Virus record (IMG/VR): IMGVR_UViG_2563366840_000011
Coordinates: 12,067-76,066 of that record
Reading direction: 5' to 3' (one strand)
Length of the DNA: 64,000 bases
Source of the DNA: a virus
Taxonomy: Duplodnaviria; Heunggongvirae; Uroviricota; Caudoviricetes
The notes beneath the pieces were generated by a model, which ran no database searches, was not told where the DNA came from, and worked only from the letters and a program-made list of their open reading frames with translations. The translations under genes were made by a program, and so were the position numbers. Within the stretch, counting starts at the first letter, position 1. Every line of letters begins with the position of its first letter. Below are positions 1 to 64,000 of this stretch, piece after piece.

Positions 1-229
1 GCCAGGGCAGACCACCGGGGTGGCTGTGGACCAGCGCCACAATCTCACCCTGCATTTCTGCCTTCAGCCAGTCTTCCGGCGACATACGGAAATACGCCTC
101 CGGCTCACCGGAGATATTCACGCAGGGGAAATATCTTTCCCCCTCCGGCGTGCTTACCACGAAGCCGCACGACTCCGCTGGCGCACATCGCCGGGCGTGC
201 GCCAGAATCGCTGATTCTGTCTGTGTCAT
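1..229 (-). CDS. K: Minor tail protein K, 5' part (3' end beyond window start)
   Basis: Minus-strand translation from ATG at 227-229 reads MTQTESAILAHARRCAPAESCGFVVSTPEGERYF..., lambda gpK-like; directly downstream of L. Alternative internal start near 88. Confidence 0.85.
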   Translation of the reverse strand, partial: MTQTESAILAHARRCAPAESCGFVVSTPEGERYFPCVNISGEPEAYFRMSPEDWLKAEMQGEIVALVHSHPGGLPW

Positions 230-234
230 GGGAT

Positions 235-933
235 TTACTGCGAAAGTTTGTTAATGGAAAGGAAGCCGCCAAAGTTGCCGACGTTATTGCGGAACTTACA
301 ACCGCTCAGGCATTTGCTGCATTTATCCTTCGTGATATCGGACGTTGGCTGGTCATATTCATCCGCGACAGCCGGACCGCTATAACCGCACTCGTCACCG
401 CGATAGGTCCAGGTGCAGGTGTTGGCCAGCATGATACGTCCCGGAAAAACAGCGCCATCCGTTTCCGTCGGCGTGGACAGTACAAAAGAGGCACTCACCG
501 CGCTCAGTTCGCTGCACTGCTCAATGCGCCAGCGGCTGATCACCTCCTGCTCCGGATCGGCGCCACTGTTTCCGTTGACGAAGTTCACCGCATCCAGAAA
601 ACGGGCGTAAACCTTACGCCGGACCACCGTTCCACCGACCAGACTCTGCAGATCTTCCGCCATCCCGGTGACCATACCGTACAGGTTAGAAACCGTCAGT
701 GTGGGGCGCGTACTGGTGCCTTTGCCATTCAGTTCAAAACCACTCCCCTGAATGGGATACGGCTGATACTGTCGCCCCTGCCAGGTGACCGGCTCACCTT
801 TTTCGTTCTGCTCATTACAGAAAAAATAACGTTCTCCACCGACCTCTGTCAGGTCGATTTCCCAGAGCACCACGCTGGCCGACTGCTCCGCACGGGTGCA
901 TTCATTCAGTGTTTCCTGCCGGATATCCTGCAT
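235..933 (-). CDS. L: Tail tip protein L
   Basis: 232-aa ORF MQDIRQETLNECTRAEQSASVVLWEIDL... essentially identical to lambda gpL as recalled; M-L-K gene order. Confidence 0.95.
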   Translation of the reverse strand: MQDIRQETLNECTRAEQSASVVLWEIDLTEVGGERYFFCNEQNEKGEPVTWQGRQYQPYPIQGSGFELNGKGTSTRPTLTVSNLYGMVTGMAEDLQSLVGGTVVRRKVYARFLDAVNFVNGNSGADPEQEVISRWRIEQCSELSAVSASFVLSTPTETDGAVFPGRIMLANTCTWTYRGDECGYSGPAVADEYDQPTSDITKDKCSKCLSGCKFRNNVGNFGGFLSINKLSQ

Positions 934-1262
934 CAGTTCACCACCTGTTCAAACTCTGCGCTGAACTCAACACGCAGCATACTGACCCGCGACGACCATT
1001 TTGCGCAGGTCACCTTTATCTGCCGCCACTCATAAGGCGGCGTCCACAGAAAGGCTTTCCAGCCCCCGTGCTCAGCCAGAAACGACTCCAGCGCCGTGGC
1101 CTCCCAACGGGGAACAGAAAGCGTCACGCTGTACGTTTTCAGGTCGGCATTCAGCCCGGCAGGCGCTCGCTGGGAATAGCCATCACCAAAGCGCACTTTC
1201 CTGACGGAAGGGGCCGAAGCCACATCCATACCGGGTTTCACTTTCCAGCGGAAGGTCTTCAT
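933..1262 (-). CDS. M: Tail tip protein M
   Basis: 109-aa ORF MKTFRWKVKPGMDVASAPSVRKVRFGDGYSQ... matches lambda gpM; ATGA overlap with L. Confidence 0.95.
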   Translation of the reverse strand: MKTFRWKVKPGMDVASAPSVRKVRFGDGYSQRAPAGLNADLKTYSVTLSVPRWEATALESFLAEHGGWKAFLWTPPYEWRQIKVTCAKWSSRVSMLRVEFSAEFEQVVN

Positions 1263-3838
1263 CGTCCACCTCCGGAGAACAGACCACCATCGCGCATCTG
1301 TGCCTGAATTTCATCACGGGCACCCTTGCGGGCCATGTCATACACTGCCTTCATCATCTGTGGACCTGGCAGACCATTCGTACCGTCGTTCTGAATCACC
1401 ACGTGATTGTTCTGATTAAAATTAATGCCTTCAGCCCGCCGCATCTGCGCCGGACTTCCGGCACCGCCCACATAACCACCTTCCGCATAGCCCCGCATCA
1501 GGCGGTACAGGTTGCCGACACCAATTCGGCTGGTTGCCTCCTTCGTGAAGACAAATTCACCACGGTGAACAATCCCCGCTGGCTCATATTTGCCGCCGGT
1601 TCCCGTAAATCCTCCGGTTGCAAAATGGAATTTCGCCGCAGCGGCCTGAATGGCTGTACCGCCTGATGCGGATGCGCCGCCACCAACAGCCCCGCCAATG
1701 GCGCTACCGATACTCCCGACAATCCCCACCATTGCCTGCTTAAGCAGAATTTCTGTCATCATGGACAGCACGGAACGGGTGAAGCTGCGCCAGTTCTGCT
1801 CACTGCCGGTCAGCATCGCCGCCATATTCTGCGCAATACCATCAAAGGTCTGCGTGGCTGCACTTTTAACCTGCGACATACTGTCCGTGGCGCTCTCTTC
1901 CCACTCACTCCAGCCGGACCTGAGGCCTGCCATCCAGCTCCCGCGAAGCTGGTCTTCAGCCGCCCAGGTCTTTTTCTGCTCTGACATGACGTTATTCAGC
2001 GCCAGCGAATTATCGCCATACTGTTCCTTCAGGCGCTGTTCTGTGGCTTCCCGCGCTGCCTGCCGGTCAGTAAGCCCCCGGTTTTTCGCCTCAATGGCTG
2101 CCCGTTTTGCCCGTTGTTGCTGTGCGAACTTATCCGCCTGCTGCGCCAGCGCGTTCAGGCGCTCCTGATACGTAACCTTGTCGCCAAGTGCAGCCAGCTG
2201 GCGTTTGTACTCCAGCGTCTCATCTTTATGCGCCAGCAGGGATTTCTCCTGTGCGGACAGCTGGCGACGTTGCGCCGCCTCCTCCAGTACCGCGAACTGA
2301 CTCTCCGCCTTCCACAAATCCCGGCGCTGCTGGCTGATTTTCTCATTTGCTCCGGCATGCTTCTCCAGCGTCCGGAGTTCAGCCTGAAGCGTCAGCAGGG
2401 CAGCATGAGCACTGTCTTCCTGACGATCGCCCGCAGACACTTTCACGCCGGACTGTTTCGGCTTTTTCAGCGTCGCTTCATAATCCTTTTTCGCCGCCGC
2501 CATCAGCGTGTTGTAATCTGCCTGCAGGATTTTCCCGTCTTTCAGTGCCTTGTTCAGTTCTTCCTGACGGGCGGTATATTTCTCCAGCGGCGTCTGCAGG
2601 CGTTCGTAAGCCTTCTGCGCCTCTTCGGTATATTTCAGCCGTGATGCCTCAGACTCGGCCCAGTCCTTTGCTGCCATCTCTCTGGCCTTTTCAAGATCGG
2701 CCTGCAACGTGGCGGCTGAAAGCCCAAGTTGCGCATTCGCTCTGTCCTCCCATGCTCCCCGGAGATTGGCAAGAAATGCTGAGGTTTTACCGCGCCGGTG
2801 GCTTCGGCTCTGATACCACTGCCATTTTTTGTCCGCCTCATCAAAAGCCTTTTCTGCTTTCTCCAGCATTCCCTGGGCAGTGTCCGGGCGACCAATATCC
2901 AGCACCGAATCCCACATGGATTTGAATGCCCGTGCTGTCCTGTCTGCCCAGGTCTCCAGCGTGCCCATGTTCTCTTTCAGGCGGCGGGTCTGGTCATCAA
3001 ACCCTTTCGTTGCGGCCTCGTTCGCCGCCTGCAATGCCCCGGCTTCATCTCCGGAACGCTGCAACTGAGCAACATACGCAATCTGCTCCGCCGTCACGTT
3101 ATGGAACTGACGTGCCATCGCTGTCAGTCCCGACGTCGGGTCTGTGGTCAGCTTCCCGAAGGCTTCAGCGACCTTGTCCACCTCCACGCCGGATGCAGAG
3201 GAGAAACGCGCCACACTCTGGCTGATCGCCTCAAACTGCTCACCACCACGCACACCGGCATTCACCAGCGCCGTCAGTGACTCGCTGGTCTGGTTAAACG
3301 TCAGCCCTGCCGCCTGCCCGGCTCTGGACAGGGCCAGAATACGATCTGCCGTCAGTCCCGCCTGATTGCCGGAAAGGACCAGCGTTTTGTTGAAATCGGA
3401 CAGGGTTGAGTTGCCCTGATACCAGGCATACGCCAGCGCACCGGTCGCCACCGCCAGCGAGGTGGCCCCCACCATCGGCAGGGTGATCGCACCGGCAAGC
3501 CCCCTGAACATGGGGATCATCCCGCCGAAGGAGTCCTTAACCTGACCACCCTGTTGCAGCAGGATCAGCCACGGACTTTGCCCGCCTGCAAGCTGCGTGG
3601 CCACGTCGGTGAACTGTGCAGGCAGCATACGCATGGCGGCTTTATACTGCCCGACGGAAATCCCCGCTTTCTGTGCAGCCAGCGCCTGTCGGCTCAGCGA
3701 CTGTTCAACGACTGCCGCTGTTTTTTTCGCATCAGTTTCCGTACCGGAAAAATGACGCCTGACTCTGGCCATCTGCTCGTCAAATCTGGCCGCATCCAGA
3801 CTTAAATCAACGACCAGATCGCCTACCGGTTCAGCCAT
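1259..3838 (-). CDS. H: Tail tape measure protein H
   Basis: 859-aa ORF MAEPVGDLVVDLSLDAARFDEQMARVRRHF... lambda gpH-like, Ala/Gly-rich C-terminus; between T and M. Confidence 0.95.
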   Translation of the reverse strand: MAEPVGDLVVDLSLDAARFDEQMARVRRHFSGTETDAKKTAAVVEQSLSRQALAAQKAGISVGQYKAAMRMLPAQFTDVATQLAGGQSPWLILLQQGGQVKDSFGGMIPMFRGLAGAITLPMVGATSLAVATGALAYAWYQGNSTLSDFNKTLVLSGNQAGLTADRILALSRAGQAAGLTFNQTSESLTALVNAGVRGGEQFEAISQSVARFSSASGVEVDKVAEAFGKLTTDPTSGLTAMARQFHNVTAEQIAYVAQLQRSGDEAGALQAANEAATKGFDDQTRRLKENMGTLETWADRTARAFKSMWDSVLDIGRPDTAQGMLEKAEKAFDEADKKWQWYQSRSHRRGKTSAFLANLRGAWEDRANAQLGLSAATLQADLEKAREMAAKDWAESEASRLKYTEEAQKAYERLQTPLEKYTARQEELNKALKDGKILQADYNTLMAAAKKDYEATLKKPKQSGVKVSAGDRQEDSAHAALLTLQAELRTLEKHAGANEKISQQRRDLWKAESQFAVLEEAAQRRQLSAQEKSLLAHKDETLEYKRQLAALGDKVTYQERLNALAQQADKFAQQQRAKRAAIEAKNRGLTDRQAAREATEQRLKEQYGDNSLALNNVMSEQKKTWAAEDQLRGSWMAGLRSGWSEWEESATDSMSQVKSAATQTFDGIAQNMAAMLTGSEQNWRSFTRSVLSMMTEILLKQAMVGIVGSIGSAIGGAVGGGASASGGTAIQAAAAKFHFATGGFTGTGGKYEPAGIVHRGEFVFTKEATSRIGVGNLYRLMRGYAEGGYVGGAGSPAQMRRAEGINFNQNNHVVIQNDGTNGLPGPQMMKAVYDMARKGARDEIQAQMRDGGLFSGGGR

Positions 3839-4669
3839 ACCGGACTCCTCCTGCGATCCCTTCTGATACTGTCATCAGCATTACGTCATCCTCCGTCATG
3901 TCCGCCACATCCGGGGAAGCGGGGATAACTTCATTCCCGTCCGGGCCAAAACGAACGCCTCCGGCAAGCCCTGCCGCTTTCTGCATCAGCACATCATCTT
4001 CAGGCTCTTCGTCAGCCTCGCGCCGGTTCAGCAGACTGAAATCCAGCGGATGCATATCCGGATCGCTGAAAAACAGGCTGAGCACGGTGTACGTCAGCCC
4101 GGAAAAGTGCATATCCAGCAGAACATCATGAAAATAATGGGTACTGTAAAAGCGGTGCCAGTCGGCATACTCCGTGGATGACATCCCGGCAAGCATGGCA
4201 CGCCAGTCGGGTCGCCCCATCTCGCGCGCCAGTTTCAGGGCAAAACTCAGCTCACCGTCGAACACTTTCCCGCAGAAACAGGCTCTGCAGGCCCGGCATC
4301 CTCTGCCTGTTCAGGGGCATCATTCACCACAAACTCATACATACCGGACAGCCGGTACACCACGTTTTCAGCATGAGAAATTGCCTCTGTAGGCCAGGTG
4401 GTAAGCACTTCCTGCTCAATCTGTTTAACGGCTTCATTCATGGAAGGCATCTGCGTCTTCTGCGGATGGTTATGCCACAGGGACATCGCCACCACACAAG
4501 CACCGGTTCTGATGGCGTCTTCCACAGTAAACTTCCGGTTGCTGTCTGACTCCGCCTGTTCTGCCTGCCGTTTCATCAGGGCGAGATGCTCAATACGCTG
4601 CAGGGCTGACAGTTCAGAAAGCGTGACGGTCACACCGTTATGTTCAAATGATTCGGTTTTCAGGAACAT
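3831..4669 (-). CDS. T: Tail assembly chaperone G-T fusion (programmed -1 frameshift product)
   Basis: T reading frame (3831-4265) is -1 relative to G and opens at the G GGA AAG heptamer; T ORF ...FDGELSFALKLAREMGRPDWRAMLAG lambda gpT-like. Confidence 0.9.
4247..4669 (-). CDS. G: Tail assembly chaperone G
   Basis: 140-aa ORF MFLKTESFEHNGVTVTLSELSALQRIEHLALMKRQ... matches lambda gpG; ends just after the GGGAAAG slippery site. Confidence 0.95.
   Translation of the reverse strand: MFLKTESFEHNGVTVTLSELSALQRIEHLALMKRQAEQAESDSNRKFTVEDAIRTGACVVAMSLWHNHPQKTQMPSMNEAVKQIEQEVLTTWPTEAISHAENVVYRLSGMYEFVVNDAPEQAEDAGPAEPVSAGKCSTVS
4265..4271 (-). promoter_or_regulatory. -1 ribosomal frameshift slippery heptamer GGGAAAG (G to G-T)
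   Basis: Minus-strand sequence G GGA AAG is in frame with G codons ...A G K C S T V S stop; the -1 frame continues into T. Confidence 0.9.
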
Positions 4670-4684
4670 CGCTGACTCTCCGGA

Positions 4685-5425
4685 TTAACTGGCGGTGACG
4701 TTGATTTCTGCAACCGCAGCAAGTTCACCATTACCGGATACGACCGGAATGTTGACCTTGCCTGCAGCAACACCTTTCACGGTGATGGTCATACCACTGA
4801 CCGACACGGTGGCTTTTGTTTTATCCGCTGACACCGCACGGAAGCTCTTGTCGGTTGCGCCTTCCGGCTGGAATGCCACGGTCAGCGTGGTGCTCTGCCC
4901 TTTCACCACCGAGGTGCTGGCAGGCGTCACGGTCATGCCGGTTGCCGCTGTGACCGTGCTGTGATCTTCTGCCATCGACGGACGGCCCACATTGGTGACC
5001 TTCACCGTGCGGGTGATCACTTCCTTCGCCGTCACCGCCTTACCGATACTGCTGACCCAGCCGCGGAACACATCGACCGTGCCATTCGGGAAGCGGATTT
5101 TATAGGCTCGGGTATCCCCTTCATTAAACCACGCCAGCAGCGCCTGCTGCCCCTGCTCTCCGGGCATCCACGCCAGCGTGAAGCTGGTATCTCCGGCAGA
5201 TTTCTGCCCCTGCCCGGTCGCAGTCCAGTCCGCATCTTCATCATCGAGATAGCTGTCGTCATAGGACTCAGCGGTCAGTTCGCCGGGCGTCAGGTCTTTA
5301 ACTTTAGCCAGACGCGACCAGTCAACGTCTGAAAGCGGGTTCGCATAAGGGTCACCGTTCCCCTTATAAACCCACAGTGTGGTCCCGGCCCCTTTCACCG
5401 GCATTACTGGATTTGGTACAGGCAT
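4685..5425 (-). CDS. V: Major tail protein V
   Basis: [36 protein letters not shown]... lambda gpV-like, 246 aa from ATG at 5425; ORF track extends 10 codons upstream to 5455. Confidence 0.93.
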
Positions 5426-5432
5426 AGCGTCC

Positions 5433-5828
5433 TCACATTTCATAGGTAATGACATAAGTCAGATCGGCTGAACTCCACAGGCCCGCATCATCGTCGCGCC
5501 GGTAGTCATAGCCGCTGGCCACCATACTGGTGATCAAATCTGACAGTGCCGGGATATCGCTCATCACCGGATAAATCCGGGACTCCATCCACGAATCCAG
5601 CTCTGAATCCGGCACCTGAGCAGGCAGGAAAACTTCAATATGCAGCTCCGCCTGCCAGGTATCGCTGTCCAGCTCTTCGCCCGTGTATTCAGCGCCGGTG
5701 AGATAAACGGCAATTGCCGGAAAATCCGCCTCATCAAAAACAGCGGGGCGACCATCAAAAAGCGTCGCCCCGGTGTCATGCTTCTCCAGTGCATCCAGTA
5801 CGGCTGCACGGAGTTCAGTATGTTTCAT
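5433..5828 (-). CDS. U: Tail terminator protein U
   Basis: 131-aa [51 protein letters not shown]... lambda gpU-like. Confidence 0.95.
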
Positions 5829-6403
5829 CGCTTTATTACCATTCTCAGTTGATGCTGCAGCGCATAGCCCAGCTCTTTCGGAAGACGTTCACGCCGTATC
5901 CGTTCAATATTCTGTTTAAACGCCGTGGTAAGCGGCACCGCCATCGGGATTTTCACCACATCAATGGGGTAACGGTTTTTCCCGGCCACACGCTGCATGA
6001 CATGCCACCGGCCATTTTTCAGTTGCTGAATAAACGCGCCGGGAATACGACGGTTTCCCACCACAAGCACGCTGCCGCCACCTTTCAGGGATGAACGCTG
6101 CCCCTTTTTACGACGTCTGCGGCGGGAAAGGACAACCCGCGCGTTACCCAGCTTGATTACGGGCAAATCCCCCCGGTTAACCCTGATTCTGGCCTGCGGA
6201 TTTTTGACCGTGGCCCTTTTCAGCCTGGCCCTTTCCTTTACCAGTTTCCGGCGTACCTTTGTCTCACGGGCAACCTGTGACGCAGACTGCGATATCGCGG
6301 ATGACGCAACGCGGTTAATGGCCATTGCGGCGGCACCAGGCACCGCCGTTTTGCTGATACGGCTGAGGTTTTCAACGGCCTGCTCAAGACCTTTTATGGC
6401 CAT
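5825..6403 (-). CDS. Z: Tail completion protein Z
   Basis: 192-aa ORF MAIKGLEQAVENLSRISKTAVPGAAAMAINRVASS... lambda gpZ-like. Confidence 0.95.
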   Translation of the reverse strand: MAIKGLEQAVENLSRISKTAVPGAAAMAINRVASSAISQSASQVARETKVRRKLVKERARLKRATVKNPQARIRVNRGDLPVIKLGNARVVLSRRRRRKKGQRSSLKGGGSVLVVGNRRIPGAFIQQLKNGRWHVMQRVAGKNRYPIDVVKIPMAVPLTTAFKQNIERIRRERLPKELGYALQHQLRMVIKR

Positions 6404-6414
6404 ACATCCCCCTT

Positions 6415-6768
6415 TCAGCGGCGACGGTTAACGGCAGGCGGCACGCCACGCCCAAGCCAGAGATGACAGCTTCCGCCATCATCCGGCGAAATCCGGTCCA
6501 CCCAGAAGTTTTCCTCGCCGATGGTCAGTGTGTCTCCACGCCGCAGCTGCCGCACATCATCAGTCCGGACAAACAGGGACGGGCTGGAGCCTTCAACGCG
6601 CACCCCCTGTCCGGCATAGCTGATATTTTCAGGGTCATCAAAAACACCACGTATCACAGCACCGGACAGCTCACCGGATGTCATGGTGGCTGACGTTCCC
6701 ATGTACCCGCGTATCGTTTCATCGGCGCGGGCAATGGCAGCATCGAACAGGTTATCGGAATCAGCCAC
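6415..6768 (-). CDS. FII: Head-tail joining protein FII
   Basis: 117-aa ORF MADSDNLFDAAIARADETIRGYMGTSATMTSGELSGAVIRGVF... lambda gpFII-like. Confidence 0.95.
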   Translation of the reverse strand: MADSDNLFDAAIARADETIRGYMGTSATMTSGELSGAVIRGVFDDPENISYAGQGVRVEGSSPSLFVRTDDVRQLRRGDTLTIGEENFWVDRISPDDGGSCHLWLGRGVPPAVNRRR

Positions 6769-6779
6769 AGCGCCTCCCG

Positions 6780-7175
6780 TTATTGCATTCTGGCCAGGCC
6801 ATGTTCTGTCATTTCGGCTGCCACACCGGCAGAGACACGAAACGCCGTTCCCGGCAGCACAAATGCCACAGGCTCATCCCGCGTGGCGTGAAGTGCATCA
6901 GTATGCAGCGTCACCAGTGCCACGACCGTGACCAGAGCAGCCGTATCAATCACGGTATCCGGCTGCGCTGATACCACCTCATTTTCATGTCCGGTCAGCG
7001 CATTTTCCGGGCTGACAGATGTGTCCTGACCGGCAGCGTCATCCGTGTCATCAAGCTCCTCTTCCAGCTCTGCCACACGGAGCACCAGTTCTTCTTTCGT
7101 CCCCGTCAGGCTGACATCACGGTTCAGTTGCTCACCCAGCACCTGAAGACGGGCAATCAGTTCATCTTTCGTCAT
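6780..7175 (-). CDS. FI: DNA packaging protein FI
   Basis: MTKDELIARLQVLGEQLNRDVSLTGTKEEL... lambda gpFI-like from internal ATG at 7175; ORF track extends to 7214. Confidence 0.9.
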   Translation of the reverse strand: MTKDELIARLQVLGEQLNRDVSLTGTKEELVLRVAELEEELDDTDDAAGQDTSVSPENALTGHENEVVSAQPDTVIDTAALVTVVALVTLHTDALHATRDEPVAFVLPGTAFRVSAGVAAEMTEHGLARMQ

Positions 7176-7216
7176 GGACTCCTCTACAGAGAGAAAATGG
7201 CCCCGAAGGGCCATGA

Positions 7217-8242
7217 TTACGCCAGTTGTACGGACACGAACGCATCAGGATCAGCCAGCAGCATCAGCGGTGCTGACTGAATCATGGTGAACTCACGCGC
7301 CGGATCGCCGGTGGTCACCCAGTTTTTCGGGTAGCGGGCAGAGGCGTTAATACCTTCGCGCTGTGCGTCCGCATCCTGAATGCAGCCATAGGTGCGCAGA
7401 CCGCGTGCCTGAGTGTTCCCCAGCACCATCGTGTTGTCCGGCAGGAAGTTCTTTTTGACGTCGTTTTCCACGTACTGTCCGGAATACACGACGATCGCCG
7501 TATCGCCATACATCCCCTTATAGGACACCGCTTCGCCCAGGTCTTTTACCGCTGTCTCCAGCTCGGAATTAGAGCCGCGACGGGTATCCAGCTTCTCCTT
7601 GACGGCTTTGAAGGAACGGAACAGCGCCCAGCCTTTCGGATCAAACACGATGATATTCACCACGCCGCTGGCGTTCAGCGCATAGGCTTCGATATCGTCG
7701 GTCGGGTCATACGTGGACTTGTCACGCTTGCTCCACTCCGTACCACCGGACTGTGTGATGTTGTTCGCCGCACTGCGGCCCATATCCACCTCAACCGGAT
7801 CGAAGGCTTCACCGGTCATGGTGTATTTGCCCTTAAGCACAGCAGAAACTGCCTGCATCTCTTCGACCTGAGCAATGGCCAGCTCTTCGTCTCGCATGTT
7901 CTGCATGATGATGCGACGGCGGCGGTAAGCCGGGTCCGCCAGATTCTGCGGATCTTCATCCGGCAGGCGACGCAGGGTCATCTGCGGATTCACCTCATGC
8001 TTGGGTTTGACATATCCCGGCGTAAATTCAGAGGTGGAGCCGCCACGGGAACGGATAACCTCACCGGAAACAATCGGCGAAACGTACAGCGCCATGTTTA
8101 CCAGTCCCGGAATTTGTGAGAGATAGACTTTCTCCGTGGTGAAGGGATAGCTCTCACGGAAAAAGAGACGCAGAAACAGCGGATCAAACTTAAATTTCTG
8201 CTCATTTGCCGCCAGCAGCTGGGCGGTTGTGTACATCGACAT
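7217..8242 (-). CDS. E: Major capsid protein E
   Basis: MSMYTTAQLLAANEQKFKFDPLFLRLFFRESYPFTTEKVYL... lambda gpE-like, 341 aa from ATG at 8242; ORF track starts 9 codons upstream. Confidence 0.95.
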   Translation of the reverse strand: MSMYTTAQLLAANEQKFKFDPLFLRLFFRESYPFTTEKVYLSQIPGLVNMALYVSPIVSGEVIRSRGGSTSEFTPGYVKPKHEVNPQMTLRRLPDEDPQNLADPAYRRRRIIMQNMRDEELAIAQVEEMQAVSAVLKGKYTMTGEAFDPVEVDMGRSAANNITQSGGTEWSKRDKSTYDPTDDIEAYALNASGVVNIIVFDPKGWALFRSFKAVKEKLDTRRGSNSELETAVKDLGEAVSYKGMYGDTAIVVYSGQYVENDVKKNFLPDNTMVLGNTQARGLRTYGCIQDADAQREGINASARYPKNWVTTGDPAREFTMIQSAPLMLLADPDAFVSVQLA

Positions 8243-8297
8243 AAAAAAATCCCGTAAAAAAAGCCGCACAGGCGGCCTTTAGTGATGAAGGGTAAAG

Positions 8298-8630
8298 TTA
8301 AACGATGCTGATTGCCGTTCCGGCAAACGCGGTCCGTTTTTTCGTCTCGTCGCTGGCAGCCTCCGGCCAGAGCACATCCTCATAACGGAACGTGCCGGAC
8401 TTGTAGAACGTCAGCGTGGTGCTGGTCTGGTCAGCATCAACCGCCAGAATGCCAACGGCAGTACCGTCGGTGGTGCCATCCCACGCAACCAGCTTACGGG
8501 TGGAGGTGTCCAGCATCAGCGGGGTCATTGCAGGCGCTTTCGCACTCAATCCGCCGGGCGCGGTTGCCGTATGAGCCGGGTCACTGTTGCCCAGCGGCTG
8601 GTAATGGGTAAAGGTTTCTTTGCTCGTCAT
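8298..8630 (-). CDS. D: Head decoration protein D
   Basis: [40 protein letters not shown]... lambda gpD-like, 110 aa from ATG at 8630. Confidence 0.95.
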
Positions 8631-8639
8631 AAACATCCC

Positions 8640-9245
8640 TTACACTGGTGTGTTCAGCAAATCGTTAACGGCATCAGATGCCGGGTTACCTGCAGCCAGC
8701 GGTGCCGGTGCCCCCTGCATCAGACGATCCAGCGCAGTGTCACTGCGCGCCTGTGCACTCTGTGGTGCAGCTGCCAGAATGCGGCGGGCCGTTTCCACGG
8801 TCATACCGGGGGTTTCTGCCAGCACGCGGGCCTGTTCTTCGCGTCCGTGAGCCTCCTCACAGTTGAGGATCCCCATAATGCGGCTGTTTTCTGCCGCAAC
8901 CGCAGCGGTGATCTGCGCGTTCACGTCCGGCTGCGCCGCGCTGGCGTTTTCGCCCTCCGTCGCTGGCACCACGTCAGTAACGTCAGCCTGCGAAGCAGTG
9001 GCTGAAACAGTTGTTGATTGAGTCTCTTTGGTCATTCGCCCTCCTGAGAGACGGGATTTACGTGCATCCAGTGCATCACGCATAACGGTGATCGCATCGG
9101 TGCTGTTGACAAGTTCATCAGCCAGTCCGGCATCAATGGCCTCCTGACCGCTGTACACTGCAGCCTCGGTATCCAGCACAGCCTGCACGGACAGGCCGGT
9201 ATATGCCGACACCTTCTGTGCAAACATCCGGCGGGTTGCATCCAT
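8640..9245 (-). CDS. Nu3: Scaffolding protein Nu3 (in-frame internal start within C)
   Basis: In-frame ATG at 9243-9245 giving MDATRRMFAQKVSAYTGL... to the C stop; corresponds to the lambda Nu3 arrangement. Confidence 0.75.
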   Translation of the reverse strand: MDATRRMFAQKVSAYTGLSVQAVLDTEAAVYSGQEAIDAGLADELVNSTDAITVMRDALDARKSRLSGGRMTKETQSTTVSATASQADVTDVVPATEGENASAAQPDVNAQITAAVAAENSRIMGILNCEEAHGREEQARVLAETPGMTVETARRILAAAPQSAQARSDTALDRLMQGAPAPLAAGNPASDAVNDLLNTPV

Positions 9246-9939
9246 CCGGGACTGCAGTGTCTCCCGGACATCATCCGGTAGATGGCTGTAGGGGTTGCCA
9301 TCCACCTTATGGCTGCCGCTGTAAATCAGCGTGATTTCCACGCCCTGTTTCTCCAGTGCAGCGCCGTAATTACTGTGAGCCATCATGACGCCGATGGAGC
9401 CTGTCCGGGCGGTCTGCGTGACCAGACGCCGGGAGGCGGCACTGGCAAGCAGCTGACCTGCGCTGCAGTTCATGTCATTGGCCAGCGCCCATACCGGCTT
9501 TATGTCACGCACACGGGCGATGATGTCAGCGCAGTCAAATGCCCCCGCCACCATCCCGCCGGGCGTGTCCATATCGAGCAGAATGCCGTCCACCATCGGA
9601 TCGCTGGCAGCCTGTTGCAGACGGGCGATAATGCCGTTGTAACCGGTCATCCCCGAGTACGGCTGCAGCGCCCGCGTCCGGCTGACCAGCGTGCCGGACA
9701 CCGGCAGCACGGCGATGCCGTTCATGACCTGATAACTGCGGGCCTGTCGTGGTCCGTCATCATCACCGGATAATGCCAGCGTCGCGAGTGCCTCCTGGGC
9801 AGTCAGGCTGTCGCCGGACACCGCATCCGTCAGGCGGCTGATCTCAAGCTGGCCTGCAAGCGCACAAAAGAAAACCCGCGCATAGGCGGGTTCAAGCATC
9901 AGCGGCTCATTAAAAGCCATGCTGGCAATATGCGGGAGA

Positions 9940-9959
<20 letters not shown>
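8640..9959 (-). CDS. C: Head maturation protease / minor capsid protein C
   Basis: GTG start at 9959 (reverse complement of cac 9957-9959) then TAELRNLPHIASMAFNEPLMLEPAYARVFF... lambda gpC-like, 439 aa. Confidence 0.93.
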
Positions 9960-13640
<3,681 letters not shown>

Positions 13641-13666
<26 letters not shown>

Positions 13667-14186
13667 TCAGCAACCCCGGTATCAGTTCATCCAGCGCGGC
13701 TGCTTTGTTCATGGCTTTGATGATATCCCGTTTCAGGAAATCAACATGTCGGTTTTCCAGTTCCGGAAAACGCCGCTGCACCGACAGGGGGATCCCGTCG
13801 AGAATACTGGCAATTTCACCTGCGATCCGCGACAGCACGAAAGTACAGAATGCGGTTTCCACCACTTCAGCGGAGTCTCTGGCATTTTTCAGCTCCTGTG
13901 CGTCGGCCTGCGCACGCGTAAGTCGATGGCGTTCGTACTCAATAGTCCCTGGCTGGAGATCTGTCTCGCTGGCCTGCCGCAGTTCTTCAACTTCCCGGCG
14001 CAGCTTTTCGTTCTCAATTTCAGCATCCCTTTCGGCATACCATCTTATAACGGCGGCAGAGTCATAAAGCACCTCATTACCCTTGCCACCGCCTCGCAGA
14101 ACGGGCATTCCCTGTTCCTGCCAGTTCTGAATGGTACGGATACTCGCACCGAAAATGTCAGCCAGCTGCTTTTTGTTGACTTCCAT
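13641..14186 (-). CDS. Nu1: Terminase small subunit Nu1
   Basis: 181-aa ORF MEVNKKQLADIFGASIRTIQNWQEQGMPVLRGGGKGNEVLYDSAAVIRWYAERD... lambda Nu1-like, full length. Confidence 0.95.
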
Positions 14187-14199
14187 TGTTCATTCCACG

Positions 14200-14400
14200 G
14201 CCAAAAACAGAGAAAGGAAACGACAGAGGCCCAAAAGCTCGTTTTCAGCACCTGTCGTTTCCTTTCTTTTCAGGGGGTATTTTAAATAAAAACATTAAGT
14301 TACGACGAAGAAGAACGGAAATGCCTTAAACCGGAAAATTTTCATAAATAGCGAAAACCCGCGAGGTCGCCGCCCCGTAACCTGTCGGATCGCCGGAAAG
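14200..14400. other. cos site (cosB/cosN region); 12-nt cohesive-end sequence at about 14364-14375
   Basis: Plus strand reads ...gcgaaaacccgcgaggtcgccgccccgtaacctgtcggatc..., containing the reverse complement of the lambda cohesive end GGGCGGCGACCT; immediately upstream of Nu1. Confidence 0.85.
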
Positions 14401-14574
14401 GACCCGCAAAATGATAATAATTATCATCTGCATGTCACAACGTGCATCTACGCCATCAAACCACGTCAAATAATCAATTATGACGCAGATATCGTATTAA
14501 TTGATCTGCATCAACTTAACGTAAAAACAACTTCAGACAATACAAATCAGCGACACTGAATACGGGACAACCTC

Positions 14575-14808
14575 ATGTCAACGAAGAACAGAACCCGCAG
14601 AACAACAACCCGCAACATCCGCTTTCCTAACCAAATGATTGAACAAATTAACATCGCTCTTGAGCAAAAAGGGTCCGGGAATTTCTCAGCCTGGGTCATT
14701 GAAGCCTGCCGCCGGAGACTGTGCTCAGAAAAAAGAGTTTCTTCTGAAGCAAACAAAGAAAAGAGTGACATTACTGAATTGCTCAGAAAACAGGTCAGAC
14801 CAGATTGA
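14575..14808 (+). CDS. ynfO: YnfO/YlcI-like small prophage protein
   Basis: 77-aa ORF MSTKNRTRRTTTRNIRFPNQMIEQINIALEQKGSGNFSAWVIEACRRRL...; size and position next to cos match the Qin-type gene as recalled. Confidence 0.6.
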   Translation: MSTKNRTRRTTTRNIRFPNQMIEQINIALEQKGSGNFSAWVIEACRRRLCSEKRVSSEANKEKSDITELLRKQVRPD

Positions 14809-14865
14809 AGCAATTTAGATAATCGTGCAGACTACGCCCCCTCATATCACATGGAAGGTTTATCT

Positions 14866-15276
14866 ATGGATCAGGTAGTCATTTTTAAACAAATATTTGA
14901 TAAAGTTCGAAACGATTTAAACTATCAATGGTTTTATTCTGAGCTAAAACGTCACAATGTCTCACATTACATTTACTATTTAGCCACAGAGAATGTTCAT
15001 ATTGTATTAAAAAATGATAATACAGTGTTATTAAAGGGCCTAAAAAACATTGTGTCTGTCAAATTTTCAAAGGATAGGCATCTTATAGAAACGACCTCTA
15101 ATAAGCTGAAATCCAGAGAGATCACATTTCAGGAATACAGAAGAAACCTTGCTAAAGCAGGAGTTTTTCGGTGGGTTACAAATATCCACGAACAAAAAAG
15201 ATATTACTATACCTTTGATAATTCATTACTATTTACTGAAAGCATCCAGAAAACTACACAGATCTTACCACGCTAA
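14866..15276 (+). CDS. ydfO: YdfO/YbcV-like prophage protein
   Basis: ATG at 14866 giving [39 protein letters not shown]... (136 aa); AT-rich, opposite strand to the phage late genes. Confidence 0.65.
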
Positions 15277-15427
15277 ACCATAACGTCCGGCTTCTCTCAC
15301 TCCTGAGCCGGACTGCATTGGTTTAATAAAAACCATCAACAATTGTGATTTAGATATTCGGAACCATTCAAATATAACAAAACCCCGTAAAAACGAGGTT
15401 TATGGATAAATTTTATTATTGAATACA

Positions 15428-15601
15428 TCAGATTAAATTAATCTTGACATCATAGCTTTCAAGACCCGTCATTTTTTCCCGTGCGGTAAACTGAATACTG
15501 GTAACTTCTTTCCCGGTCTTTTTCTTAAGTTCAATAATTTTTTTTGTTATATATTCAGAAATATCTGCTTCTGCTTTTGTTTTTAAGTTTTCAATATTCA
15601 T
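15428..15601 (-). CDS. gnsB: GnsA/GnsB-family small protein
   Basis: Minus-strand ORF below the 60-aa track cutoff: MNIENLKTKAEADISEYITKKIIELKKKTGKEVTSIQFTAREKMTGLESYDVKINLI; Gns-family-like; alternative start one codon upstream at 15604. Confidence 0.6.
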   Translation of the reverse strand: MNIENLKTKAEADISEYITKKIIELKKKTGKEVTSIQFTAREKMTGLESYDVKINLI

Positions 15602-15772
15602 CATTTCCTCTTTTAGTCTGTTATGACTTTCCAGTTACACAGTAAGTCGATTATATGGTGCAAACGTGTAAAAGATAAGATGAAACATCGCAATAATCAA
15701 CATACGATAGTCTAAATTTTACACAAACAGACAAAGAAAATTTTCCTGAATTATCAATACAATAGCATCAAA

Positions 15773-16003
15773 TCAACTCAAGAGCCTTATTGCTGCTTCC
15801 AGAATTTCTTCTGAAGTAACATGTCGATCCGCGGCTACATAAATGACTTTATGATCTCCGGTCAGAGATGGAAACCCTGCGGCCATTACAGTAAGGTGTG
15901 TTTTTTCGCCATTTGGATATTCACGCATGATGGTGTTAACTCCAGTCATCGCTGGCACTACCACTGCAGGTTCAGAGTTAAAAAAAACTATGATTTTTTT
16001 CAT
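15773..16003 (-). CDS. Hypothetical small protein (start uncertain)
   Basis: ORF MKKIIVFFNSEPAVVVPAMTGVNTIMREYPNGEKTHLTVMAAGF...; ORF track extends to 16045, but a terminator hairpin at 16051-16069 favours the internal start. Confidence 0.4.
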   Translation of the reverse strand: MKKIIVFFNSEPAVVVPAMTGVNTIMREYPNGEKTHLTVMAAGFPSLTGDHKVIYVAADRHVTSEEILEAAIRLLS

Positions 16004-16039
16004 GATGTTACCGTAGTATGTGAGTATCCATCGAATAGA

Positions 16040-16069
16040 TACCAAGCAAAAAAGCTCCCGAAGGAGCCT
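16040..16069 (-). terminator. Rho-independent terminator downstream of cspI
   Basis: Hairpin gctcc-cgaa-ggagc at 16053-16066, followed on the minus strand by TTTTTTGC. Confidence 0.6.
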
Positions 16070-16274
16070 TCATTTTCACTTTTTTAAATCCAACGACAGA
16101 CGGCTGGCATTTAAGTATTGTGAAATATTATCAAATGTAATCATCATTGATTTACAAAAGATACATTTTGCCCCGAAAGGATTCATGTCAGAAACATCAA
16201 AAGATGATGTTCTATACTGGGAACCATGACAACACGGGCATCTAAAGTGAATATGGTTTGTAATATTGTCTACC

Positions 16275-16487
16275 TCAAAGCGCCACTACATGAACAGCGG
16301 CAGGACCTTTAGGTCCGTTCTCAATACCAAATTCAACTTCCTGATTCTCAGTTAATGTTTTGAAATCGTTGCTCTGAATTGCTGAGAAATGGACAAACAC
16401 ATCTTTGCTGCCATCTTTCGGCGTGATGAAACCAAAACCTTTTTCAGGGTTAAACCATTTCACTAAACCAGTCATTTTGTTAGACAT
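16275..16487 (-). CDS. cspI: Cold shock protein CspI-like
   Basis: 70-aa [73 protein letters not shown]; CspA-family fold, sequence as recalled for CspI; long AT-rich 5' region upstream. Confidence 0.9.
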
Positions 16488-16850
16488 AATTATTACCTTT
16501 TGAAGAAATTAGCCCTTGGGCAGAATGGTCCGAAAAAAAATATCAGAGAGAAAAACCAACAAGGAAATCTCAAGAGGTACAAATAATAAAATTATAACAA
16601 TGACTGCTTCAGATAAATTTGTAACAAACCAGAACACCATTAACGCATGATTAACCACCCATAGCAAGGATTACTTTTGTAAAGAAAAACACAGCAATGA
16701 AAGAATAGCTTTATTTATTAATAATAACGTGTCATTCTGATTAAGACCTTTTATCTTACCCTTAAGATTTCAGGAATTTTGGCTCATGGAAGAGTCCTTT
16801 TTATTTAAATTTTACATTCCGCGATGTAAATGTTCCGATTTAATATTACC

Positions 16851-17874
<1,024 letters not shown>

Positions 17875-17878
<4 letters not shown>

Positions 17879-18186
17879 ATATATTTATGATGAGGACGCT
17901 CGTGCTTATTGGCAGGATTTTCAATCTTAAAGGAGTACTGATGCTGCAGATAAGACTCAACTTTTTCTGACAATTTTTCTGCTACTTCCAGGAAGACTTG
18001 CCGGACGCTCCTTCTGGCTGCTGCCTCATAAAACTCCAGCGCAGCTCCTTCAACACGGTCCATGGCGACATCCAGGTCAAAAATTTCACCGTCAAAGCGT
18101 TCTTTGTCCTGTAAGGCTACAGTTACCGTAACTTTATTCTCAAAATTACGGACTCCTTTCACAACCAGTTCATAGTCTTGAGTCAT
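17875..18186 (-). CDS. ydfR: YdfR-like protein of unknown function inside the lysis cassette
   Basis: 103-aa ORF MTQDYELVVKGVRNFENKVTVTVALQDKERFDGEIFDL... between holin and endolysin. Confidence 0.6.
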
Positions 18187-18190
18187 TGGA

Positions 18191-18406
18191 TTACTCTCCT
18201 CTCGCAGCCTTACGCCTGTCTTCTTTAATCTTGAAATAAAGATTTGTCAGATACGTCAGCAGGCCAAAAACCAGGCTACCCAGCACACCGATTGCAGCCC
18301 ACTGTGACGGAGTTACTTTATCGAGTAACTGCAATGCCCAGAAACCAGCATTACCCGCCGATGTGCCATAGGCAACACCTGTTGTTAACTTATCCATTGA
18401 TTTCAT
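18191..18406 (-). CDS. essQ: Class II pinholin (phage 21 S-like) with dual-start motif
   Basis: ATG at 18406 gives [71 protein letters not shown] (71 aa), two TMDs, Met1/Met4 dual start; ORF track extends to 18481. Confidence 0.85.
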
Positions 18407-18625
18407 ATCCTCACCCCGATGTACACGGATGGTGCAATATGTTTGAAAAGATCGGAGTCTACGGGGTAGTTTTGACAGCACACGTTGTTCTCAACGGCGC
18501 TAAAAAAACATACACATTAAAAATGTGGGTAATTATTTTGAAAGAAAGTCATATATAAAATAATAATACGAGAAATGTTTTCATATTTAGTGTACTGTAT
18601 ACGGCCATTTATACAGGAAAAGCCT

Positions 18626-18796
18626 ATGTCAGAACGTAAAAACTCAAAATCACGCCGTAATTATCTCGTTAAATGTTCCTGCCCAAACTGCACCCAAGAG
18701 TCAGAACACAGTTTTTCAAGAGTACAAAAAGGTGCCCTTTTGATCTGCCCTCATTGCAACAAAGTATTCCAGACAAATCTTAAAGCTGTAGCCTGA
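18626..18796 (+). CDS. Hypothetical small zinc-ribbon protein (CxxC...CxxC)
   Basis: ATG at 18626 preceded by AGGAAAAG; MSERKNSKSRRNYLVKCSCPNCTQESEHSFSRVQKGALLICPHCNKVFQTNLKAVA; opposite strand to the late operon. Confidence 0.4.
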   Translation: MSERKNSKSRRNYLVKCSCPNCTQESEHSFSRVQKGALLICPHCNKVFQTNLKAVA

Positions 18797-18850
18797 TTGA
18801 TTTTATTAGTAACAAGTATTTTTTATATTTTAATAATATATTTAAAGCAG

Positions 18851-18880
18851 ATAATAAAAAACCCGCCTGAGCGGGTTTGA
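18851..18880 (-). terminator. Rho-independent terminator downstream of cspB
   Basis: Hairpin aacccgc-ctga-gcgggtt at about 18859-18878, followed on the minus strand by TTTTTTATT. Confidence 0.65.
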
Positions 18881-19159
18881 GATTGTGGTGCTTTTTGTGG
18901 GAGTCATCCACTTACGCACTTTGTTTTGCCATGCCAGCAGTTAGCTTCTGCTGTAAAACTATTCATGCAGCAAACCTGCACTTCACCACAATGGTTAGCA
19001 TACTTTTCCTGATTAAGATTTTGCCAAATATGCTAGCCATTGTTTCATGTATTGGACCTCCTTACTTTTTATTAAAGAGATCCAATATTCACTACTCTGT
19101 CCGTATCTCTACTCAGGCATCAGCCTTCTTCGTTATCGTATACAGACGAGCGATGAATT

Positions 19160-19375
19160 TTAATCAGTAATGATGACATTTGCTGCTGCAGGACCTTTAG
19201 CACCACTCTCTATAGAGAAGGTAACCTTTTGACCTTCAAATAAGGTTCGATAATTATCATTCTGAATCGCAGAAAAATGCACAAACACATCTTTACTACC
19301 ATCAACAGGAGAAATAAAGCCGAAACCTTTATCAGCGTTAAACCATTTTACTAAACCAGTCATTTTATTTGACAT
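19160..19375 (-). CDS. cspB: Cold shock protein CspB-like
   Basis: 71-aa [74 protein letters not shown]. Confidence 0.9.
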
Positions 19376-19675
19376 TCTACATTCCTTAACTTGAGCCTTT
19401 CGGCATAAATGGTTTGCATAACAGAAACGACTTCGTACTTAATTGGAGAGACTCAAAGAAGGAATAAGTGAATAACACCTGAAATGAGAACTGCTTTAGT
19501 AAACTACTTCGTATATCGTCTGTTCTTCAAACCGACGCAATCATTAACGCATAGTTGAACATATGAAGCAATGTTTATTTTAGACATCCAGCCATCTTCA
19601 ACCCCATCAAAAAACTATAGCTTTCTTCAGGAACGTGTGTATAGTGCGCCAAGTTATCAGTATTAAGGAATTTTT

Positions 19676-19888
19676 TTGTCCCGTAAAATGACAGGAATTG
19701 TCAAAACCTTTGACGGCAAAAGCGGCAAGGGTCTTATCACCCCATCCGATGGTCGTATCGATGTCCAGCTTCATGTTTCAGCGCTCAATCTCCGCGATGC
19801 AGAAGAAATTACCACCGGATTACGCGTGGAATTTTGCCGGATAAATGGTCTGCGTGGCCCTTCAGCTGCCAATGTTTACCTTTCATGA
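19676..19888 (+). CDS. cspF: Cold shock protein homolog CspF-like
   Basis: 70-aa [73 protein letters not shown]; divergent from cspB. Confidence 0.85.
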
Positions 19889-20164
19889 GCTATATTAAAG
19901 CTTTAATTTCAGGCCCCATCGGATCACACATGGAGAGTTTTTATGAATAACCCCGTCTGTCTTGATGACTGGTTGATTGGCTTTAAAAGCTTATGCTGTA
20001 CTTTGGCCGTAATAGCTCTGCTAATAATATAATAAGCAGACTCATTGTGTTTAGGGACATTGTACTGGAAGAAAACATTTTAAACATCAGGCAAATAACC
20101 AAGTCACCAGCTAAATAATAAGTTAACAGACATGAGTCCCGGGATGAGATTCAACATTACCATT

Positions 20165-20206
20165 GCCCCATTTAAAGCACAAAACCCGCTCATCAGCGGG
20201 TTTTCT
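20165..20206 (-). terminator. Candidate tR'-like terminator downstream of the late promoter (possibly bidirectional)
   Basis: Hairpin aacccgct-catc-agcgggtt at 20183-20206, followed on the minus strand by TTTTGTGCTTT; about 60 nt downstream of the candidate PR'. Confidence 0.5.
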
Positions 20207-20249
20207 ACTTTTTCTTAACGTCGGGTATACAAAGCCCATCGTTGAAAAA

Positions 20250-20278
20250 ATTTTATCCATATTTTTTGAAAAATGCAA
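20250..20278 (-). promoter_or_regulatory. Candidate PR'-like late promoter just downstream of Q
   Basis: Minus-strand TTGCAT, 17-bp spacer, TAAAAT, beginning about 30 nt after the Q stop codon. Confidence 0.5.
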
Positions 20279-20309
20279 ACATCATGTCGCCATCTTCAGC
20301 AAAAATCAT

Positions 20310-21062
20310 TTATCTCGTCACCTTCCTCAATTGCGCTTCCGCGTATGCTTCTTCCTGCCAGCACTTTGTTACCAGTTTACCAATGACGTCCGCATACCCC
20401 TTATACCACTGATAATCGGTCAGGTCTGGTACCAGCTTCTGGACATGACGTCGTGCCAGCGTGGTCGGTAAACGACTAAACCGGTTTCCATTACAACGCC
20501 CACAAATCTTATATACCGGTACGCCATGAAACCGGGTTCTTTTTTCATCCAGAACAATCCCTTTACCCTTACACCCTCTGCACGCTGTGCTGGCTTCGCC
20601 CTTACCATGGCAATGCTGACATAGTTCCTTCACCCATTCTTCCTTGATTACAGATTCCCCGCGTCTGTAGTGTTTCACCACTTCGCGCAATACATTATAA
20701 AATCCCGTACCTGAACAATGCTCACAGCGAGCCTTACTTGCCGCAGACCTGGAGTAATCAGCAAAGGCAAAACTCACGAGGTAAGGAATAATCTGTAACC
20801 GGATTTCTTCACTCAATTTGTTCAATGTCGGGTTATCCAGTGCCATCGCGTAATTTAGCAGGCCTTCAATCGCAAACTGAGGGTCCTGAACACCAACTTT
20901 TGCCAGAAATAAGGCCAACCCAAGTGGTGCTTTCGACTGCACCATCCCCTGCGCTGCCATTACATCCGTAATTGTTAAACAACCGGTGCCTGTCGCTGGA
21001 GCGTCATCGCTCAATTTTGGAGATTTTGGGGAGTAATATTTTGGTAAGGCTTCAAGGTTCAT
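20310..21062 (-). CDS. quuQ: Late antiterminator Q (Qin-type)
   Basis: From ATG at 21062: MNLEALPKYYSPKSPKLSDDAPATGTGCLTITDVMAAQGMV... (250 aa) with Cys-rich zinc-binding region; upstream of the lysis cassette. Confidence 0.85.
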   Translation of the reverse strand: MNLEALPKYYSPKSPKLSDDAPATGTGCLTITDVMAAQGMVQSKAPLGLALFLAKVGVQDPQFAIEGLLNYAMALDNPTLNKLSEEIRLQIIPYLVSFAFADYSRSAASKARCEHCSGTGFYNVLREVVKHYRRGESVIKEEWVKELCQHCHGKGEASTACRGCKGKGIVLDEKRTRFHGVPVYKICGRCNGNRFSRLPTTLARRHVQKLVPDLTDYQWYKGYADVIGKLVTKCWQEEAYAEAQLRKVTR

Positions 21063-21075
21063 GCTCGTTCTCCAC

Positions 21076-22125
21076 TTACGCCAGTACGCCAATTGCCAGC
21101 GCGCGATCGATAAAACGAAATATCAGCTCCAGTTGGGAGCCATACTTATCTTCAAATGCCACTGTATCCGTATGCAGCTCGTTGTGATGCTTTCTGCACA
21201 AAGGCAACACAAAGAGATCATGTGCTTTTGTTCCCATTCCGCCCTGCCCGTGACCAATCAGATGATGCGGATCGTCGGCTGGCATACCGCAGCAAGCACA
21301 CGGCTGTGTCTTAACCCAACGTGTGTATTTCTCCTTAACCCAGCGGCGACGTTTAGGCAGCTTCATGAAAGATTCCGGAGACTCTGGATCAACGGTGATG
21401 CTTACCACCGTCTTTTCCTGTGGTGATTTTTGTTGCTGGTGGGCGTAAGGCAACGGTGCAAGATTTTTTGTGCGTTGTTTCAATATGCTGGTGGCGGTCT
21501 GCTCTCCCGGTACGATGTCGCTTTCGCGGTACACCGAGCAGATTTTTTCCGCTGGTAATCCCAGCGAACGACGCGATACAGCCTCAGGTAGTGCATCCAC
21601 CACCTGATTGCAGACCGCCCACCAGGATAATTCAGCCAAAGATAATTCCCGCTCCTGCGTACCGCTTATTGCGTGACGGATGACGTCAATCACCCATGCT
21701 GTCAGATTTTGTTGAGCAAGCAGCTCCAGTGATTCCGATGTCTGGTCACGCAGTTGGTTGTCGCAGTGCCAGCACAACACCATTGCGCCGGTACCATAAC
21801 GGTGAATGACTGTTTCAGTGTGATGGTAATCGCCATTAGGCCACTGGCAGGATGTAACATGACGTAATAGCCAGTCGGACAATGCGCCAACGCCGCCAGC
21901 AGCACGAATCACCCGTTCGTTACTAAAAAACGGCAGCAATGTTTTGTCTTCCGCCAGCGGCTGGCGAACGGCAGGAACGACTCCGGATGGCAGATTACGC
22001 ATGCTTTTTGGTTCCGGTTCCACCAGCACTCGAGGATTATGAAATATCTGTATGGATTCACGGCCCGGCTTAAGGACCACCAGCCCAAGCTCAGGCACCA
22101 GAACAGGTCTAAGTAATACCCGCAC
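21076..22125 (-). CDS. ydfU: YdfU-like protein with C-terminal HNH-like Cys/His motif
   Basis: GTG at 22125 preceded by GGAGG; C-terminus ...QPCACCGMPADDPHHLIGHGQGGMGTKAHDLFVLPLCRKHHNELH; 349 aa from this start, ORF track extends to 22164. Confidence 0.7.
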   Translation of the reverse strand: MRVLLRPVLVPELGLVVLKPGRESIQIFHNPRVLVEPEPKSMRNLPSGVVPAVRQPLAEDKTLLPFFSNERVIRAAGGVGALSDWLLRHVTSCQWPNGDYHHTETVIHRYGTGAMVLCWHCDNQLRDQTSESLELLAQQNLTAWVIDVIRHAISGTQERELSLAELSWWAVCNQVVDALPEAVSRRSLGLPAEKICSVYRESDIVPGEQTATSILKQRTKNLAPLPYAHQQQKSPQEKTVVSITVDPESPESFMKLPKRRRWVKEKYTRWVKTQPCACCGMPADDPHHLIGHGQGGMGTKAHDLFVLPLCRKHHNELHTDTVAFEDKYGSQLELIFRFIDRALAIGVLA

Positions 22126-22126
22126 G

Positions 22127-22405
22127 TTACCTCCAGATCCGTTGCTGGAAAGTGCGGGACGCACGTGGTGGGCGTTCGGAATAAGGCAGCCTGACAGAGA
22201 TTATCCAGTGCCGATAGTCGAGACTGAGAGCTTTCTTAACCTCGAACCCGCGCCTGCGGTAAGAATGAATCAGCCATTCGGCCTGTTCTGCAGTGCATGG
22301 AGGGTGCTGGAACCATTCAGACTTGAATGCGTGAGAATACCGCCCGTGCGTGCAGGCAAGAACGGGCGAATTATCAGAATTGTAATATTTTGCGTTGCGT
22401 GCCAT
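22127..22405 (-). CDS. Hypothetical protein
   Basis: 92-aa ORF MARNAKYYNSDNSPVLACTHGRYSHAFKSEWFQHPPCTAEQAEWLIHSYRRRGFEV...; stop abuts the ydfU start. Confidence 0.45.
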   Translation of the reverse strand: MARNAKYYNSDNSPVLACTHGRYSHAFKSEWFQHPPCTAEQAEWLIHSYRRRGFEVKKALSLDYRHWIISVRLPYSERPPRASRTFQQRIWR

Positions 22406-22471
22406 CGGTTTTCTCCGGTGGCACGGTGTTACTCAGCGGGAGTTCAGCCCCGCGCAAGATTGTAGATGAGT

Positions 22472-22723
22472 TTATTCTTCTGAAAAAGCAGAAAAGCCAG
22501 CTTTTATTCCGATCTCTTTCAATGCCTGTAATGAAGTGACAAACTCACCTTCGCGCAAGATAAATCCGTCCGTGACCCGAGCATCCACAAAATTAATTAA
22601 CGCAGCCCCATTCTTTCGCAAACACATAATGCGGTAATGACTAACAAGATTTCCATTTTCAACGCACACAGCATAGAGGCCATCTTCACAAAAAATTTTA
22701 CGCAGTTCTTCGATGTTCATCAT
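22472..22723 (-). CDS. rem: Rem-like small protein (assignment by size and position only)
   Basis: 83-aa ORF MMNIEELRKIFCEDGLYAVCVENGNLVSHYRIMCLRKNGAALINFVDARV... between ydfU and hokD. Confidence 0.45.
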   Translation of the reverse strand: MMNIEELRKIFCEDGLYAVCVENGNLVSHYRIMCLRKNGAALINFVDARVTDGFILREGEFVTSLQALKEIGIKAGFSAFSEE

Positions 22724-22835
22724 CAGAATCCTTCCGGATAATTAGCTCTCCCCTTTAAGGGACCATCCCTCTTATCCCTGCGCGCTACTTAAGTATTTTT
22801 GATTCTATTCCGGCACCGTCCAGAACTTCAAACGC

Positions 22836-22871
22836 GTTGAAAATAAAAACAAAAACCCGCCGAAGCGGGTT
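22836..22871 (-). terminator. Rho-independent terminator of the relB-relE-hokD operon
   Basis: Hairpin aacccgc-cgaa-gcgggtt at 22854-22871, followed on the minus strand by TTTTTGTTTTTATTTT. Confidence 0.7.
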
Positions 22872-22939
22872 AAGTGCGGGTGCGTTGAGGATGCCTGCCA
22901 CATCAGAGGTGGCGAGGGATTTCTCCCCCGCCGGGTCTC

Positions 22940-23095
22940 TTACTCCTCAGGTTCGTAAGCTGTGAAGACAGCGACCTCCGTCTGGCCGGTTCGGATTCGT
23001 ACCTCGCAGAGGTCTTTCCTCGTTACCAGTGCCGTCACTATGACGGTTAAACAGATGACGATCAGGGCGATTAACATCGCCTTTTGCTGCTTCAT
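22940..23095 (-). CDS. hokD: Hok-family membrane toxin HokD (RelF)
   Basis: Minus-strand ORF missed by the 60-aa cutoff: MKQQKAMLIALIVICLTVIVTALVTRKDLCEVRIRTGQTEVAVFTAYEPEE (51 aa). Confidence 0.85.
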   Translation of the reverse strand: MKQQKAMLIALIVICLTVIVTALVTRKDLCEVRIRTGQTEVAVFTAYEPEE

Positions 23096-23166
23096 AGCCT
23101 GCTTCTCCTGTCAACGCAAAGCAGAAGTGTCACCTTCGGTGCGAAACAGAGATGTCATGCTTTGGT

Positions 23167-23454
23167 TCAGAGAATGCGTTTGACCGCCTCGCTATATACT
23201 TCCGAGCGTTCTCTTTTCCCAACAGAAATCACGAAAACGACAACTTTCTCGTCTATAACCTGGTATACAAGGCGATAGCCTGAAGACCGGAGCTTAATCT
23301 TGTAACAATCAGGCATACCACGGAGCTTGTTTGCTTCAATCCGGGGTGACTCAAGTACTTCAACCAGCTTCTTTTTCAACTGTTCACGTACCGTCGAGCC
23401 CAGCTTTCGCCATTCCTTTAGTGCCCGCTCGTCAAAATCCAGAAAATACGCCAT
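23167..23454 (-). CDS. relE: RelE mRNA interferase toxin
   Basis: 95-aa ORF MAYFLDFDERALKEWRKLGSTVREQLKKKLVEVLESPRIEANKLRGMPDCYKIKLRSSGYRLVYQVIDEKVVVFVISVGKRE... Confidence 0.93.
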   Translation of the reverse strand: MAYFLDFDERALKEWRKLGSTVREQLKKKLVEVLESPRIEANKLRGMPDCYKIKLRSSGYRLVYQVIDEKVVVFVISVGKRERSEVYSEAVKRIL

Positions 23455-23693
23455 CAGAGTTCATCCAGCGTCACACGTACTGGCTTAGGATTACGAAGCC
23501 GTTCTTTCACTATCTCCACAAGTTCAGCATCTTCATCACTCAGGAGTGTCTGTTTGAACGGCAAGCGTTCATTGTCAGCGATATACTCGAGCATGAGACG
23601 AAGCGCTTCAGAAGGAGTTACACCCATTTTTTCAAGCGCGGCGTAAGAACGCGCTTTAAGTTCATCGTCAATACGCAGGTTAATGCTACCCAT
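23454..23693 (-). CDS. relB: RelB antitoxin
   Basis: 79-aa ORF MGSINLRIDDELKARSYAALEKMGVTPSEALRLMLEYIADNERLPFKQTLLSDEDAELVEIVKERLRNPKPVRVTLDEL; one-base overlap with relE. Confidence 0.93.
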   Translation of the reverse strand: MGSINLRIDDELKARSYAALEKMGVTPSEALRLMLEYIADNERLPFKQTLLSDEDAELVEIVKERLRNPKPVRVTLDEL

Positions 23694-23699
23694 GTCTTA

Positions 23700-23735
23700 C
23701 ACCTCTTGTAATTACAAATGTCATTACAAGTATCG
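23700..23735 (-). promoter_or_regulatory. relBE promoter/operator (relO-like TTGTAAT repeats)
   Basis: Minus strand reads CTTGTAATGACATTTGTAATTACAAGAGGTGTAAGAC immediately before the relB ATG. Confidence 0.75.
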
Positions 23736-24023
23736 CACTACAACATGCTTAGGGCAAGTCACGAAGGAAGTCAGAAAGTAGTCGTAAGAACGGTGATCAC
23801 TGTCCGCTTTGTGCCAGGAGCAGCCATTGCTAAGTCCATCCTGTATTGTGCAGGTCAGCTCGTTTTTAAAGAGTCCGGCCATCATCTTACTGGTACAGAC
23901 ACCATATACTTTGTGACGGTCAGGCTACATATGCACAACTCAACTTATTCATCTATTTTTTGCTTTAGCATGTCAGTGTTGCTTTCTCGTCGGCGGGTGA
24001 GCGGTGACCTGACCTGTCGATAA
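23718..24023 (+). CDS. ydfV: YdfV-like hypothetical ORF (possibly non-coding)
   Basis: 101-aa ORF between relB and flxA; no recognisable motif; assignment by size and position only. Confidence 0.3.
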   Translation: MSLQVSHYNMLRASHEGSQKVVVRTVITVRFVPGAAIAKSILYCAGQLVFKESGHHLTGTDTIYFVTVRLHMHNSTYSSIFCFSMSVLLSRRRVSGDLTCR

Positions 24024-24225
24024 AGGAACGTAACACGTTTTATGCAACACCCGCATGCGGCAGAAAATTATTGCCGAACGTTTACCCCTGTCAACAAGCT
24101 TTACTTTCTGAGGCGCGCCAGCCCGCGAGGAAAACAATCTGAACATCAAACAATTAATGACACAAGAAATACGATTAAAGATTTTTTTGTGCATGCCGAT
24201 AGTGCTTTTTTAAAAGGAGAAATCT

Positions 24226-24558
24226 ATGTCTGTCACAATTCAGGGAAATACCTCAACCGTTATTTCAAACAACTCCGCCCCGGAAGGAACATCAGAAATA
24301 GCCAAAATCACAAGACAAATTCAGGTGCTGACTGAAAAGCTTGGGAAAATCTCATCGGAAGAGGGGATGACGACACAGCAGAAAAAAGAAATGGCTGCAT
24401 TGGTACAGAAGCAAATTGAAAGCCTCTGGGCTCAACTGGAGCAGTTGTTAAGGCAGCAGGCAGAGAAAAAGAATGAAGACGCGACAGTTCAGCCTGATAA
24501 AAAAGAAGAGAAAAAAGACGATACAAATACCGCTGGCACCATTGATATTTACGTCTAA
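24226..24558 (+). CDS. flxA: FlxA-like protein
   Basis: 110-aa ORF MSVTIQGNTSTVISNNSAPEGTSEIAKITRQIQVLTEKLGKISSEEGMTTQQKKEMAALVQKQIESLWAQLEQLLRQQAEKKNE... Confidence 0.85.
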   Translation: MSVTIQGNTSTVISNNSAPEGTSEIAKITRQIQVLTEKLGKISSEEGMTTQQKKEMAALVQKQIESLWAQLEQLLRQQAEKKNEDATVQPDKKEEKKDDTNTAGTIDIYV

Positions 24559-24572
24559 GTGACAGCCGTATT

Positions 24573-24599
24573 GTGGCCCTCATCGGGCCACTTTTCGCC
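24573..24599 (+). terminator. Rho-independent terminator downstream of flxA
   Basis: Hairpin gtggccc-tcatc-gggccac at 24573-24591, followed by TTTTCGCC. Confidence 0.65.
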
Positions 24600-24994
24600 A
24601 TCAGCCTTTTCTTTAAAGACATATTATCTTTGTATCATTTCTGATAGTTAACATTACAAGATATAAGTAATGGACGCACTCCCAATTAGTCTATTTAAAT
24701 CGCCACGAGTTTAACTGACAACCCATGATCAATTATGAATTGCAACTATTTCTGTAGTCACTTTTGTGGGGACAGTCCACAAAACTGCCAACTTCCGCTT
24801 CTTGCTCTTAGCGGACATTAGCATAGGCTATTTACCATAACGCCTCATTACGCGCACCGCCCAGACTGACTCAGCGCGTTTCTGGCATATCCCCGGTAAA
24901 ACAAGTAACAAACCACCCGAAAATGAACACCAGAAACGCGACTTAAGAATCTACCCTATGAATGGATATGCACTCAACCGAATCGATCTTGGTT

Positions 24995-26308
24995 TCAATC
25001 TTTTTTATCGGGATCAGGCTTCTTTTTAGGTAACTTCGGGGGCTTAACTTGCTGATGACTTTGCGTTCGGCGCGTAAGCCAGGGATGGTCAGCTTTAGGT
25101 TTAACATAGTATTTTGAGCGTAAATCAATACGGGCATTATCCACTCGTTCATGGACACTCTTTTCATCATCCAGTGGTATAGGCTCCGGGCCATCAACAT
25201 ACTTTTCCCAGCCCAGCGCTTTCCCGTCATACAGAACGTTAATTTCACCGTCAAAGTTCTCGCATACAGTAACAACCGAATGCCTAAGTCGATATCCCCG
25301 GCCCTCACTGCGTACCTGAAACGCACTGCTTTTGTACTGGAAAGTGAGATTTTTAGACAGAACGCGCTTCGCCTGTAGGCTGAAGATATAACCCAGTTCC
25401 TCTTCAGAATGGTGCACATCAAGATGAGCATTATCAGTAGTACGAGGCGACGTAGCGAACCGGTTGTTATAGGCTTCAATAAAGGTCGGCAACCATGCAT
25501 TTGCTGTTTCAATATCACTGATATTCTGAAGCCGCATTTCTTTGACCAGCCTGTCCTGTAGTGTCTGATTGGCGCGCTCTACCCGCCCTTTTGCCTGCGG
25601 GCTGTTGGCATGGATTGGCTCGATGCCCAGTGTCTTTATCGCACGAGTGAACTGGGTCAGCTCACCTTCCCGCTCTGGGTTATTTACCCTGAATATACTG
25701 TGTCTATCAGAGTAGAGAGCGAGCGGTACGCCATGATCATTAAGGTAACCCCGGAGGGTTTCCATGTAAGCCCGGGTTGTTTCAGCAGGCACAAAACGCA
25801 ACGCCATCAACGCACTGGTGGCATCATCAATGAAAACGATCAGTGTACATCTGGGGCCTCGATTTTCAAACCAGTCATGAGGTGAGCCATCAATCTGGAT
25901 CAGTTCACCGTAAGATGGTCGTCGCATGCGGCGTTGATATATACGGGCAATTTTACGACGGCGTTCACGCCATAACCCCTCTTCTATCATCCACTTTCTG
26001 AGAGTTTCAACGGATAAAGATAAACCGTGTATCTCGCGCAATTTTTCGCACGCAAACGTAGGTCCAAAATCAGCGTAACGGCCTTTGAGGAGTGAAATTA
26101 CTGTTGCTCTGAATTCAGTAGAAAAGGAATTATTAGGACGCTTTCCACGTCGGTGGGAAACCAGACCAGAAGGCCCTTCATTTCTATACCGTTGCACCAG
26201 ACGTTTAACCTGCCGAATAGAAATGCCAATGCGTGCCGCAGCTTGTTCCTGAATAATCTGAAGTCGATGGAGTTCCTTATGACTCATCGTAACAGTCTCT
26301 TTGATCAT
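24995..26308 (-). CDS. DDE (integrase-core type) transposase of an unclassified IS element
   Basis: 437-aa ORF with N-terminal HTH-like region, then IQIDGSPHDWF..., LYSDRHSIF..., ANSPQAKGRVERANQTLQ (DDE/rve-like); element ends not resolved. Confidence 0.65.
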   Translation of the reverse strand: MIKETVTMSHKELHRLQIIQEQAAARIGISIRQVKRLVQRYRNEGPSGLVSHRRGKRPNNSFSTEFRATVISLLKGRYADFGPTFACEKLREIHGLSLSVETLRKWMIEEGLWRERRRKIARIYQRRMRRPSYGELIQIDGSPHDWFENRGPRCTLIVFIDDATSALMALRFVPAETTRAYMETLRGYLNDHGVPLALYSDRHSIFRVNNPEREGELTQFTRAIKTLGIEPIHANSPQAKGRVERANQTLQDRLVKEMRLQNISDIETANAWLPTFIEAYNNRFATSPRTTDNAHLDVHHSEEELGYIFSLQAKRVLSKNLTFQYKSSAFQVRSEGRGYRLRHSVVTVCENFDGEINVLYDGKALGWEKYVDGPEPIPLDDEKSVHERVDNARIDLRSKYYVKPKADHPWLTRRTQSHQQVKPPKLPKKKPDPDKKD

Positions 26309-26949
26309 GAAAAATCCCCCAGAGAATTGTCTGGGGACATTTTAGAATGGTTCAAAGGGGACATTACAGCTTGGTGTTAACAATAGCCTGCTTCTCCGTG
26401 CCTTTCGGCACGTAAGAGGCTAACCTACATGTGTCTAGCATGAAATTGGCCTCAGATTAATGTTAAGCGTCTTGCAGGACGCGTAATGTTAACTGGGGCT
26501 TTTCTCTATCTGCCGTTGGTGTCCATGCCCGAGGCAGATAGCCTCAAGCACCCGCAGTCATTCTACTTAACTAAGATTTCCCCGCAAACCGTTTTTGTCC
26601 AGCACAGTAAATATCCAACTAAACCAATGGAGTTCGCTGTATTTACCGCCAGTATTCAATGCACATGACCGCCATGAACACCCCTAAAAAAAGGGCATTT
26701 ATATATCCAAATATTAATATCAAAACATCAACTTTTTCCATATACCTTGCTGTGAAGATGATGGGCATACATGATGCGAACAACCAGAACGCAACAAACA
26801 AAAACTGCAATGCGTTTTTCATTATTCCTCCTACAATCAATGTGCAATTACATTTAAACACACCTCAATTTGGCCGGACATATAAATATCTAAACCAGAA
26901 AAAATCACTTACATAGCGTTACAAACTCTTTAGTCTAAAGGTTCATCGT

Positions 26950-27750
26950 AAAACATTCCCCATACTTATCAGTCCGTTCCGCGCCAGGTAGCTCATTGCC
27001 TTATCTGGCAACCTGTAATCAGGTTTCCGCTTTTTCAGTTGGCTGGTCGTTTAACCGACATAGTTAATCCATTAATCTAGTTGCCGGATGTTGGTGGATT
27101 TTCGCGTTTTAGTTGTTCATAAAAGTGCACAGCTTTAACCAGTTCTTCTGATGTAACTGGGACTGGTGAGGCAGTGAATAAGGCCTGAATTTGATAGTTC
27201 GGCCTGTCGTTACAATCCTCTTTTTTCGGTACATATTTCCAGTCACCAGACCACTACTTCCCCTGAAAGTCCGTAACGCCTTTTTTCACGTAGCGATATC
27301 GCCATGCCACTGGTTTTGCTTGCCCCGCCGTTTCATGCCCTTCCTGATAATTAATCTCGCTCATTCATCGCCCCACTCATCACAATATGCTTCGACCGGA
27401 GTTTTTCCCGCTTCATAGTCATCACGCTAGGATTCGACATCAGCAGCACTTCCACCGCGTAACTCACCATAGTCCATTAATAGTTCATCCCGCTCTTCAA
27501 AACTGATGTTATATTTAGCTGAACAAAAATCAGCCACTTTGTTCTTCCTCATCGTCTTTTATTTCGTGGTATGAGTAATTGCAGTAGTTAAAGAAAATTT
27601 CTTATGCTCCGTCATGAATTTCCTCAGGTGTTGCGTCATCGTCCACTTCGAATACATCCTCAAAATCTCCACCAGCTATTCCCGTTTCAATAATAATTTT
27701 GAACTTTCGCATTTCACTACCGCCCTTTCGGGCGGCCTCCTGATGTTCTG
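26950..27750 (-). pseudogene. Chain of frameshifted/interrupted small ORFs (decayed phage accessory genes)
   Basis: Minus-strand segments such as MRKFKIIIETGIAGGDFEDVFEVDDDATPEEIHDGA, ...KYNISFEERDELLMDYGELRGGSAADVES, ...AKPVAWRYRYVKKGVTDFQGK | WSGDWKYVPKKEDCNDRPNYQIQ..., separated by stops and frame changes. Confidence 0.4.
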
Positions 27751-28127
27751 AGGGTGCAGAAATCCATCCGGTTAAGGATTAAATTTTATTTACAGAACTG
27801 AATTTAATTATTCAGATATACGTATCTGTAGCCTTACGAATCTACTCACTGGATGCCTCTTTCATAAAAATAATCCAGTGGGTTTTATCGTTTTTTCCCC
27901 TGTTCGTTGACAGATAACAGGTTTTCTGTCTGTCAGTGCCAGAATCTGGCTTACCGGTATTTGCGTTTCATTCCATTAAAAAATCAGAACGCCGTGCGGC
28001 CTCAACACCCGAAAGGCTTCTTTAAATCTCTGTCGCGAATCATCACGCCAGGCATCTTTATTCAGCCGTCCATATTTCTTTCCCATCCAGGCGTTATCAC
28101 CAACACTCTCAAGGTAATGACTCCAAC

Positions 28128-28631
28128 TTATTGATAGTGTTTTATGTTCAGATAATGCCCGATGACTTTGTCATGCAGCTCCACCGATTTTGAGAACGAC
28201 AGCGACTTCCGTCCCAGCCGTGCCAGGTGCTGCCTCAGATTCAGGTTATGCCGCTCAATTCGCTGCGTATATCGCTTGCTGATTACGTGCAGCCTTCCCT
28301 TCAGGCGGGATTCATACAGCGGCCAGCCATCCGTCATCCATATCACCACGTCAAAGGGTGACAGCAGGCTCATAAGACGCCCCAGCGTCGCCATAGTGCG
28401 TTCACCGAATATGTGCGCAACAACCGTCTTCCGGAGCCTGTCATACGCGTAAAACAGCCAGCGCTGGCGCGATTTAGCCCCGACATAGCCCCACTGTTCG
28501 TCCATTTCCGCGCAGACGATGACGTCACTGCCCGGCTGTATGCGCGAGGTTACCGACTGCGGCCTGAGTTTTTTAAATGGCGGAAAATCGTGTTGAGGCC
28601 AACGCCCATAATGCGGGCGGTTGCCCGGCAT
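28128..28631 (-). CDS. insB: IS1 transposase InsB
   Basis: 167-aa [67 protein letters not shown]... Confidence 0.95.
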
Positions 28632-28825
28632 CCAACGCCATTCATGGCCATATCAATGATTTTCTGGTGCGTACCGGGTTGAGAAGCGGTGTAAGTGAAC
28701 TGCAGTTGCCATGTTTTACGGCAGTGAAAGCAGAGATAGCGCTGATGTCCGGCGGTGCTTTTGCCGTTACGCACCACCCCGTCAGTAGCTGAACAGGAGG
28801 GACAGCTGATAGAAACAGAAGCCAC
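28550..28825 (-). CDS. insA: IS1 protein InsA
   Basis: 91-aa [54 protein letters not shown]...; A-run frameshift site at about 28559-28566. Confidence 0.95.
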
Positions 28826-28880
28826 TGGAGCACCTCAAAAACACCATCATACACTAAATCAGTAAGTTGGCAGCATCACC

Positions 28881-29221
28881 CCTTTTTCAGTGAAAATCTC
28901 GCCAAGCGGTGTCTGGCTGTTATTAATCGCCCAGTCAGCCCCGCTCTCTTTCGCTTTTTCCAGTCGTTCATCAATGCGATCGGCAACAATCACATTTTTA
29001 ACGTTATAGACGCCTTTTAATACCTGAACGATCGTCAGGCCGATTGGACCGGCACCATAAACCAGAACGGTATCATTTTCAGTCGGTTGACCATGTCCGG
29101 TTACGTTAGCCGCAATGGTAAAAGGTTCGATCATTACCGCATATTGATCGGCCACTGCTTCAGGAATTTTCCACGCATTTTTTGCCGGAACCACGGCATA
29201 TTCACTGAAACCACCGTCAGC
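28881..29221 (-). pseudogene. rspB: Internal fragment of rspB-like zinc-dependent alcohol dehydrogenase gene, cut by the Mu-like prophage upstream and IS1 downstream
   Basis: Minus-strand frame DGGFSEYAVVPAKNAWKIPEAVADQYAVMIEPFTIAANVTGHGQPTENDTVLVYGAGPIGL...EIFTEKG runs into the IS1 end; continues the reading frame of the fragment at 63661-64000. Confidence 0.8.
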
Positions 29222-29400
29222 TGTGGGGAGGTGATCGTTTCTGCACTGTGAAGAATCTAGGGAAAAATGCCGGGAAGGCCGATGAATAGAGAGATTGCGT
29301 GGATTCTGTGATTTTGCACTGCAAAAAATAAAATGAGAAAAAATAGCTATTTTTGCGTTTAATTCTGCACTCGAATGAAAGGCTTTAGATCCTTTTTAAA
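29222..29400 (+). repeat. Mu-like left end with repeated candidate transposase-binding motifs
   Basis: GTTTCTGCACTGTGAAG, TTTTGCACTGCAAAAAA and TTCTGCACTCGAATGAAAG within the first ~170 bp; the same TTTTGCACTG-type motif recurs inverted at the right end. Confidence 0.6.
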
Positions 29401-29484
29401 GACCGTTTAAGCATTTTTCGATGCCAAGCACTATACCGTATAGTAGGTTGGTATGTAAGAAGTTGGCTTCAAAATCCATTTCGC

Positions 29485-30054
29485 TTAACCGGCCTTCTTG
29501 TCGTGACTTGTTAGGCCCGCTTCGGCTGTCTGTTGATCAGCCTCAGATGACCCTTTTTTCAGTTGCTCATTCAGCCTAAGCAAACGCTCTTTGTCTTCTA
29601 AGGGGAGATTCATCAGACTCATATCAACATCCTTAACGCTAGCCACAAGACCTACCATGCTGCGAGCGCCTTCCTTAAAGCAGTACTCTAATATTTTTTT
29701 CTGATCATCTGGTTCTAGACTGTCGAAAATCATGTTCCACGCGCATTTAGCAGGGTCTGCATATCCTCTGTGCGCTTCATCAACAGCGATGATGCGATTC
29801 AAATTAGAATCAGCCTCATGCCCAAATGCCAGCCAGTCCAACGTGACATGCTCTTTCGCTGCGATGGCTTGCATGGCAATGAAGGATGGTTCTGTTCCCC
29901 TGCTAAGGTAGTTGTTCAATGTCGAGAATGATAACCCCCAATCTTTTGCCGCAGCCCTTACACTGCGAGTGCCTACGAGAGCTTTTAGTCTCTTGATAAA
30001 GTTTTCTTTTCTCTCTTCATCAAAAGCAAATTCGTTTGCTTTACGGTATCCCAT
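29485..30054 (-). CDS. Prophage repressor (Mu c analog, HTH)
   Basis: 189-aa ORF MGYRKANEFAFDEERKENFIKRLKALVGTRSVRAAAKDWGLSFSTLNNYLSRGTEPS... with HTH-like segment; divergent from ner-A-B. Confidence 0.7.
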   Translation of the reverse strand: MGYRKANEFAFDEERKENFIKRLKALVGTRSVRAAAKDWGLSFSTLNNYLSRGTEPSFIAMQAIAAKEHVTLDWLAFGHEADSNLNRIIAVDEAHRGYADPAKCAWNMIFDSLEPDDQKKILEYCFKEGARSMVGLVASVKDVDMSLMNLPLEDKERLLRLNEQLKKGSSEADQQTAEAGLTSHDKKAG

Positions 30055-30237
30055 TTTCTTTCCTGTTTAACATATTGATTATAAAAGAATTGATTTCAAT
30101 TAGATTCAATCAACCACAAAAAGACAAAAGAAAGAGGTCTTTTTTGCTTTACGTGGTGCAAATTTGGATCAATACTTATCCCAACGGATAACCCCTGCGG
30201 ATTATCCGCCCGGTTAACTTTTTAGGGTAATCGAAGT
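30055..30237. promoter_or_regulatory. Divergent promoter/operator region between repressor and ner
   Basis: AT-rich; repeated TTGATT/TGATTTCAAT/GATTCAATCA motifs and palindrome CGGATAACCCCTGCGGATTATCCG. Confidence 0.5.
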
Positions 30238-30465
30238 ATGGAAAGAAATGAAGTACAGCGTGACTGGCATCGCATTGATATTGTCGCCGAGCTGCACAAG
30301 CGTGGCGTCACTATGCGCGGCCTTTCCGCCAGCGCGGGACTAAAACCCGACACGCTGAAAAATGCGCTGGCACGCTCTTATCCAAAAGGAGAGCGCATTA
30401 TTGCAAATGCTCTCAATTTAGAACCCGCCAGTATCTGGCCAAGCCGTTACAACAAGGACCTGTGA
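30238..30465 (+). CDS. Ner-like DNA-binding protein
   Basis: 75-aa ORF MERNEVQRDWHRIDIVAELHKRGVTMRGLSASAGLKPDTLKNALARSYPKGERIIANALNLEPASIWPSRY; Mu Ner/Nlp-like pattern. Confidence 0.85.
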   Translation: MERNEVQRDWHRIDIVAELHKRGVTMRGLSASAGLKPDTLKNALARSYPKGERIIANALNLEPASIWPSRYNKDL

Positions 30466-30466
30466 C

Positions 30467-32524
30467 ATGTTCGTGACTGTTAACGAATTAGTTGGCGTCC
30501 CTGGATTGCCAACAACACAACAAGGACTGCGATACAGTCTTAAAAAAAGTGCAGGCAACTCCCCTGAACTGGTTCGCAAGCGTGCTGGCAGCAAAGCATT
30601 CGAGTACCACATCGACTGCCTTCCTGAACAGGCGCGTGAAATAGTCAAAGCCCGGCATTATCGGGAGGTGTTGAAACAGTCTGATTGCTCACCCGCTCCA
30701 GCGGCACCAAAGCGGGAAGTCACCACGACCCGTGATGAGCTGGCGTTATTACGGCAGTGCCCGGTATTGCTGGAGCGTGAAGTTTCCGACCTTACCGAAC
30801 GCCAGAAACAGATCGCCGATGCGCGTGCATTATTAGCCGCAGAGGTTGAGCGCCTTCGGGATATCGGTATGTCTCGCGCATCGGCGGTTGAGTTCATCGC
30901 CAAAGAGTCACGCAAGGGTTCACTCCCGGAGAACATCCAGGCTGCGGCTGATATTGCCAATGCCCGTAAAGGCTCCAGCCGCCGTGGCGTGGGGGAAAGA
31001 ACACTCCAGGAATGGCTGTCTGTTTACCTTTCAACCCGCCCTGGTATCGAACGCCTTGCTTTACTGGCCCCAGGCCATCTTAAAGCGCGTAAGCCTGAAC
31101 AGATTAAGTGGCTCCCTGATTTTCTTGCTCACTGGCGGAAACTCTCAGGCCCTTCCCTGGTTGATGCGTGGCGTTCATTCAAGACTGAATGGCAGGCTAT
31201 CTATGCGGGACAGCCAGCGATGCTCGCAGTCTGCCCGTCTTATGATGCCGTTCGCCGTGCGATGGAAAAGTTGCCCAAACGTGAACGCGCTCGCGGCCGT
31301 ATCAGCGGTTCAGCGGCTCTGGCCTTTGAGGTTTACCAGAAACGTGACTGGTCACAGATGCCTGTAAATGGTTGCTGGATTGCGGATGGTAAATCGCTGG
31401 ATATGAAAGTTGCTCATCCGGTCCATGGCCGCCCATTCACGCCCGAACTGACGCTGGTGATTGATGGACGAACCCGCTTCCTGGTGGGCTGGAGCCTGGC
31501 GCTCTCGGAGAACGTCATCGCCGTAGCGGATGCCTATCGCTACGCCATGAAATTCCACGGGAAACCTCTTTTTGTTTATTCGGATAACGGTGGCGGCGAA
31601 ACGAACAAAACGCTGGATGCTGATATCACCGGTATTTTCACCCGCATGGGGATTGATCACCCGACCAGTATTCCTGGCCGACCTCAGTCTCGCGGGATTA
31701 TCGAACGCCTGAACGCCGTAATACCGAGAGCGATCGCCAACAAATTTGATACTTACAACGGATTCGGGGCCGACCGTGAGCATGTCCGGATGACCGGTCG
31801 CGCCATCCAGTCAGCGATTAAGGCTCAGGAGAATGGCCGCGAGCTCACGAGCGTACAGCGTAATGCGCTGCGTAAACTGCCGTCATGGCAGATGCTGCTG
31901 GATACCATTGCCGAGGAAGTCGACAAATACAACAACCTGCATGAGCACAGCGAGTTACCGAAGCGTAATGGTGTTCATATGACGCCAGCACAGTACCGTC
32001 GCGAGGTCCTGGCCACTGAGGGTGACGAGATTGAATATCTGACGGATATCGAACTTCGTGAAGCCTTCATGCCGGAAATGTGCCGTACGGCCCAGAGAGG
32101 CTGGATTGACCTGATGAACAACCAGTATTTCAGCGCTGACCTGATACAGGTCGATGGTGAAGAGGTTCGTGTTGCCTATGACATTCACGACCCTGCCGCC
32201 GTCATCGTTCGCCGTATGGACGGTACTTATGTCTGCACCGCCATCTGGAACGGCAACAAGCGTGCCGCGCTGCCAACCAGCATGATGGATATCGCCGTTG
32301 AGAAACGCCGCCAACGTCGTCTGAAGCGCATTGACGAACAGCGAGAAGAGATTGAAGCAGAGGCGCGAGGACTGCTGCCAGAAAGCGATATGTACCCTGA
32401 TTTCGGCGCATTAATACCATCAGATGCCGAGCGTATTAATGATGACCGGGAACACGTGTTCCTGTTCGAGTCAGAGCGAGAAGAGTGGCTGAAAAGTCAG
32501 GGCAATAAAAAAGCGGCCTTCTGA
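30467..32524 (+). CDS. Mu-type DDE transposase (MuA-like)
   Basis: 685-aa ORF; DDE-core-like segments ...IADGKSLD..., ...VYSDNGGGETN..., ...GRPQSRGIIERLN...; directly follows ner. Confidence 0.9.
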   Translation: MFVTVNELVGVPGLPTTQQGLRYSLKKSAGNSPELVRKRAGSKAFEYHIDCLPEQAREIVKARHYREVLKQSDCSPAPAAPKREVTTTRDELALLRQCPVLLEREVSDLTERQKQIADARALLAAEVERLRDIGMSRASAVEFIAKESRKGSLPENIQAAADIANARKGSSRRGVGERTLQEWLSVYLSTRPGIERLALLAPGHLKARKPEQIKWLPDFLAHWRKLSGPSLVDAWRSFKTEWQAIYAGQPAMLAVCPSYDAVRRAMEKLPKRERARGRISGSAALAFEVYQKRDWSQMPVNGCWIADGKSLDMKVAHPVHGRPFTPELTLVIDGRTRFLVGWSLALSENVIAVADAYRYAMKFHGKPLFVYSDNGGGETNKTLDADITGIFTRMGIDHPTSIPGRPQSRGIIERLNAVIPRAIANKFDTYNGFGADREHVRMTGRAIQSAIKAQENGRELTSVQRNALRKLPSWQMLLDTIAEEVDKYNNLHEHSELPKRNGVHMTPAQYRREVLATEGDEIEYLTDIELREAFMPEMCRTAQRGWIDLMNNQYFSADLIQVDGEEVRVAYDIHDPAAVIVRRMDGTYVCTAIWNGNKRAALPTSMMDIAVEKRRQRRLKRIDEQREEIEAEARGLLPESDMYPDFGALIPSDAERINDDREHVFLFESEREEWLKSQGNKKAAF

Positions 32525-32569
32525 CTGGACATCACAGGCCGCTGATTTACTAAAACAGAGGAAGTAATT

Positions 32570-33463
32570 ATGTCAGCTAAAAATGAACTTGTCGAACTGA
32601 TGAAAGCAAAAGGTCTTAACCAGACGCAGGTCGCCCGCGCTATTGGTAAGAGCTCTGCCGTAATCAGCCAGTACCTGAATAATAAATACGACGGCGATAT
32701 TGCATCGCTGGAAAACGATATTCGTAGCTTTATCGATCGTCAGCATGAAAAAGAGCGCTCGGCACGTATCAGCGTCAAATTTGTTGATACCCCAACAACG
32801 CGCAAAGCCGTTGATGTTATACGCATGGCGCACGTCGAAGGTGATATCAACGTGCTTTACGGCGAAGCCGGTCTGGGCAAGACGATGATTTGCAAAGCCT
32901 ACGTCTCTAAATACCGGGATGCGTTGCTGATTGAGGCCGACCCTGGCTACACCGCACGCGTAATCCTGGAAGAACTCTGCAACCTGCTGGGGCTCAGTAC
33001 CCGCGGCAATATGCATGAACTTAGCGAAGCCTGCATCAACAAGCTGCGCGACTCCGGGCGCGTGCTGATTATTGATGAAGCTGAGAACCTCCCTCTGCGT
33101 GCGCTGGAATCTATCCGCCGCATTCATGACAAAACGGGGATCGGCATCGTCCTGGTTGGTATGCCTCGCCTGATTCTGAACCTCAAGGGCAAACGCGGTG
33201 AGCTCGTACAGCTCTATAGCCGTGTCGGTTTCGCCCTCAACCTCGGGCATAGCCTGCCGGGTGCTGATATTGACGTCATCGCCAGCAGCGTTCTCCCGGA
33301 TGGCCTGAATGAAGACCTGAGCAAAGCGCTGTTCAACGCATCAAAAGGTAATGCCCGCCGACTGTTCAAGCTACTGCGCGGTGCAGTTCGTACCAGTGCA
33401 ATGAATGATGTTCCGGTCAGCGGTCATATCGTCAATCAGATAGCCGAAATGCTGATCCATTAA
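32570..33463 (+). CDS. Transposition ATPase (MuB-like, AAA+)
   Basis: 297-aa ORF with N-terminal HTH-like region and Walker A GEAGLGKT, Walker B LIIDEAE. Confidence 0.88.
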   Translation: MSAKNELVELMKAKGLNQTQVARAIGKSSAVISQYLNNKYDGDIASLENDIRSFIDRQHEKERSARISVKFVDTPTTRKAVDVIRMAHVEGDINVLYGEAGLGKTMICKAYVSKYRDALLIEADPGYTARVILEELCNLLGLSTRGNMHELSEACINKLRDSGRVLIIDEAENLPLRALESIRRIHDKTGIGIVLVGMPRLILNLKGKRGELVQLYSRVGFALNLGHSLPGADIDVIASSVLPDGLNEDLSKALFNASKGNARRLFKLLRGAVRTSAMNDVPVSGHIVNQIAEMLIH

Positions 33464-33483
33464 TCCGGATTTAAGGGGGTTTT

Positions 33484-33762
33484 ATGCTGACTTTAACATC
33501 AGATAACACGCTGGTTTCAGCGCTGTATCGTACCGAAGCTGTTGTCGTTTCCCTCCAGGCTCGTGGCGTGGAAGTGAAAGGCATCGTGGTTCGGGAAGGT
33601 CAGCCGGTCATTCGTATTCAGCGCCATGCCATGTGTGATTACCTGCTCACCAGCGGTAAAGCCAGCTACATCGAATATGGCCAGGGGAAATCGGGTAAAT
33701 ACCGCCAGGGCCTTTTCATCCAGGACGGCTGTCGTGTCGTCTGGTCAGAATCTATTCATTGA
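33484..33762 (+). CDS. Hypothetical early protein
   Basis: 92-aa ORF directly after B; no recognised motif. Confidence 0.45.
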   Translation: MLTLTSDNTLVSALYRTEAVVVSLQARGVEVKGIVVREGQPVIRIQRHAMCDYLLTSGKASYIEYGQGKSGKYRQGLFIQDGCRVVWSESIH

Positions 33763-33774
33763 AGGAGAAAATAA

Positions 33775-33966
33775 GTGGCAAAAGTCGTAATCAGCATAAC
33801 CGATGCACCGCGCGGCATCAGTGTGGAGTGCCAGGTTTTTCCAGATGAAAAAGACAGTGAACTGACCCAGAAGGTCGCAGCCACTGTGGGGTATGGCCTG
33901 GCTGGCCATGTTAACGAAAAAATCCGTAATGCAATCCAGAAAAAGGGGAAGTCCAATGTCCACTGA
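33775..33966 (+). CDS. Hypothetical early protein
   Basis: 63-aa ORF MAKVVISITDAPRGISVECQVFPDEKDSELTQKVAATVGYGLAGHVNEKIRNAIQKKGKSNVH. Confidence 0.4.
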   Translation: MAKVVISITDAPRGISVECQVFPDEKDSELTQKVAATVGYGLAGHVNEKIRNAIQKKGKSNVH

Positions 33967-34606
33967 AAACACCATCAAACAATACACTACCACCCAGGCT
34001 CCAGAGGGATACTGGACTGATGCTCGCGGCGTTCTGACGCCAGTCAGTCTGATTAAAGAAATCGACCGCGATCGCGACCAGCTCGTTGGCGAACTTGTTG
34101 AGCAGGCGATTGTCGTTTCCTCTGCTCTGAGTGAGCTGAAATCACGCGCCTTTGCTGATATTCAGGCGTTTATCGACCTTTCGGCTGAAAAATACGGGGC
34201 CACCAAAGGCGGTAAAAAAGGTAATGTCACGCTCTACAGCTTTGATGGCCGTTTCAAAATCCAGCGAGCCATGCAGGACAGAATTGCCCTGGACGAGCGT
34301 ATACAGACTGCAAAGGCGCTTATTGATACCTGTCTTGCTGACTGGACAGAAGGTGCCCGCCCGGAGCTGAAGGCGCTGGTCAATGAGGCGTTTGATACTG
34401 ACAAAGAAGGCAATATCAATACCGGGCGCGTTCTGGCACTTCGTCGCCTGGAAATTGATGATGAACGCTGGCAGCAAGCCATGCAGGCAATCGGTGAAGC
34501 GGTGCAGGTCGTCGGTAGCCGTTCTTATATCCGCGTGTATGAACGTGTTGGTGACTCGGATGAATATCGTCCGATTGCTCTCGATATTGCCGGTGCGGGG
34601 GTGTGA
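33956..34606 (+). CDS. Hypothetical early protein (resembles a conserved Mu-like prophage family of unknown function)
   Basis: ATG at 33956 after AAAAGGGGAAG; MSTENTIKQYTTTQAPEGYWTDARGVLTPVSLIKEIDRDRDQLVGELVEQ... 216 aa. Confidence 0.55.
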   Translation: MSTENTIKQYTTTQAPEGYWTDARGVLTPVSLIKEIDRDRDQLVGELVEQAIVVSSALSELKSRAFADIQAFIDLSAEKYGATKGGKKGNVTLYSFDGRFKIQRAMQDRIALDERIQTAKALIDTCLADWTEGARPELKALVNEAFDTDKEGNINTGRVLALRRLEIDDERWQQAMQAIGEAVQVVGSRSYIRVYERVGDSDEYRPIALDIAGAGV

Positions 34607-34607
34607 T

Positions 34608-34841
34608 ATGTATGTTCTGGTAGATCGCACCCATGCCCGTAAACCATGCAGTCCATTTATGTCTTATGCAGTCAGCGCTGTACTTGCTGAGCAAGTTGGC
34701 GATTTTCATAACGCTGCAACAGCCTGGAAAACTGCATTCAGCCTGGCGAAAACAGAGGTCAATTCTATCTGGGCAATATCGCGAATGGAGTTCTGTCTTC
34801 ATGCGGCGAATCGTGGTTGGGGGATTCCGAATGAAAGCTAA
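34608..34841 (+). CDS. Hypothetical early protein
   Basis: ATG at 34608: MYVLVDRTHARKPCSPFMSYAVSAVLAEQVGDFHNAATAWKTAFSLAKTEVNS... Confidence 0.45.
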   Translation: MYVLVDRTHARKPCSPFMSYAVSAVLAEQVGDFHNAATAWKTAFSLAKTEVNSIWAISRMEFCLHAANRGWGIPNES

Positions 34842-35022
34842 AGAGTTCAATCTGCGATACCCGGTTGGCAGCGTCTTTATTTATCAGCCAAATCCGGTTT
34901 TACGTGGCGGTAAGGTCGTCAGCACCGTTGACCAGGCTCGTGACTGCCGCGATGTATCGGTAGTTGAAATAAATCAAGAACCTTATTTCGCCAATATTAA
35001 ATCGCTGATACCAGCTAGCTGA
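34831..35022 (+). CDS. Hypothetical early protein
   Basis: ATG at 34831: MKAKEFNLRYPVGSVFIYQPNPVLRGGKVVSTVDQARDCRDVSVVEINQEPYFANIKSLIPAS. Confidence 0.4.
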   Translation: MKAKEFNLRYPVGSVFIYQPNPVLRGGKVVSTVDQARDCRDVSVVEINQEPYFANIKSLIPAS

Positions 35023-35102
35023 AATAACTTTTAATTAAACCTGTTTTAAATATGGCGTAAACCCGCCGGGGCTGGCTTACGCCTGAATTAAGGAGTTCTG
35101 TA

Positions 35103-35825
35103 ATGGAAAATAAAGAGAAATATCTCCAGCGTATTAAAAAACTGCTGGCAATGGCGCGTAATAACTCCAGCGCTGAAGAAGCAGCACTCGCGCTGAGCCG
35201 CGCCCAGCGCCTGATGGAAACCCACAAACTGACTGAAGCCGATGCGGCGATGATGGATATCAACGAGGCATCCACTCAGAAAGCCCCATCACATGCTGAA
35301 AAGATGCCTGAATATATGGCGCTACTGGCTCATATGATAGCGCTGGCATTCGGGGTTAAGTTCTATACCACCCACGGTCATGAGCGCTGGGATGCTCCAG
35401 CAAAACGCACCATCACCTATTACGGACCGGACGAACGTCCGCAGGTTGCAGCTTATTCCTTCGAGGTTCTTGGCAAGCAGCTGGCGAAGGCCCGTCGTGA
35501 ATACACCGCCACGTTGCGTAAAAATATCAAACCCGCCACCAAGGTGGCTCGTGCCGATACGTTCTGCTCTGCCTGGGTGAATGGTGCCTATGCCGTTATC
35601 AGTGACTTTGCCGTCACTGAGGCCGAAGAGACTCTCATGGAGAGCTATCGCAGCAAAAAACTGAGTCAGGGCATGAAGAAACTGGAGCCTCGTAAACCGG
35701 GAAAAGCCAGCGGCACCGATGATGCAGCTAATCAGGGTTATCGGGCTGGCCGCAATGCGCAGTTACATCATGCTGTGACGGGGTCTTCAAATGCTGTAGC
35801 TCGAATTGAAGGGGGACCTCAATGA
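35103..35825 (+). CDS. Early protein of unknown function (N-terminal region resembles DUF2786-type domain)
   Basis: 240-aa ORF MENKEKYLQRIKKLLAMARNNSSAEEAALALSRAQRLMETHKLTEADAAMMD... Confidence 0.5.
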   Translation: MENKEKYLQRIKKLLAMARNNSSAEEAALALSRAQRLMETHKLTEADAAMMDINEASTQKAPSHAEKMPEYMALLAHMIALAFGVKFYTTHGHERWDAPAKRTITYYGPDERPQVAAYSFEVLGKQLAKARREYTATLRKNIKPATKVARADTFCSAWVNGAYAVISDFAVTEAEETLMESYRSKKLSQGMKKLEPRKPGKASGTDDAANQGYRAGRNAQLHHAVTGSSNAVARIEGGPQ

Positions 35826-36325
35826 GAGATATCACCGCACTGGCGCAACACCTAAGAGTGTATGCCGAAGAATTCAGTTATCCGGTTCTATCTCCTGATG
35901 ATTGCAAAACGCTGGTAGATGCGCTGGAAGCAGGACAACCACACCACAACGGCCTGATGCAGCTCTCTAATGAACTGGTGATGGCTAAGCAGAGAATCGC
36001 AGAACTGGAGTCCGGCACAGCCACCGCGTCGCAGAGCGATTACTTTGCCTCTCTGGTAGCAATGGCTCGTGTTTCAGCAGAAAAAGCGATGCGGAAGTTC
36101 CCTCAGCCGAACTACGTGCTTCTTAAGGTTGCGGAGGAAGCTGGCGAGGTCGTGCAGGCCGGGGTCCATTACGCAGAGAAACGGATGGAGTGGCAGCAGG
36201 TAGAGGGCGAGATTGTCCAGCTGTTGGCAATGCTGATTCGCCTGGTGACGGAGGGCGACCAGATTAATGGCATCACTCCTCCGGCCGATGGCATCCAGGT
36301 TATCGAAGGGGATAATTATGACTGA
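35822..36325 (+). CDS. Candidate MazG-like nucleotide pyrophosphohydrolase-domain protein
   Basis: 167-aa ORF; C-terminal half ...NYVLLKVAEEAGEVVQAGVHYAEKRMEWQQVEGEIVQLLAMLIRL shows an EExGE ... E-x-E pattern resembling MazG/HisE-type motifs (second motif divergent). Confidence 0.4.
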   Translation: MRDITALAQHLRVYAEEFSYPVLSPDDCKTLVDALEAGQPHHNGLMQLSNELVMAKQRIAELESGTATASQSDYFASLVAMARVSAEKAMRKFPQPNYVLLKVAEEAGEVVQAGVHYAEKRMEWQQVEGEIVQLLAMLIRLVTEGDQINGITPPADGIQVIEGDNYD

Positions 36326-36683
36326 ACAACAGCGCAAGCCGGTGGTATTCATCGCCGGGCCGATGACCGGGTATCAGGATTATAACCGGGCAGAGTTCGA
36401 CGCTGAGGCTAGTGTCCTGTCCGATCGAGGCTTCACCGTACTAAATCCGGCGATACTTCCAGATGGCCTTGAGCACCAGCAATATCTGGCAATTACGCTG
36501 GCGATGCTGGAGCAGGCTGATGCGGTATTCCTGCTGAACGGGTGGGAAAAGAGTACCGGCGCTACCAGGGAGTTTGATCGTGCCTGTGAACTAGGGCTGC
36601 TGTTCCTTTACCAGGACTGGGAAAGCGTGTCTGTTGCGATCCACCGTAAGCGTCACCCATTAACGGAGGTGAGTTATGCATAG
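36318..36683 (+). CDS. Candidate nucleoside 2-deoxyribosyltransferase-like (Rossmann-like) protein
   Basis: ATG at 36318: MTEQQRKPVVFIAGPMTGYQDYNRAEFDAEASVLSDRGFTVLNPAILPDG...ADAVFLLNGWEKSTGATREFDRACELGL; VFIAGP start and late conserved Glu resemble NDT/Rcl-like fold proteins. Confidence 0.45.
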   Translation: MTEQQRKPVVFIAGPMTGYQDYNRAEFDAEASVLSDRGFTVLNPAILPDGLEHQQYLAITLAMLEQADAVFLLNGWEKSTGATREFDRACELGLLFLYQDWESVSVAIHRKRHPLTEVSYA

Positions 36684-36891
36684 CGTAACGGGTTGCCAGT
36701 TTCAGGACAACGGAAACCGCCGAATCTGGTTCTTCCGCGATAACAGCCAGGTTGTCGAGTTGTTGGCGGTGCCACTTAAGCTGCGGTTCAACTATTACGA
36801 CGCGAACAACCGTACAGTTCGCAATAAGGGTACTCAGGCTGATATGAAAAAGGCGATTGAATCTTTCAAGAAACTTCGGGGGATAAAGTGA
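36676..36891 (+). CDS. Hypothetical early protein
   Basis: 71-aa ORF MHSVTGCQFQDNGNRRIWFFRDNSQVVELLAVPLKLRFNYYDANNRTVRNKGTQADMKKAIESFKKLRGIK. Confidence 0.4.
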   Translation: MHSVTGCQFQDNGNRRIWFFRDNSQVVELLAVPLKLRFNYYDANNRTVRNKGTQADMKKAIESFKKLRGIK

Positions 36892-37109
36892 TGGATATAG
36901 CTTTAGTCCTAATATTTCTGGCGATGTATTTAACACTTGGCTGGTGTTGGGTATGCATCCTTGTCCGATTAGTGGGATTAGCTAATTTATCCCGACAGAA
37001 TTGCTGGTTTGCCTTTCTCTTATGGCCTTTGAGCATTATCGCGACCGATGCGAATCTGGAGGAAAACGATGGGACATCTCCTGAGAAATCTGACAGCAAA
37101 GACCTTTAA
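36888..37109 (+). CDS. Hypothetical small membrane protein
   Basis: 73-aa ORF MMDIALVLIFLAMYLTLGWCWVCILVRLVGLANLSRQNCWFAFLLWPLSIIATDANLEENDG... with two hydrophobic segments. Confidence 0.4.
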   Translation: MMDIALVLIFLAMYLTLGWCWVCILVRLVGLANLSRQNCWFAFLLWPLSIIATDANLEENDGTSPEKSDSKDL

Positions 37110-37278
37110 CCAGCGCTTCCCCGTTGACTCACAGTTCCATTATTACCTGATACCTGGTGTATCGGAGCGGGAAACTGTAATAACCCGCCCGGCAGCCTGG
37201 CATATGCGCAATGGTCGTCTGGTTGTCAGGGTCGAAGGGAAAATCGGTGGTATATCAGTCAGCAAAATGAAACCTTGA
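37069..37278 (+). CDS. Hypothetical early protein
   Basis: ATG at 37069, 8 nt after GGAGG: MGHLLRNLTAKTFNQRFPVDSQFHYYLIPGVSERETVITRPAAWHMRNGRLVVRVEGKIGGISVSKMKP. Confidence 0.45.
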   Translation: MGHLLRNLTAKTFNQRFPVDSQFHYYLIPGVSERETVITRPAAWHMRNGRLVVRVEGKIGGISVSKMKP

Positions 37279-37293
37279 AAGTAAGTCATTACA

Positions 37294-37317
37294 GCAGGCA
37301 CTTCATAAAGTGCCTGC
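37294..37317 (+). promoter_or_regulatory. Perfect 8-bp inverted repeat upstream of gemA/mor (candidate regulatory site or terminator-like hairpin)
   Basis: GCAGGCAC-ttcataaa-GTGCCTGC between the last early ORF and the gemA-like gene. Confidence 0.35.
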
Positions 37318-37345
37318 GATAATGACAACCAACAGGAGAAATATT

Positions 37346-37822
37346 ATGTCCACGCCAGCAAAACGAGGCCTTATAGGGGCAATTAAAGCCGGTCAGGCAT
37401 ATCTGGGGTGGGATGAGGTAACCTACCGTAGTGTTCTGTCTCGCTTATGCAACGGTAAAACATCATCCACTAAATGCACCCTCGACGAGCTGCAGGCTGT
37501 CAGGGAATATATGCATGACAAGGGTTTTCCTCGCTACTCAGCAAAACACGGTCGACGCCCAAAGGTTGCCAATACGCGCGAGTCAATTCTTTCTAAAATT
37601 AACGCATTACTTGCAGATGCAAAACGTCCGTGGAATTATGCCGAGAAAATGTGCGATCATATGTTTCACGTCAAATACATCGAGTGGTTGACGACTGAAC
37701 AGTTAACCAAACTCATGCAGGCTCTCAGCATTGATGCGAGTCGGCGAAAAAAGCGGGAGCGTAATAATGAATCTGGAACAGGTAACGGAGCTGCTGCCAT
37801 CAGCAGTGATTCAAATAGCTGA
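37346..37822 (+). CDS. GemA-like (Mu gp16-like) protein
   Basis: ATG at 37346 after AGGAG: MSTPAKRGLIGAIKAGQAYLGWDEVTYRSVLSRL..., the L-I-x-x-I-K...LGWDE-x-TYR pattern seen in GemA-family proteins; directly precedes mor. Confidence 0.6.
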   Translation: MSTPAKRGLIGAIKAGQAYLGWDEVTYRSVLSRLCNGKTSSTKCTLDELQAVREYMHDKGFPRYSAKHGRRPKVANTRESILSKINALLADAKRPWNYAEKMCDHMFHVKYIEWLTTEQLTKLMQALSIDASRRKKRERNNESGTGNGAAAISSDSNS

Positions 37823-38201
37823 CCTGATAGGCTTCCCGGCGACCGAGCAGCTTCTTTCTGCTTTTGGTGGCACCACGTTCCCGATAGGTAAAGGCCTCCG
37901 CGCTATGGGGGCCAGCCGCGCAGCCCTCCTGCGCAATACTATCGGCGATGATAAAACCCAATTACTCATCAAGAATTTCGGCGGAGAAGTTCTCTATTTA
38001 CCCCGCTGTGATCGTGCCCTTCGTGAATTACGCAACCGCCGCTTTCTCGCCGAGTTCGCCGAAGTGCGTGAACAAGGTTCATCCTCTCTTATGGCCATGA
38101 CCTTTCTTTGCCCTAAGTATGGATTTAGTGATCGCTTTGCGTGGGAACTTCTTGCACAGCAGAAAAACAAAGGTTGTAACAGTCAAGGAAAATTATTCTA
38201 A
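37767..38201 (+). CDS. Mor/C-family transcriptional activator
   Basis: ATG at 37767: MNLEQVTELLPSAVIQIADLIGFPATEQLLSAFGGTTFPIGKGL...LYLPRCDRALRELRNRRFLAEF...YGFSDRFAWELL (C-terminal HTH-like); between gemA and the late region. Confidence 0.7.
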   Translation: MNLEQVTELLPSAVIQIADLIGFPATEQLLSAFGGTTFPIGKGLRAMGASRAALLRNTIGDDKTQLLIKNFGGEVLYLPRCDRALRELRNRRFLAEFAEVREQGSSSLMAMTFLCPKYGFSDRFAWELLAQQKNKGCNSQGKLF

Positions 38202-38707
38202 TGCGCAATACAATGAGATATATGGCATTTTTCTTGGTGGTATTTAGTACTACTGTAGTGGCAAAAACAGTACCCAATACAAAAGCAGTTGAAACTTATA
38301 AAAATCAACTTGAGGAAACTAAGAGAATATTTAATGAAACGCAGAGCACTTTAATGGGTGCAACTGCTGTTTTTGATATGTACAAGAGTCTGGGATATCT
38401 TACACCTGAAGTTGTTGCAGTGAGTCGTCATTTCCTCCTCCTTGATGAGGATGCGAAAAAATTGTATGGGGAGAATCTTCTTTTAAACCCTACACCTTTT
38501 AGCTCTTGTGCTACGTTACCAGCAGCAGCTTACTCATATTGGATGGCAAGGCTATCTTCATTAAAAACTGATAATGTTAAGGCTGTGAATGCGCAGGGTG
38601 AATCATACATAAAACAGGGTAAGGAATGTAAATTTGCAATTAACAACCCACCTCCCTCGCATATTGAAGAAAGTGATTATGTAGAGATAATTGATGTTAC
38701 TCAATAA
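38201..38707 (+). CDS. AT-rich moron: predicted secreted/periplasmic protein of unknown function
   Basis: 168-aa ORF MRNTMRYMAFFLVVFSTTVVA|KTVPNTK... with a signal-peptide-like N-terminus and 2 Cys; codon usage visibly more AT-rich than flanking genes. Confidence 0.55.
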   Translation: MRNTMRYMAFFLVVFSTTVVAKTVPNTKAVETYKNQLEETKRIFNETQSTLMGATAVFDMYKSLGYLTPEVVAVSRHFLLLDEDAKKLYGENLLLNPTPFSSCATLPAAAYSYWMARLSSLKTDNVKAVNAQGESYIKQGKECKFAINNPPPSHIEESDYVEIIDVTQ

Positions 38708-38708
38708 A

Positions 38709-38726
38709 CCACTGAACCCCTTCACC
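38709..38726 (+). promoter_or_regulatory. Conserved late box, copy 1 (upstream of endolysin), candidate late promoter/activator site
   Basis: CCACTGAACCCCTTCACC, then GATTAT, then inverted repeat cgccatcc/ggatggcg (38758-38783) covering the SD region before ATG 38786. Confidence 0.5.
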
Positions 38727-38785
38727 TGATTATTCACCTAACCTGATGAAATACTGACGCCATCCCTTTTTAACCGGATGGCGTT

Positions 38786-39430
38786 ATGCTTTTAACACTC
38801 CCACAATTTCAGCGAGCCGCAGGCCTTTCGCCAGTAATGGCGCAACGCTGGTTTGAACCATTCAGTAAAGCCACCGCTGAATTCGAAATTAATACACCCG
38901 CCCGACTTGCCGCCTTTATTGCTCAAACCGGCCATGAGAGCGCGGGTTTCAGTCGGCTCAGTGAAAATCTCTATTACTCAGATGCTGAGCGCGTGGCGCG
39001 TATTTTCCGCAGCGACTTCGATCTCAATAAGAATCGTATTATCGATCCGAGCGAGGTTGAATTTGCCCGCCGCTATACCCGTAACCCTGAAAAAATGGCC
39101 AATTATGTTTACGCAAATCAGGGGGGTAACGGTAATGAAGCATCAGGCGATGGCTGGCGCTTTCGCGGACGTGGCCTGATTCAGATTACCCTGCGCAATA
39201 ATTACCGCCTTTGCGGTAAGGCGCTGGGCCTCGATCTCATCGCGGATCCCGATTTGTTACTGGAGTATCTCAACGCAGCCCGCAGCGCTGCCTGGTACTG
39301 GAAGGCAAATGGCTGCAACGAGCTGGCTGACAAAGGCAATTTTCTGGCCGTAACCCGGCGTATCAACCCTCCGGCTGAAGGTCAGGCTGACCGCGTGGCG
39401 CGGCTGAATGTCGCTAAGGCGGCGCTATGA
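38786..39430 (+). CDS. Endolysin, glycoside hydrolase family 19 (chitinase-like) type
   Basis: 214-aa ORF ...ARLAAFIAQTGHESAGFSRLSENLYYS...GRGLIQITLRNNYRLCGKALGLDL...: GH19-lysin-like motifs; followed by membrane proteins and spanins. Confidence 0.75.
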   Translation: MLLTLPQFQRAAGLSPVMAQRWFEPFSKATAEFEINTPARLAAFIAQTGHESAGFSRLSENLYYSDAERVARIFRSDFDLNKNRIIDPSEVEFARRYTRNPEKMANYVYANQGGNGNEASGDGWRFRGRGLIQITLRNNYRLCGKALGLDLIADPDLLLEYLNAARSAAWYWKANGCNELADKGNFLAVTRRINPPAEGQADRVARLNVAKAAL

Positions 39431-39690
39431 AAATATCTCTGCGCGATCTGGTGACGAACCCGGCCACCGGTCGTCTCTCTACGTCAGACACCATCGTTTT
39501 TCTGGCCTTCCTGGTCAGTTCCTTCGTACTGGTCTGGCTCACCGTTACCCGCCCCGAAACTCCTGGTGAGCTGTATCTCACCTATCTGGGCGCGTGGGTG
39601 GCTCAGAGTCAGGCATCAAAACATATGTCCATCAAACGAGCCAGAGAGGTGCGCGATGTGGGAAGCAGCCCAGAAAATCCTGAGGGTTAG
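39427..39690 (+). CDS. Small single-TMD membrane protein (candidate holin or lysis accessory)
   Basis: 87-aa ORF with TMD IVFLAFLVSSFVLVWLTV; directly after the endolysin. Confidence 0.45.
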   Translation: MKISLRDLVTNPATGRLSTSDTIVFLAFLVSSFVLVWLTVTRPETPGELYLTYLGAWVAQSQASKHMSIKRAREVRDVGSSPENPEG

Positions 39691-40288
39691 CTGGAAACCG
39701 CTGCTCGTCGTCGTGGTTCTGACAGGCAGCGGGATATGGTTCGGCACCTTCCTCACAGGCAACAAGCTGGACGCTCAGGCGCTGGCCTTCAGCCAGGAGA
39801 AGCAACGCCTGACTGATGGTTTCAGTGAAAAAGAACGGCAGTGGGATCAGGAGAGGCTCGGCGCTGCAAATCAGTATGCAGCTAACCTGAAGGCTGCACT
39901 TGATAAGCAGAACGCCTGGCAGCAGAAAGCGGATGCGCTGACCCGCGAGCTGGCTGAAAAGCAAAAGGCACATGACGAGACTGTTCGCGATCTTAAAAAG
40001 AGGCTTAAAGATGCACTTGATAAAGATGGTCCTGGTTATACCGGCATTGGCCCTGGCGGCCTGCAGCTCTTCCGTGAAGCCTTTGGCTACTCAGGATCCG
40101 AAAGCCTCCCCGCTGGTCAGCATCTGCCAGCCACCGCCAGCGGCGCTCCTGGTCATACCGGCCAGACCACAGGCACCGGTGGCGGACTCTCCCCCACTGG
40201 AATAGTGTCGTTTTCAGCGGAATACGGCGCATGGTGCCAGCTCATTGAGGGCAGGCTGCAGGCAATAAATGAGTATTACAGGAAGTGA
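39656..40288 (+). CDS. i-spanin (Rz-like)
   Basis: ATG at 39656 after GAGG: MWEAAQKILRVSWKPLLVVVVLTGSGIWFGTF... N-terminal TMD then coiled-coil-like region (...QERLGAANQYAANLKAALDKQNAWQQKADALTRELAEKQKAHDETVRDLKKRLKD). Confidence 0.7.
   Translation: MWEAAQKILRVSWKPLLVVVVLTGSGIWFGTFLTGNKLDAQALAFSQEKQRLTDGFSEKERQWDQERLGAANQYAANLKAALDKQNAWQQKADALTRELAEKQKAHDETVRDLKKRLKDALDKDGPGYTGIGPGGLQLFREAFGYSGSESLPAGQHLPATASGAPGHTGQTTGTGGGLSPTGIVSFSAEYGAWCQLIEGRLQAINEYYRK
40011..40205 (+). CDS. o-spanin (Rz1-like lipoprotein) embedded in the i-spanin +1 frame
   Basis: MHLIKMVLVIPALALAAC SSSVKPLATQDPKASPLVSICQPPPAALLVIPARPQAPVADSPPLE: lipobox LAAC, Pro-rich mature part; start could be 40026. Confidence 0.65.
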   Translation: MHLIKMVLVIPALALAACSSSVKPLATQDPKASPLVSICQPPPAALLVIPARPQAPVADSPPLE

Positions 40289-40539
40289 ACAACATCATGA
40301 CTCTTGATATGGCCTTTCAGATTGCGCTGGCGCTGGCTGCAACCTTCGGCACCATCTGGATACGCCGTCTGCAAAAAGACATTACCGACCTGGAAAAGGC
40401 GGTTGATCGCATCCGGGATGAATACCAGCGCCGTGAGGATGCGAAAAGTAACTACACCGCAATGATGGATGCGATGAGGGAGCTGCGAGCGGCTATCGAG
40501 CGCATTGATAACAAACTGGACAGGAAACAGGACAAATGA
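40285..40539 (+). CDS. Small membrane-anchored coiled-coil protein
   Basis: 84-aa ORF MNNIMTLDMAFQIALALAATFGTIWIRRLQKDITDLEKAVDRIRDEYQRREDAKS... Confidence 0.45.
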   Translation: MNNIMTLDMAFQIALALAATFGTIWIRRLQKDITDLEKAVDRIRDEYQRREDAKSNYTAMMDAMRELRAAIERIDNKLDRKQDK

Positions 40540-40820
40540 AAGCCAGACATAAGCGCAGAACCCGCCGCGCGACAATCAGCCAGAGCGAGCAGGAAACGCT
40601 GAGCCGGATTTCCGCTCAGCTCGAACGCCTGCAGCCCCCCGTCAGCCCGGACATTCTGGGCGGGATTAATGACAAGCTGAGCCGAATTGATGTTCGCCTC
40701 ACGACCATCAGCGACGATGCGGCTAGCCGTGGTGCGTCTGCCGGTGCGATTACGGGTGGAATTGCAGGCGGTGTCATCACTGTGGCGATTCTGCTCATTC
40801 GCGCAAAACTGGAGCTGTGA
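40536..40820 (+). CDS. Small protein with C-terminal TMD
   Basis: 94-aa ORF ...RGASAGAITGGIAGGVITVAILLIRAKLEL. Confidence 0.45.
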   Translation: MKARHKRRTRRATISQSEQETLSRISAQLERLQPPVSPDILGGINDKLSRIDVRLTTISDDAASRGASAGAITGGIAGGVITVAILLIRAKLEL

Positions 40821-40821
40821 T

Positions 40822-41322
40822 ATGGCGCATCCGCAGGAAACACGGGAAAAACTGCGACGATCTTATATCTTCGGCCAGATGTCGCTCGAAATCGCCTCCG
40901 CTCAGGCTGGCGTGGCATTTGCGACAGCTCGCCGCTGGAAGAAGGAAGCACAGGACGCAGGCGATGACTGGGACAAGTTACGCGCCGCTCACCTTATGGC
41001 CGGGAATGGTCTTGAGGAGATTGGCCGCGCCATTCTCACCGGGTTAATGACCCAGTATCAGACCACGCTGGAACTGCTGACAACCGAGTCTCAGCTCCCT
41101 CCGGGGGAACGCGTCGAGCTTCTGGCAAGCCTTGCCGATGCATTTAACAAAGCCGTCGCAGCAAACAAGAAAATACTGCCGGAGGTGAGTCAGCTGGCGG
41201 TGGCGCTGGATGTTATCCAGAAGCTCAGCGCATTTGTCGCCGAGCACTATCCGAAGCATCTGGCAGCGTTCGTGGAAATCCTTGAACCCTTCGGCAAGGA
41301 GATGGAGCAACACTATGGCTGA
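40822..41322 (+). CDS. Candidate terminase small subunit (Mu gp27-like, N-terminal HTH)
   Basis: ATG at 40822: MAHPQETREKLRRSYIFGQMSLEIASAQAGVAFATARRWKKEAQDAGDDWDK...; precedes the terminase large subunit. Confidence 0.6.
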   Translation: MAHPQETREKLRRSYIFGQMSLEIASAQAGVAFATARRWKKEAQDAGDDWDKLRAAHLMAGNGLEEIGRAILTGLMTQYQTTLELLTTESQLPPGERVELLASLADAFNKAVAANKKILPEVSQLAVALDVIQKLSAFVAEHYPKHLAAFVEILEPFGKEMEQHYG

Positions 41323-41521
41323 CCAGTTAATCCGGGTTAACAGTGAAAACTATGTGATGGCCAGTGACGTGCTGGGTGTCCGGTTCGCGGGCGGCAGAAA
41401 CGTAACCGTCGCGACGTCGACAGGCTGCTACAGCCTCGATGTTGATCGAGATAAAACCGGCATCGAGTCGATGAACCGCTTCATCAGCGAGGTTAATAAA
41501 GCCCTCCGCAATCATCATTAA
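41315..41521 (+). CDS. Hypothetical protein
   Basis: ATG at 41315: MADQLIRVNSENYVMASDVLGVRFAGGRNVTVATSTGCYSLDVDRDKTGIESMNRFISEVNKALRNHH. Confidence 0.45.
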   Translation: MADQLIRVNSENYVMASDVLGVRFAGGRNVTVATSTGCYSLDVDRDKTGIESMNRFISEVNKALRNHH

Positions 41522-41545
41522 CAGGCTGTTAAGGGCAAATTAATC

Positions 41546-43195
41546 ATGGCCAGAACTAAGTTATCCAGCAAAGATTTTCTTGCCGAACTGGCGGAACTTT
41601 CCGCCAGTCTTCGTCGCACCATTGAAGCCGAAGATGTGGGCTTTGACCCCTCCGCAGCTGCAATTGCTGAGCGTCGCGGCCTCGTTGCTGACCCTGTAAC
41701 GGGGTTTGAATACTTTGTGCAGCATTATTTTCCGCACTATGTCCGCCATGCCGCCCGCAGTGAGCTGCATAACTATCTCTATAAGCGTCTGCCTGAAATC
41801 ATCCAGGCCACGGGGAGCCAGAACGATGCAATAGCGGCTCCCCGTGGTGAAGCCAAATCCACCATCGTGAGTCAGCTTTTTGTCATCTGGTGCATTGTGC
41901 TGGCGCTCAAGCATTACCCGGTCATCATTATGGACTCCATCGACCAGGCCTATCCGATGCTGGAGGCGATAAAGGCGGAACTGCAGTTTAACCCCCGTCT
42001 GCTGATGGACTTTCCTGAAGCGACGGGCGGTGGCCGCGTCTGGCAGGCCGGGACAATTCTCACCCGCAACGACATTAAGGTGCAGGTCGCCGGTAGTGGT
42101 AAAAAGTTGCGTGGCCTGCGCCATGGCCCGTATCGTCCAGACCTGGCTGTGCTCGATGATATCGAGAACGACGAGCTGGTGCGTAACCCTGAGCAGCGTG
42201 ACAAGCTCGATAACTGGCTCAAAAAAACCGTCCTGCCGCTCGGTGGTGCGGGGGCCAAGTTCGATGTGGTGTATATCGGGACAATCCTGCACTACGATTC
42301 CGTGCTTTCCCGCACCCTTAAAAATCCGCTATGGACGCGGGCCCGGTTCAAAGCGCTCATCAGCTGGCCGCACAATATGTCGCTGTGGGATAAATGGGAA
42401 GAGATCCTGCGCAACAACGATGAAGATGGTCAGGTTCTGGCGCAGGCATATTACCGTGAGCATCAGGCTGAGATGGATGAAGGAGCTGTTGTTTCATGGG
42501 CTGCGCGTCCGCTTTATGCATTGATGCTCATCCGCGCCCGTGATGGCCACAGTACCTTTGATGCGGAATATCAGAACGATCCCGTCAGCGGCGAAGATGC
42601 GCCATTTACCGGCTGCATTAACTTCTGGGTCAACCGCCTTAACGAGTGGCGCTTCTATGGCGCATGTGACCCCAGCCTGGGTAAACACGGTAACAGCCGC
42701 GACCCTTCCGCATTACTGGTCGGTGGCTTCAACCGCTTCACCGGCATTCTGGATGTGGTCGAAGCGCGTATCCGTAAGCGTGTGCCGGACAAAATTATCT
42801 CTGACGTTATCGAGCTGCAGCGGGAATATAACTGTCTGGTCTGGGCGGTCGAGTCCGTCCAGTTCCAGGAGTTCCTGCGCACCGAACTGGTGAAGCGCTC
42901 CGCTGCGATGGGTATCCCCGTTCCTGCCAGGGCCGTCACGCCTTCGGTTGATAAGCTCCTGCGCATTGAGTCACTGCAGCCACATATGGCCAACGGCCTG
43001 ATACGGCTGCACCCTTCCCAGACCACACTTATCGACCAGCTCCGGCATTTCCCCAAAGCTGACCATGATGACGGGCCAGATGCCCTGCATATGCTCTGGA
43101 TGCTGGCCGTTTCCGGCGCTGGTAATTTTGAATTTAAAGCTGTTCCCCGTCGTGGCCATAGCGGAGACAGGTTCGGTCCTTCAGGAGGATTTTGA
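41546..43195 (+). CDS. Terminase large subunit (Mu gp28-like)
   Basis: 549-aa ORF; ATPase-like N-terminal region (...APRGEAKSTIVSQLF..., ...LAVLDDIEND...) and nuclease-like C-terminal region; Mu-like late gene order. Confidence 0.85.
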   Translation: MARTKLSSKDFLAELAELSASLRRTIEAEDVGFDPSAAAIAERRGLVADPVTGFEYFVQHYFPHYVRHAARSELHNYLYKRLPEIIQATGSQNDAIAAPRGEAKSTIVSQLFVIWCIVLALKHYPVIIMDSIDQAYPMLEAIKAELQFNPRLLMDFPEATGGGRVWQAGTILTRNDIKVQVAGSGKKLRGLRHGPYRPDLAVLDDIENDELVRNPEQRDKLDNWLKKTVLPLGGAGAKFDVVYIGTILHYDSVLSRTLKNPLWTRARFKALISWPHNMSLWDKWEEILRNNDEDGQVLAQAYYREHQAEMDEGAVVSWAARPLYALMLIRARDGHSTFDAEYQNDPVSGEDAPFTGCINFWVNRLNEWRFYGACDPSLGKHGNSRDPSALLVGGFNRFTGILDVVEARIRKRVPDKIISDVIELQREYNCLVWAVESVQFQEFLRTELVKRSAAMGIPVPARAVTPSVDKLLRIESLQPHMANGLIRLHPSQTTLIDQLRHFPKADHDDGPDALHMLWMLAVSGAGNFEFKAVPRRGHSGDRFGPSGGF

Positions 43196-43197
43196 TA

Positions 43198-44766
43198 ATG
43201 GTTCAGATTCTTGACCAGTATGGTCGCCCGCTTAATAAAGAGGTGCTTAAAGCCCCCCAGACCTCCCGCACGTTCGAGCTTCAGCGCGACTGGCCAACTC
43301 ACCCCTCGCGGGGTATGACCATTGCCCGTCTTCCTCGTTTGCTTGAAGCGGCTGAGCGCGGCGATCTGGCGGCTCAGGCTGACCTCTTCGAAGATATGGT
43401 TGAGCGGGACGGGCATATTTTTTCCGAAATGGCCAAGCGCAAGAATGCGCTGCTTACTCTGGACTGGAGCATCGAGCCACCGCCGAACGCGACGGCGGAA
43501 GAAAAGCAGATCGCCGCGATGGTGGCCAGCTGGTTCGCTGACCTTCAGGAAATGGAAGATATTACCCTGAACGCGGCGGAAGCTATCGGGCATGGTTTTT
43601 CTGCTCAGGAGATTGAAAAGTGGGAACTTGACGGCAATCTGTGGTTGCCCGTCAAAATCAAACTGCGTCCGCATCGCTGGTTCTGTACCACGCCGGAAGC
43701 CGGGGACGAGGTGCGTCTTAACACCGGCACGCTGGGTGGAGAAGAGCTCTGGCCGTTTGGCTGGCTGGTGCATACGCACAACGCCAAGTCAGGTTATATC
43801 GCGCAGTCAGGGTTATACCGCGTGCTGGTCTGGCCGTATCTGTTTAAAAACTACAGCGTGCGCGATCTCGCTGAGTTCCTTGAAATCTACGGACTGCCGC
43901 CGCGTATCGGGTCGTATATGTCCGGGGCCAGCCAGGATGAGCAGGATAAACTCATGGAAGCGCTGGTCAGTATCGGTCATAACGCATCGGGGATTATTCC
44001 TGACAACACCAAAATCGAATTTAAGGATGCCGCCGAGGGGCAGTCTGATCCTTTCATGGCGATGATTAACTGGTGCGAGCGTACCGAATCAAAGGTCATT
44101 CTCGGCGGCACGCTGACGTCACAGGCGGACGGTAAGTCCTCAACAAACGCCCTTGGTAATGTGCATAACGAAGTCCGTCACGATCTCCTGACCGCTGATG
44201 CCCGACAGCTGGAAGGGTTTTATCGAGGCTTCATTCGTATGTTACTGGCCATTAATGGTTATAACGTCAGCCCGCGCCGTCAGCCGCGTCTGGTATTTGA
44301 TACCCGCGAGCTGGAGAGCATTGAAACCTTTGCCAATGGTGTTTCCGCACTGGTACGCGCCGGGATGGACACTATTCCGACCTCATGGATACACAAAAAG
44401 GTCGGGATTCCGGTACCAAAAGATAACGAAGCTGTGCTGACGCCGCCTGCTGCACCCTCTCCGGTGGGGCTGAGCACCACGCCGGTATTCCGCCATTTCA
44501 CGGCACTCAGCACCACGGGTGAGGTTATTGACCCTGCGCAGGATGCGCTGGACAGCGCCACATCGCCAGGGGAGAGCATCGCGGTGGCCATGGATAAGCT
44601 GATTGCGCCGCTGGTCTCGGCTCTGAGCAAGGGGCAAAGCCCTGATGAGGCACTGGATATCATTGCTGCGAGTTATCCTCAGCTGGATGATGCGCAGCTG
44701 CAACAGCTGATAAAGCAGGCGCTTTTTGTCAGCGAGGTCTGGGGGCGACTCAATGCCGAAAGCTGA
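43198..44766 (+). CDS. Portal protein (Mu gp29-like)
   Basis: ATG at 43198, 9 nt after AGGAGG: MVQILDQYGRPLNKEVLKAPQTSRTFELQRDWPTHPSRGMTIARLPRLLEAAERGDL...; about 520 aa; follows terminase. Confidence 0.85.
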   Translation: MVQILDQYGRPLNKEVLKAPQTSRTFELQRDWPTHPSRGMTIARLPRLLEAAERGDLAAQADLFEDMVERDGHIFSEMAKRKNALLTLDWSIEPPPNATAEEKQIAAMVASWFADLQEMEDITLNAAEAIGHGFSAQEIEKWELDGNLWLPVKIKLRPHRWFCTTPEAGDEVRLNTGTLGGEELWPFGWLVHTHNAKSGYIAQSGLYRVLVWPYLFKNYSVRDLAEFLEIYGLPPRIGSYMSGASQDEQDKLMEALVSIGHNASGIIPDNTKIEFKDAAEGQSDPFMAMINWCERTESKVILGGTLTSQADGKSSTNALGNVHNEVRHDLLTADARQLEGFYRGFIRMLLAINGYNVSPRRQPRLVFDTRELESIETFANGVSALVRAGMDTIPTSWIHKKVGIPVPKDNEAVLTPPAAPSPVGLSTTPVFRHFTALSTTGEVIDPAQDALDSATSPGESIAVAMDKLIAPLVSALSKGQSPDEALDIIAASYPQLDDAQLQQLIKQALFVSEVWGRLNAES

Positions 44767-46012
44767 TGTTGATCTGGGGTACGCCATCGGGTTAAAGCCC
44801 GAAGAAGCGATAGCCTACTTTGAGTCGAAGGGCTACACCACCGGCTTTAACTGGCACGATGTTGAAGCCCGCGCCCACGCCACCAGTTTCACCGTGGCGG
44901 GCGTCCTTAAACAGGATGTGCTTGAGGATATTCATCAATCGCTGCGCGAGCATATTGTTAACGGCGGCACGCTCCGGGACTTCGAACGGCAGATTACCCC
45001 AACGTTGATCCGTAAGGGCTGGCTTGCTGACCGTGCCAGGCTGGTCGCCGATGAAGATGGTGTACTGGAGGGTAAACAACTTACGCCACGCCGTCTGCGC
45101 ACCATCTTTGAAACCAATATGCAGGCGGCGTATGGTGCCGGTCGCTATGCGGAGCAGATGGCCAACGCGGAGTTTCGCCCCATATGGGAACGCGTGGCCG
45201 TCATGGATATGCACACCCGGCCACTCCACGCCAGGCTCAATGGTTTCACTGCCCGCTATGACGATCCTGTGTGGCAGTTCATGTACCCGCCTGACGGATA
45301 CCACTGCCGGTGCCGCATTCGCGCCAGAACCCAGGCGGATGCTGACCGCATGGGGATTGAGGTCAAATCGTGGGAGCAGGACATTGTCACGGTACAACAG
45401 GCATGGGGACCAAAAGAAACCCGTGACGTTAAGGCGTTACGCTTCAACGGCGAGCTTTACACGCCTGATGCCGGATTCGGGCACAATCCGGGTCAGGGCT
45501 GGCTCTCTTCTCTCGGACAGCGCCTTATGAATAAATCTGCAACCACCACGCCCCGGATTGCCTCTCAGGCCATCCATGAAACACTGTCTGAACCTGCAGT
45601 GCTGGATGCCGTCAGTGATGATGTGCGTCGCTGGGTCGACACCGTCAGCGTGCGGCAGAAGACCCGTGGCGACCTGAGGCGCGTTGGCGGTATCCAGCCT
45701 GAGCTGCTGAATCGCCTCGAAGAGCGTGGTGTTAACGGTGCGATCACATTAAGCATTCACGAAGAGGATGTCCGGCTGGCTCCGGGCCCGATGTGGTCAG
45801 AGCTTCCCGTTCTGCTACGTCAGCCAGCGGGTGTCTGGCTTGATGATGATGCTCTGGTGTGGCTCCTCTCCGGGCAGAACGGTATCCGCGCGGTGCGTGG
45901 TGTGCAGTCTGACAATGGCTGGCGTCTGTCGCTGATGAACGCCGGTGCCACCGTCACTCCTGGTGATGTGTTATCTGAACGCGCGACGCAGCTGCTGGAG
46001 CTGAAATCATGA
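44753..46012 (+). CDS. Head morphogenesis protein (Mu F-like)
   Basis: ATG at 44753: MPKADVDLGYAIGLKPEEAIAYFESKGYTTGFNWHDVEARAHATSFTVAGVLKQDVLEDIHQSL...; overlaps the portal stop. Confidence 0.8.
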   Translation: MPKADVDLGYAIGLKPEEAIAYFESKGYTTGFNWHDVEARAHATSFTVAGVLKQDVLEDIHQSLREHIVNGGTLRDFERQITPTLIRKGWLADRARLVADEDGVLEGKQLTPRRLRTIFETNMQAAYGAGRYAEQMANAEFRPIWERVAVMDMHTRPLHARLNGFTARYDDPVWQFMYPPDGYHCRCRIRARTQADADRMGIEVKSWEQDIVTVQQAWGPKETRDVKALRFNGELYTPDAGFGHNPGQGWLSSLGQRLMNKSATTTPRIASQAIHETLSEPAVLDAVSDDVRRWVDTVSVRQKTRGDLRRVGGIQPELLNRLEERGVNGAITLSIHEEDVRLAPGPMWSELPVLLRQPAGVWLDDDALVWLLSGQNGIRAVRGVQSDNGWRLSLMNAGATVTPGDVLSERATQLLELKS

Positions 46013-46551
46013 GTTACGCCATCAGGTATGACATTGGTGACTTTGAGCGTTCACTCGGTGAACTCATTAAAAAGCTGGAAAACCGCGCCCCCCTGATGCG
46101 CGAGATGGCCGCTGCCATGGGCGATGCCGTCGAAGAAAATTTCGCGCAACAGGGTCGCCCCGCATGGATGGGCTGGAGCCCGGCATACGCCCGTCAGCGC
46201 CGGGGCGGTAAAATTCTCCAGAAGAGCGGTCGACTGGCGGCAAGTATCACCCAGTACAGCACGAATGATGAGGCGACGGTCGGGACCAATGTGAAATACG
46301 CCCGCATCCACCAGGAAGGCGGGGAAATCAGCATTCCGGCCCGCAGTCAGAAAGCCTGGTACCGCCAGAAAAAGGATGGTTCAGTGGGTAACCGGTTCGT
46401 TAAAAAATCCCGCTCCAACTTTGAGCAGTGGAACACTATCGGGGCGTATAAAATTAGGATGCCCGCGCGTCCTTTCCTGCATCTCACCGAAGATGACGTG
46501 GAGAAGATGGAGAATACGGCTGAGCAGTATCTGAAACATATTTTAGACTGA
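46009..46551 (+). CDS. Virion morphogenesis protein (Mu G-like)
   Basis: 180-aa ORF MSYAIRYDIGDFERSLGELIKKLENRAPLMREMAAAMGDAVEENFAQQGRPAW... Confidence 0.7.
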   Translation: MSYAIRYDIGDFERSLGELIKKLENRAPLMREMAAAMGDAVEENFAQQGRPAWMGWSPAYARQRRGGKILQKSGRLAASITQYSTNDEATVGTNVKYARIHQEGGEISIPARSQKAWYRQKKDGSVGNRFVKKSRSNFEQWNTIGAYKIRMPARPFLHLTEDDVEKMENTAEQYLKHILD

Positions 46552-46864
46552 GGGCAAATTCGTCCTGTAACGCGCTGTGACGCGTTCAGTCTGATTGTGC
46601 TAGAGTGATTCGCCAAAGAGGTGTTCAGACGTTTTTAAAAGCGGTTTAAAAAGGCCTGGGCTCATAAATGCATTACGGGAGCGGGCAACTGGACACATTC
46701 AAAGCTTTCCTTGATTATTTCACCCCGCAGCAGTGGGTCTTCATTGGCATCTTAGGGGGCTGGTTATAAAGGTTGCTGAGTGGTTCACTGACCGATACTT
46801 TGCCCGCAGGCGTCAGTCTGCTAAACCCGATAAGCCGACAACCAAAGCGATCCTCAGCGATAAT

Positions 46865-46882
46865 CCACTGAACCTCTTCATC
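46865..46882 (+). promoter_or_regulatory. Conserved late box, copy 2 (upstream of protease/scaffold gene), candidate late promoter/activator site
   Basis: CCACTGAACCTCTTCATC, then inverted repeat tggtgccg/cggcacca (46898-46919) abutting ATG 46919; lies in a 370-bp intergenic gap. Confidence 0.5.
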
Positions 46883-46918
46883 TGAACCTCCCCGCAGTGG
46901 TGCCGTATCGTCGGCACC

Positions 46919-48034
46919 ATGAAAAAGACACTCATCGCTTCACTCACCCAGGAAATTAACACCGCTACTCCCGGTGTCATTCAGCTCTTTCCGGCTGGTG
47001 AATTCCGCGCCAGTGATGGTCGCCCGACCGAATGCGCCGCCTGGCTGATGACGCGGGAAATTGCAGAGCGCCTTATTGCCGCTGCTGATGCCCGCGCCAC
47101 CCCCTATGTCCTTGACTACGAACACCAGACCCTTCGGGCCGCTAAAAACGGTCTGCCTGCGCCTGCAGCTGCATTCTTCAAAAAGCTGGAGTGGCGGGAC
47201 GGCGAGGGTTTGTTCGCCATCGATGTCGAGTGGACAGCCGCTGCGGCTGCAATGGTCGAGGCGAAAGAGTATCGCTTTATTTCCCCCGTATTTTCTTACG
47301 ACAAAACCGGTCAGGTGCTGGAGTTGCTTAACGCCGCGCTGACCAATACACCAGCGGTGGACGGGATGGAGGAAGTGTTACTTGCTGCCGCCTCCCTGAT
47401 GGCCGCGCATTTAACCACAGAGGGTCAGACCGAAATGGATGAAGAATTTCTCAATGAGCTACTGAGCAACCTGCGCTGGATGCTCAATCTGCCAACCGCC
47501 TCAACGAAAGAAGAGATTATGGCTGAGCTGCAAAAAATCATCACCATGATTTCCAATGGCCAGGGGACTGCAGCGGCGTCGGTCAGTCTGCTGGATATCC
47601 TGAACCAGAACGCGCAGAGCATCGCCGACCTGTCAGCGAAACTCGACACGCCTGACCCGGCTAAGTGGGTTTCGGTGGAGGTCATGCATTCAGCCGTTCA
47701 GCAGGCAACAGAGCGTGCAGGTGCGGGTAATACCGCCGCACTCGCCACGCAACAGGCTGAAGCGTTGATTACGGTTGCCCTCGGCGACGGTCGTCTGCTT
47801 CCGGCACAGCAGGCATGGGCTGCGTCACTGGCGAAATCCGATCCGGCCAGTCTTACCGCCTTTATCGAAAAAGCGCCAAAGATTGCCGCACTGACGACCA
47901 GTCAGACTCAGGGGCAACCGCCTGCAGGCCTTCCGTCACACCCGTCACAGGGTGCTGAAGATGATGCGATTGACCCGGCCATCTGCTCCATGATGGGCAA
48001 TGACCCGGAAAGCGTCGCGAAATACCTCAAATAA
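46919..48034 (+). CDS. Head protease/scaffold protein (Mu I-like)
   Basis: 371-aa ORF MKKTLIASLTQEINTATPGVIQLFPAGEFRASDGRPTECAAWLMTREIAERL... Confidence 0.8.
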   Translation: MKKTLIASLTQEINTATPGVIQLFPAGEFRASDGRPTECAAWLMTREIAERLIAAADARATPYVLDYEHQTLRAAKNGLPAPAAAFFKKLEWRDGEGLFAIDVEWTAAAAAMVEAKEYRFISPVFSYDKTGQVLELLNAALTNTPAVDGMEEVLLAAASLMAAHLTTEGQTEMDEEFLNELLSNLRWMLNLPTASTKEEIMAELQKIITMISNGQGTAAASVSLLDILNQNAQSIADLSAKLDTPDPAKWVSVEVMHSAVQQATERAGAGNTAALATQQAEALITVALGDGRLLPAQQAWAASLAKSDPASLTAFIEKAPKIAALTTSQTQGQPPAGLPSHPSQGAEDDAIDPAICSMMGNDPESVAKYLK

Positions 48035-48045
48035 AGGAGAGCGAA

Positions 48046-48438
48046 ATGGATCGTCATACCCCTTATCGCGACGGCCAGCTGTTTGCCGTCCCGGTTGCGG
48101 CAGCCACTGAACTCTTTGGCGGCCACATTATTGCGGCCAACGCAGCGGGTTTTGCTGTACCAGGCAGCGCCACTGCAGCCAATACCACCCTCGGCATCTG
48201 TGATGGCTGGGTGGATAACTCTGCAGGTGCAGCCGGTGATGCAAGCGTGCTGGTTCGCCGTGGTAAAGCCTGGTTCCTGGCCAACAGCACTGCTGACGCG
48301 GTCACGCAGACGCAGATTGGCAAAGATTGCTACGTGGTGGACAGCCAGACAGTGGCTAAAACCAGTGATACCAACGCCCGCCCGGTCGCCGGAAAAGTGC
48401 TGGGTCTTGAGAATGATGGCGTCTGGGTTCTGATTTAA
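48046..48438 (+). CDS. Hypothetical head-region protein
   Basis: 130-aa ORF after ATG preceded by GGAGAG; Ala/Gly-rich; between protease and major capsid genes. Confidence 0.5.
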   Translation: MDRHTPYRDGQLFAVPVAAATELFGGHIIAANAAGFAVPGSATAANTTLGICDGWVDNSAGAAGDASVLVRRGKAWFLANSTADAVTQTQIGKDCYVVDSQTVAKTSDTNARPVAGKVLGLENDGVWVLI

Positions 48439-48451
48439 TAAGGAGAGAACC

Positions 48452-49360
48452 GTGTTAATTAACGTAAAAAATGTGCGTCAGATTTTCATTAATCTGAAAG
48501 CGACCTTCCAGAACGCCTTTGATCAGACACCGTCCGACTGGCAGAAGATTGCGATGGTGGTACCGTCGACCGGGAAAGAGAACGACTACAGCTGGCTGAG
48601 CCGTTTCCCGAAAATGCGTGAGTGGATTGGCGACAAGGTTATTAAAGCGTTCGCCGCGTTCAACTACACCATTCGCAATAAAGACTGGGAAGCGACGGTT
48701 GAAGTTGAGCGTAACGATATCGAAGACGATCAGATTATGGGCTATGCCCTGCAGGCTAAAGGTGCGGGCCAGTCCGCTGCCGAACTGCCAGCCGATATCG
48801 TCTTTGCACTCCTGAACAACGGCTTCACCAACCTTTGCTACGATGGTCAGCCCTTCTTTGATACCGACCACCTTTCCGGTGGCAAGTCGGTCTCTAACAA
48901 AGGCACGAAAAAGCTTGCCGTCACCTCGCTTGCCGCAGCAAAAGCAAGTTACGGCGCTGCACGAACCGCCATGCGCAGCCTGAAGGATGATGAAGGCGCA
49001 TCCCTGAAAATTCGCCCGACCATCCTGGTTGTACCTCCGGCTCTTGAAGATGATGCCAACTACCTGATGACGGCTGACCGCTTCCCGGACAATACGCCAA
49101 ACCCTTACAAGGGGACGGCTGAGGTTATGGTTGTCCCTGAGCTGACGTCTGATACCGCCTGGTTCCTTCTGGATAACACCAAACCCGTGAAGCCCCTGAT
49201 TTACCAGGAGCGTAAGAAACCAGTCTTTGTTGAGCAGACCGACTACAACTCTGACAACGTGATGATGCGTAAGAAGTTTCTCTTCGGTGCTGAAGCACGT
49301 GCAAACGGTGGCTACGGCTTCTGGCAGATGGCGTATGGCTCTACCGGGGAGGACGCATAA
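48452..49360 (+). CDS. Major capsid protein (Mu T-like)
   Basis: GTG start after AGGAG; 302-aa ORF MLINVKNVRQIFINLKATFQNAFDQTPSDWQKIAMVVPSTGKENDYSWLSRFPKMREW... Confidence 0.85.
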   Translation: MLINVKNVRQIFINLKATFQNAFDQTPSDWQKIAMVVPSTGKENDYSWLSRFPKMREWIGDKVIKAFAAFNYTIRNKDWEATVEVERNDIEDDQIMGYALQAKGAGQSAAELPADIVFALLNNGFTNLCYDGQPFFDTDHLSGGKSVSNKGTKKLAVTSLAAAKASYGAARTAMRSLKDDEGASLKIRPTILVVPPALEDDANYLMTADRFPDNTPNPYKGTAEVMVVPELTSDTAWFLLDNTKPVKPLIYQERKKPVFVEQTDYNSDNVMMRKKFLFGAEARANGGYGFWQMAYGSTGEDA

Positions 49361-49767
49361 TGCCGATTCAAATCACTGCCCGCCGTAACGGTTTTCGCCG
49401 TCTCGGCATCGCCCACAGCGCGAATACTGTCACCTGGCCGGATGACCAGTTCAGCGACAGCGAACTCCAGATTCTGGAAAACGATCCCAATCTGATTGTG
49501 GTCCGCCTGCAGGATGTGCCTGAAATCTCAGGAGGTGATGATGCTGTTTCCGCCCTGATCGCTGAGCGTGACGGCCTTAAGGTACGCATCAGCGAACTGG
49601 AGGCGACGGTTCTGCAGCTCAATCAGGATGGTGATGCACTTAAGCAGCAGCTAACCAGTGCAAACAGCACCATCGCAGAACTGGAAACTGAACGCAATGC
49701 ACTGCGTCAGGAGCTGGATTCGCTGAAGGCCGGTTCGCAAACCCCGGACAAAAAGGCGAAGGGGTAA
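49360..49767 (+). CDS. Hypothetical head-region protein (coiled-coil C-terminus)
   Basis: 135-aa ORF MPIQITARRNGFRRLGIAHSANTVTWPDDQF... with heptad-like C-terminal segment. Confidence 0.5.
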   Translation: MPIQITARRNGFRRLGIAHSANTVTWPDDQFSDSELQILENDPNLIVVRLQDVPEISGGDDAVSALIAERDGLKVRISELEATVLQLNQDGDALKQQLTSANSTIAELETERNALRQELDSLKAGSQTPDKKAKG

Positions 49768-49770
49768 GCC

Positions 49771-50199
49771 ATGTACGCGAACCGTGAGGACATGGTCAGG
49801 GCGTTTGGTGAGCGTGAGTGCGTGTCGCTCACCGACCGCAGCTATACCGGGCAGATTGACGATGATGTGCTGAACGGCGCACTCATTCAGGCCAGCGCTG
49901 AAATCGACGGTTATCTCTGCGGTCGCTATCCGGTGCCCTGGGCTGATGAGCCCCGTGTTCTCGTCGGTCGCTGCTGCAACATCGCCCGCTACCTTCTGTG
50001 CGGCTCTGAGACCCAGATGACAGATGAAATCCGCGAGCGGTATGAAGACACCGTTCGTTACCTGGAAAAAGTTGCATCCGGGCGAATCAATCTGGGCCGC
50101 ACGACGACGGGGGACGTGGTGAAAAGCGGAACCGGTGCGCGGATGGTGTCTGGTGGTCGCGTCTTCGGGCGTGACCAGACTGGCGGAGGAAGTTTCTGA
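49771..50199 (+). CDS. Mu gp36-like head-tail connector protein
   Basis: 142-aa ORF MYANREDMVRAFGERECVSLTDRSYTGQIDDDVLNGALIQASAEIDGYLCGRYPVPW... Confidence 0.65.
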   Translation: MYANREDMVRAFGERECVSLTDRSYTGQIDDDVLNGALIQASAEIDGYLCGRYPVPWADEPRVLVGRCCNIARYLLCGSETQMTDEIRERYEDTVRYLEKVASGRINLGRTTTGDVVKSGTGARMVSGGRVFGRDQTGGGSF

Positions 50200-50858
50200 T
50201 GGTGATTACGGATATCGAAAAAGCCATCGTGGAGCGCCTTCGTAAAGGTATGGGGCGTATGGTGAAGAACGTGCGCTCCTACGGCGGCGAGCTGGACGGC
50301 GAACCTGCGGAGGTGCTGCGCCAGCTCCCTTCGGTCTGGGTGACCTTCGGCGGGGTACAAAAAACCGAGCCGTACAGCACAGCCCGGCAACGGTTTGTCA
50401 CCCACGGTCGCTTTGTCGTGGTGGTTGGCGAGCGCAGCCTGCGCAGTGAAGAAGCGGCCCGAATGGGGGGGCCGCATGTGCAGGAGGTGGGGACGTATAT
50501 TCTGGTCGCCGCCGTTCGTCGTCTGCTGTCGGGTCAGGATATGGCCGATACGGGTATCAAAATCGACCCGCTCAGCCCTGGTCGCGTGCGCACGCTCTTC
50601 AACACCCAGATAGAGTCTCAGGCATTTTCCGTTTTTGCCTGTGAGTTCGACACAAAGTGGATTGAGTCGGCGCTGGAGAACGGGCGTTACCCGCTCACGG
50701 CTGCGCCGGAAGACCATGCTGACCATATGTTCCGGATTTATGGCGGTGCCACTACCGACGATGACCCGGCATGGCTGAGAACCCGACTCAGTTACGATCT
50801 TAAGCAGCCTGATAAAGACAATGCAGCAGAGGACATTATCAGTCATGAGCAAAATTAA
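50199..50858 (+). CDS. Mu gp37-like protein
   Basis: 219-aa ORF MVITDIEKAIVERLRKGMGRMVKNVRSYGGELDGEPAEVLRQLPSVWVTFGG... Confidence 0.65.
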   Translation: MVITDIEKAIVERLRKGMGRMVKNVRSYGGELDGEPAEVLRQLPSVWVTFGGVQKTEPYSTARQRFVTHGRFVVVVGERSLRSEEAARMGGPHVQEVGTYILVAAVRRLLSGQDMADTGIKIDPLSPGRVRTLFNTQIESQAFSVFACEFDTKWIESALENGRYPLTAAPEDHADHMFRIYGGATTDDDPAWLRTRLSYDLKQPDKDNAAEDIISHEQN

Positions 50859-51066
50859 AGTAAAAGCCGCCAGAGGGTTGAGCGTGCCGCGCGAAGATAA
50901 TGCGCGCCGCTACATTACTGATGCGGAACCAATTGAGGTGGAGAACACCGCTTATTACCAGCGTCAGGTAATGGCCGGTGATCTGATTATTGTTACCAGC
51001 AGTGACAAGAACACCAAAAGCAAAAGCAGCGAGCCCAGCGCGGAGGTGAACGGTGAGCAGTCCTAA
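50845..51066 (+). CDS. Mu gp38-like small protein
   Basis: ATG at 50845: MSKIKVKAARGLSVPREDNARRYITDAEPIEVENTAYYQRQVMAGDLIIVTSSDKNTKSKSS... Confidence 0.55.
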   Translation: MSKIKVKAARGLSVPREDNARRYITDAEPIEVENTAYYQRQVMAGDLIIVTSSDKNTKSKSSEPSAEVNGEQS

Positions 51067-52471
51067 TATCAGCTTTGACACTATCGGTACGAACCGCAAG
51101 CCGGGTCAGTATATTGAGTTCAACACCCGCCTGGCCGTTCGTACCCTGCCAGGTAACACCCAGAAGGTGCTGATGATTGCGCCAATGCTGGCCTCCGGTT
51201 TGTCTGCACCGCTTGTCATTCAGTCTGTTTTCTCTGATGAAGAAGCTGCGACGTACTTTGGCCGTGGCTCGCTGGCGCATCTGATGGCCACAGCGGCCAT
51301 CGGTGCCTACCCCTATCTGCAGCTGCAGATCGTCGGGGTCAGCGATGCGGCCACTGCAACAGCCGCGACGGGCAAAATCGCCCTGACCGGCACAGCATCT
51401 TCCGGCGGGAAGCTGAGCGTGACCATTAATGGTACCCGTATTGATGTCGGTATTTCGGCAGCAGATACGGCGGAGACCATTGCGGCAGCGCTGACGGAAC
51501 TGATTACCCAGAAAGACGGGTTGCCAGTGACGGCAACAGCAAACGCGGGGGAAGTGACCCTGACCTGCCGCCATAAAGGGGCGGTTGGTAACGACATTAT
51601 TGTCTCTTCCGGCGTAACGGCAGCGGGTATCACAGCGGCGACCACCACGCTTGCAGGCGGCAATGTTGATCCGGATATTACGCCAGCGCTGGCAGCGGCG
51701 TTCTCAGCAGGTCATAACATTGTTGTTTGTCCGTTCTCCACCCAGGAGGCGATGACGGCGCTGCGTAACCATCTGACAAACGTCAGCAATGCGATGGAAC
51801 AGCGCGGCGCAATCGGTGTGGGTGGGTGGCGCAAGTCGCTTTCCACCGGCATTGCACTGGCAGCTTCACTTAATGACGGACGTATCACGCTGGGCTGGCA
51901 TAGCGGTTCGGTAAAAACACCGGCGCAGATCGCCGCTGCCTATGCTGCTGTTATCGCCAGTGAAGAGGACCCGGCACGCCCGCTGAACACCCTTGCGATG
52001 AGCACGCTGGACGTGACTGCAGTAGAGAGTCAGCCAGGGCGAACTGAGCAGGAGAACGCCCTGCGGAATGGTCTTACGCCGTTTGAGATTGGCCCCGGTG
52101 ACAAAGTGCAAATCGTTCGCGCGATCAGCACCTACACCAAAAACGCCCAGGGCGTGGATGATGTGGCGCTGCTGGATATCACCACCATCCGAACGCTGGA
52201 CTATGTGCGCAAGGCCTGCCGTGAACGCATCGCTCTGCGATTCCCGCGCGACAAGCTCAGCTCAAGAACACCTCCGAAGGTGCGCAGTGAACTGCTTGAT
52301 GTGCTTTACAAGCTGGAGGAGCTGGAGATTGTCGAGGAGGTGGATGCCAACAAAAACGGACTTATTGTAGAGCGCGATCTGCAGGATGTTAACCAGCTGA
52401 ACGGTCGCATCCCTGCGGATGTTGTGAATGGCCTGCACGTCTTTGCCGGTCGAATTGATTTGCTGCTCTGA
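51053..52471 (+). CDS. Tail sheath protein (Mu L-like)
   Basis: GTG start after GGAGG; 472-aa ORF MSSPNISFDTIGTNRKPGQYIEFNTRLAVRTLPGNTQKVLMIAPMLASG... Confidence 0.85.
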   Translation: MSSPNISFDTIGTNRKPGQYIEFNTRLAVRTLPGNTQKVLMIAPMLASGLSAPLVIQSVFSDEEAATYFGRGSLAHLMATAAIGAYPYLQLQIVGVSDAATATAATGKIALTGTASSGGKLSVTINGTRIDVGISAADTAETIAAALTELITQKDGLPVTATANAGEVTLTCRHKGAVGNDIIVSSGVTAAGITAATTTLAGGNVDPDITPALAAAFSAGHNIVVCPFSTQEAMTALRNHLTNVSNAMEQRGAIGVGGWRKSLSTGIALAASLNDGRITLGWHSGSVKTPAQIAAAYAAVIASEEDPARPLNTLAMSTLDVTAVESQPGRTEQENALRNGLTPFEIGPGDKVQIVRAISTYTKNAQGVDDVALLDITTIRTLDYVRKACRERIALRFPRDKLSSRTPPKVRSELLDVLYKLEELEIVEEVDANKNGLIVERDLQDVNQLNGRIPADVVNGLHVFAGRIDLLL

Positions 52472-52484
52472 GGAGTAAACCATA

Positions 52485-52859
52485 ATGGCCCTTGAAGAAT
52501 ATGTTGGCGCGATCGTCATGGAAGTCGACGGCCAGGAAATTGAAGTGACTGACCTCAAGGAAGATGTGACCACTGGACGCAAGCTGGTTAAGACGATGAA
52601 CAAAACGGGACGTGCCAAAGGTTTTTCCCGTGGCATCGAAGAGATCCAGCTGACCGTTACGGTAGTTATCCCGGAATCCGGCGACCTGAACTGGGGCGGT
52701 ATTGAAGGTGCGAAAATCACCCAGTATCCACTTAACAGCAGCGGTAAACGTGTTTCTTACCTGGACTGTTTCAGCACTCAGGTCGGGGCTCAGTATACCG
52801 TCGACAACGAAGCGAAGCGCGATATCACCATGAATGCGCTTCGTCGGGTGGAGGAATAA
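52485..52859 (+). CDS. Tail tube protein (Mu M-like)
   Basis: 124-aa ORF MALEEYVGAIVMEVDGQEIEVTDLKEDVTTGRKLVKTMNKTGRAKGFSRGIEEIQ... Confidence 0.8.
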   Translation: MALEEYVGAIVMEVDGQEIEVTDLKEDVTTGRKLVKTMNKTGRAKGFSRGIEEIQLTVTVVIPESGDLNWGGIEGAKITQYPLNSSGKRVSYLDCFSTQVGAQYTVDNEAKRDITMNALRRVEE

Positions 52860-53252
52860 ATGGAAAAGCAGCAACTTTTATATGGCGTTAAATGCGGTGA
52901 TAAAGTCCATTTTGACTTTGCCGTCAGGCTGCCTGTGGTGAGCGATACCATTGAAGCGCTGCGGGCAACCGATGAAGCCTGCGGCACTACCGAAGGCGCA
53001 GCCGCAAACATGTATTACCGTGTTGCGGTAATGGCGTGTGCGATTACTGCCCTCGGAGATGTGCCAAAGGAAGAAATCACGGCGGAGCTGCTCCTTAACG
53101 AGCTGAATGATGATGATTTCGATCTCATCGATGCTCAGATTGAAGCCATTAAAAAAAAGCGGATGGATTTGAACAAAAGCTCACCGGCTACCGAACCCTC
53201 GTCCTCGCCCTCGGACGATACGGGATCAGTGAACAACAAATCGGAAGCATGA
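52860..53252 (+). CDS. Tail assembly chaperone (short, in-frame product)
   Basis: 130-aa ORF immediately upstream of the tape measure gene; acidic C-terminal region. Confidence 0.7.
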   Translation: MEKQQLLYGVKCGDKVHFDFAVRLPVVSDTIEALRATDEACGTTEGAAANMYYRVAVMACAITALGDVPKEEITAELLLNELNDDDFDLIDAQIEAIKKKRMDLNKSSPATEPSSSPSDDTGSVNNKSEA

Positions 53253-53386
53253 CCCGAACGGAACTCGACGGCTACACCGAAGCGCTTGCCCGGTTACATG
53301 GAAAGAAAACCGGGCAAACCACCACCCGCACAACCCGCACTGTCAAATCGCAACGCCGGAAGAAAGTCGGCAAACGGAGATAGTCC
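52860..53386 (+). CDS. Tail assembly chaperone, predicted -1 frameshift extended product
   Basis: The -1 frame is open from the A AAA AAG heptamer (53153-53159) to TAG at 53384-53386, adding ...ADGFEQKLTGYRTLVLALGRYGISEQQIGSMTRTELDGYTEALARLHGKKTGQ... and ending 1 nt before the tape measure start. Confidence 0.6.
53153..53159 (+). promoter_or_regulatory. Candidate -1 ribosomal frameshift slippery heptamer A AAA AAG
   Basis: In-frame codons AAA AAG (K K) within an 8-A run inside the chaperone gene; the -1 frame has no stop for 227 nt. Confidence 0.6.
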
Positions 53387-55528
53387 ATGGCGCGTAACTT
53401 ACAACTGGCGCTGCAGCTGCTTGCCCGTGATACCGGCTCCAAAGTGCTTAAACAGGCACTGCAGGGCATCAGCCGGGATACCAAAGCGGCGCAAAAAACC
53501 GATGATGAGCTGGCGAAATCCCGTCAGCAGAACTCGACCACAGCGATTCGTGCCTCCCGTTCTCTGATTGAGGAATACCGTCGCGCCAGTTCGGCGCGAG
53601 CAACTCTTGGCATTCGCTCAGAGCGCGAAATACAGCGCGAAATACAGCAGACCATGGCGGCCTATAATCGCCTTACCCGCACAGGTATGCTGTCCGCAAA
53701 TGAGCAGAACCGGGCTTTCAGGGCCATGACTGACAGGGTCAAAGCGCTGCGAACTGAGCTTGGCGGCGTCAATGACTCAATGACGCGCATGCAGCGATTC
53801 CGTGCTGCAGGTTCAACCGTGGCAGCAGTAGCCGGTGGGTTAACTGCTGCGGGTATGATTATAAAAGACCCGGTTCAGCGTCAGATGGCTTACGAACGGC
53901 GTAATGCTGAGATTGCAAATACCGCTTATAACAATCTCTCCGCACCAGACCGTATTAAGAAAATACCTGAGATCAATAATGCAATCCGTGGGGCTGTACG
54001 TTATGGCGGTGGAACGCCAGAGGCCGCACAGGAAACCATTAATTCACTTTTCGCAGGTGGTCTTGATGATAAAACGGCATTAAAAATATTGCCTAATATT
54101 ACTCGTTACGCTACTGCTTCAGGCGCAAATCCGAATGACCTTGCGCGTATTGCTATTGGTGCAATTAAGAACTTTGATATAAAGGCTGAGGATTTACCAG
54201 CGGTATTTGATAAAACCATCAGGTCTGGTGAGAACGGTAAATATGAACTCGCTGATATGGCTGGCTCATTACCATTAACCATGACAAAAGCAAACTCTGT
54301 AGGTATGTCAGGGTTAAAAGATTTGGATGTCATTCTCGCGATGTTACAGGCTAACGCTGAAACAGCAGGTGATAATAGCGCTGCATCAACAAACGTTAAT
54401 AACTTGCTTGATAAATACACCAGTGCTGACACTCAGAATGCGTTAAAAAATAAAAGATTCAGGACTAAAGACGGGAGGATGCTTGCCTATGCTGATTATA
54501 TGGCTGACCAGCGACTTTCAGGAGTGAATACTTCTGATGCATTCACTAATGCTGTATCAGGTATTGTTTCAGCAGACCCACGAGTTAAGAAATTACGGGC
54601 TCAGGCTACCAAATTCAAAGGGACGGACAAGGAGAAAGACATTCTTGCCTCACTGGATATTATTGTTTCCTCCATTACGTCAAAAATAGTTGCTGACCAG
54701 CAGGCCAGTACTGCACTAAAAACAAGCATAATGAAAAAAGACTTCATTAAGGAGCAAATTTCAGGAACACGTGATTCTGTCGGTGCTGGTGCAGCCTCAT
54801 ATGAGGTTATGTCGTCAACAAATGATTTTAAGTCACAACAATTTGAGTCAGAGAAAATGTTTTCTGAACAGGACGCAATGAAACCTGTTGCCGATTTATA
54901 CGGTGATTTGACGTCAAAACTCACCGATTACGCTAAAGAATATCCTGAGCTAACCACGGCTATTTCTGGTGCCACTACTGGCATTAAAGCCATGACAGCG
55001 GCTGCGGTAGCTTTTGCCGGGCTCAACTTTCTGACGGGCGGTGGAATAAAAATGCCAGGCTCTCCTGGAGGTGGAGTGCCACCTGCAGGAGGATCTGCTC
55101 TGGGGCGTGCATGGTCCGTTATTCGTGGCGGAGCTGGCAAGATATTAGCTCCACTGGCTCTTTATCAGGGTATGCAGGATGCCCCACTCGTTCACGTTGA
55201 GCGAGGTGATTCAAATGCACGTTCGCGCCTTAAGGTTGACAATTATTCAAGTCAATCAGAGCGAATGTTGGATGCTGTTAAAGCCCGCCCAGGATTGCTG
55301 GATGCCGTGGATGAGATCAAATCATGGTGGAGTTCTCCGGCCACAGTGGGGCAAAACACACCAGCCACAACAGGCGTACCGTCTTATCTGTTGCCTCAGC
55401 AGCAACAAAAGCCTCAGCCAGTAAACATCACAACTAAAGTCATGCTCGATGAGCGTCAGATTGCCGAGGCCGTCAATCAGTATAATGGCGATCAATCCGT
55501 TCGCGGCTCAACAGGAGGTCCACAGTGA
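53387..55528 (+). CDS. Tail tape measure protein
   Basis: 713-aa ORF after the chaperone genes; central region more AT-rich; C-terminus Gly-rich. Confidence 0.85.
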   Translation: MARNLQLALQLLARDTGSKVLKQALQGISRDTKAAQKTDDELAKSRQQNSTTAIRASRSLIEEYRRASSARATLGIRSEREIQREIQQTMAAYNRLTRTGMLSANEQNRAFRAMTDRVKALRTELGGVNDSMTRMQRFRAAGSTVAAVAGGLTAAGMIIKDPVQRQMAYERRNAEIANTAYNNLSAPDRIKKIPEINNAIRGAVRYGGGTPEAAQETINSLFAGGLDDKTALKILPNITRYATASGANPNDLARIAIGAIKNFDIKAEDLPAVFDKTIRSGENGKYELADMAGSLPLTMTKANSVGMSGLKDLDVILAMLQANAETAGDNSAASTNVNNLLDKYTSADTQNALKNKRFRTKDGRMLAYADYMADQRLSGVNTSDAFTNAVSGIVSADPRVKKLRAQATKFKGTDKEKDILASLDIIVSSITSKIVADQQASTALKTSIMKKDFIKEQISGTRDSVGAGAASYEVMSSTNDFKSQQFESEKMFSEQDAMKPVADLYGDLTSKLTDYAKEYPELTTAISGATTGIKAMTAAAVAFAGLNFLTGGGIKMPGSPGGGVPPAGGSALGRAWSVIRGGAGKILAPLALYQGMQDAPLVHVERGDSNARSRLKVDNYSSQSERMLDAVKARPGLLDAVDEIKSWWSSPATVGQNTPATTGVPSYLLPQQQQKPQPVNITTKVMLDERQIAEAVNQYNGDQSVRGSTGGPQ

Positions 55529-56856
55529 GCTGGGAAGATTCATTACAGGATGCCTCATTCAGGGGCGTCCGCTTCGATGTGGTTAATACCCGTGACAGCG
55601 CCAGCCGCGACATTGCGACGTATGAGTATCCCTATGTCGACGGTGGTGATGTTGATGACCTTGGCCGCAAGCCTCGTAACCTGAGAATGACGGTCCTTTT
55701 CTGGGGTGACGATTACGATGTGCGACTCCAGGCGTTTCTGGCCGCGCTGGATACACGCGGCAGCGCGGAGTTAATACACCCGGTTTTCGGCTCCATGACG
55801 GGCATGCAGTGCATTGAGTATCAGGCATCGCATGAAGCGGAGAACGTTGATTACTGCGTTGTCGAAGTGGTCTTTATCCAGGGGGGACTTAATCTGCCTT
55901 TCTTTGGCAGCGACTTCCCGCTGTCGAAAGCCGATATCATTTTCAACCAGGCGCAATCCGCTCTGGAGAAAGCCCAGACAGCCATCGACAATATTCTCTC
56001 GCCTCTGCGTACAGCGAAAAAGTGGATGAAGAAAGCGAAATCGCTGGCAACAACGACGCTGAATATGGTGACCATGCTTAAGGGGGAACTGACAGGATTT
56101 GTCAGTACCACCTCGGATTTTGTTAATTATCCGAAAGCGTTCATGAATGATCTGCAGAGTGCGCTGAGCCTGACGTCGCTTCAGTCCAAATCAAGTGTCA
56201 GTAATAACCCAGGAAGCTATTCACAGTCCTCAGACGTTTCCGGTACAGCGGGCATCGTGATGGCCGACTGGAAGAATGGCCGTAACAATCTGCAGGAGGT
56301 GGCCGCATTACCTCAGCAAATCGTGACCGGGCAAAAGACGGTTGCTGTTGCTGTTCCGGCAGGCTCATCAACCTCGGATATTACTGAGGTGGTAACGGCG
56401 GTAAAAATCCAGGTTGCAATCCAGCTGGCGCTTGATGCTTCCGACATACTCAGTGACAGCAGCATCAGCGATATTCTGTCTCCAGTCGATATTGAGCAGA
56501 TCACCAACGATACCAGGACGGCCATTCAGACGGCAATCGACCAGACGCGGGACACCTTTGCTGCCGATACGCAAAACGTGAGCGCCGGTGAAACACCGGC
56601 TGGCGTGACATGGCAACCCGTGGTTGAAAGCCTCAAGGATATCGCCCTGACCGTTCAGGAGCTGGGCGCAGCGGTTATTACCAGCAGACCGCCACTGACG
56701 ACGCGAGTGATATTGGCCGACACCAACCTGCATTTGCTGGCCCATCTGTGGTACGAGGACTACACCCGCGCCACCGAGTTGTTGCGTCTCAATCCGACAC
56801 TACGTAATCCTAACAACATCAAAGCCGGTGACGTTCTGAATGCCTACTCAAGATAA
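55525..56856 (+). CDS. DNA circularisation protein (Mu N-like)
   Basis: GTG start after AGGAGG; 443-aa ORF MSWEDSLQDASFRGVRFDVVNTRDSASRDIATYEYPYVDGGDVDDLGRKPRNLRMTVLFWG... Confidence 0.8.
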   Translation: MSWEDSLQDASFRGVRFDVVNTRDSASRDIATYEYPYVDGGDVDDLGRKPRNLRMTVLFWGDDYDVRLQAFLAALDTRGSAELIHPVFGSMTGMQCIEYQASHEAENVDYCVVEVVFIQGGLNLPFFGSDFPLSKADIIFNQAQSALEKAQTAIDNILSPLRTAKKWMKKAKSLATTTLNMVTMLKGELTGFVSTTSDFVNYPKAFMNDLQSALSLTSLQSKSSVSNNPGSYSQSSDVSGTAGIVMADWKNGRNNLQEVAALPQQIVTGQKTVAVAVPAGSSTSDITEVVTAVKIQVAIQLALDASDILSDSSISDILSPVDIEQITNDTRTAIQTAIDQTRDTFAADTQNVSAGETPAGVTWQPVVESLKDIALTVQELGAAVITSRPPLTTRVILADTNLHLLAHLWYEDYTRATELLRLNPTLRNPNNIKAGDVLNAYSR

Positions 56857-58057
56857 AGATTCGCAGAATACAGTGAGCCTGGTTATTGATGGCAAAATCC
56901 ACAGTGCATGGAGCCGCTATCAGATTGACTCCGATTTTCTTATCCCCTCCGATGCCTGGAGTGTAACGCTTGGGCTGCCTGATGGTATTTTCCCTCCGGC
57001 CATTAAACGTGGTGTGCCGGTGCTGGTCAGGGTGGGTAATGATGTTGTCATGTCCGGTCGGGTGGATGTGGTTCAGCGCCGGGTATCCCGTCAGCAGGTT
57101 TCTTTATCTCTTTCCGGTCGCGATGGTGCAGCCGTGCTTGTTGACTGCGCTTCACCCGTTTTTACCTCCCGCCAGCTCAGTCTTGAAGAGGTGATCGCCC
57201 AGGTTGTCAGACCGCTGGGGATAACGAACATCCGCATCGAGGCTGAATCATCCCTGCGTAATGACAAGGTCAGCGTGGAGCCCGGAGAACGTGCGTGGGA
57301 TACCCTTGAGCGTGCAGCTGCTGCACGCGGGTTATGGCCATGGTTTGAGCCAGATGGCACGCTGGTAATTGGAGGGCCGGATTACACAAAAGACCCTGTA
57401 GCCACGCTTGTTCTGAATCGTGACGGTCGGGGAAATAATGTCCTCGATCTCAGTGACCGGTCATCCATTACCGGTGCGTTCTCTGAACTGACAATGCTGG
57501 CACAGGGACACGGCCAGGGGAAAAAGTCAGGAAGACTGGAAGTTATTGACGTTGATGATCAGAGCGCTGAGGCTGAAGACGATGATGATGCCGACGCAAT
57601 TTATGACAGCACCGGCTCTGCAGAGAATGGCTTTCATGGCTTACGTAGTACCGTTCGCGACAGTACCGTACCTTTCTATCGTCCGCAGATTATGGTTGCT
57701 GGTGATGCTGATAATCAGGCGCAGGTTGATTATCGCGCGAGAAAGGCCATGGCTGACGCCCGTCTGAACGGGTTTGATCTGACAGTAATTGTTAAAGGCC
57801 ATCGCATGGAGAACGGTCAGTTATGGCAACCGGGCCAGCGTATTCGTGTCCGAAGCGAGCCGCATGGCATTGATGACATTTACTTCCTCATGGGAAGAGA
57901 GTTTTCAGGTGGTCGTCCAGACAACACCATTACCACCCTGCGGCTCAAAGAGGATGGAATATGGATACCGGATGCTTATCCGAAAAAACGCAAATCACGT
58001 AAGCGTCGCGCCAAAGTAAATAAAGAGCTGGAGATTATCGATGTGGAACAAAATTGA
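56840..58057 (+). CDS. Tail/baseplate hub protein (Mu P-like)
   Basis: 405-aa ORF MPTQDKDSQNTVSLVIDGKIHSAWSRYQIDSDFLIPSDAWSVTLGLPDG... Confidence 0.8.
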   Translation: MPTQDKDSQNTVSLVIDGKIHSAWSRYQIDSDFLIPSDAWSVTLGLPDGIFPPAIKRGVPVLVRVGNDVVMSGRVDVVQRRVSRQQVSLSLSGRDGAAVLVDCASPVFTSRQLSLEEVIAQVVRPLGITNIRIEAESSLRNDKVSVEPGERAWDTLERAAAARGLWPWFEPDGTLVIGGPDYTKDPVATLVLNRDGRGNNVLDLSDRSSITGAFSELTMLAQGHGQGKKSGRLEVIDVDDQSAEAEDDDDADAIYDSTGSAENGFHGLRSTVRDSTVPFYRPQIMVAGDADNQAQVDYRARKAMADARLNGFDLTVIVKGHRMENGQLWQPGQRIRVRSEPHGIDDIYFLMGREFSGGRPDNTITTLRLKEDGIWIPDAYPKKRKSRKRRAKVNKELEIIDVEQN

Positions 58058-58646
58058 CTCTCGTATTAACACGGCGTTAAACCGTATCAGAAAGGCCTTC
58101 AGGGGCGTTTTAATAAGGGTTAACAGCGGCGGTGATATTCAGACCATTCAGGGTAAAGGTCTGGCCACTGAGTCTCTGCAGGATGTGGAGATGTTTCAGC
58201 AGTACGGTTTTACATCCAACCCGCCCAGGGGGACTAAAGCCATTGTGCTCCCGCTTAACGGGCGCACCAGTCATAGCGTGGTGATTGCCACGGAACACGC
58301 TGCATACAGGCTAAAGAGCCTGAAAAGTGGTGAGCTTGCCATTTATTCGGATGAAGGAAGCAACATTATTCTGAAGCGCGGAAAAATAATTGAAGTAAAC
58401 TGCGATGAATATATAGTTAATACTAAAAAGCACACGGTGAATACCGAACAACATATTGTTAATACCAAAACGTATAAAACCACAGCCTCAGAGCGGGCAG
58501 ATTTTGATACACCATTGCTGAAAGGCAGTAATGAAGTCGCTGACGGCAAGTCTACGCTGAACACCATGCGTGAGACTTATGACGGTCACGACCACGACCA
58601 CGGCGGTGATGCAGGCACAACGCAGAAACCTAATCAGCAAATGTAA
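58041..58646 (+). CDS. Baseplate spike/assembly protein (Mu gp45-like) with short tandem peptide repeats
   Basis: 201-aa ORF; repeats YIVNTKKHTVNTEQHIVNTKTY; His/Asp-rich C-terminus GHDHDHGGD. Confidence 0.7.
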   Translation: MWNKIDSRINTALNRIRKAFRGVLIRVNSGGDIQTIQGKGLATESLQDVEMFQQYGFTSNPPRGTKAIVLPLNGRTSHSVVIATEHAAYRLKSLKSGELAIYSDEGSNIILKRGKIIEVNCDEYIVNTKKHTVNTEQHIVNTKTYKTTASERADFDTPLLKGSNEVADGKSTLNTMRETYDGHDHDHGGDAGTTQKPNQQM

Positions 58647-58682
58647 TTTGTGGTAACGTAAGTTCTCCTTCAAAAGCAATAC

Positions 58683-58700
58683 CCACTGAACCCCTTCACC
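58683..58700 (+). promoter_or_regulatory. Conserved late box, copy 3 (upstream of gp46-like baseplate gene), candidate late promoter/activator site
   Basis: CCACTGAACCCCTTCACC, immediately followed by GATAAT, then 10-bp perfect inverted repeat TTCCATGCCG/CGGCATGGAA (58713-58741) containing the first ATG. Confidence 0.55.
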
Positions 58701-58735
58701 GATAATTTAAATTTCCATGCCGGTAGTATTACGGC

Positions 58736-59086
58736 ATGGAAATGTTGATTGATCCAACGACCGGCGATTATACCGGCGACAGCTCAGACTCTTTAGCGAA
58801 TGCCGTCTACTTACGGCTGATGACGCCCCTTGGCTCATGGTGGGCTGATCCAACTCTGGGCTCTCTTTTGCATACACTCCGCCGCGAAAAGGATGTGTCT
58901 CGCGTTCAACAACTCGCGGTGCAGTATTCGCGGCAGGCCCTGCAACCGATTATTGACGACGGTCGCGCCCAGTCCATTTCCGTTACTGCAGAGCACTGGC
59001 AAAAAGGCTGGATGCTGCTTCATATCACCGTCACGTCTGCGAGCGGAACGCCGCAGACCTGGAAATATCCGGTTAAGGTCAGCTGA
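58736..59086 (+). CDS. Baseplate protein (Mu gp46-like)
   Basis: 116-aa ORF MEMLIDPTTGDYTGDSSDSLANAVYLRLMTPLGSWWADPTLGSLLHTL...; translation may start at the second ATG (58742). Confidence 0.7.
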   Translation: MEMLIDPTTGDYTGDSSDSLANAVYLRLMTPLGSWWADPTLGSLLHTLRREKDVSRVQQLAVQYSRQALQPIIDDGRAQSISVTAEHWQKGWMLLHITVTSASGTPQTWKYPVKVS

Positions 59087-60153
59087 TGCCATTCATTACC
59101 AAAAATGCCGCGCAAATACGCACTGACATTCTGCGGGATATCAAAAATCTCCTGCAGTTGTCAGATGATACGCTGGGCCCGGACAGCGACTGGTACATCC
59201 GGGCATCGAGTGTAGCCAGTGTTGCCGAGGGGCTTTATCAGCATCAGGGATGGATAGTCCGTCAGATCTTTCCGGATACTGCTGATTCGGAATTCCTCTA
59301 TCTGCACGCCCGTTTACGTGGTTTAAGCAAAAAAGCAGCCAATAGCGCCTCCGGGCCTGCCACGTTTACCGGCGAACCAGGAGCGGTGGCCGCTGCCGGT
59401 CTTGTGTTCAAACGCGACAGTGTTTCGTGGACAACAACCGAAGATATTATTGTCGGGTCAGATGGAAAATCATCGGTAAACGCAGTGTCTTCTCTGGCCG
59501 GAACCACTGGTAACACCACTTCCGTCACATCGGCCACACTGACCACAACACCTGATGGGTTTGACAGCACAGTGACAGTAGGCCTGATGACTGGCGGAAC
59601 AGATGAGGAAACGGATGCAGAGCTGCTTGCTCGTCTGCTTGAAATCATCCGCCGACCTCCTGCAGGCGGCAATAAATATGATTACAAACGCTGGGCGCTT
59701 GAGGTATCAGGCGTATCCGCCGCATATGTTTACCCTTTGCGGCGGGGGCCGGGTACCGTTGATGTTGTGATCACGTCTGCAGGTGGGCTGCCATCTCAGG
59801 ATGTGATCGACAGGGTGCAGGCTCACATTGACGATGTCCGGCCTGTTACAGCAAAAAACACGCTGGTGCTCATGCCTGTCATCCGTACATTTGACGTCCT
59901 CGTGAAGGTATCACTGGAGGGCATCACCCTCGCAGCAGCCAAACAGGCTGTCGCCGGAACGCTGGAGGACGATGACTCGCGCCGAGAGCCTGGAGTGGCT
60001 TTTATTCGCAGCCAGGCGGGGACATTGATTTCTCTAATTCCGGGTATTACCGACTATGACATCGTTACACCATCGGCAAATATTCAACCGATAATCGATG
60101 CCACGAAAGTCGAATGGCTCAGATTAGGAAACGTTGAGGTAGAGCTGCTATGA
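59086..60153 (+). CDS. Baseplate J-like protein (Mu gp47-like)
   Basis: 355-aa ORF MPFITKNAAQIRTDILRDIKNLLQLSDDTLGPDSDWYIRASSVASVAEGLYQHQGW... Confidence 0.8.
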   Translation: MPFITKNAAQIRTDILRDIKNLLQLSDDTLGPDSDWYIRASSVASVAEGLYQHQGWIVRQIFPDTADSEFLYLHARLRGLSKKAANSASGPATFTGEPGAVAAAGLVFKRDSVSWTTTEDIIVGSDGKSSVNAVSSLAGTTGNTTSVTSATLTTTPDGFDSTVTVGLMTGGTDEETDAELLARLLEIIRRPPAGGNKYDYKRWALEVSGVSAAYVYPLRRGPGTVDVVITSAGGLPSQDVIDRVQAHIDDVRPVTAKNTLVLMPVIRTFDVLVKVSLEGITLAAAKQAVAGTLEDDDSRREPGVAFIRSQAGTLISLIPGITDYDIVTPSANIQPIIDATKVEWLRLGNVEVELL

Positions 60154-60722
60154 GCTACTTCACGCTGTTAAATCGTCTGCTGCCACTTGTTTCGTACAGC
60201 CCGGGCCAGCCTCTGCTTGATGCATCATTGCGATCTGAATCAGGTGTTTTTGAGACTCTCGATGCGTCTGCAGGGCTTGTTGAAGGTGGAGTTACTCCAT
60301 TTTATGCACGCAGCCTTTTGTATGACTGGGAACGCGTCCTGGACCTTACTCCTGCTGAAGGTGCGACATACCAGCAACGCCAGCAGCGTGTACTGGCTAA
60401 ACTGGCTGAAGTCGGTGGTCTCAGTATTCCGTACTTTACTCAGTTGGCAAGCAACCTTGGCTACATCATCACAATTGATGAACCGCAACCTTTCAGGGCG
60501 GGAGTTGGCCGCGCCGGTGATCGCCTCTGGGTTGAAGACATTATCTGGGTCTGGCGCGTCAATATTCAGAACTCAGGAACTCAATCCTATCGCTTTCGCT
60601 CAGGCAGTTCAGCTGCAGGTGAGCGCCTGACAACGTTTGGTGATCCGATTATTGAAGACGTCTTCCGTGATCTCAAACCAGCCCATACATTTTGCTACTT
60701 CGCATATCAGGAGAATGAATAA
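60150..60722 (+). CDS. Tail/baseplate protein (Mu gp48-like)
   Basis: 190-aa [69 protein letters not shown]... Confidence 0.75.
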
Positions 60723-61366
60723 TGCGGCCCTTAATGCCACCGGTGCAGACGCCGGATAATCTTTTCCATGATGGTAATCCGCTCACAGGTGAGCTGGGGA
60801 CCATTGTTGATGCTGAGCATCTGAATAACGTGCAGGGAGCTGTCAGAGATGCGCAGTCGGAGCTTATTACTGTCCTGAACGCTGCCGGTATTAATGTTGA
60901 TCCTTCTAAACAAAACCAGTTATTAACAGCATTAAAAGCGCTGTTACTGAGTCGCTCAAATCCGTTTGGCGATATCAAATCGGATGGCACCGTGAAAACG
61001 GCTCTCGAAAATCTTGGTTTGGGAGAAGCGGCTAAAAGGAATGTAGGGACAGGGGCGAATCAGATACCTGATATGGGTAGCTTCACGCTTTCTGTTTCAG
61101 ATACTGGATATCAAAAATTACCATCAGGTTTTATTCTTCAGTGGGGCTCAATCGGCGCTCCAGGCATTGCACAGGATGTAGTAACCCATTTCCCGATTGC
61201 ATTTCCAAACAGATGTCTGCGTGTTTTGGTCTCACAAGACTACACACCAGATAGCGGGGCTGTTGGTTATATTGCCTGTGCAGGTTTTAGTCCCGACCCG
61301 GTTAAATTTATATCCAGAGCCAGTACTCCTGGCCTCGGCGCTTCATTTTTAGCGTTAGGCTGTTAA
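60722..61366 (+). CDS. Tail fibre protein (constant N-terminus plus currently expressed variable part)
   Basis: 214-aa [44 protein letters not shown]...; followed by fibre assembly gene; an alternative fibre C-terminus is encoded inverted downstream. Confidence 0.8.
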
Positions 61367-61387
61367 TTTAGCTATATGGAGTGAAAA

Positions 61388-61828
61388 ATGAATTACATAT
61401 ATTCCGCGACTACAAACTCTTTCTATCCGCTGGAGATGAAAGAGGATTACACTCAAGCTGACTCATGGCCAGATGATGCTGTTGAAGTTGATGAGCAAGT
61501 GTATATTGAGTTTTCCGGATTACCGCCGAAAGGAAAAATCCGTATCGCTGGAGAAAATGGTTTTCCTGCATGGTCTGAAATTCCACCACCAACATATGAG
61601 GAACAGATTGCTGCAGCCGAACTGGAAAAGCAGCAACTGATTAATCAGGCCAACGAATACATGAACAGTAAGCAATGGCCCGGTAAAGCCGCTATTGGTC
61701 GTCTGAATGGTGAGGAACTGGCGCAATATAATTTGTGGCTGGATTATCTGGATGCACTGGAGCTGGTTGATACTTCCGGTGCGCCAGATATTGAATGGCC
61801 TACGCCTCCGGCAGTTCAGGCCAGATGA
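61388..61828 (+). CDS. Tail fibre assembly protein (Mu U-like)
   Basis: 146-aa ORF MNYIYSATTNSFYPLEMKEDYTQADSWPDDAVEVDEQVYIEFSGLPPKGK... Confidence 0.8.
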   Translation: MNYIYSATTNSFYPLEMKEDYTQADSWPDDAVEVDEQVYIEFSGLPPKGKIRIAGENGFPAWSEIPPPTYEEQIAAAELEKQQLINQANEYMNSKQWPGKAAIGRLNGEELAQYNLWLDYLDALELVDTSGAPDIEWPTPPAVQAR

Positions 61829-62411
61829 CATCCGGCGCGGTGCTGGTATCTGTTGCCGTCACCGCGTCAATGTAATCCAGCACAGCGTTAAGGCGGGTTG
61901 TTTCTGCCTGCGTCAGTTTACGTCCGGCCTGCAATTTCAGCTGAATCAGACTGATGGAGGCCATTGCAGTATCAATCAGCGACTGGCGCTGTGCTTCTGC
62001 TGCATCTACTGCTGCGCCGTGCTGTGCCTCGGTATCCGTCACCCATTTCTCACCATCCCATTTATCGTATGGGGTTAACGGGGCGATAGTGGTTGTATTA
62101 TCAGGGTAATCACCCGGAGCTGTGATTTCTTTTGATTCCCCTGTTTCGGTGCTAAAAACGATTTCACCGCGATGGTCTGGCATATATTCCCATGATTTTA
62201 AATCTGCTGAACGGCAGATAGTATAACCAGCCTTATATGTACCAGGAGCATCTAAACAGGAATACGCCGGAATACCGACGCCGACAGCGAGATATTCAGT
62301 TGATGTAGAAATATATTCCCGCGTTTCTCCGTTGTAGTTGTAAACGGTAATAAAGCCAGCTTCCGTGGCAAATCCGTTTTCATCCAAAGTGATTTTTTTT
62401 GTGGTCATCAT
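61800..62411 (-). CDS. Alternative tail fibre assembly protein (U'-like), inverted orientation
   Basis: 203-aa minus-strand ORF MMTTKKITLDENGFATEAGFITVYNYNGETREYISTSTEYLAVG...; convergent with the plus-strand assembly gene. Confidence 0.75.
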   Translation of the reverse strand: MMTTKKITLDENGFATEAGFITVYNYNGETREYISTSTEYLAVGVGIPAYSCLDAPGTYKAGYTICRSADLKSWEYMPDHRGEIVFSTETGESKEITAPGDYPDNTTTIAPLTPYDKWDGEKWVTDTEAQHGAAVDAAEAQRQSLIDTAMASISLIQLKLQAGRKLTQAETTRLNAVLDYIDAVTATDTSTAPDVIWPELPEA

Positions 62412-62956
62412 GATGCCCTTACAATGTAGTTAAATGCAATGTTACGTGGTCGGTTTTCTTCCGCAGTTGGTACAACTCTGGCGGCGGAAAAACCTACGTC
62501 ATACCTATTACCGGGCGATGAGGTTGTTTGACCAGCGCCGCCTTCGTATACAGCATTAAATGGCCCTGTTACCCACTCGTCTGCTGTCCTCTGGCTTCCC
62601 GCAGTGGTCATAAGTCCCAAGAGCTTCCCTGATATGTCCCTTATAGCATCACCTTGTGCGGACAGCAGCGCTCGCCCTGAATCGACCCCACGCCCGTCAT
62701 CCCAGCCACGAATAAACTCACCACGTAAATCTGGCAATTTATTTGTCGGATAAACTTTTGCCAGTTCCGGATACTCTTCGGCAGAAAAAGGTGCACCATT
62801 GCATTTCAGCCAGCCTGTTGGCGGAGTGGCTGAAGGCCACGGAACAGGCACGCCAACGGGTAATGCCGAACCTTCTCCCAAACCAACCTTTTGTGGATTG
62901 AGATTTTTAATGTCAGCGAAGCTCTTCGTCAAAAGTGAAACTCTGATAACCTGGTT
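62408..62956 (-). CDS. Alternative tail fibre variable C-terminal segment (Sv'-like) lacking its own start
   Basis: Minus-strand frame open from the stop at 62957-62959: NQVIRVSLLTKSFADIKNLNPQKVGLGEGSALPVGVPVPWPSATPPTGWLKCNGAPFSAEEYPELAKVYP...; no ATG or SD at its 5' end. Confidence 0.65.
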   Translation of the reverse strand, partial: NQVIRVSLLTKSFADIKNLNPQKVGLGEGSALPVGVPVPWPSATPPTGWLKCNGAPFSAEEYPELAKVYPTNKLPDLRGEFIRGWDDGRGVDSGRALLSAQGDAIRDISGKLLGLMTTAGSQRTADEWVTGPFNAVYEGGAGQTTSSPGNRYDVGFSAARVVPTAEENRPRNIAFNYIVRAS

Positions 62957-62993
62957 CTACTGACGAACAGAAGGATAAGCAGGAGATCGCTTT

Positions 62994-63554
62994 ATGATTA
63001 TTGGGTATGCACGAGTATCAAGTAACCATCAGGACACCGAGCTTCAGATGCAGGCGCTCAGAGCTGCTGGCTGTAAGTTAATTTTTGAGGAAAAGGCTTC
63101 TGGCCGTAAGACGAACCGACCAATTTTGAAGAAAGTGGTTGAGATGCTTGAACCCGGTGACGAGCTGGTCATCTGGAAGCTGGATCGTATCGGTCGCAAT
63201 GTGCTGCACGCATTATTGACGTTTCAGAGCCTCGCAGAACGCAATGTTAACATCCGTTCTATTACTGATGGCGTTGACCTGAGTACCGCCAGTGGGCGCT
63301 ATAACTTCCGTAATATTCTCTCTGCGGCACAATATGAGTCTGATCTGAATAGTGAACGCACTTTGGCGGGGTTAGCGGTTGCCCGCGCTAAGGGGAGGAT
63401 TGGCGGACGTAAGCCTAAGTTCACTAATGAGCACTGGGATGCGTTTGAACGGGAAATTAAGTCCGGCTGCTCACATCGTGATATAGCTCTCAAATATGGA
63501 GTCGGCCTGTCGACTCTCTACAAACGTTATCCGGCTCAGCAAGAGCATCAGTAA
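62994..63554 (+). CDS. gin: Serine DNA invertase (Gin/Pin/Hin family)
   Basis: 186-aa ORF MIIGYARVSSNHQDTELQMQALRAAGCKLIFEEKASGRKTNRPILKKVVEMLEPGDELVIWKLDRIGRN... resolvase-type catalytic domain plus C-terminal HTH; last gene before the right end. Confidence 0.9.
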   Translation: MIIGYARVSSNHQDTELQMQALRAAGCKLIFEEKASGRKTNRPILKKVVEMLEPGDELVIWKLDRIGRNVLHALLTFQSLAERNVNIRSITDGVDLSTASGRYNFRNILSAAQYESDLNSERTLAGLAVARAKGRIGGRKPKFTNEHWDAFEREIKSGCSHRDIALKYGVGLSTLYKRYPAQQEHQ

Positions 63555-63559
63555 ACACT

Positions 63560-63660
63560 CTTTGCGTTCATTTTTGCACTGTGCAGAATGTGTCTTTTTG
63601 GCACCTTCCGACAGTGCAAAATTTATCGCGTTTTTGTGCAAAAAAAATCGCCGCGCTACA
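63560..63660 (+). repeat. Mu-like right end with inverted copies of the terminal TTTTGCAC(T)G motif
   Basis: TTTTTGCACTGTGCAG, CAGTGCAAAAT and TTTTTGTGCAAAAAAAATCG within the last 100 bp; element ends ...CGCGCTACA. Confidence 0.6.
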
Positions 63661-64000
63661 CAGCGTGCACACCTAATACAGCCAGTGTCGTACAAACGTT
63701 CGGTTTACCTATAGAGCACGGATAGCAATGCCCACAGCTGACCACCGGATCGACAGCAACACGTTCACCGACTCTGGCGCTTTCCACGCCTTCACCCACT
63801 GCATCAATGACGCCAAAGAATTCATGACCAATGACGCGCGGATATTTCGCAAAAGGATTATGCCCACGATAAATATGGCTATCTGAACCACAAATTCCGG
63901 CAAGTTTCACTTTTACTCGTACTTCACCCGCTGACGGGGTGGGTATTTCACGTTCGACAATCGCCAGTTGATTCGGTTTTTCAATTAATATGCTTTTCAT
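63661..64000 (-). pseudogene. rspB: 5' fragment of rspB-like zinc-dependent alcohol dehydrogenase gene (codons 1 to ~113), interrupted by the Mu-like prophage
   Basis: Minus-strand ORF from ATG at 63998-64000: MKSILIEKPNQLAIVEREIPTPSAGEVRVKVKLAGICGSDSHIYRG...CSIGKPNVCTTLAVLGVHA, then V-stop from prophage-end sequence; frame continues at 29217 with DGGFSEYA... Confidence 0.8.

Follow-up and report, generated by a model that had tools for sequence, protein, structure and literature searches.

A proposed two-module control region between a CI-type repressor gene and ner in a Mu-like prophage of Escherichia coli

The interval 30055-30237 of the analysed DNA, a stretch of 64,000 nucleotides referred to here as the window, is probably the lysis-lysogeny control region of a Mu-like prophage, composed of two modules on which a Ner-like protein and a CI-type repressor would act as proposed below. 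The argument is built on the identities of the genes, the positions of the motifs, their conservation among relatives, the linkage of each half of the region to its flanking gene and the co-variation of the motifs with protein specificity. The region is real but expected, being a Mu-type repressor/Ner switch, a kind of control region that was previously known; novelty appears to be limited to the DNA words that the repressor and Ner seemingly read.

The repressor-ner gap and its two parts

The interval is exactly the intergenic gap of 183 bp between the repressor start codon (CAT at 30052-30054 in the plus-strand reading) and the ATG of ner at 30238, and it is AT-rich, with 34% GC compared with 52% in the 64-kb window. 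The following genes surround it:

29485-30054, minus strand: repressor gene, 189 aa, with a CI-type helix-turn-helix (HTH; Pfam PF07022 Phage_CI_repr, E 1.9e-4)
30055-30068, minus strand: ribosome-binding region of the repressor gene (AAACAGGAAAGAAA on that strand), as read from the sequence
30238-30465, plus strand: ner-like gene, 75 aa (Pfam HTH_35, PF13693, E 6e-28)
30467-32524, downstream of ner: MuA-like transposase
32570-33463, downstream of the MuA-like transposase: MuB-like ATPase

The succession of CI-type repressor, Ner, MuA-like transposase and MuB-like ATPase is the gene order of Mu, and the gap is directly adjoined by an HTH_35 ner gene, the neighbour looked for beside a Mu-type Ner operator. 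The Ner-like protein shares 55.6% identity with Mu Ner and 53.5% with D108 Ner, and it has PDB matches to 1neq (Mu Ner) and 7f9h (EnrR). The repressor matched the transcriptional repressor PHROG 3037 (E 9e-38), and sequence comparison found no similarity of it to Mu c, D108 c or the N-terminus of the prophage's own transposase. An earlier sequence-only reading had called the interval the operator region of a Mu-like prophage, and the identities and order of the genes support it: this is a divergent repressor/ner control region. Within the ribosome-binding region of the repressor gene, almost all of the aligned relatives keep TTTCTTT. A conserved inverted repeat between this region and an A-rich box described below was considered as an anti-Shine-Dalgarno pairing and dropped, because in the alignment, read by eye, its left arm varies and its right arm is constant, with no compensating changes.

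E. coli is the host: the DNA on the left side of the prophage, as far as 29224, shows 99.7% identity to chromosomes of this species. The left end of the prophage lies at ~29225, where this homology stops, and a plasmid match starts at 29307. An IS1 element (insA/insB-like ORFs at 28128-28825) is located immediately left of the prophage end, and a truncated zinc-type alcohol dehydrogenase-like ORF (28859-29194) adjoins it. Three direct repeats of the type TTYTGCACT, at 29239, 29312 and 29363 on the plus strand, lie between the left end and the repressor gene and are candidate transposase end-binding sites; inverted copies were not found near the right edge of the window, so the right end of the prophage is probably beyond 64000. 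The prophage region is rare in E. coli, being present in 1 of 5426 complete genomes, as a plasmid remnant, and a DNA search of the phage collection with 29250-30500 gave no match. Going by the transposase, Klebsiella phage ST405-OXA48phi1.1 is the nearest deposited phage, with an amino-acid identity of 68.5%.

Two sets of repeats in the gap are considered first:

30185-30191 and 30202-30208: arms CGGATAA and TTATCCG, perfect 7-bp inverted arms with a 10-bp spacer (CCCCTGCGGA)
30075-30113: TTGATT-type repeats c1 (30075-80, plus strand), c2 (30090-95, plus strand) and c3 (30108-13, minus strand, as AATCAA), a candidate operator cluster

The sequence-only reading had described the former as CGGATAA-N9-TTATCCG; the arms are indeed perfect, but the spacer counts 10 bp. 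It had also listed several TTGATT and GATTCAAT repeats, of which TTGATT is found three times over both strands and GATTCAAT only once, at 30103-30110. How much such motifs weigh was assessed with 2000 dinucleotide shuffles of the 183 bp. Perfect inverted repeats of at least 8 bp with a spacer of at most 20 bp arose in 11% of the shuffles, and a 7-bp inverted repeat is therefore unremarkable. Three copies of TTGATT were attained in 8 of the 2000 shuffles and three copies of GGATAA in none, but these counts are not decisive, because the choice of word is free and any hexamer occurs three times in 35% of shuffles. Taken alone, the motifs of the window are not clearly above chance. The commonness of 7-8 bp inverted repeats and of thrice-occurring hexamers in shuffled DNA is what would speak for regarding the motifs as chance features of AT-rich intergenic DNA; however, they keep their positions across ~30 loci, form modules linked to the flanking genes and co-vary with protein specificity, and we hold this explanation to be extremely unlikely.

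These ~30 loci share the same layout, with gaps of 161-183 bp, and were gathered from searches with Ner and with the repressor, eight contig look-ups, an E. coli plasmid remnant, Mu and D108. In their alignments the repressor-proximal part of the gap is variable and the ner-proximal part is highly conserved. The identity of each DNA segment was compared with the identity of each protein across 16 loci, and the resulting correlations, which are raw values of rho that ignore shared ancestry, were as follows:

30167-30237, ner-proximal DNA: rho 0.78 with Ner, 0.08 with the repressor N-terminus
30064-30123, variable DNA: rho 0.16 with Ner, 0.36 with the repressor N-terminus
30136-30166, -35 and spacer of the early promoter Pe: rho 0.15 with Ner, 0.39 with the repressor N-terminus

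Over the same 16 loci, Ner identity and repressor identity gave a rho of 0.00. Mosaic loci, which are independent of the rho statistics, display the same division: the window, L001 and L073 share an identical or near-identical ner half and have unrelated left halves belonging to three immunity types, the L001 repressor being a different one of 210 aa and that of L073 being 44% identical. The joint between the modules in these three loci is the early-promoter spacer. L001 is a related prophage remnant on the E. coli plasmid pMCR10_2641_2 (NZ_JALDNN010000003.1, 84407-85660); it holds only the repressor, the control region and ner, truncated by IS26 just past ner and by a partial transposase gene at the other side.

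The early promoter and the GGATAA array

The following features were located in the right part of the gap:

30120-30135, plus strand: conserved A-rich box AAAGACAAAAGAAAGA, at about -63 to -48 of Pe
30148-30176, plus strand: predicted early promoter Pe (-35 TTTACG at 30148-53, 17-bp spacer, -10 AATACT at 30171-76), from a weight-matrix scan
30154-30171: quasi-palindrome TGGTGCAAATTTGGATCA in the Pe spacer, 82% self-complementary, including GATC at 30167-70
30176-30217: candidate Ner operator with four GGATAA-type half-sites, TTATCC 30176-81, GGATAA 30186-91, TTATCC 30202-07 and GGTTAA 30212-17
30197-30209: perfect 6+1+6 palindrome GCGGAT-T-ATCCGC around the third half-site

Pe has the best plus-strand weight-matrix score in 13 of 16 loci and is among the top three in all 16. 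A simple promoter/terminator scan listed none inside the gap, Pe being absent from it because its score of 8/12 falls under the cut-off of that tool. In Mu, whose GenBank record annotates the early promoter at 991-1028, the -35 GCTTTACA, a 17-bp spacer and the -10 TATCTT align with Pe of the window, and GCTTTAC is common to both. A sub-group of viral contigs (L010, L014, L043 and L046) has an 11-bp deletion in the early-promoter region; the usual -35 is gone in them and a TTGAnn hexamer is now placed exactly 17 bp from the -10. Upstream of the promoter, AAAAGAAAG (30125-35) is invariant in the 12 loci that encode the same repressor HTH, and the AAAGAAA core of the A-rich box is invariant in all 16 loci of the wider set, whatever their immunity type; by its position, the box may be an UP element or the site of a conserved factor. 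The GATC (Dam site) at 30167-30170, immediately upstream of the Pe -10, recurs at the corresponding position in 16 of 17 related loci, which could reflect a promoter/operator constraint or a Dam-sensitive expression of the transposase. The quasi-palindrome that includes it is a candidate promoter-proximal repressor site.

The array of half-sites begins at the last base of the predicted -10 and forms a hyphenated dyad of 24+4+24 at 30171-30222. With at most one mismatch, TTATCC-N4-GGATAA occurs three times in the 64-kb window, and two of the matches are adjacent inside the gap (30176 and 30202). The third, TTATCGAAGGGGATAA at 36300-36315 with one mismatch, lies within overlapping early-region ORFs. 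A repeated symmetric motif is placed between the predicted early-promoter -10 and ner, in the position of the Ner repeats of Mu and D108: Mu has AGCTAGCTAAGT-N6-ACTTAGTTAAAT right after its -10, in a stretch that its GenBank record marks as the Ner binding region, and D108 has CCGTGAGCTAC-N8-GTAGCTCACGG likewise. The Ner sites of these two phages were taken from the GenBank annotation of Mu and the sequences themselves.

The motif changes with the specificity of Ner, three classes of recognition helix corresponding to three classes of motif. All Ner proteins with PDTLKNALxRSYPKGE are accompanied by GGATAA-type repeats, those with TTLANALERxWPKGE (Mu and L054) by CTAAGT-type repeats, and those with S[SA]STLKNALDKRYPKAE (D108 and L052) by GAGCTAC-N8-GTAGCT. 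We infer that the GGATAA array is bound by the Ner-like protein. The idea of the sequence-only reading that the CGGATAA palindrome is a candidate site for this protein gains from the linkage of the array to Ner, from its Mu-like position and from the co-variation with the helix, but the palindrome, CGGATAA-N10-TTATCCG at 30185-30208, comprises only the inner pair of the four half-sites.

Taken literally, that reading would have a single CGGATAA-N-TTATCCG palindrome bound by a symmetric Ner dimer, and every TTGATT and GATTCAAT would be a repressor operator. The arms are perfect, their centre-to-centre distance of 17 bp is near that of the inverted Ner repeats of Mu (18) and D108 (19), and in a comparison of 11 relatives 82% of cells preserve the palindromic symmetry. 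Against it, conservation is just as high for the half-sites at 30176-81 and 30212-17, and the same 11 relatives preserve the outer pairings, two copies of TTATCC-N4-GGATAA with 26 bp between them, in 89% of cells. Furthermore, the repeats of L024 and L026 are direct and not inverted: these loci and L051 carry three direct CGGATAAC-type repeats with a 13-bp period, and the array of the window is equally readable as direct 8-mers with that period, at 30185, 30198 and 30211. The single copy of GATTCAAT also tells against the literal version, as does the conservation of the first TTGATT described below, and we consider it unlikely. The palindrome GCGGAT-T-ATCCGC is present in the window, L001, L034, L036 and L044, and other relatives have CGGA-N4-TCCG.

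Another reading of the dyad is that it forms a hairpin in the leader RNA of the early operon, acting on stability or on ner translation, and is not a protein site. The minimum-energy fold of 30183-30245 does pair CGGAUAA with UUAUCCG, but shuffled sequences match it (z = -0.40, with 66 of 200 shuffles as good), the stem is impossible in the direct-repeat relatives, and an Rfam search gave no significant match. Among the 11 relatives, no compensatory change was found in either the inner or the outer pairings, and pairs conserved in this manner argue for independently conserved protein contacts and against an RNA stem. We regard the hairpin as very improbable and retain the four half-sites as the candidate Ner operator.

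The repressor-proximal repeats and the IHF consensus

In the left part of the gap, the repeats c2 and c3 together form TTGATT-N12-AATCAA. Twelve loci encode essentially the same repressor HTH (RSVRAAAKDWGLSFSTLNNY..RGTEPSF), and their 63-bp variable segment contains 2-5 copies of TGAT[TC], with a mean of 3.2, compared with 0-2 copies and a mean of 0.83 in 12 loci of other immunity (Mann-Whitney p 1.6e-5, uncorrected and ignoring shared ancestry). The usual layout of the same-HTH loci, with plus-strand copies at positions 22 and 37 and a minus-strand copy at 50-66, corresponds to c1, c2 and c3 of the window. The TGATT half-sites are thus candidates for the operator of this CI-type repressor.

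Other immunity types have their own words, often repeated in the Pe spacer. The word is TTTCTCA in L001, which repeats it in that spacer; L034 and L036 have TTGAACCCA/TGGGTTCAA, with TGGGTTCAA as the Pe-spacer repeat in L034; and L044 has TCACATGTGA/TCACTTGTG, with TCACTTGTG in the Pe spacer. L001, L034, L044, L024 and L026 show clear pairs of motifs, with one member in the variable part and the other in the Pe spacer. The c2 region of L024 and L026 agrees with their Pe spacer/-10 region at 12 of 14 positions (reached in 0-2 of 300 shuffles); the orthologous match in the window is 10/14 and not significant, since 136 of 300 shuffles reach the same.

The first TTGATT coincides with a different kind of site, and three candidate promoters for the repressor gene were read on the minus strand:

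30068-30080, minus strand: exact match to the IHF consensus AATCAATATGTTA (WATCAANNNNTTR), holding the first TTGATT
30078-30083, minus strand: candidate proximal repressor -10 TATAAT, read from the sequence, with no recognisable -35; low confidence
30099-30069, minus strand: alternative repressor promoter, TTGAAA 30099-30094, 19 bp, TATGTT 30074-30069; top minus-strand score, 9.0
30201-30230, minus strand: Mu-like distal repressor promoter facing Pe, -35 TTACCC 30230-25, 18 bp, -10 GATAAT 30206-01; score 5.3, low confidence

At the position of TATAAT, the relatives have variants ending in AAT, and the distal -10 GATAAT is not kept in all of them (alignments read by eye in both cases). The distal facing position has the top minus-strand score in L001, L010 and L014.

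On the minus strand, AATCAATATGTTA is made up of the first TTGATT and a conserved TAAC four bases away. Of 17 loci spanning many immunity types, 9 carry the exact consensus in this position and orientation and 14 carry it with no more than one mismatch; its specified positions are conserved and its NNNN positions are variable. The 64 kb contain just three exact matches in total. Mu carries TATCAACGCGTTA at a distance of 18 bp from the start of c. Among the 12 loci of other immunity, 8 retain the first TTGATT (30075-80), and as this copy is conserved across immunity types and is the core of an exact IHF consensus, it is not specific to the repressor. Binding of IHF at 30068-30080 is what we infer here, and the first TTGATT may be an IHF site and a repressor half-site too.

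All TTGATT repeats might then be explained by IHF sites together with elements of the repressor-gene promoter, the repressor itself binding only in the Pe spacer. Besides the exact consensus kept across immunity types, 30087-30099 on the minus strand matches IHF at 12 of 13 positions (by eye), the repeats overlap candidate minus-strand -10 and -35 hexamers, and an IHF site in the same region of Mu is known to affect Pe (PMC3820752). However, the TGATT copies past the first are almost confined to loci with the HTH of this repressor, and a host factor cannot explain these extra copies, because they track that HTH. We find this account doubtful and prefer to see c2 and c3 as candidate repressor half-sites. 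The proposal of the sequence-only reading that the TTGATT repeats are repressor sites consequently seems to hold for c2 and c3, as TGATT is enriched in the same-HTH loci; the first copy, shared across immunity types as the core of the IHF consensus, would not be specific to the repressor.

The base at 30096 is T in the window and G in L070-L072, three independent metagenome contigs whose repressor is identical; for two of them this is the sole difference in the 183-bp gap. The position falls within the second TTGATT-type repeat, where ATTGCAAT, a perfect 8-bp palindrome, becomes ATTTCAAT in the window, and the T/G difference may be an operator polymorphism.

Known switches and the proposed scheme

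The early region of Mu consists of c, the operators O1-O3 with an IHF site, the promoters Pe and Pc, a Ner site, and ner-A-B. The prophage resembles it in gene order and divergent layout, in Ner, in the GCTTTAC and 17-bp spacer of Pe, in repeats that start right after the -10, in an exact IHF consensus near the repressor start and in the size of the gap (183 bp here, 169 bp in Mu). It differs in that the repressor has a CI-type HTH (PF07022) and Mu c a winged helix, in that the Ner word is GGATAA in four half-sites and not CTAAGT in two 12-mers, and in the core of the transposase, only ~23% identical to MuA. In D108, too, a GC-containing repeat with dyad symmetry is placed between the Pe -10 and ner; its word is GAGCTAC, in one long perfect inverted repeat (two 11-bp arms, 8 bp apart) as opposed to the four short half-sites here, and the D108 repressor is of the Mu c type. 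D108 Ner, itself monomeric, forms oligomers along a long operator, and it was reportedly studied bound to an operator of 61 bp. By analogy, the array of 42-52 bp in the window would fit a long operator like that of D108.

The lambda and 186 CI/Cro switches share with this region a maintenance repressor and a small early-lytic repressor that are divergent around a common control region, and an immunity module that is exchangeable between otherwise similar phages. In contrast to them, the early operon here encodes a transposase, Ner is an HTH_35 protein outside the Cro family, and the number and spacing of the operators, here predicted from sequence, are different. The best PDB sequence match to this Ner is EnrR of Edwardsiella (PDB 7f9h/7f9i, E 7e-23), of which two closely packed monomers bind the odd-length palindrome AATAAAT-N-ATTTATT (PMC9023278). 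The geometry of that palindrome is comparable to GCGGAT-T-ATCCGC at 30197-30209, but EnrR, which has an N-terminal extension, is a chromosomal protein that associates with the nucleoid and regulates AT-rich DNA, and the protein here is a phage Ner whose word contains GC.

In Mu and D108 the transposition enhancer (O1-O2, the internal activating sequence) coincides with the immunity operators because repressor and transposase share a DNA-binding domain. By BLASTP, Mu c is 41% identical to MuA (E 6e-15) and D108 c is 55% identical to D108 A (E 4e-17). The same comparison between repressor and transposase of the window gave no significant match, and hence no sign of the shared domain that goes with an operator-enhancer. 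Residues 1-70 of the transposase did not follow the repressor N-terminus either (rho 0.11, p 0.30), and L014, L017 and L021 have different repressors and near-identical transposase N-termini. A sharing of operator and enhancer in the style of Mu is not expected here, because the repressor is not homologous to the transposase N-terminus, which ignores immunity type. One could go further and suppose that in this enterobacterial Mu-like family the enhancer is uncoupled from the immunity operators, with the invariant boxes forming a scaffold for IHF and transposase and with the GATC possibly Dam-sensitive. The boxes that would persist through immunity swaps are the IHF consensus at 30068-80, AAAAGAAAG at 30125-35 and GATCAATACT at 30167-76, and Dam methylation affects transposase expression in IS10 and IS50. 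We put this forward as a quite unlikely, speculative extension.

For the switch itself, protein binding, transcription start sites and the direction of regulation are given as predicted. In the right module, ~30144-30237, Pe would read ner and then the transposase genes, and the four GGATAA-type half-sites would span from the Pe -10 through the predicted start site, such that the Ner-like protein bound to them would lower early transcription. Mu Ner represses the facing repressor promoter, and the Ner-like protein here may do so as well. The left module, ~30064-30143 and extending into the Pe spacer, would be specific to the immunity type, its TGATT-type half-sites being read by the CI-type repressor beside the IHF site upstream of the repressor gene. 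The repressor would shut Pe from the promoter-proximal site in the spacer (30154-30171) and the upstream cluster.

The understanding of Mu-like regulation is unchanged by this region. It offers a concrete and testable map of a switch of the Mu type for a lineage in which Ner is combined with a CI-type repressor, and this map places the candidate Ner word GGATAA, which is new, the candidate repressor half-site TGATT and the IHF site. The map would be of use for the annotation of such prophages and for the choice of orthogonal repressor/operator pairs, and it also defines, in the early-promoter spacer, the recombination joint for the exchange of immunity cassettes.

Follow-up and report, generated by a model that had tools for sequence, protein, structure and literature searches.

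Three putative Mor-dependent late promoters of a Mu-like prophage probably lie within inverted repeats that could gate RNA arriving from upstream

The dyads bound by the C and Mor proteins of phage Mu are centered at −43.5, at promoters that have a −10 element and no −35 element, and the reference element has dyad symmetry over about 16 bp at this position (PMC2582627, PMC4390567). The mapped Mu transcription starts, as taken from oligonucleotide design, are located 7–8 nt past the hexamer (PMC4461284). For gene e and I-TevI of phage T4, longer transcripts derived from upstream cover their translation initiation region with a hairpin and are untranslated; the late promoter is located in the DNA of the 5′ strand of this hairpin, and the late transcripts, which do not have that strand, are translated (PMC3014915). 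We analyzed a stretch of 64,000 nucleotides (the window) from a Mu-like prophage, and consider it probable from sequence comparisons that three sigma-70 late promoters, all dependent on a single Mor-family protein, are nested here in hairpins that gate RNA from upstream.

The motif CCACTGAACCyCTTCAyC, which contains a perfect dyad TGAA-N4-TTCA, was found three times in the window, always on the + strand. The copies at 38709–38726 and 58683–58700 were identical, the copy at 46865–46882 differed by two mismatches, and no further match was present in the window when up to three mismatches were allowed. The number of matches expected by chance was 0.03 (100 shuffles). The initial annotation had reported two identical copies and one variant, and this count stands, with 0 of the 100 shuffles reaching three copies. 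The genes following boxes 1, 2, and 3 encode a GH19 endolysin, Mu-like_Pro (gene I, 310 bits), and GP46, respectively, and the distances from box end to ATG were 59, 36, and 35 nt, as had been claimed. The boxes and the gene of their presumed reader are as follows.

38709–38726, + strand: box 1 (CCACTGAACCCCTTCACC), dyad at 38713–38724; predicted activator site of the lysis-block promoter (Plys equivalent)
46865–46882, + strand: box 2 (CCACTGAACCTCTTCATC), dyad at 46869–46880; predicted activator site of the head-block promoter (PI equivalent)
58683–58700, + strand: box 3 (CCACTGAACCCCTTCACC), dyad at 58687–58698; predicted activator site of the baseplate/tail-fibre promoter (counterpart of Mu PP)
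37767–38201, + strand: gene for a Mor/C-family transcription activator of 144 aa, the presumed reader of the box

A motif scan of related Mu-like genomes, as suggested in the initial annotation, yielded 61 unique related sites with a hexamer at fixed spacing. These were derived from Mu-like phages of Enterobacterales, Moraxella, Pseudomonas, and high-GC proteobacteria, and were classed solely by the downstream gene; the unique sites included 11 before endolysin genes, 12 before gene I homologs, and 29 before gp46 homologs. The hexamer, nAnnnT, started at +41 from the box start in 59 of the 61 sites and at +42 in the other two. Every site class had the hexamer at +41 to +46, and its A2 and T6 did not vary among the relatives. 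The spacing was constant regardless of whether the hairpin described below was located around, after, or before the hexamer, indicating that the hexamer is part of the box and not of the hairpin. The dyad center was 31.5 nt upstream of the hexamer in 59/61 sites and 32.5 nt in 2/61, and the former distance corresponds to −43.5 if transcription starts 7 nt past the hexamer. A sigma-70 consensus scan called no promoter at any of the three window sites, and no −35 element was found there. Since the dyad would be placed at about −43.5, as in the Mor and C sites of Mu, activator-dependent late promoters are suggested, and the three boxes are best read as activator sites of Mu-like late promoters equivalent to Plys, PI, and PP. 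The earlier likening of the boxes to Mu late promoters was thus upheld by the comparative geometry and by the presence of a Mor-family gene. The predicted promoter elements are listed below.

38750–38755, + strand: promoter 1, −10 AATACT; predicted start near A38762, within the 5′ arm of hairpin 1
46906–46911, + strand: promoter 2, −10 TATCGT, identical to the loop of hairpin 2; predicted start A46919, the A of the ATG
58724–58729, + strand: promoter 3, −10 TAGTAT, in the loop of hairpin 3; predicted start A58736, the A of the ATG

The product of 37767–38201 matched the Pfam family PF08765 Mor with 34.8 bits (cut-off, 24.9) and PHROG 836, "late transcriptional activator", with an E-value of 2.5e-39, and its E. 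coli ortholog was named Mor family protein by PGAP. A second Mor-family ORF was not found in the window by profile search or by phmmer for paralogs, in agreement with the single Mor/C gene reported initially. The HTH region was similar among Mor proteins with the same box. In Klebsiella phage ST405-OXA48phi1.1, whose Mor is 76% identical, a variant box, CCACTGAAGCCCTTCAAC, was located at the same three places, and Haemophilus phage SuMu (Mor, 39%) had its own dyad, GGAA-N4-TTCC, at lys, I, and gp46, again with a spacing of 31.5 nt. This joint variation of box and activator across the two phages was counted in favor of Mor as the putative reader. Recognition of the box as a promoter element by another factor, such as a GemA-like or other early protein or a host factor, appears very improbable. 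Binding of Mor to the box is predicted, and the box type did not track overall Mor identity, as DMS3 (31%) keeps TGAACCCCTTCA and SuMu (39%) does not. Moreover, the box was located before mor itself in one subgroup of relatives, where a different protein could turn mor on; however, this location is equally compatible with positive autoregulation. The symmetric dyad, its predicted location at −43.5, and the lack of a −35 element match the experimentally defined mode of Mor and C, and a Mor homolog was encoded upstream of the first box in every phage where that region was examined. These features argue for a Mor-type activator.

Strong inverted repeats followed all three box copies.

38755–38765 paired with 38776–38786, + strand: hairpin 1, nine Watson-Crick pairs plus G·U and U-A, 10-nt loop
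46897–46920, + strand: hairpin 2 (GUGGUGCCG / CGGCACCAU), which encloses the −10 element and ends within the AUG that opens the protease/scaffold gene (46919–48034)
58711–58722 paired with 58732–58743, + strand: hairpin 3, 12 bp, 9-nt loop; −19.3 kcal/mol, z −5.7

The repeats had been described in the initial annotation as perfect and 8–10 bp long, and the stems found here were equal to or longer than those. Hairpin 1 (−16.6 kcal/mol, z −5.1) adjoins the −10 hexamer with its 5′ arm, and its 3′ arm contains a Shine-Dalgarno (SD)-like GGAUGG and ends with the A of the endolysin ATG (38786). In hairpin 2 (−16.4 kcal/mol, z −5.2), 46898–46905 pairs with 46912–46919 through eight Watson-Crick pairs plus one G·U around the loop TATCGT, and the last base is the A of the ATG at 46919. 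In hairpin 3, the gp46 start codon (58736) and the five bases after it belong to the 3′ arm. The arms of hairpins 2 and 3 share the core TGCCG...CGGCA.

The arm sequences varied between sites and between phages with pairing retained. At the gp46 sites, 79% of the cells were paired, compared with 31–51% in slid registers; both-side changes were present in six pairs, and the score was reached by 0 of 500 shuffles. A change of the gp46 start codon from A to G was offset by a T-to-C change in the opposite arm. Compensatory changes were also observed in the hairpin 1 stem of four relatives (L032, L072, L056, and L037). This covariation supports the view that selection acts on pairing. The stems of the related sites contained 22 G·U and 7 A·C combinations, a modest bias among sites that are not independent, and the excess of G·U favors plus-sense RNA as the paired form. 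It is extremely unlikely that the repeats act in DNA, either as operators of a dimeric repressor or as cruciform-prone palindromes at the −10 element that affect melting. Such a role would fit the centering of the repeats on the −10 element at sites 2 and 3 and the core shared by their arms, but the arms differ among the three sites and among phages while pairing is kept, and the repeat is located downstream of the −10 element at the lys and mor sites and upstream of it in three relatives (L035, L077, and L113). In addition, the G·U excess is not favored by DNA structure, and many of the repeats are accompanied by U-runs typical of RNA terminators.

Folding of read-through RNAs of 126–131 nt placed the stems over the SD or the AUG (z −2.1 to −3.4). 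RNAs beginning at the predicted starts were unstructured, with z about 0 (z +0.3 for the site 1 RNA from 38762). These results bear on the proposal in the initial annotation that the hairpins add a translational or RNA-processing control to the late messages. In the corresponding model, late transcripts start upstream of the hairpins, and translation requires that a Com-like factor, an RNase, or a ribosome first open or process the occluding hairpin in the leader. The hairpins do bury the SD or AUG in RNA, the pairing with the start codon covaries, and Mu mom has such a device, operated through Com. However, transcription would have to start within about 10–14 nt of the box, where no −10 element is available, and at sites 2 and 3 the loop is formed by the conserved nAnnnT hexamer, whose spacing matches that of Mu. 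Relative to the box, the hexamer is fixed in position, whereas the placement of the hairpin varies from one site class to another. Homologs of Mu Com, SuMu Com, and Mu Mom were not detected by phmmer among all window ORFs of at least 25 aa at E-values up to 10, confirming the reported absence of a Com-like zinc-finger protein, and no credible small CxxC..CxxC ORF was found in the window. We regard this model as very unlikely. The idea of an added control layer is retained, but its placement in the late transcripts is not, as the hexamer is located in the loop or next to the arm; the predicted starts fall inside the hairpin, so that a hairpin of the Com/mom type in the late mRNA was not borne out.

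The terminator scan called none of the three window hairpins, and no clear U-run was found apart from the U-rich tail UUAUGCUUUU that follows hairpin 1; a U-run after hairpins 2 and 3 was absent in all relatives compared. On the + strand, the scan found no canonical terminator in the interval from mor to box 1 or in that from gp45 to box 3, and the sole candidate in the G–I gap was weak (5 bp). As the regions upstream of the three sites have no canonical terminator, read-through may be expected. In relatives, canonical terminators were located at the same position in the mor-first group, in L003, L109, L062, and L116, in Moraxella phages, and at the SuMu lys site, and these would be truncated or bypassed by RNA from the predicted start. 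The hairpins may accordingly be viewed as elements of transcript boundaries (terminators, pause sites, or 3′-end stabilizers or processing sites) that overlap with the promoters described above because intergenic space is short. In favor of this view, many relatives carry a canonical stem with a U-run where the first late promoter or the mor promoter is located, and in Mu, Plys is adjoined by ATAACCGGCA..TGCCGGTTAT, a repeat resembling a terminator. Furthermore, the G·U bias suits a role in read-through RNA, and a gate would seem redundant where there is no SD, as at sites 2 and 3. On the other hand, no relative has a U-run after hairpin 2 or 3, neither of which was called by the scan, and the pairing is in register with the start codon, as seen from the A-to-G change offset by T-to-C; a 3′ stabilizer needs no such register. 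This boundary function alone seems unlikely, although conceivable, and it largely overlaps the reading that we prefer, nested promoters with gating hairpins, without excluding it.

The start codons assigned by NCBI (PGAP) in a 95%-identical E. coli prophage were the same three as those used here, and the N-terminus of the protease/scaffold protein aligned with Mu gpI and with relatives. At the gp46 sites, the hexamer was followed by 6 nt and ATG or GTG in all 29 unique sites, without an SD. At the gene I sites, it was followed by 7 nt and ATG in 9 of 10 unique sites and by 6 nt in one, also without an SD; the 6–7 nt preceding the ATG at both kinds of site are GC-rich stem bases. Since A46919 and A58736, the predicted starts, are each the first base of a start codon, leaderless mRNAs are predicted for gene I and gp46. 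DMS3 has the same leaderless-type arrangement, and the SuMu gene I site has an 18-nt spacer, indicating that leaderless starts are not universal. Two considerations weigh against our reading: leaderless translation is usually weak in Enterobacteria, while the gene I product (protease/scaffold) is needed in quantity, and GTG, which works poorly as a leaderless codon in E. coli, is the start codon at three gp46 sites. Furthermore, the SD-less internal AUG at sites 2 and 3 would be poorly translated even without a hairpin, so that the gate looks redundant there, and the hairpins at these sites may serve another purpose.

In the mechanism that we infer, the three Mor-dependent promoters would head the lysis block, the head block (from protease/scaffold onward), and the baseplate/tail-fibre block. 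Mor produced from the early operon would bind TGAA-N4-TTCA centered at about −43.5 and recruit host RNA polymerase to promoters with a −10 element (AATACT, TATCGT, and TAGTAT, respectively) and no −35 element. Transcription would start 7–8 nt past the hexamer, near A38762, at A46919, and at A58736, giving an endolysin message with a leader of about 24 nt and gene I and gp46 messages without a leader. As the inverted repeat straddles the start site, the complete hairpin would form solely in RNA entering from upstream, by read-through from the early operon or an upstream late block. In this RNA, the hairpin would bury the SD of the endolysin gene or the AUG of gene I and gp46, and in relatives with a U-run after the hairpin, transcription would be terminated there. 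RNA begun at the promoter would not contain the 5′ arm and would be open to translation, and the first gene of each block would thereby be tied to the firing of its own Mor-dependent promoter.

We tentatively consider it possible, though somewhat less than even in likelihood, that a module in which all Mor-dependent promoters are nested in hairpins is ancestral to a large Mu-like group and is undescribed in the literature searched. The group may comprise phages of E. coli, Klebsiella, Photorhabdus, Haemophilus, and Moraxella, the Pseudomonas phages DMS3/JBD/D3112, and phages of high-GC proteobacteria. In all of them, the first genes of the late blocks may be translated only from leaderless or very short-leadered promoter RNA, with the upstream RNA silenced or terminated. 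If this is true, major structural operons of these phages rely on leaderless translation in Gammaproteobacteria, and gene starts would be systematically mis-called, for example in DMS3, at the protease/scaffold gene and at an unannotated ORF that follows mor. The DMS3-like late promoter just downstream of the anti-CRISPR/aca1 locus would also be a target for interference by the strong acr promoter.

The locus resembles the Mor/C promoters of Mu in that it encodes a Mor/C-family activator and has dyads (imperfect or perfect) with a predicted center at about −43.5, a recognizable −10 element, no −35 element, and predicted use of the host sigma-70 polymerase. Also as in Mu, promoters precede the lysis gene and gene I, and a third is located in the tail/baseplate region. 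It differs from Mu in the sequence of the box, which is unrelated to the C and Mor sites, and in having one activator, with a cascade that would lead from early directly to late, in place of the Mor-to-C relay. The single family member in the window makes the same circuit as in Mu less likely, and the same kind of promoter is unaffected. The third promoter is located directly before gp46, whereas that of Mu is 360 nt upstream of P, inside gene N. Late mRNAs of Mu carry SD leaders; here, a leaderless mRNA is predicted for two of the three promoters. A small repeat across the mapped start is present in Mu at PI alone (CTGCTCA..TGAGCAG). Neither mom nor com is present here. With Mu com/mom, the locus, likewise of a Mu-type phage, shares an occluding hairpin over a late gene's start; in Mu, however, this hairpin is contained in the regulated promoter's own mRNA and is opened by the zinc-finger protein Com, whereas promoter-derived RNA here should not contain the hairpin.

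Leaderless phage mRNAs include lambda cI from PRM and P2 gene V, the latter transcribed from an activator-dependent late promoter before a baseplate gene. The predicted starts at the A of the AUG without an SD are similar to these, but would be surrounded by a conserved inverted repeat and linked to a Mor-type box. Retroregulation of int by lambda sib acts at the 3′ end through RNase III. For sib, and by prediction also here, the source promoter decides whether the hairpin is complete and hence the fate of the message, and the discrimination here would take place at the 5′ end, on translation or termination.

As in T4 gene e (lysozyme) and I-TevI, the hairpin covers the SD or AUG in read-through RNA according to folding, and the promoter is located within the hairpin DNA as judged by geometry alone; site 1 likewise guards a lysis gene. 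Late transcription in T4 uses gp55/gp33 at its promoters (TATAAATA), whereas sigma-70 together with a Mor-type activator is predicted here, and unlike the late RNA of T4, which keeps an SD leader, the RNAs from two of the three sites are predicted to have no leader. The putative device recurs here at each of the three late blocks, and a wide family of phages has conserved it. By this analogy, the gene e/I-TevI logic would here be joined to Mor-type promoters.

The three box copies described in the initial annotation were all recovered, together with the genes that they precede.

Boxes in the window and the genes next to them
38709, + strand, box 1, perfect copy; gene downstream, endolysin (GH19), start 38786
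46865, + strand, box 2, copy with two mismatches; gene downstream, protease/scaffold (Mu gene I), start 46919
58683, + strand, box 3, perfect copy; gene downstream, gp46, start 58736
Genes just upstream of the boxes: GemA-like, Mor-family (37767-38201), gpG homolog, and gp45

The box contains a perfect dyad, TGAA-N4-TTCA, and no further matches with up to three mismatches were found in the 64 kb, compared with 0.03 expected. The prophage in ydbL of E. coli FDAARGOS_1303, which is 95% identical, carries the same three boxes, and its NCBI annotation uses the same three start codons.

IMG/VR was scanned for the box core, and many Mu-sized contigs carried two or three copies each. When the related sites were sorted solely by the protein encoded downstream, the 61 unique real sites were found before gp46 homologs (approximately 30), gene I (12), endolysin genes (11), and mor homologs (7). 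A generic repeat such as REP or MITE was rejected, because real copies occurred only in Mu-like elements, where each took one of three or four fixed gene positions; the remaining hits in the viral and genome scans were single chance matches within unrelated genes. We also considered a fourth promoter before terL. The candidate, TCGATGAACCGCTTCATC (41468-41485), shows the two halves of the dyad, with AATCAT at +42, in a small variable gene 78 nt ahead of terL. Among relatives, just the closest carry it, L094 already in mutated form, and it is missing from all more distant phages. It is probably a chance resemblance.

A hexamer of the form nAnnnT was located at +41 to +46 from the box start in 59 of the 61 sites and at +42 in the other two. 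Its spacing was constant with the hairpin around the hexamer (gene I and gp46), after it (endolysin and mor), or before it (related loci L035, L077, and L113), and the hexamer therefore goes with the box rather than the hairpin. The centre of the dyad precedes the hexamer by 31.5 nt and would be at -43.5 for transcription beginning 7 nt past the hexamer. The published architecture of Mu is the same: at its late promoters, which have a -10 but lack a -35 element, C occupies an imperfect 16-bp dyad with its centre at -43.5 (PMC2582627), the Mor dyad at Pm is also centred at -43.5 (PMC4390567), and the starts mapped with S1 are found 7-8 nt beyond the hexamers (oligonucleotide design in PMC4461284). 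None of the three window sites was called by a sigma-70 consensus scan, which fits promoters that have no -35 element. A promoter for an alternative sigma factor or a phage RNA polymerase was rejected, since the conserved element is a sigma-70-type hexamer; nothing was conserved 16-17 nt after TGAACC in the related sites, and no polymerase or sigma gene was seen. In all testable sequence features, the three sites qualify as putative Mu-type Mor/C-dependent promoters. Searching Mu-like prophages for the box with the hexamer at +41 should be a simple and specific way of locating late promoters and true gene starts.

The Mor-family gene of the window (Pfam, 34.8 bits; PHROG 836, E 2.5e-39) is single, as noted initially, and no paralog was found in the window. 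Among the relatives, box type shifted with phage lineage. The Klebsiella phage ST405-OXA48phi1.1, with a Mor 76% identical to that of the window, has CCACTGAAGCCCTTCAAC-type boxes at the endolysin gene, gene I, and gp46. In Haemophilus SuMu (Mor, 39%), the dyad at these three genes is instead GGAA-N4-TTCC, with the 31.5-nt spacing kept, and Pseudomonas DMS3 (Mor, about 31%) retains TGAACCCCTTC(A/C) after mor and before gene I. The helix-turn-helix region was most similar among Mor proteins having the same box. Binding of the box by Mor is inferred; that the box has some reader other than Mor is less likely. In prophages of Photorhabdus, Xenorhabdus, and Morganella (L014, L078, L105, and L137), mor has a box on either side. 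After the upstream one, CCACTGAACCCCTTCAAC, come AATACT, a canonical terminator, a Shine-Dalgarno (SD) sequence, and mor, and the downstream one, CTGCTGAACCCCTTCAAA, heads the lysis genes. In this subgroup, mor would itself lead the box-driven genes, implying that the activator regulates itself positively.

Between mor and the lysis promoter, the window carries a 168-aa ORF (38201-38707) with a GC content of 35-40% versus 52-58% around it. The ORF matched PHROG 29261 (unknown function) and no Pfam family, and other sequence fills the slot in L063 and L094. The region looks like a moron/accessory-gene slot at the end of the early operon. In SuMu (L241 9440-9625, 18290-18545, and 30405-30530), copies of ACAAGCGGTC, which we take to be the Pasteurellaceae DNA-uptake signal, were observed both next to the late promoters and within terminator-like repeats that precede mor.

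At the gp46 sites, the start codon (ATG, or GTG in three) followed the hexamer after 6 nt in all 29 unique sites, and at the gene I sites, ATG followed after 7 nt in nine of ten unique sites and after 6 nt in the tenth. No SD sequence was found between the hexamer and the start codon at these sites, where the bases form GC-rich stem. The N-termini encoded from these starts align with one another and with Mu gpI. Transcription expected to start 7-8 nt after the hexamer therefore falls on the A of the start codon, and leaderless messages are predicted for gene I (from A46919) and gp46 (from A58736). At the endolysin site, the predicted start is near A38762, within the 11-base 5′ arm of the hairpin and seven bases from its beginning. 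Translation of leaderless messages is normally inefficient in enterics, and in both enterics and pseudomonads it is regarded as minor. Gene V of P2 would be a further leaderless phage message, although the literature searched did not confirm it. The abundance of gene I products despite this inefficiency and the GTG codons at three gp46 sites are a weak point of the prediction, according to which abundant structural proteins would be produced from leaderless mRNAs in both bacterial groups.

DMS3 (NC_008717) shows the same promoter/start design as the window. An SD-less ATG at record position 19037 (L242 11038-11163) lies 7 nt after the CACCAT hexamer of a TGAACCCCTTCA box and 126 nt upstream of the annotated protease/scaffold start, and the intervening sequence encodes the conserved N-terminus. 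The RefSeq start of this gene (record 19163) thus appears to be truncated by 42 codons. An unannotated 115-codon ORF (L242 2262-2609) begins 6 nt after the hexamer of the box just past mor. The leaderless geometry would account for annotation errors at such SD-less starts.

In the window, a non-coding-looking gap of 313 bp (46552-46864) separates the gpG homolog from box 2. It contains gacgTTTTTAAAAgcGGTTTAAAAagg (46630-46655), similar both to the corresponding gap of SuMu and to the region of the strong gyrase site in Mu (Mu 17879); a 50-codon ORF (46733-46885) had only a weak PHROG match. The equivalent gap of DMS3 holds an anti-CRISPR gene and aca1. In the tail-fibre region, 21-bp inverted repeats (61008-61028 and 62872-62892; 90% complementary) flank a 1.86-kb segment with opposite-strand ORFs, and a recombinase gene adjoins it (62994-63554). 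The arrangement is a putative invertible host-range switch of the Mu G-segment/Gin type. The E. coli relative has the recombinase and a simpler fibre region.

The strong inverted repeat reported after each box was present at all three sites. Folded as RNA, the hairpins had energies of -16.6, -16.4, and -19.3 kcal/mol, with z of -5.1 to -5.7 relative to shuffles. Their 5′ arms lie upstream of or across the predicted starts, and promoter-started RNA should therefore be unable to form them. RNAs folded from the predicted starts were unremarkable (z about 0), and in read-through RNAs the SD or AUG stayed covered by the stems (z -2.1 to -3.4). The initial annotation had proposed late promoters with hairpins as an added control layer; the promoters stand, whereas the predicted start geometry places the hairpins outside the late leaders.

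Arm sequences varied among the three window sites and among phages. A single consensus structure for the gene I hairpins was rejected, as their stems lie in different registers among phages, and the formal covariation test was therefore run on the enteric gp46 set alone. In these 22 sites, 79% of cells paired compared with 31-51% in slid registers, six pairs were changed on both sides, and the observed covariation was reached in 0 of 500 shuffles. A start-codon change of A to G was compensated by T to C in the 5′ arm. These patterns indicate that the pairing is under selection. Non-Watson-Crick positions were G.U rather than A.C by 22 to 7, the sites not being independent, and this excess favours plus-sense RNA structure over a DNA cruciform, making a DNA-level role of the repeats less likely.

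Stems also occurred near the hexamer in relatives. In the mor-first group, AATACT is followed by a stem with a U-run and then an SD sequence; in high-GC phages, TAGGAT, TAGAAT, or CATTCT lies in the loop of a long terminator stem; in Moraxella sites, the 3′ arm is the SD GGGGGA; and at the SuMu endolysin site, the SD AAGAGG lies in the 3′ arm of a terminator ending at ATG. Relatives carry canonical terminators at the equivalent place, which the predicted start would truncate or bypass. In the window, the stretches from mor to box 1 and from gp45 to box 3 gave no canonical terminator, so RNA begun upstream would probably read into these sites. As the simplest reading, the hairpins would serve transcript discrimination: upstream-derived RNA would be terminated or could not be translated, whereas RNA started at the Mor-dependent promoter would be open for translation. 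The most serious rival is that the stems may mark transcript boundaries, instead of or besides acting as such a gate; in its favour, the internal AUG of sites 2 and 3, having no SD, would be weak with or without a hairpin. Boundary marking is compatible with transcript discrimination.

A search by DNA for a close annotated phage relative gave no more than 72% identity to the DMS3 group, over terL, and a high-GC site used as the query retrieved nothing from the phage collection. Within the literature searched, whose coverage is incomplete and leaves older D3112, B3, and BcepMu work outside, neither a description of the box nor mapped late starts in DMS3/D3112-type phages were found. The analysis provides a sequence-level map of putative late transcription for a widespread group of Mu-like prophages, including Pseudomonas phages that serve as anti-CRISPR models, with one activator, a TGAA-N4-TTCA operator in an 18-bp box, and three putative promoters of fixed geometry.

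Unlike Mu, the window has one activator without the Mor-to-C relay, two predicted leaderless starts, and no mom/com, in agreement with the earlier statement that no Com was found; its third promoter lies directly before gp46, whereas that of Mu is inside gene N. Mu PI may be a faint version of the hairpin design, as its mapped start lies within the 5′ arm of a CTGCTCA..TGAGCAG repeat immediately ahead of the gene I SD. Transcript discrimination by a hairpin is documented in T4 gene e and I-TevI, whose late promoters are located where the DNA codes for the 5′ strand of an inhibitory hairpin (PMC3014915). The hairpin logic of the window would be that of T4 gene e, but with another polymerase specificity and no leader. 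The principle of hiding a promoter in such a hairpin would then be shared by a phage family and a promoter type unrelated to those of T4.

Follow-up and report, generated by a model that had tools for sequence, protein, structure and literature searches.

The window, by which we mean the whole 64,000-nt stretch of DNA that was analysed, contains a set of rightwards transcribed tail genes, whose coordinates are listed in Table 1 together with those of the other features described below. The gene order is sheath, tube, chaperone and tape measure, with the TAA of the tail tube gene abutting the ATG of the chaperone gene at 52860, and a gene for a DNA circularisation protein N of the Mu N type is also located downstream of the chaperone gene. 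Further upstream are genes for a Mu-type transposase A (with matches to Mu-transpos_C, HTH_Tnp_Mu_1 and rve) and a B-like AAA protein, and genes related to DUF1834 and gp36 are found in the same order in a close relative, E. coli FDAARGOS_1303. Judged by this gene content, the region is the tail module of a Mu-like prophage. An earlier note on this DNA had called the gene at 52860 a Mu-like tail assembly chaperone gene. The first part of that description agrees with the transposase A and B, circularisation protein N, DUF1834 and gp36-like genes and with a fold match to Mu FS-gp41 (see below), and the chaperone identity is upheld by the match to PHROG 508 (1e-39) and by the location between the tube and tape measure genes.

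Table 1. Coordinates of the tail genes, the slippery site and related features in the window.
Feature	Coordinates	Strand	Match or remark
Tail sheath gene	51053-52471	+	Pfam Phage_sheath_1 and 1C
Tail tube gene, 124 aa	52485-52859	+	PHROG 185 tail tube protein, 4.4e-33
Tail assembly chaperone, 0 frame, short form, 130 aa	52860-53252	+	PHROG 508, 1.2e-39; analogous to gpG in lambda, gpE in P2 and gp41 in Mu
Predicted fusion, 174 aa	52860-53383	+	First 100 residues read in the 0 frame, the remainder (101-174) in the -1 frame
TAA in the -1 frame	53150-53152	+	Shuts the -1 frame directly 5' of the heptamer
A8 run enclosing the heptamer	53151-53158	+	Possible secondary RNA polymerase slippage site
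Slippery heptamer A AAA AAG	53153-53159	+	In frame in the ORF 52860-53252
-1 frame extension, 74 codons plus TAG, 225 nt	53159-53383	+	Analogous to the T domain in lambda, E' in P2 and the FS extension in Mu
ATGA	53249-53252	+	-1-frame Met codon overlapping the 0-frame TGA; gene callers begin a 44-aa ORF here
GGAG Shine-Dalgarno element of the tape measure gene	53376-53379	+	Within the end of the extension, 7 nt 5' of the ATG
Tape measure gene, 713 aa	53387-55528	+	Pfam PhageMin_Tail, 5e-16; expected client of the chaperone
Lambda gpG-family gene	4669..4247	-	Phage_TAC_2; G GGA AAG in frame at 4271-4265
Phage_tail_T ORF	4265..3831	-	Follows the gpG gene
Lambda-type tape measure gene	3838..1259	-	Follows the Phage_tail_T ORF

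Within the chaperone gene, the three codons AAA (53151-53), AAA (53154-56) and AAG (57-59) encode Lys98-100 (...IEAIKKKRMDL...), and A AAA AAG is the sole in-frame heptamer of the form X XXY YYZ in the gene. The -1 frame is open from 53153 exactly, and the +1 frame is shut at 53172, such that the frame reaching the tape measure gene is -1; a 3-nt spacer, TCC, separates its TAG from the tape measure ATG at 53387. The codon phase bears out the placing of the heptamer in the chaperone frame by the earlier note. That note further described the -1 frame as running for 227 nt to a stop at 53384-53386 immediately before the tape measure start; the frame is indeed open from the heptamer to the tape measure gene, but the stop is the TAG at 53381-53383, the length is 225 nt counted from 53159, and the spacer keeps the two reading frames from immediately adjoining. 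CGGAGATAA or GGGAGATAA is kept in most relatives at the position of the tape measure Shine-Dalgarno element. The heptamer is enclosed in a run of eight As, and slippage-prone homopolymer runs usually have 9 or more. The A8G motif, AAAAAAAAG, occurs once in the 64-kb window versus 1.19 occurrences expected from shuffles; the rarity of the motif is no evidence, and the case is carried by its position, its phase and its conservation across relatives.

Conservation was followed in two sets of relatives. The first comprises 25 distinct sequences, i.e. the window and 24 loci from IMG/VR, GTDB genomes, an E. coli genome and a Klebsiella phage, representing Escherichia, Klebsiella, Citrobacter, Kosakonia, Trabulsiella, Pectobacterium, Serratia, Yersinia, Erwinia and Symbiopectobacterium, with protein identities to the window of 51% to 97%. 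The second and wider set adds 60 further distinct scorable loci, from prophages of Enterobacterales and Pasteurellaceae. The only similar deposited phage found in a search of a phage collection is Klebsiella ST405-OXA48phi1.1, the region is present in one of 5426 complete E. coli genomes, and the exact chaperone protein was found in 61 blocks of an assembly collection.

Several patterns emerge from these comparisons. Every sequence of the first set has T-A8-G-C at identical codon positions (25/25), and all 60 loci of the second have an in-frame A AAA AAG followed by a -1 extension of 68 aa or more. Among the 99 ungapped codon columns of the first set only four have an invariant third position, and these lie in the consecutive codons NNT AAA AAA AAG; likewise, of the 21 degenerate columns that are invariant in amino acid, just three use a single codon, namely those of Lys98-100. 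In the rest of the chaperone gene Lys is encoded by both AAA (54 occurrences) and AAG (42). None of the 53 enterobacterial-type loci in the second set lacks the A8 run, and Lys98 is never swapped for Arg in loci of this type. Mu-like phages of the Pasteurellaceae (Mannheimia phage 3927AP2 and its relatives) have CGA or AGA AAA AAG CGG at the same place, and thus contain the heptamer with A6G only.

The base to the 5' side of the run was considered as a required element, given that T is held throughout the first set; it is T in 48 of the 53 A8 loci of the second set and C in a subclade of five, however, and is a strong preference only. This T spans codons for four amino acids (ATT, CTT, GCT and GTT) and creates the TAA in the -1 frame. 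It may influence slippage through the 5' context or the E site.

The selection acting on each frame was estimated as pooled Nei-Gojobori dN/dS for the 25 sequences of the first set. The N-terminal domain (100 aa, 0 frame) has a dN/dS of 0.14 and the -1 extension as a whole 0.25, and the 0-frame tail after KKK has 1.43. Over the 30 codons from the heptamer to the ATG at 53249, dN/dS is 0.29 in the -1 frame, which contains a stop in none of the 25 sequences, as against 1.53 in the 0 frame (a stop in 12/25) and 1.27 in the +1 frame (18/25), and in these same codons the third positions of the -1 frame have roughly double the entropy of the first and second. ATG, GTG and TTG are absent from the -1 frame of every one of the 25 sequences from the heptamer up to extension residue 31, an invariant ATG (25/25) that is the first possible start in this frame. 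A conserved frame that lacks a start and is joined to the upstream gene at a conserved heptamer is a signature of programmed recoding.

The extension itself is 68-85 aa long in the first set, with the consensus ...GYRTLVLALGRYGISEQQIGxMTRxELDGYxxALARLHGKK...VKSxRRKK, and its end falls from -1 to +3 nt relative to the tape measure start in the 20 of 25 sequences where that start could be located. The Mannheimia -1 extension is homologous to that of the window (27% identity, E=5e-6), and this homology is at least as clear as that between the two N-terminal domains (24% identity, E=0.002). A homology search with the extension alone recovered 11 proteins, mostly a miscalled ORF of 41-44 aa. Four tryptic peptides of the -1 frame lie to the 5' side of the ATG at 53249 (ADGFEQK, LTGYR, TLVLALGR and YGISEQQIGSMTR) and could be obtained via recoding only.

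The C-terminal tail of the short form (53160-53252) is Ser/Pro-rich and has a variable stop, giving proteins of 113-131 aa. With a dN/dS of about 1.4-1.5, it has the appearance of a side effect of the -1 frame that overlaps it, and not of a constrained part of the chaperone. The ATGA is invariant in all 25 sequences, yet the 0 frame ends earlier in 12 of them. Only Thr (ACN) or Ser (AGY) follows the -1-frame Met, so that the A of ATGA is kept. The ATGA may be retained as a backstop terminator of the 0 frame, which would otherwise be open to 53567.

The structure of the fusion was modelled with AlphaFold2 from the database protein P0052, which encodes the fusion in frame. The N-terminal domain (residues 1-100) is modelled with a pLDDT of 85-92, and it is followed by a long helix across the junction, two helices in the extension (pLDDT 59-74) and a disordered, basic C-terminal tail. 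The best fold match in BFVD is the Mu 'Probable tail assembly protein FS-gp41' (UniProt P0DJY4; E=1.8e-4, probability 1.00, 168 columns), and the next matches include several annotated tail assembly chaperones. Foldseek against the PDB gave nothing significant, with a suggestive match to the HK97 tail assembly chaperone 2ob9 (probability 0.23), and a PDB sequence search with the family profile was empty. At the sequence level, the Pfam family Gp41_Mu (PF23746) is matched with E=2.3e-4 and 21.7 bits, under its gathering cutoff of 27; eight of 21 relatives match it with E<0.01, the best at 3.7e-5, and hhalign against Mu gp41 gives E=0.04. This profile evidence points to remote homology only between the window chaperone and Mu gp41, with the two proteins occupying the same gene slot in Mu-type genomes.

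We consider it likely that this tail assembly chaperone gene is subject to a programmed -1 ribosomal frameshift, a reading which the earlier note had put forward and for which the conservation of the heptamer and the purifying selection on the -1 frame now argue. Most ribosomes would read the gene in frame to 53252 and produce the 130-aa chaperone, and a small fraction would slip back one base with tRNA-Lys on AAA in the P site and on AAG in the A site at 53153-59. The slipped tRNAs would re-pair on AAA AAA, and translation would resume at GCG 53159 and stop at TAG 53381-83, yielding a 174-aa fusion that has its first 100 residues in common with the short form. If the two proteins behave as gpG and gpGT do in lambda, the N-terminal domain common to both would coat the tape measure protein and the -1-encoded domain, with its helices and basic tail, would recruit the tail tube protein, such that the frequency of slipping would set the ratio of short to long forms. 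Both the occurrence of slippage and its level are what we infer from the features of the site.

Elements that would stimulate the shift were looked for and none was found. The 108-nt segment 53153-53260 folds no better than shuffled sequences (z = -0.46), and RNAalifold on 11 diverse relatives reports a weak helix of seven pairs (CCG/CCGA...TCGG/CGG) that starts about 25 nt downstream, is invariant and shows no covariation. The minimum free energy hairpin directly 3' of the heptamer is also without covariation, with 69.7% of cells paired versus 69.6% in column shuffles. A downstream stimulatory RNA was rejected on these grounds. Inspection of 53130-53152 by eye for an element resembling a Shine-Dalgarno sequence found no GGAG, GAGG or AGGA, and neither the hairpin or pseudoknot 5-9 nt from the heptamer nor the Shine-Dalgarno-like element 6-17 nt upstream of it that mark dnaX/IS911-type sites was detected. 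Because no stimulator was found, the efficiency of frameshifting could be low. In E. coli, A_AAA_AAG ranks with the most efficient motifs, giving about 0.3% frameshifting without stimulators and up to about 3.7% depending on the 3' context (Sharma et al., PMC4066793), and from these figures a shift of a low percentage is probably to be expected at 53153-53159. The slip would probably rest on the intrinsic shiftiness of the enterobacterial tRNA-Lys(UUU) on AAG together with the immediate sequence context.

Other routes to a product of the -1 frame have to be weighed against the ribosomal shift. RNA polymerase could add one A in the A8 run, and the resulting A9 transcripts would encode the 174-aa fusion without any shift by the ribosome; as the protein is identical, this is indistinguishable in silico from a ribosomal shift. 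It is favoured by the A8 run and the absence of Arg at position 98 throughout the enterobacterial-type loci, and by the A9 genomic variants, which encode exactly the predicted fusion; moreover, A runs with n>7 are among programmed transcriptional realignment sites (PMC3711429), and productive slippage on eight As has been suggested in some bacteria (PMC1088944), although selection against slippage-prone runs is evident from 9 nt in many bacterial genomes (PMC1088944). However, it is the phased A AAA AAG and not the run that is shared family-wide, as the Pasteurellaceae have A6G with a homologous -1 extension, and both the invariant final G and the fixed phase matter for tRNA re-pairing but not for the polymerase. 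As the main route we regard polymerase slippage as unlikely, but it may be a contributor, above all in the enterobacterial clade.

If 53249-53383 were a 44-aa gene in its own right, with ribosomes terminating and reinitiating at the ATGA overlap, no recoding would take place, and this reading accords with the invariance of the ATGA, with the annotation of the small ORF by gene callers and in one phage record, and with PHROG 11893, a family of unknown function that matches just the 44 aa from the ATG at 53249. It does not explain why the 30 codons of the -1 frame to the 5' side of this ATG are as constrained as those to its 3' side, which would be unexplained unless they are translated. Coupling at the ATGA also cannot be general, given that the 0 frame ends up to about 50 nt upstream of it in 12 of the 25 sequences, and in the Pasteurellaceae the annotated small ORF starts elsewhere, with homology that reaches upstream of that start. 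We consider such a gene very improbable as the explanation. A chance pairing of a lysine run with an open -1 frame, without function, has in its favour that A8G is expected about once per 64 kb and that an open frame of 74 codons is probably not very rare at such a composition, but it is scarcely credible, and effectively refuted, in the face of conservation across at least 60 distinct loci, of selection that acts on the nucleotides of the site, and of purifying selection in the -1 frame.

Programmed ribosomal frameshifting at this position has ample precedent. Frameshifts of the G/GT type are conserved in long-tailed dsDNA phages, as stated in PMC5009743 and PMC2628397 with reference to Xu et al. 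2004, and tail-chaperone frameshifts are textbook cases (Levin 1993; Xu 2004, 2013, 2014; as reviewed in PMC5009743). The characters of this type are found in the window, namely overlapping ORFs between the tube and tape measure genes, a phased and conserved heptamer, a coding -1 frame without a start, and chaperone homology and fold. The arrangement resembles that of lambda gpG/gpGT in that a pair of overlapping ORFs separates the tape measure gene from the major tail or tube gene, an X XXA AAG heptamer (G GGA AAG in lambda) is read by tRNA-Lys, no structured stimulator was found, as is reported for lambda, and the extension finishes at the tape measure gene; virions are expected to contain neither product (PMC5009743). 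It differs in that there is no sequence similarity, with lambda G and T belonging to Pfam Phage_TAC_2 and Phage_tail_T, neither of which is matched by the window protein, in the heptamer itself (A AAA AAG), and in the contractile tail, in which the client of the extension would be the tube protein under the sheath. Phage P2 is also a myovirus, in which the sheath and tube genes are followed by a chaperone gene with a -1 frameshift and then by the tape measure gene. As is predicted for the window gene, it has a short form (gpE) and an extended form (gpE+E') generated by a -1 shift (PMC5009743), but the slippery sequence and the protein family are different; the P2 frameshift is reported to be 2- to 3-fold more efficient than that of lambda (PMC5009743). 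E. coli dnaX has the identical A AAA AAG and relies on the same shiftiness of tRNA-Lys(UUU), but has an upstream Shine-Dalgarno-like element and a downstream hairpin with a frequency of about 50% (PMC3711429), whereas no stimulator was detected at the window site; the dnaX shift also truncates the protein, whereas that in the window would extend it.

Mu uses -2 frameshifting, equivalent to +1, according to PMC5009743 and PMC2628397, both of which cite Xu et al. 2004 on this point, whereas the site in the window is a canonical -1 site on A AAA AAG. In the Mu sequence (locus L029) the frame running from gene 41 to the tape measure gene has an offset of +1 and opens at position 2950 of the locus, by CGG GGG CGA, in agreement with these papers. 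Going by sequence, the window site works like lambda G/GT or P2 E/E+E' and not like Mu. Distant homologues in one gene slot would thus reach the second frame by -2 in Mu and by -1 in the clade of the window, a contrast which illustrates that the two-product arrangement is conserved and the mechanism is not.

In the RefSeq (PGAP) and GenBank records the region is annotated as one or two 'hypothetical proteins' with no ribosomal slippage noted. The site is a previously unannotated and well-supported case of a device that is common in long-tailed phages. The long form of the chaperone is unannotated across a widespread clade of Mu-like prophages of Enterobacterales and Pasteurellaceae, and annotation of the fusion would correct these records.

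Variation in the length of the A run was observed in a few sequences. An A9 allele encoding the 174-aa fusion in frame is represented by the database protein P0052 (three contigs) and by L009/L038 (IMG/VR UViG_2571042420). A further A9 locus, L030 (Logan ERR14294365), differs from the A8 loci L040 and L041 by one extra A as the sole difference over 1000 nt, which may reflect either erroneous sequencing or an indel of very recent origin, and the A9 alleles are not counted here as evidence for the frameshift. The A9 variants (P0052, L009 and L030) have the identical fusion architecture in frame. An A7 variant is present in a Symbiopectobacterium MAG (L027). All of these length variants may be homopolymer sequencing errors or else recent alleles produced by replication slippage. 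It is conceivable, but we think improbable, that the enterobacterial A8 tract works at two levels, with RNA polymerase and ribosomal slippage both feeding the long form and replication slippage (A8/A9/A7) flipping the ratio of short to long forms or inactivating tail assembly; if so, the A8 tract would be a mutational switch on the tail competence of the prophage.

Finally, we note that a lambdoid prophage is also present in the window and has a tail-chaperone frameshift site of its own, unrelated to that of the Mu-like prophage. The lambda G/G-T site that the earlier note had reported at 4265-4271 is present as G GGA AAG on the minus strand, in a gene of the lambda gpG family (Table 1). An IS1 copy (28128-28631, minus strand; DDE_Tnp_IS1, 1e-77) contains the A AAA AAC motif of the insAB' -1 shift at 28574-28568 and provides a third -1 slippery site, and an IS-like transposase ORF (24995-26308, minus strand) is located between the lambdoid and Mu-like elements.

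Follow-up and report, generated by a model that had tools for sequence, protein, structure and literature searches.

A Mu-like prophage within Escherichia coli rspB, apparently without com-mom, Gam or a second Mor/C-family gene and with a probable distant relative of Kil

The locus analysed here raises the question of whether a Mu-like prophage, in which the invertase gene lies almost at the right end, truly is without the mom/com, gam, kil and C genes of Mu, has lost them, or carries their functions in proteins that escape recognition. The window, i.e. the whole stretch of 64,000 nucleotides that was analysed, had been described in a first-pass annotation as containing no mom/com-like genes, no obvious C, gam or kil homologs and a single Mor/C-family gene, so that the late-regulation and DNA-modification complement was taken to differ from that of Mu. 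The reading favoured here, with a probability of about 0.85, is that the element is a transposable prophage, apparently intact, whose Mu-like lineage never had com-mom, Gam or a second Mor/C-family gene, and in which the late genes would be controlled by a two-tier cascade. At the level of sequence, the apparent absence of four of the five named functions survived exhaustive profile searching.

The prophage was located in the right half of the window, within the E. coli gene rspB (Zn-dependent oxidoreductase), to which the flanks showed 99.6% identity. The junctions at 29222 and 63660 were set by aligning both sides to intact rspB (...ACCGTCAGCGTGCAC...), and the termini and target-site repeats were assigned as follows.

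29222..63660, Mu-like prophage of 34,439 bp, TG at its start and CA at its end
29218..29221, target-site repeat CAGC, left copy, in rspB, from the alignment with intact rspB
63661..63664, target-site repeat CAGC, right copy, from the same alignment
29222..29400, plus strand, attL, with the TG start and three transposase-site-like TTYTGCAC repeats at 29239, 29312 and 29363
63555..63660, minus strand, attR, 106 bp, with the CA end and TTYTGCAC-like repeats at 63636-43, 63614-21 and 63581-88

Only 4 bp (CAGC) are unambiguously duplicated, because base 5 differs between the two copies; the target duplication of Mu is typically 5 bp. A 4-bp repeat was also seen at the independent insertion in E. 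coli FDAARGOS_1303 (CATC, inside ydbL, at about 4357-4360 of that locus). The two parts of the interrupted rspB occupy 28859-29221 and 63661-64000, and the split gene would therefore be inactivated in this strain. The TTYTGCAC octamer occurs 10 times in the 64-kb window, with seven of these copies within the two prophage ends; the seventh is the one at 63572, on the plus strand. On either side, the outermost octamer stands 17 bp from the terminus, and the right-end trio on the minus strand mirrors the left-end trio on the plus strand. The same arrangement of ends is found in Mu, with a predicted L1 apart from L2 and L3 and with R1-R3 clustered. Nothing was found within the prophage by the Rfam scan.

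At the right end, the following features were identified.

61008..62892, invertible tail-fibre segment, bordered by inverted repeats of 21 nt (61008-61028 and 62872-62892)
62994..63554, plus strand, Gin-type serine invertase, the last prophage gene (Pfam Resolvase 2.7e-37, HTH_7 8e-5)

The invertase is 50% identical to Mu Gin by tblastn, and tail-fibre assembly genes, two members of which contain Caudo_TAP, are present on both strands; an invertible tail-fibre segment followed by gin is likewise present in Mu. The distance from the gin stop codon to the terminus was determined as exactly 106 bp by the rspB alignment, which confirms the earlier statement that the invertase gene is the last one with about 105 bp remaining. 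In Mu, mom ends 115 bp short of the right terminus. Since the 106 bp are attR, neither com (62 aa) nor mom (241 aa) would fit there. No phage coding capacity was found in 63555..63660, where the crossing ORFs run into host DNA and are without a Pfam match. In the FDAARGOS_1303 prophage, a recombinase gene is also the last one, at about 110 bp from the host junction.

Profile searches were performed by using Pfam and PHROGs on 20 likely early and lysis ORFs. In addition, Pfam was run on 148 more ORFs (30 aa or longer) from either strand of 29.2-41.6 kb and 60.7-63.7 kb, and on 106 ORFs (45 aa or longer) from the structural region (41.6-60.7 kb); the results of the 148-ORF and 106-ORF scans are those among the 25 best families listed per scan, which covers matches down to an E of about 0.005. 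As positive controls, Mu Gam was recognised by Pfam PF07352 (4e-42), Mor and C by PF08765 (about 1e-33), Com by PF10122 (3e-9) and Mom by PF25680 (2e-75), and the Mu Gam, Mor, C, Com and Mom proteins were likewise recognised by PHROGs. No match to Mom (PF25680, phrog_1384) was obtained in the Pfam scans of prophage ORFs or by tblastn, and none to Com (PF10122) by Pfam among the scanned prophage ORFs. The prophage was also scanned for Com-like CxxC...CxxC motifs, with a 44-aa antisense ORF inside gene I, not Com-like, as the sole match, and no candidate Mom or Com protein exists among the prophage ORFs examined. The possibility that a DNA methyltransferase replaces Mom, as is the case in FluMu and B3, was considered and rejected, none being present among the Pfam matches listed. 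Gam (PF07352, phrog_491, phrog_2205) was matched neither in the Pfam scans of the prophage ORFs nor by PHROGs in the 20 ORFs, and tblastn with the Gam proteins of Mu, DMS3 and RcapMu was negative; the Mu Gam relatives among the matches listed were all at least 72% identical, so that the profile is shallow. By tblastn with all 54 Mu proteins, nothing below E = 0.3 was obtained for Gam, C, Mor, Com and Mom. Pfam Mor matched one ORF, at 37767..38201 with 37767 as its likely start, and no other scanned prophage ORF as a second Mor/C paralogue.

The negative profile, tblastn and CxxC scans, together with the lack of space to the right of gin, bear out the earlier claim that mom/com are missing; the claims that an obvious gam and C are missing and that only one Mor/C-family gene exists also held, on the negative Pfam, PHROGs and tblastn results for Gam and on the one Pfam Mor match, respectively. 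After the profile searches of the early ORFs, Gam, C, Mom and Com thus remained absent, and the statement on kil probably failed. A strongly diverged analogue of an absent function could escape recognition by profiles.

The element was assigned as a Mu-type myovirus prophage, because homologues of Mu proteins were found by tblastn in Mu order, i.e. Ner, A, B, the gp29 portal, gp30, G, I, T, gp36 and the sheath L, and further N, P, gp45, gp47, gp48 and Gin. Its early and lysis genes comprise the following.

29485..30054, minus strand, c-like HTH repressor (Pfam HTH_3 and Phage_CI_repr; position)
30238..30465, plus strand, Ner homologue (56% identical to Mu Ner, E 1e-23)
30467..32524, plus strand, transposase A (Pfam Mu-transpos_C 1.5e-15, rve, HTH_Tnp_Mu_1)
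32570..33463, plus strand, transposition ATPase B (tblastn to Mu B, E 2e-20; AAA_22, TniB)
33484..33762, plus strand, Kil-like protein of 92 aa, phrog_2041, first gene after B
33956..34606, plus strand, DUF3164 protein (Pfam DUF3164 3e-83), in the Gam slot of other transposable phages
37310..37822, plus strand, GemA homologue (Pfam GemA 2e-19)
37767..38201, plus strand, the only Mor/C-family activator (Pfam Mor 1.7e-8, above the 24.9-bit cut-off; phrog_836 2.4e-39)
38786..39430, plus strand, GH19 endolysin, first gene of the lysis cassette (Pfam Glyco_hydro_19, phrog_181)

The transposase A is 68.5% identical to that of Klebsiella phage ST405-OXA48phi1.1 and 23% identical to Mu A, the element being distant from Mu. 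According to Pfam and PHROGs, an ANR-like protein, DUF2786/DUF7168 and DUF4406 are also encoded in the early region, and after GemA come the GH19 endolysin, DUF2644, a spanin and DUF1804. Two small early ORFs (34831-35022 and 37048-37278) are apparent paralogues, each of which matched both phrog_5591 and phrog_19503. The gene order is that of Mu: c, ner, A, B, a gene in the kil position, then gemA, mor, lysis, head and contractile tail. The prophage differs from Mu in being without Gam, C, Com and Mom and in having three predicted late promoters rather than four; its Mor, GemA, A and Kil are recognisable by profiles only, its endolysin is of the GH19 type, genes for DUF3164, DUF2786/DUF7168 and DUF4406 are located early, and the apparent target repeat is 4 bp.

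For kil, the ORF at 33484..33762 was considered, which begins 21 bp past the stop codon of B and thus directly follows it, as does kil (4315-4539) in Mu. The ORF matched phrog_2041 with 4e-17 by PHROGs, and phrog_2743, the family of Mu Kil (PF26843), over the full length with E 0.11; conversely, the best non-Kil PHROG match of Mu Kil was phrog_2041 (full length, E = 0.2), and in the tblastn search with Mu Kil the ORF was the second-best match, a weak one with E = 1.6 covering Kil residues 15-73. The Mu Kil relatives among the matches listed were all at least 79% identical, so that this profile is shallow as well. By an exhaustive HMMER search, 44 relatives of the Kil-like ORF were collected, and 38 family members (the ORF and 37 relatives) were scanned singly: phrog_2743 was matched by 10 of the 38 (best 3.9e-5), phrog_6381, a second Kil family, by seven, and phrog_2679 by one. 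When the ORF family was aligned with the Mu Kil family by hhalign, a probability of 64% (E 6e-5) over 68 of 75 columns was obtained, and the motifs L-x-x-R-G...RP-[IV]-[IL]-x-I and GC-x-[IV]-[IV]-W are common to both families. The AF2 model of the 92-aa protein reached a pLDDT of 91.4, and the BFVD fold search with it yielded uncharacterised proteins only and no named Kil, so the case for homology rests on profiles and synteny. As to synteny, a phrog_2041 gene is also the first one after B in 3927AP2, and a gene of the neighbouring family phrog_2043 is the first one after B in B3 and lies immediately upstream of Gam in DMS3.

Taken from profile-profile alignment, family cross-match and position, the protein of 33484..33762 is likely to be a homologue of Mu Kil, and killing of the host or inhibition of septation by it may be inferred. 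The claim that no kil homolog is present is therefore probably wrong, a distant relative after B being probable from the hhalign result, the family matches and the position; the wording "no obvious" kil was nevertheless defensible, the Kil-like ORF being hard to see by eye. The view of a late-regulation and DNA-modification complement unlike that of Mu is supported, with the reservation that a distant Kil-like protein is probably present. A further ORF of 63 aa (33775..33966) lies between the Kil-like and DUF3164 genes; it is without a Pfam or PHROG family and shows 47% identity to its equivalent in the FDAARGOS_1303 prophage. Its candidacy as the counterpart of 3927AP2 gp06 ("host nuclease inhibitor", phrog_803, same position) was rejected, with no similarity and no PHROG match.

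The most serious rival explanation is that the seemingly missing functions are present in unrecognisable or non-homologous proteins, with DUF3164 acting as Gam and a hypothetical early ORF acting as a middle or late regulator. For Kil this was probably the case, and DUF3164 occupies the exact slot of Gam. The DUF3164 protein of the prophage is 68% identical to BcepMu gp05 and 61% identical to the proteins of B3 and Ab30, and its conservation between transposable phages of Escherichia, Burkholderia and Pseudomonas is about 60-68%. In Casadabanvirus DMS3, Gam and DMS3-12 are located at 7077-7878, where Ab30 has DUF3164 at 7629-8246, and the genes flanking the slot are 98% identical between the two phages. 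Among 10 reference genomes or genome parts, seven had DUF3164 without Gam and three had Gam without DUF3164. In IMG/VR, Gam was absent from all of the 80 loci seeded with DUF3164 (both B and gemA being present in 70 of them), and DUF3164 was absent from all of the 80 loci seeded with Gam (B and gemA both in 63), these 160 loci being the best 80 matches per query, which are not phylogenetically independent. Both alternatives occurred within each of four classes of B-protein backbone, always between B and gemA and on the strand of B. In the literature, Gam is recorded for 30 of 47 genomes of transposable phages (PMC8705779), and it is missing from two roseophages that carry DUF3164 (PMC5488378).

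The same-slot swap, in Ab30 versus DMS3, and the mutual exclusion in the 160 IMG/VR loci and the 10 references make DUF3164 a slot alternative to Gam, so that the Gam slot of the prophage would be filled by an unrelated DUF3164 protein. No detectable homology was obtained when DUF3164 was aligned with Gam by hhalign (probability 0.1%), and the structure model of DUF3164 had no structural neighbour and matched no Ku or Gam fold. That the two unrelated families are functional alternatives in one slot between B and gemA is a tentative suggestion drawn from genome comparison. If it is true, Mu-like phages without Gam, the present one included, would protect or process their DNA ends via a new, non-Ku mechanism. 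The alternation of DUF3164 and Gam provides an initial lead on the function of this widespread DUF. The broader possibility of functions hidden in unrecognised proteins is likewise regarded as somewhat doubtful, and a lineage without these genes is preferred.

With respect to late regulation, the gene of the single Mor/C-family activator overlaps gemA at its end in the manner of mor, and the lysis genes follow after the gene of a 168-aa protein. The latter (38201-38707, phrog_29261) is predicted to be exported, with an N-terminal signal-like hydrophobic segment, and sits between the Mor-family gene and late box 1, in the place of the Mu middle operon. In Mu, Mor activates the middle promoter, C is encoded at the end of the middle operon (PMC12867686), and C activates four late promoters, i.e. 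Plys, PI, PP and Pmom (PMC12867686); the C-dependent late promoters have a -10 element but no -35 element and contain a TTAT-N5-6-ATAA site (PMC12867686). A C-terminal motif was reported in 2026 to bind the beta clamp and to be needed for C-dependent late transcription (PMC12867686), the clamp-binding motif being an N-terminal Qx[DE][LM]F and/or a C-terminal QPDLF (PMC12867686). Mu C ends in QPDLF, which is of the Q-x-x-L-F type, and Mu Mor ends in QPSLL. The 144-aa activator of the prophage has the C-terminus ...SQGKLF (38184-38201), with no N-terminal clamp motif seen, and a C-terminal Q-x-x-L-F was present in all of the eight single Mor-family activators of other transposable phages examined (among them those from the FDAARGOS prophage, the Klebsiella phage, 3927AP2, DMS3, B3, BcepMu and RcapMu). 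Because of the C-type motif and of the putative lysis promoter that follows within about 500 bp, the missing part would be the middle tier rather than the late activator.

Candidate sites for such an activator were found as an 18-bp box, CCACTGAACCYCTTCAYC.

38709..38726, plus strand, late box 1, CCACTGAACCCCTTCACC, preceding the genes for endolysin and lysis
46865..46882, plus strand, late box 2, CCACTGAACCTCTTCATC, upstream of the homologue of head protease I
58683..58700, plus strand, late box 3, CCACTGAACCCCTTCACC, preceding the baseplate gene resembling gp46

Exactly three boxes are present in the 64-kb window, against 0.09 expected, all of them on the plus strand and located only in the gaps that precede the lysis, head and baseplate operons. 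The box holds the dyad TGAA-N4-TTCA, as against the TTAT-N5-6-ATAA of Mu C. In the FDAARGOS_1303 prophage the box was found at the three equivalent places, and in ST405-OXA48phi1.1 a variant, CCACTGAAGCCCnTCAAY, at its three equivalent positions, with the dyad arms kept and the centre and flank altered; no copy of the box was seen in 3927AP2, of which 25 kb were examined.

In the two-tier cascade proposed here, the early operon (c/ner, A, B, the Kil-like gene, DUF3164 and so on to gemA and the mor-like gene) would close with the Mor/C-family activator, one C-like protein encoded at the mor position, which would act directly on three late promoters sharing CCACTGAACCYCTTCAYC. By position, these putative promoters would match Plys, PI and PP of Mu, with Pmom gone together with mom. 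Control of the late genes by a single activator in two tiers is inferred from the gene order and the boxes, and the box would be a candidate operator for a Mor/C-family activator with a specificity unlike that of Mu C.

A second rival explanation is that the boxes are terminators, RNA-processing elements or sites of another protein, with the late genes being transcribed by read-through from the early promoter. Two features might speak for this: the start codons that follow the boxes are abutted by inverted repeats, and the leaders would be very short, as the start codon lies only 36 nt beyond two of the three boxes, implying leaderless or very-short-leader mRNAs or translational sequestration. 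In addition, the consensus scan yielded only weak sigma-70-like sites there. Against this stand the C-dependent late promoters of Mu, which are without a -35 element too (PMC12867686), the dyad, which fits a dimeric HTH activator, the confinement of the boxes to three inter-operon gaps, and the -10-like hexamers TAGTAT, TATCGT and AATACT at 23 nt past the box end. A non-promoter role of the boxes is hence considered unlikely, and their role as late promoters under the activator is retained as the preferred reading. The inverted repeats after the boxes (38757-38788, 46899-46921 and 58715-58740), with the stems GCCATCC/GGATGGC, GGTGCCG/CGGCACC and CCATGCCG/CGGCATGG, respectively, abut or include the first late-gene start codon, and hairpins of other sequences occur at the same places in the Klebsiella relative.

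The gene complement was compared with those of the relatives. ST405-OXA48phi1.1, the nearest sequenced phage, has the same early gene set, in which both DUF3164 and GemA are found. Gam, Mom and Com are not annotated in its record, which ends in an SGNH hydrolase tail gene as opposed to the invertible segment and gin of the prophage. The FDAARGOS_1303 prophage shows 94.6% DNA identity over 36324-41598 of the window with the same early layout, and the same gene content, with no Gam or C, is given in its PGAP annotation. Mannheimia phage vB_MhM_3927AP2 (3927AP2) shares the early layout of A, B, a phrog_2041 gene, a small ORF, DUF3164 and ANR, followed by gemA, mor and lys, and its transposase is only about 41% identical to that of the prophage. 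A B protein 99.7% identical to that of the window was found on an IMG/VR contig. By megablast against a phage collection, the terminase gene alone was matched, at about 72%, and among complete E. coli genomes none contained the prophage over at least 80% of the early-region or right-end queries.

The weakest rival, a decayed Mu relative from which mom/com, gam and C were deleted after integration, may draw on the frequent decay of prophages and on the 4-bp target repeat CAGC in place of the 5 bp of Mu, but is very improbable, because both ends are intact with symmetric transposase-site-like repeats 17 bp from the TG...CA termini, no remnants of the absent genes were found by tblastn, and the architecture is common to independent relatives, i.e. 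the same complement and gin-to-end distance in the independent FDAARGOS_1303 insertion, where a 4-bp repeat (CATC) recurs, and the same gene complement in the deposited Klebsiella phage genome. The repetition of both the gene complement and the gin-to-end distance in the FDAARGOS_1303 insertion supports a trait of the lineage.

The pattern of absence belongs to the known variation among Mu-like phages, since it is described in the literature (PMC4553209, PMC3299994, PMC8705779). In 3927AP2, phiMhaMu2 and SuMu, lys directly follows mor (PMC4553209), and these phages are therefore without C (PMC4553209), and 3927AP2 is without the com-mom module (PMC4553209); Haemophilus phage SuMu carries Gam and Com (PMC3447690). 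FluMu, Pnm1 and B3 are without Mom, keep Com and have a DNA adenine methyltransferase instead of Mom (PMC3299994), from which the prophage differs in that neither Com nor a methyltransferase was detected in it. Only one Mor homologue is encoded by Pseudomonas phage B3, which has DUF3164 and in which no Gam was detected. The prophage is thus an additional case of the described Mor-only, Mom-less class of Mu-like phages, and the finding is correct but ordinary. It is of use for annotation, in that a kil-like gene, a single late activator, three predicted late promoters and the exact ends can be given. As a by-product, all single Mor-family activators examined were seen to end in the C-type Q-x-x-L-F, a terminus for which a link to the sliding clamp has recently been reported.

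The neighbouring region of the window (1-28800) is apparently another prophage, of the lambdoid type. Its first 14 kb (1-14 kb) form a high-GC block (57-59%) with large minus-strand ORFs, followed by an AT-rich block, in which two cspA-type thermoregulator leaders (16248-16633 and 19144-19536), a sok antitoxin RNA (26382-26553) and a lysozyme resembling Mu Lys (17354-17854) were observed.
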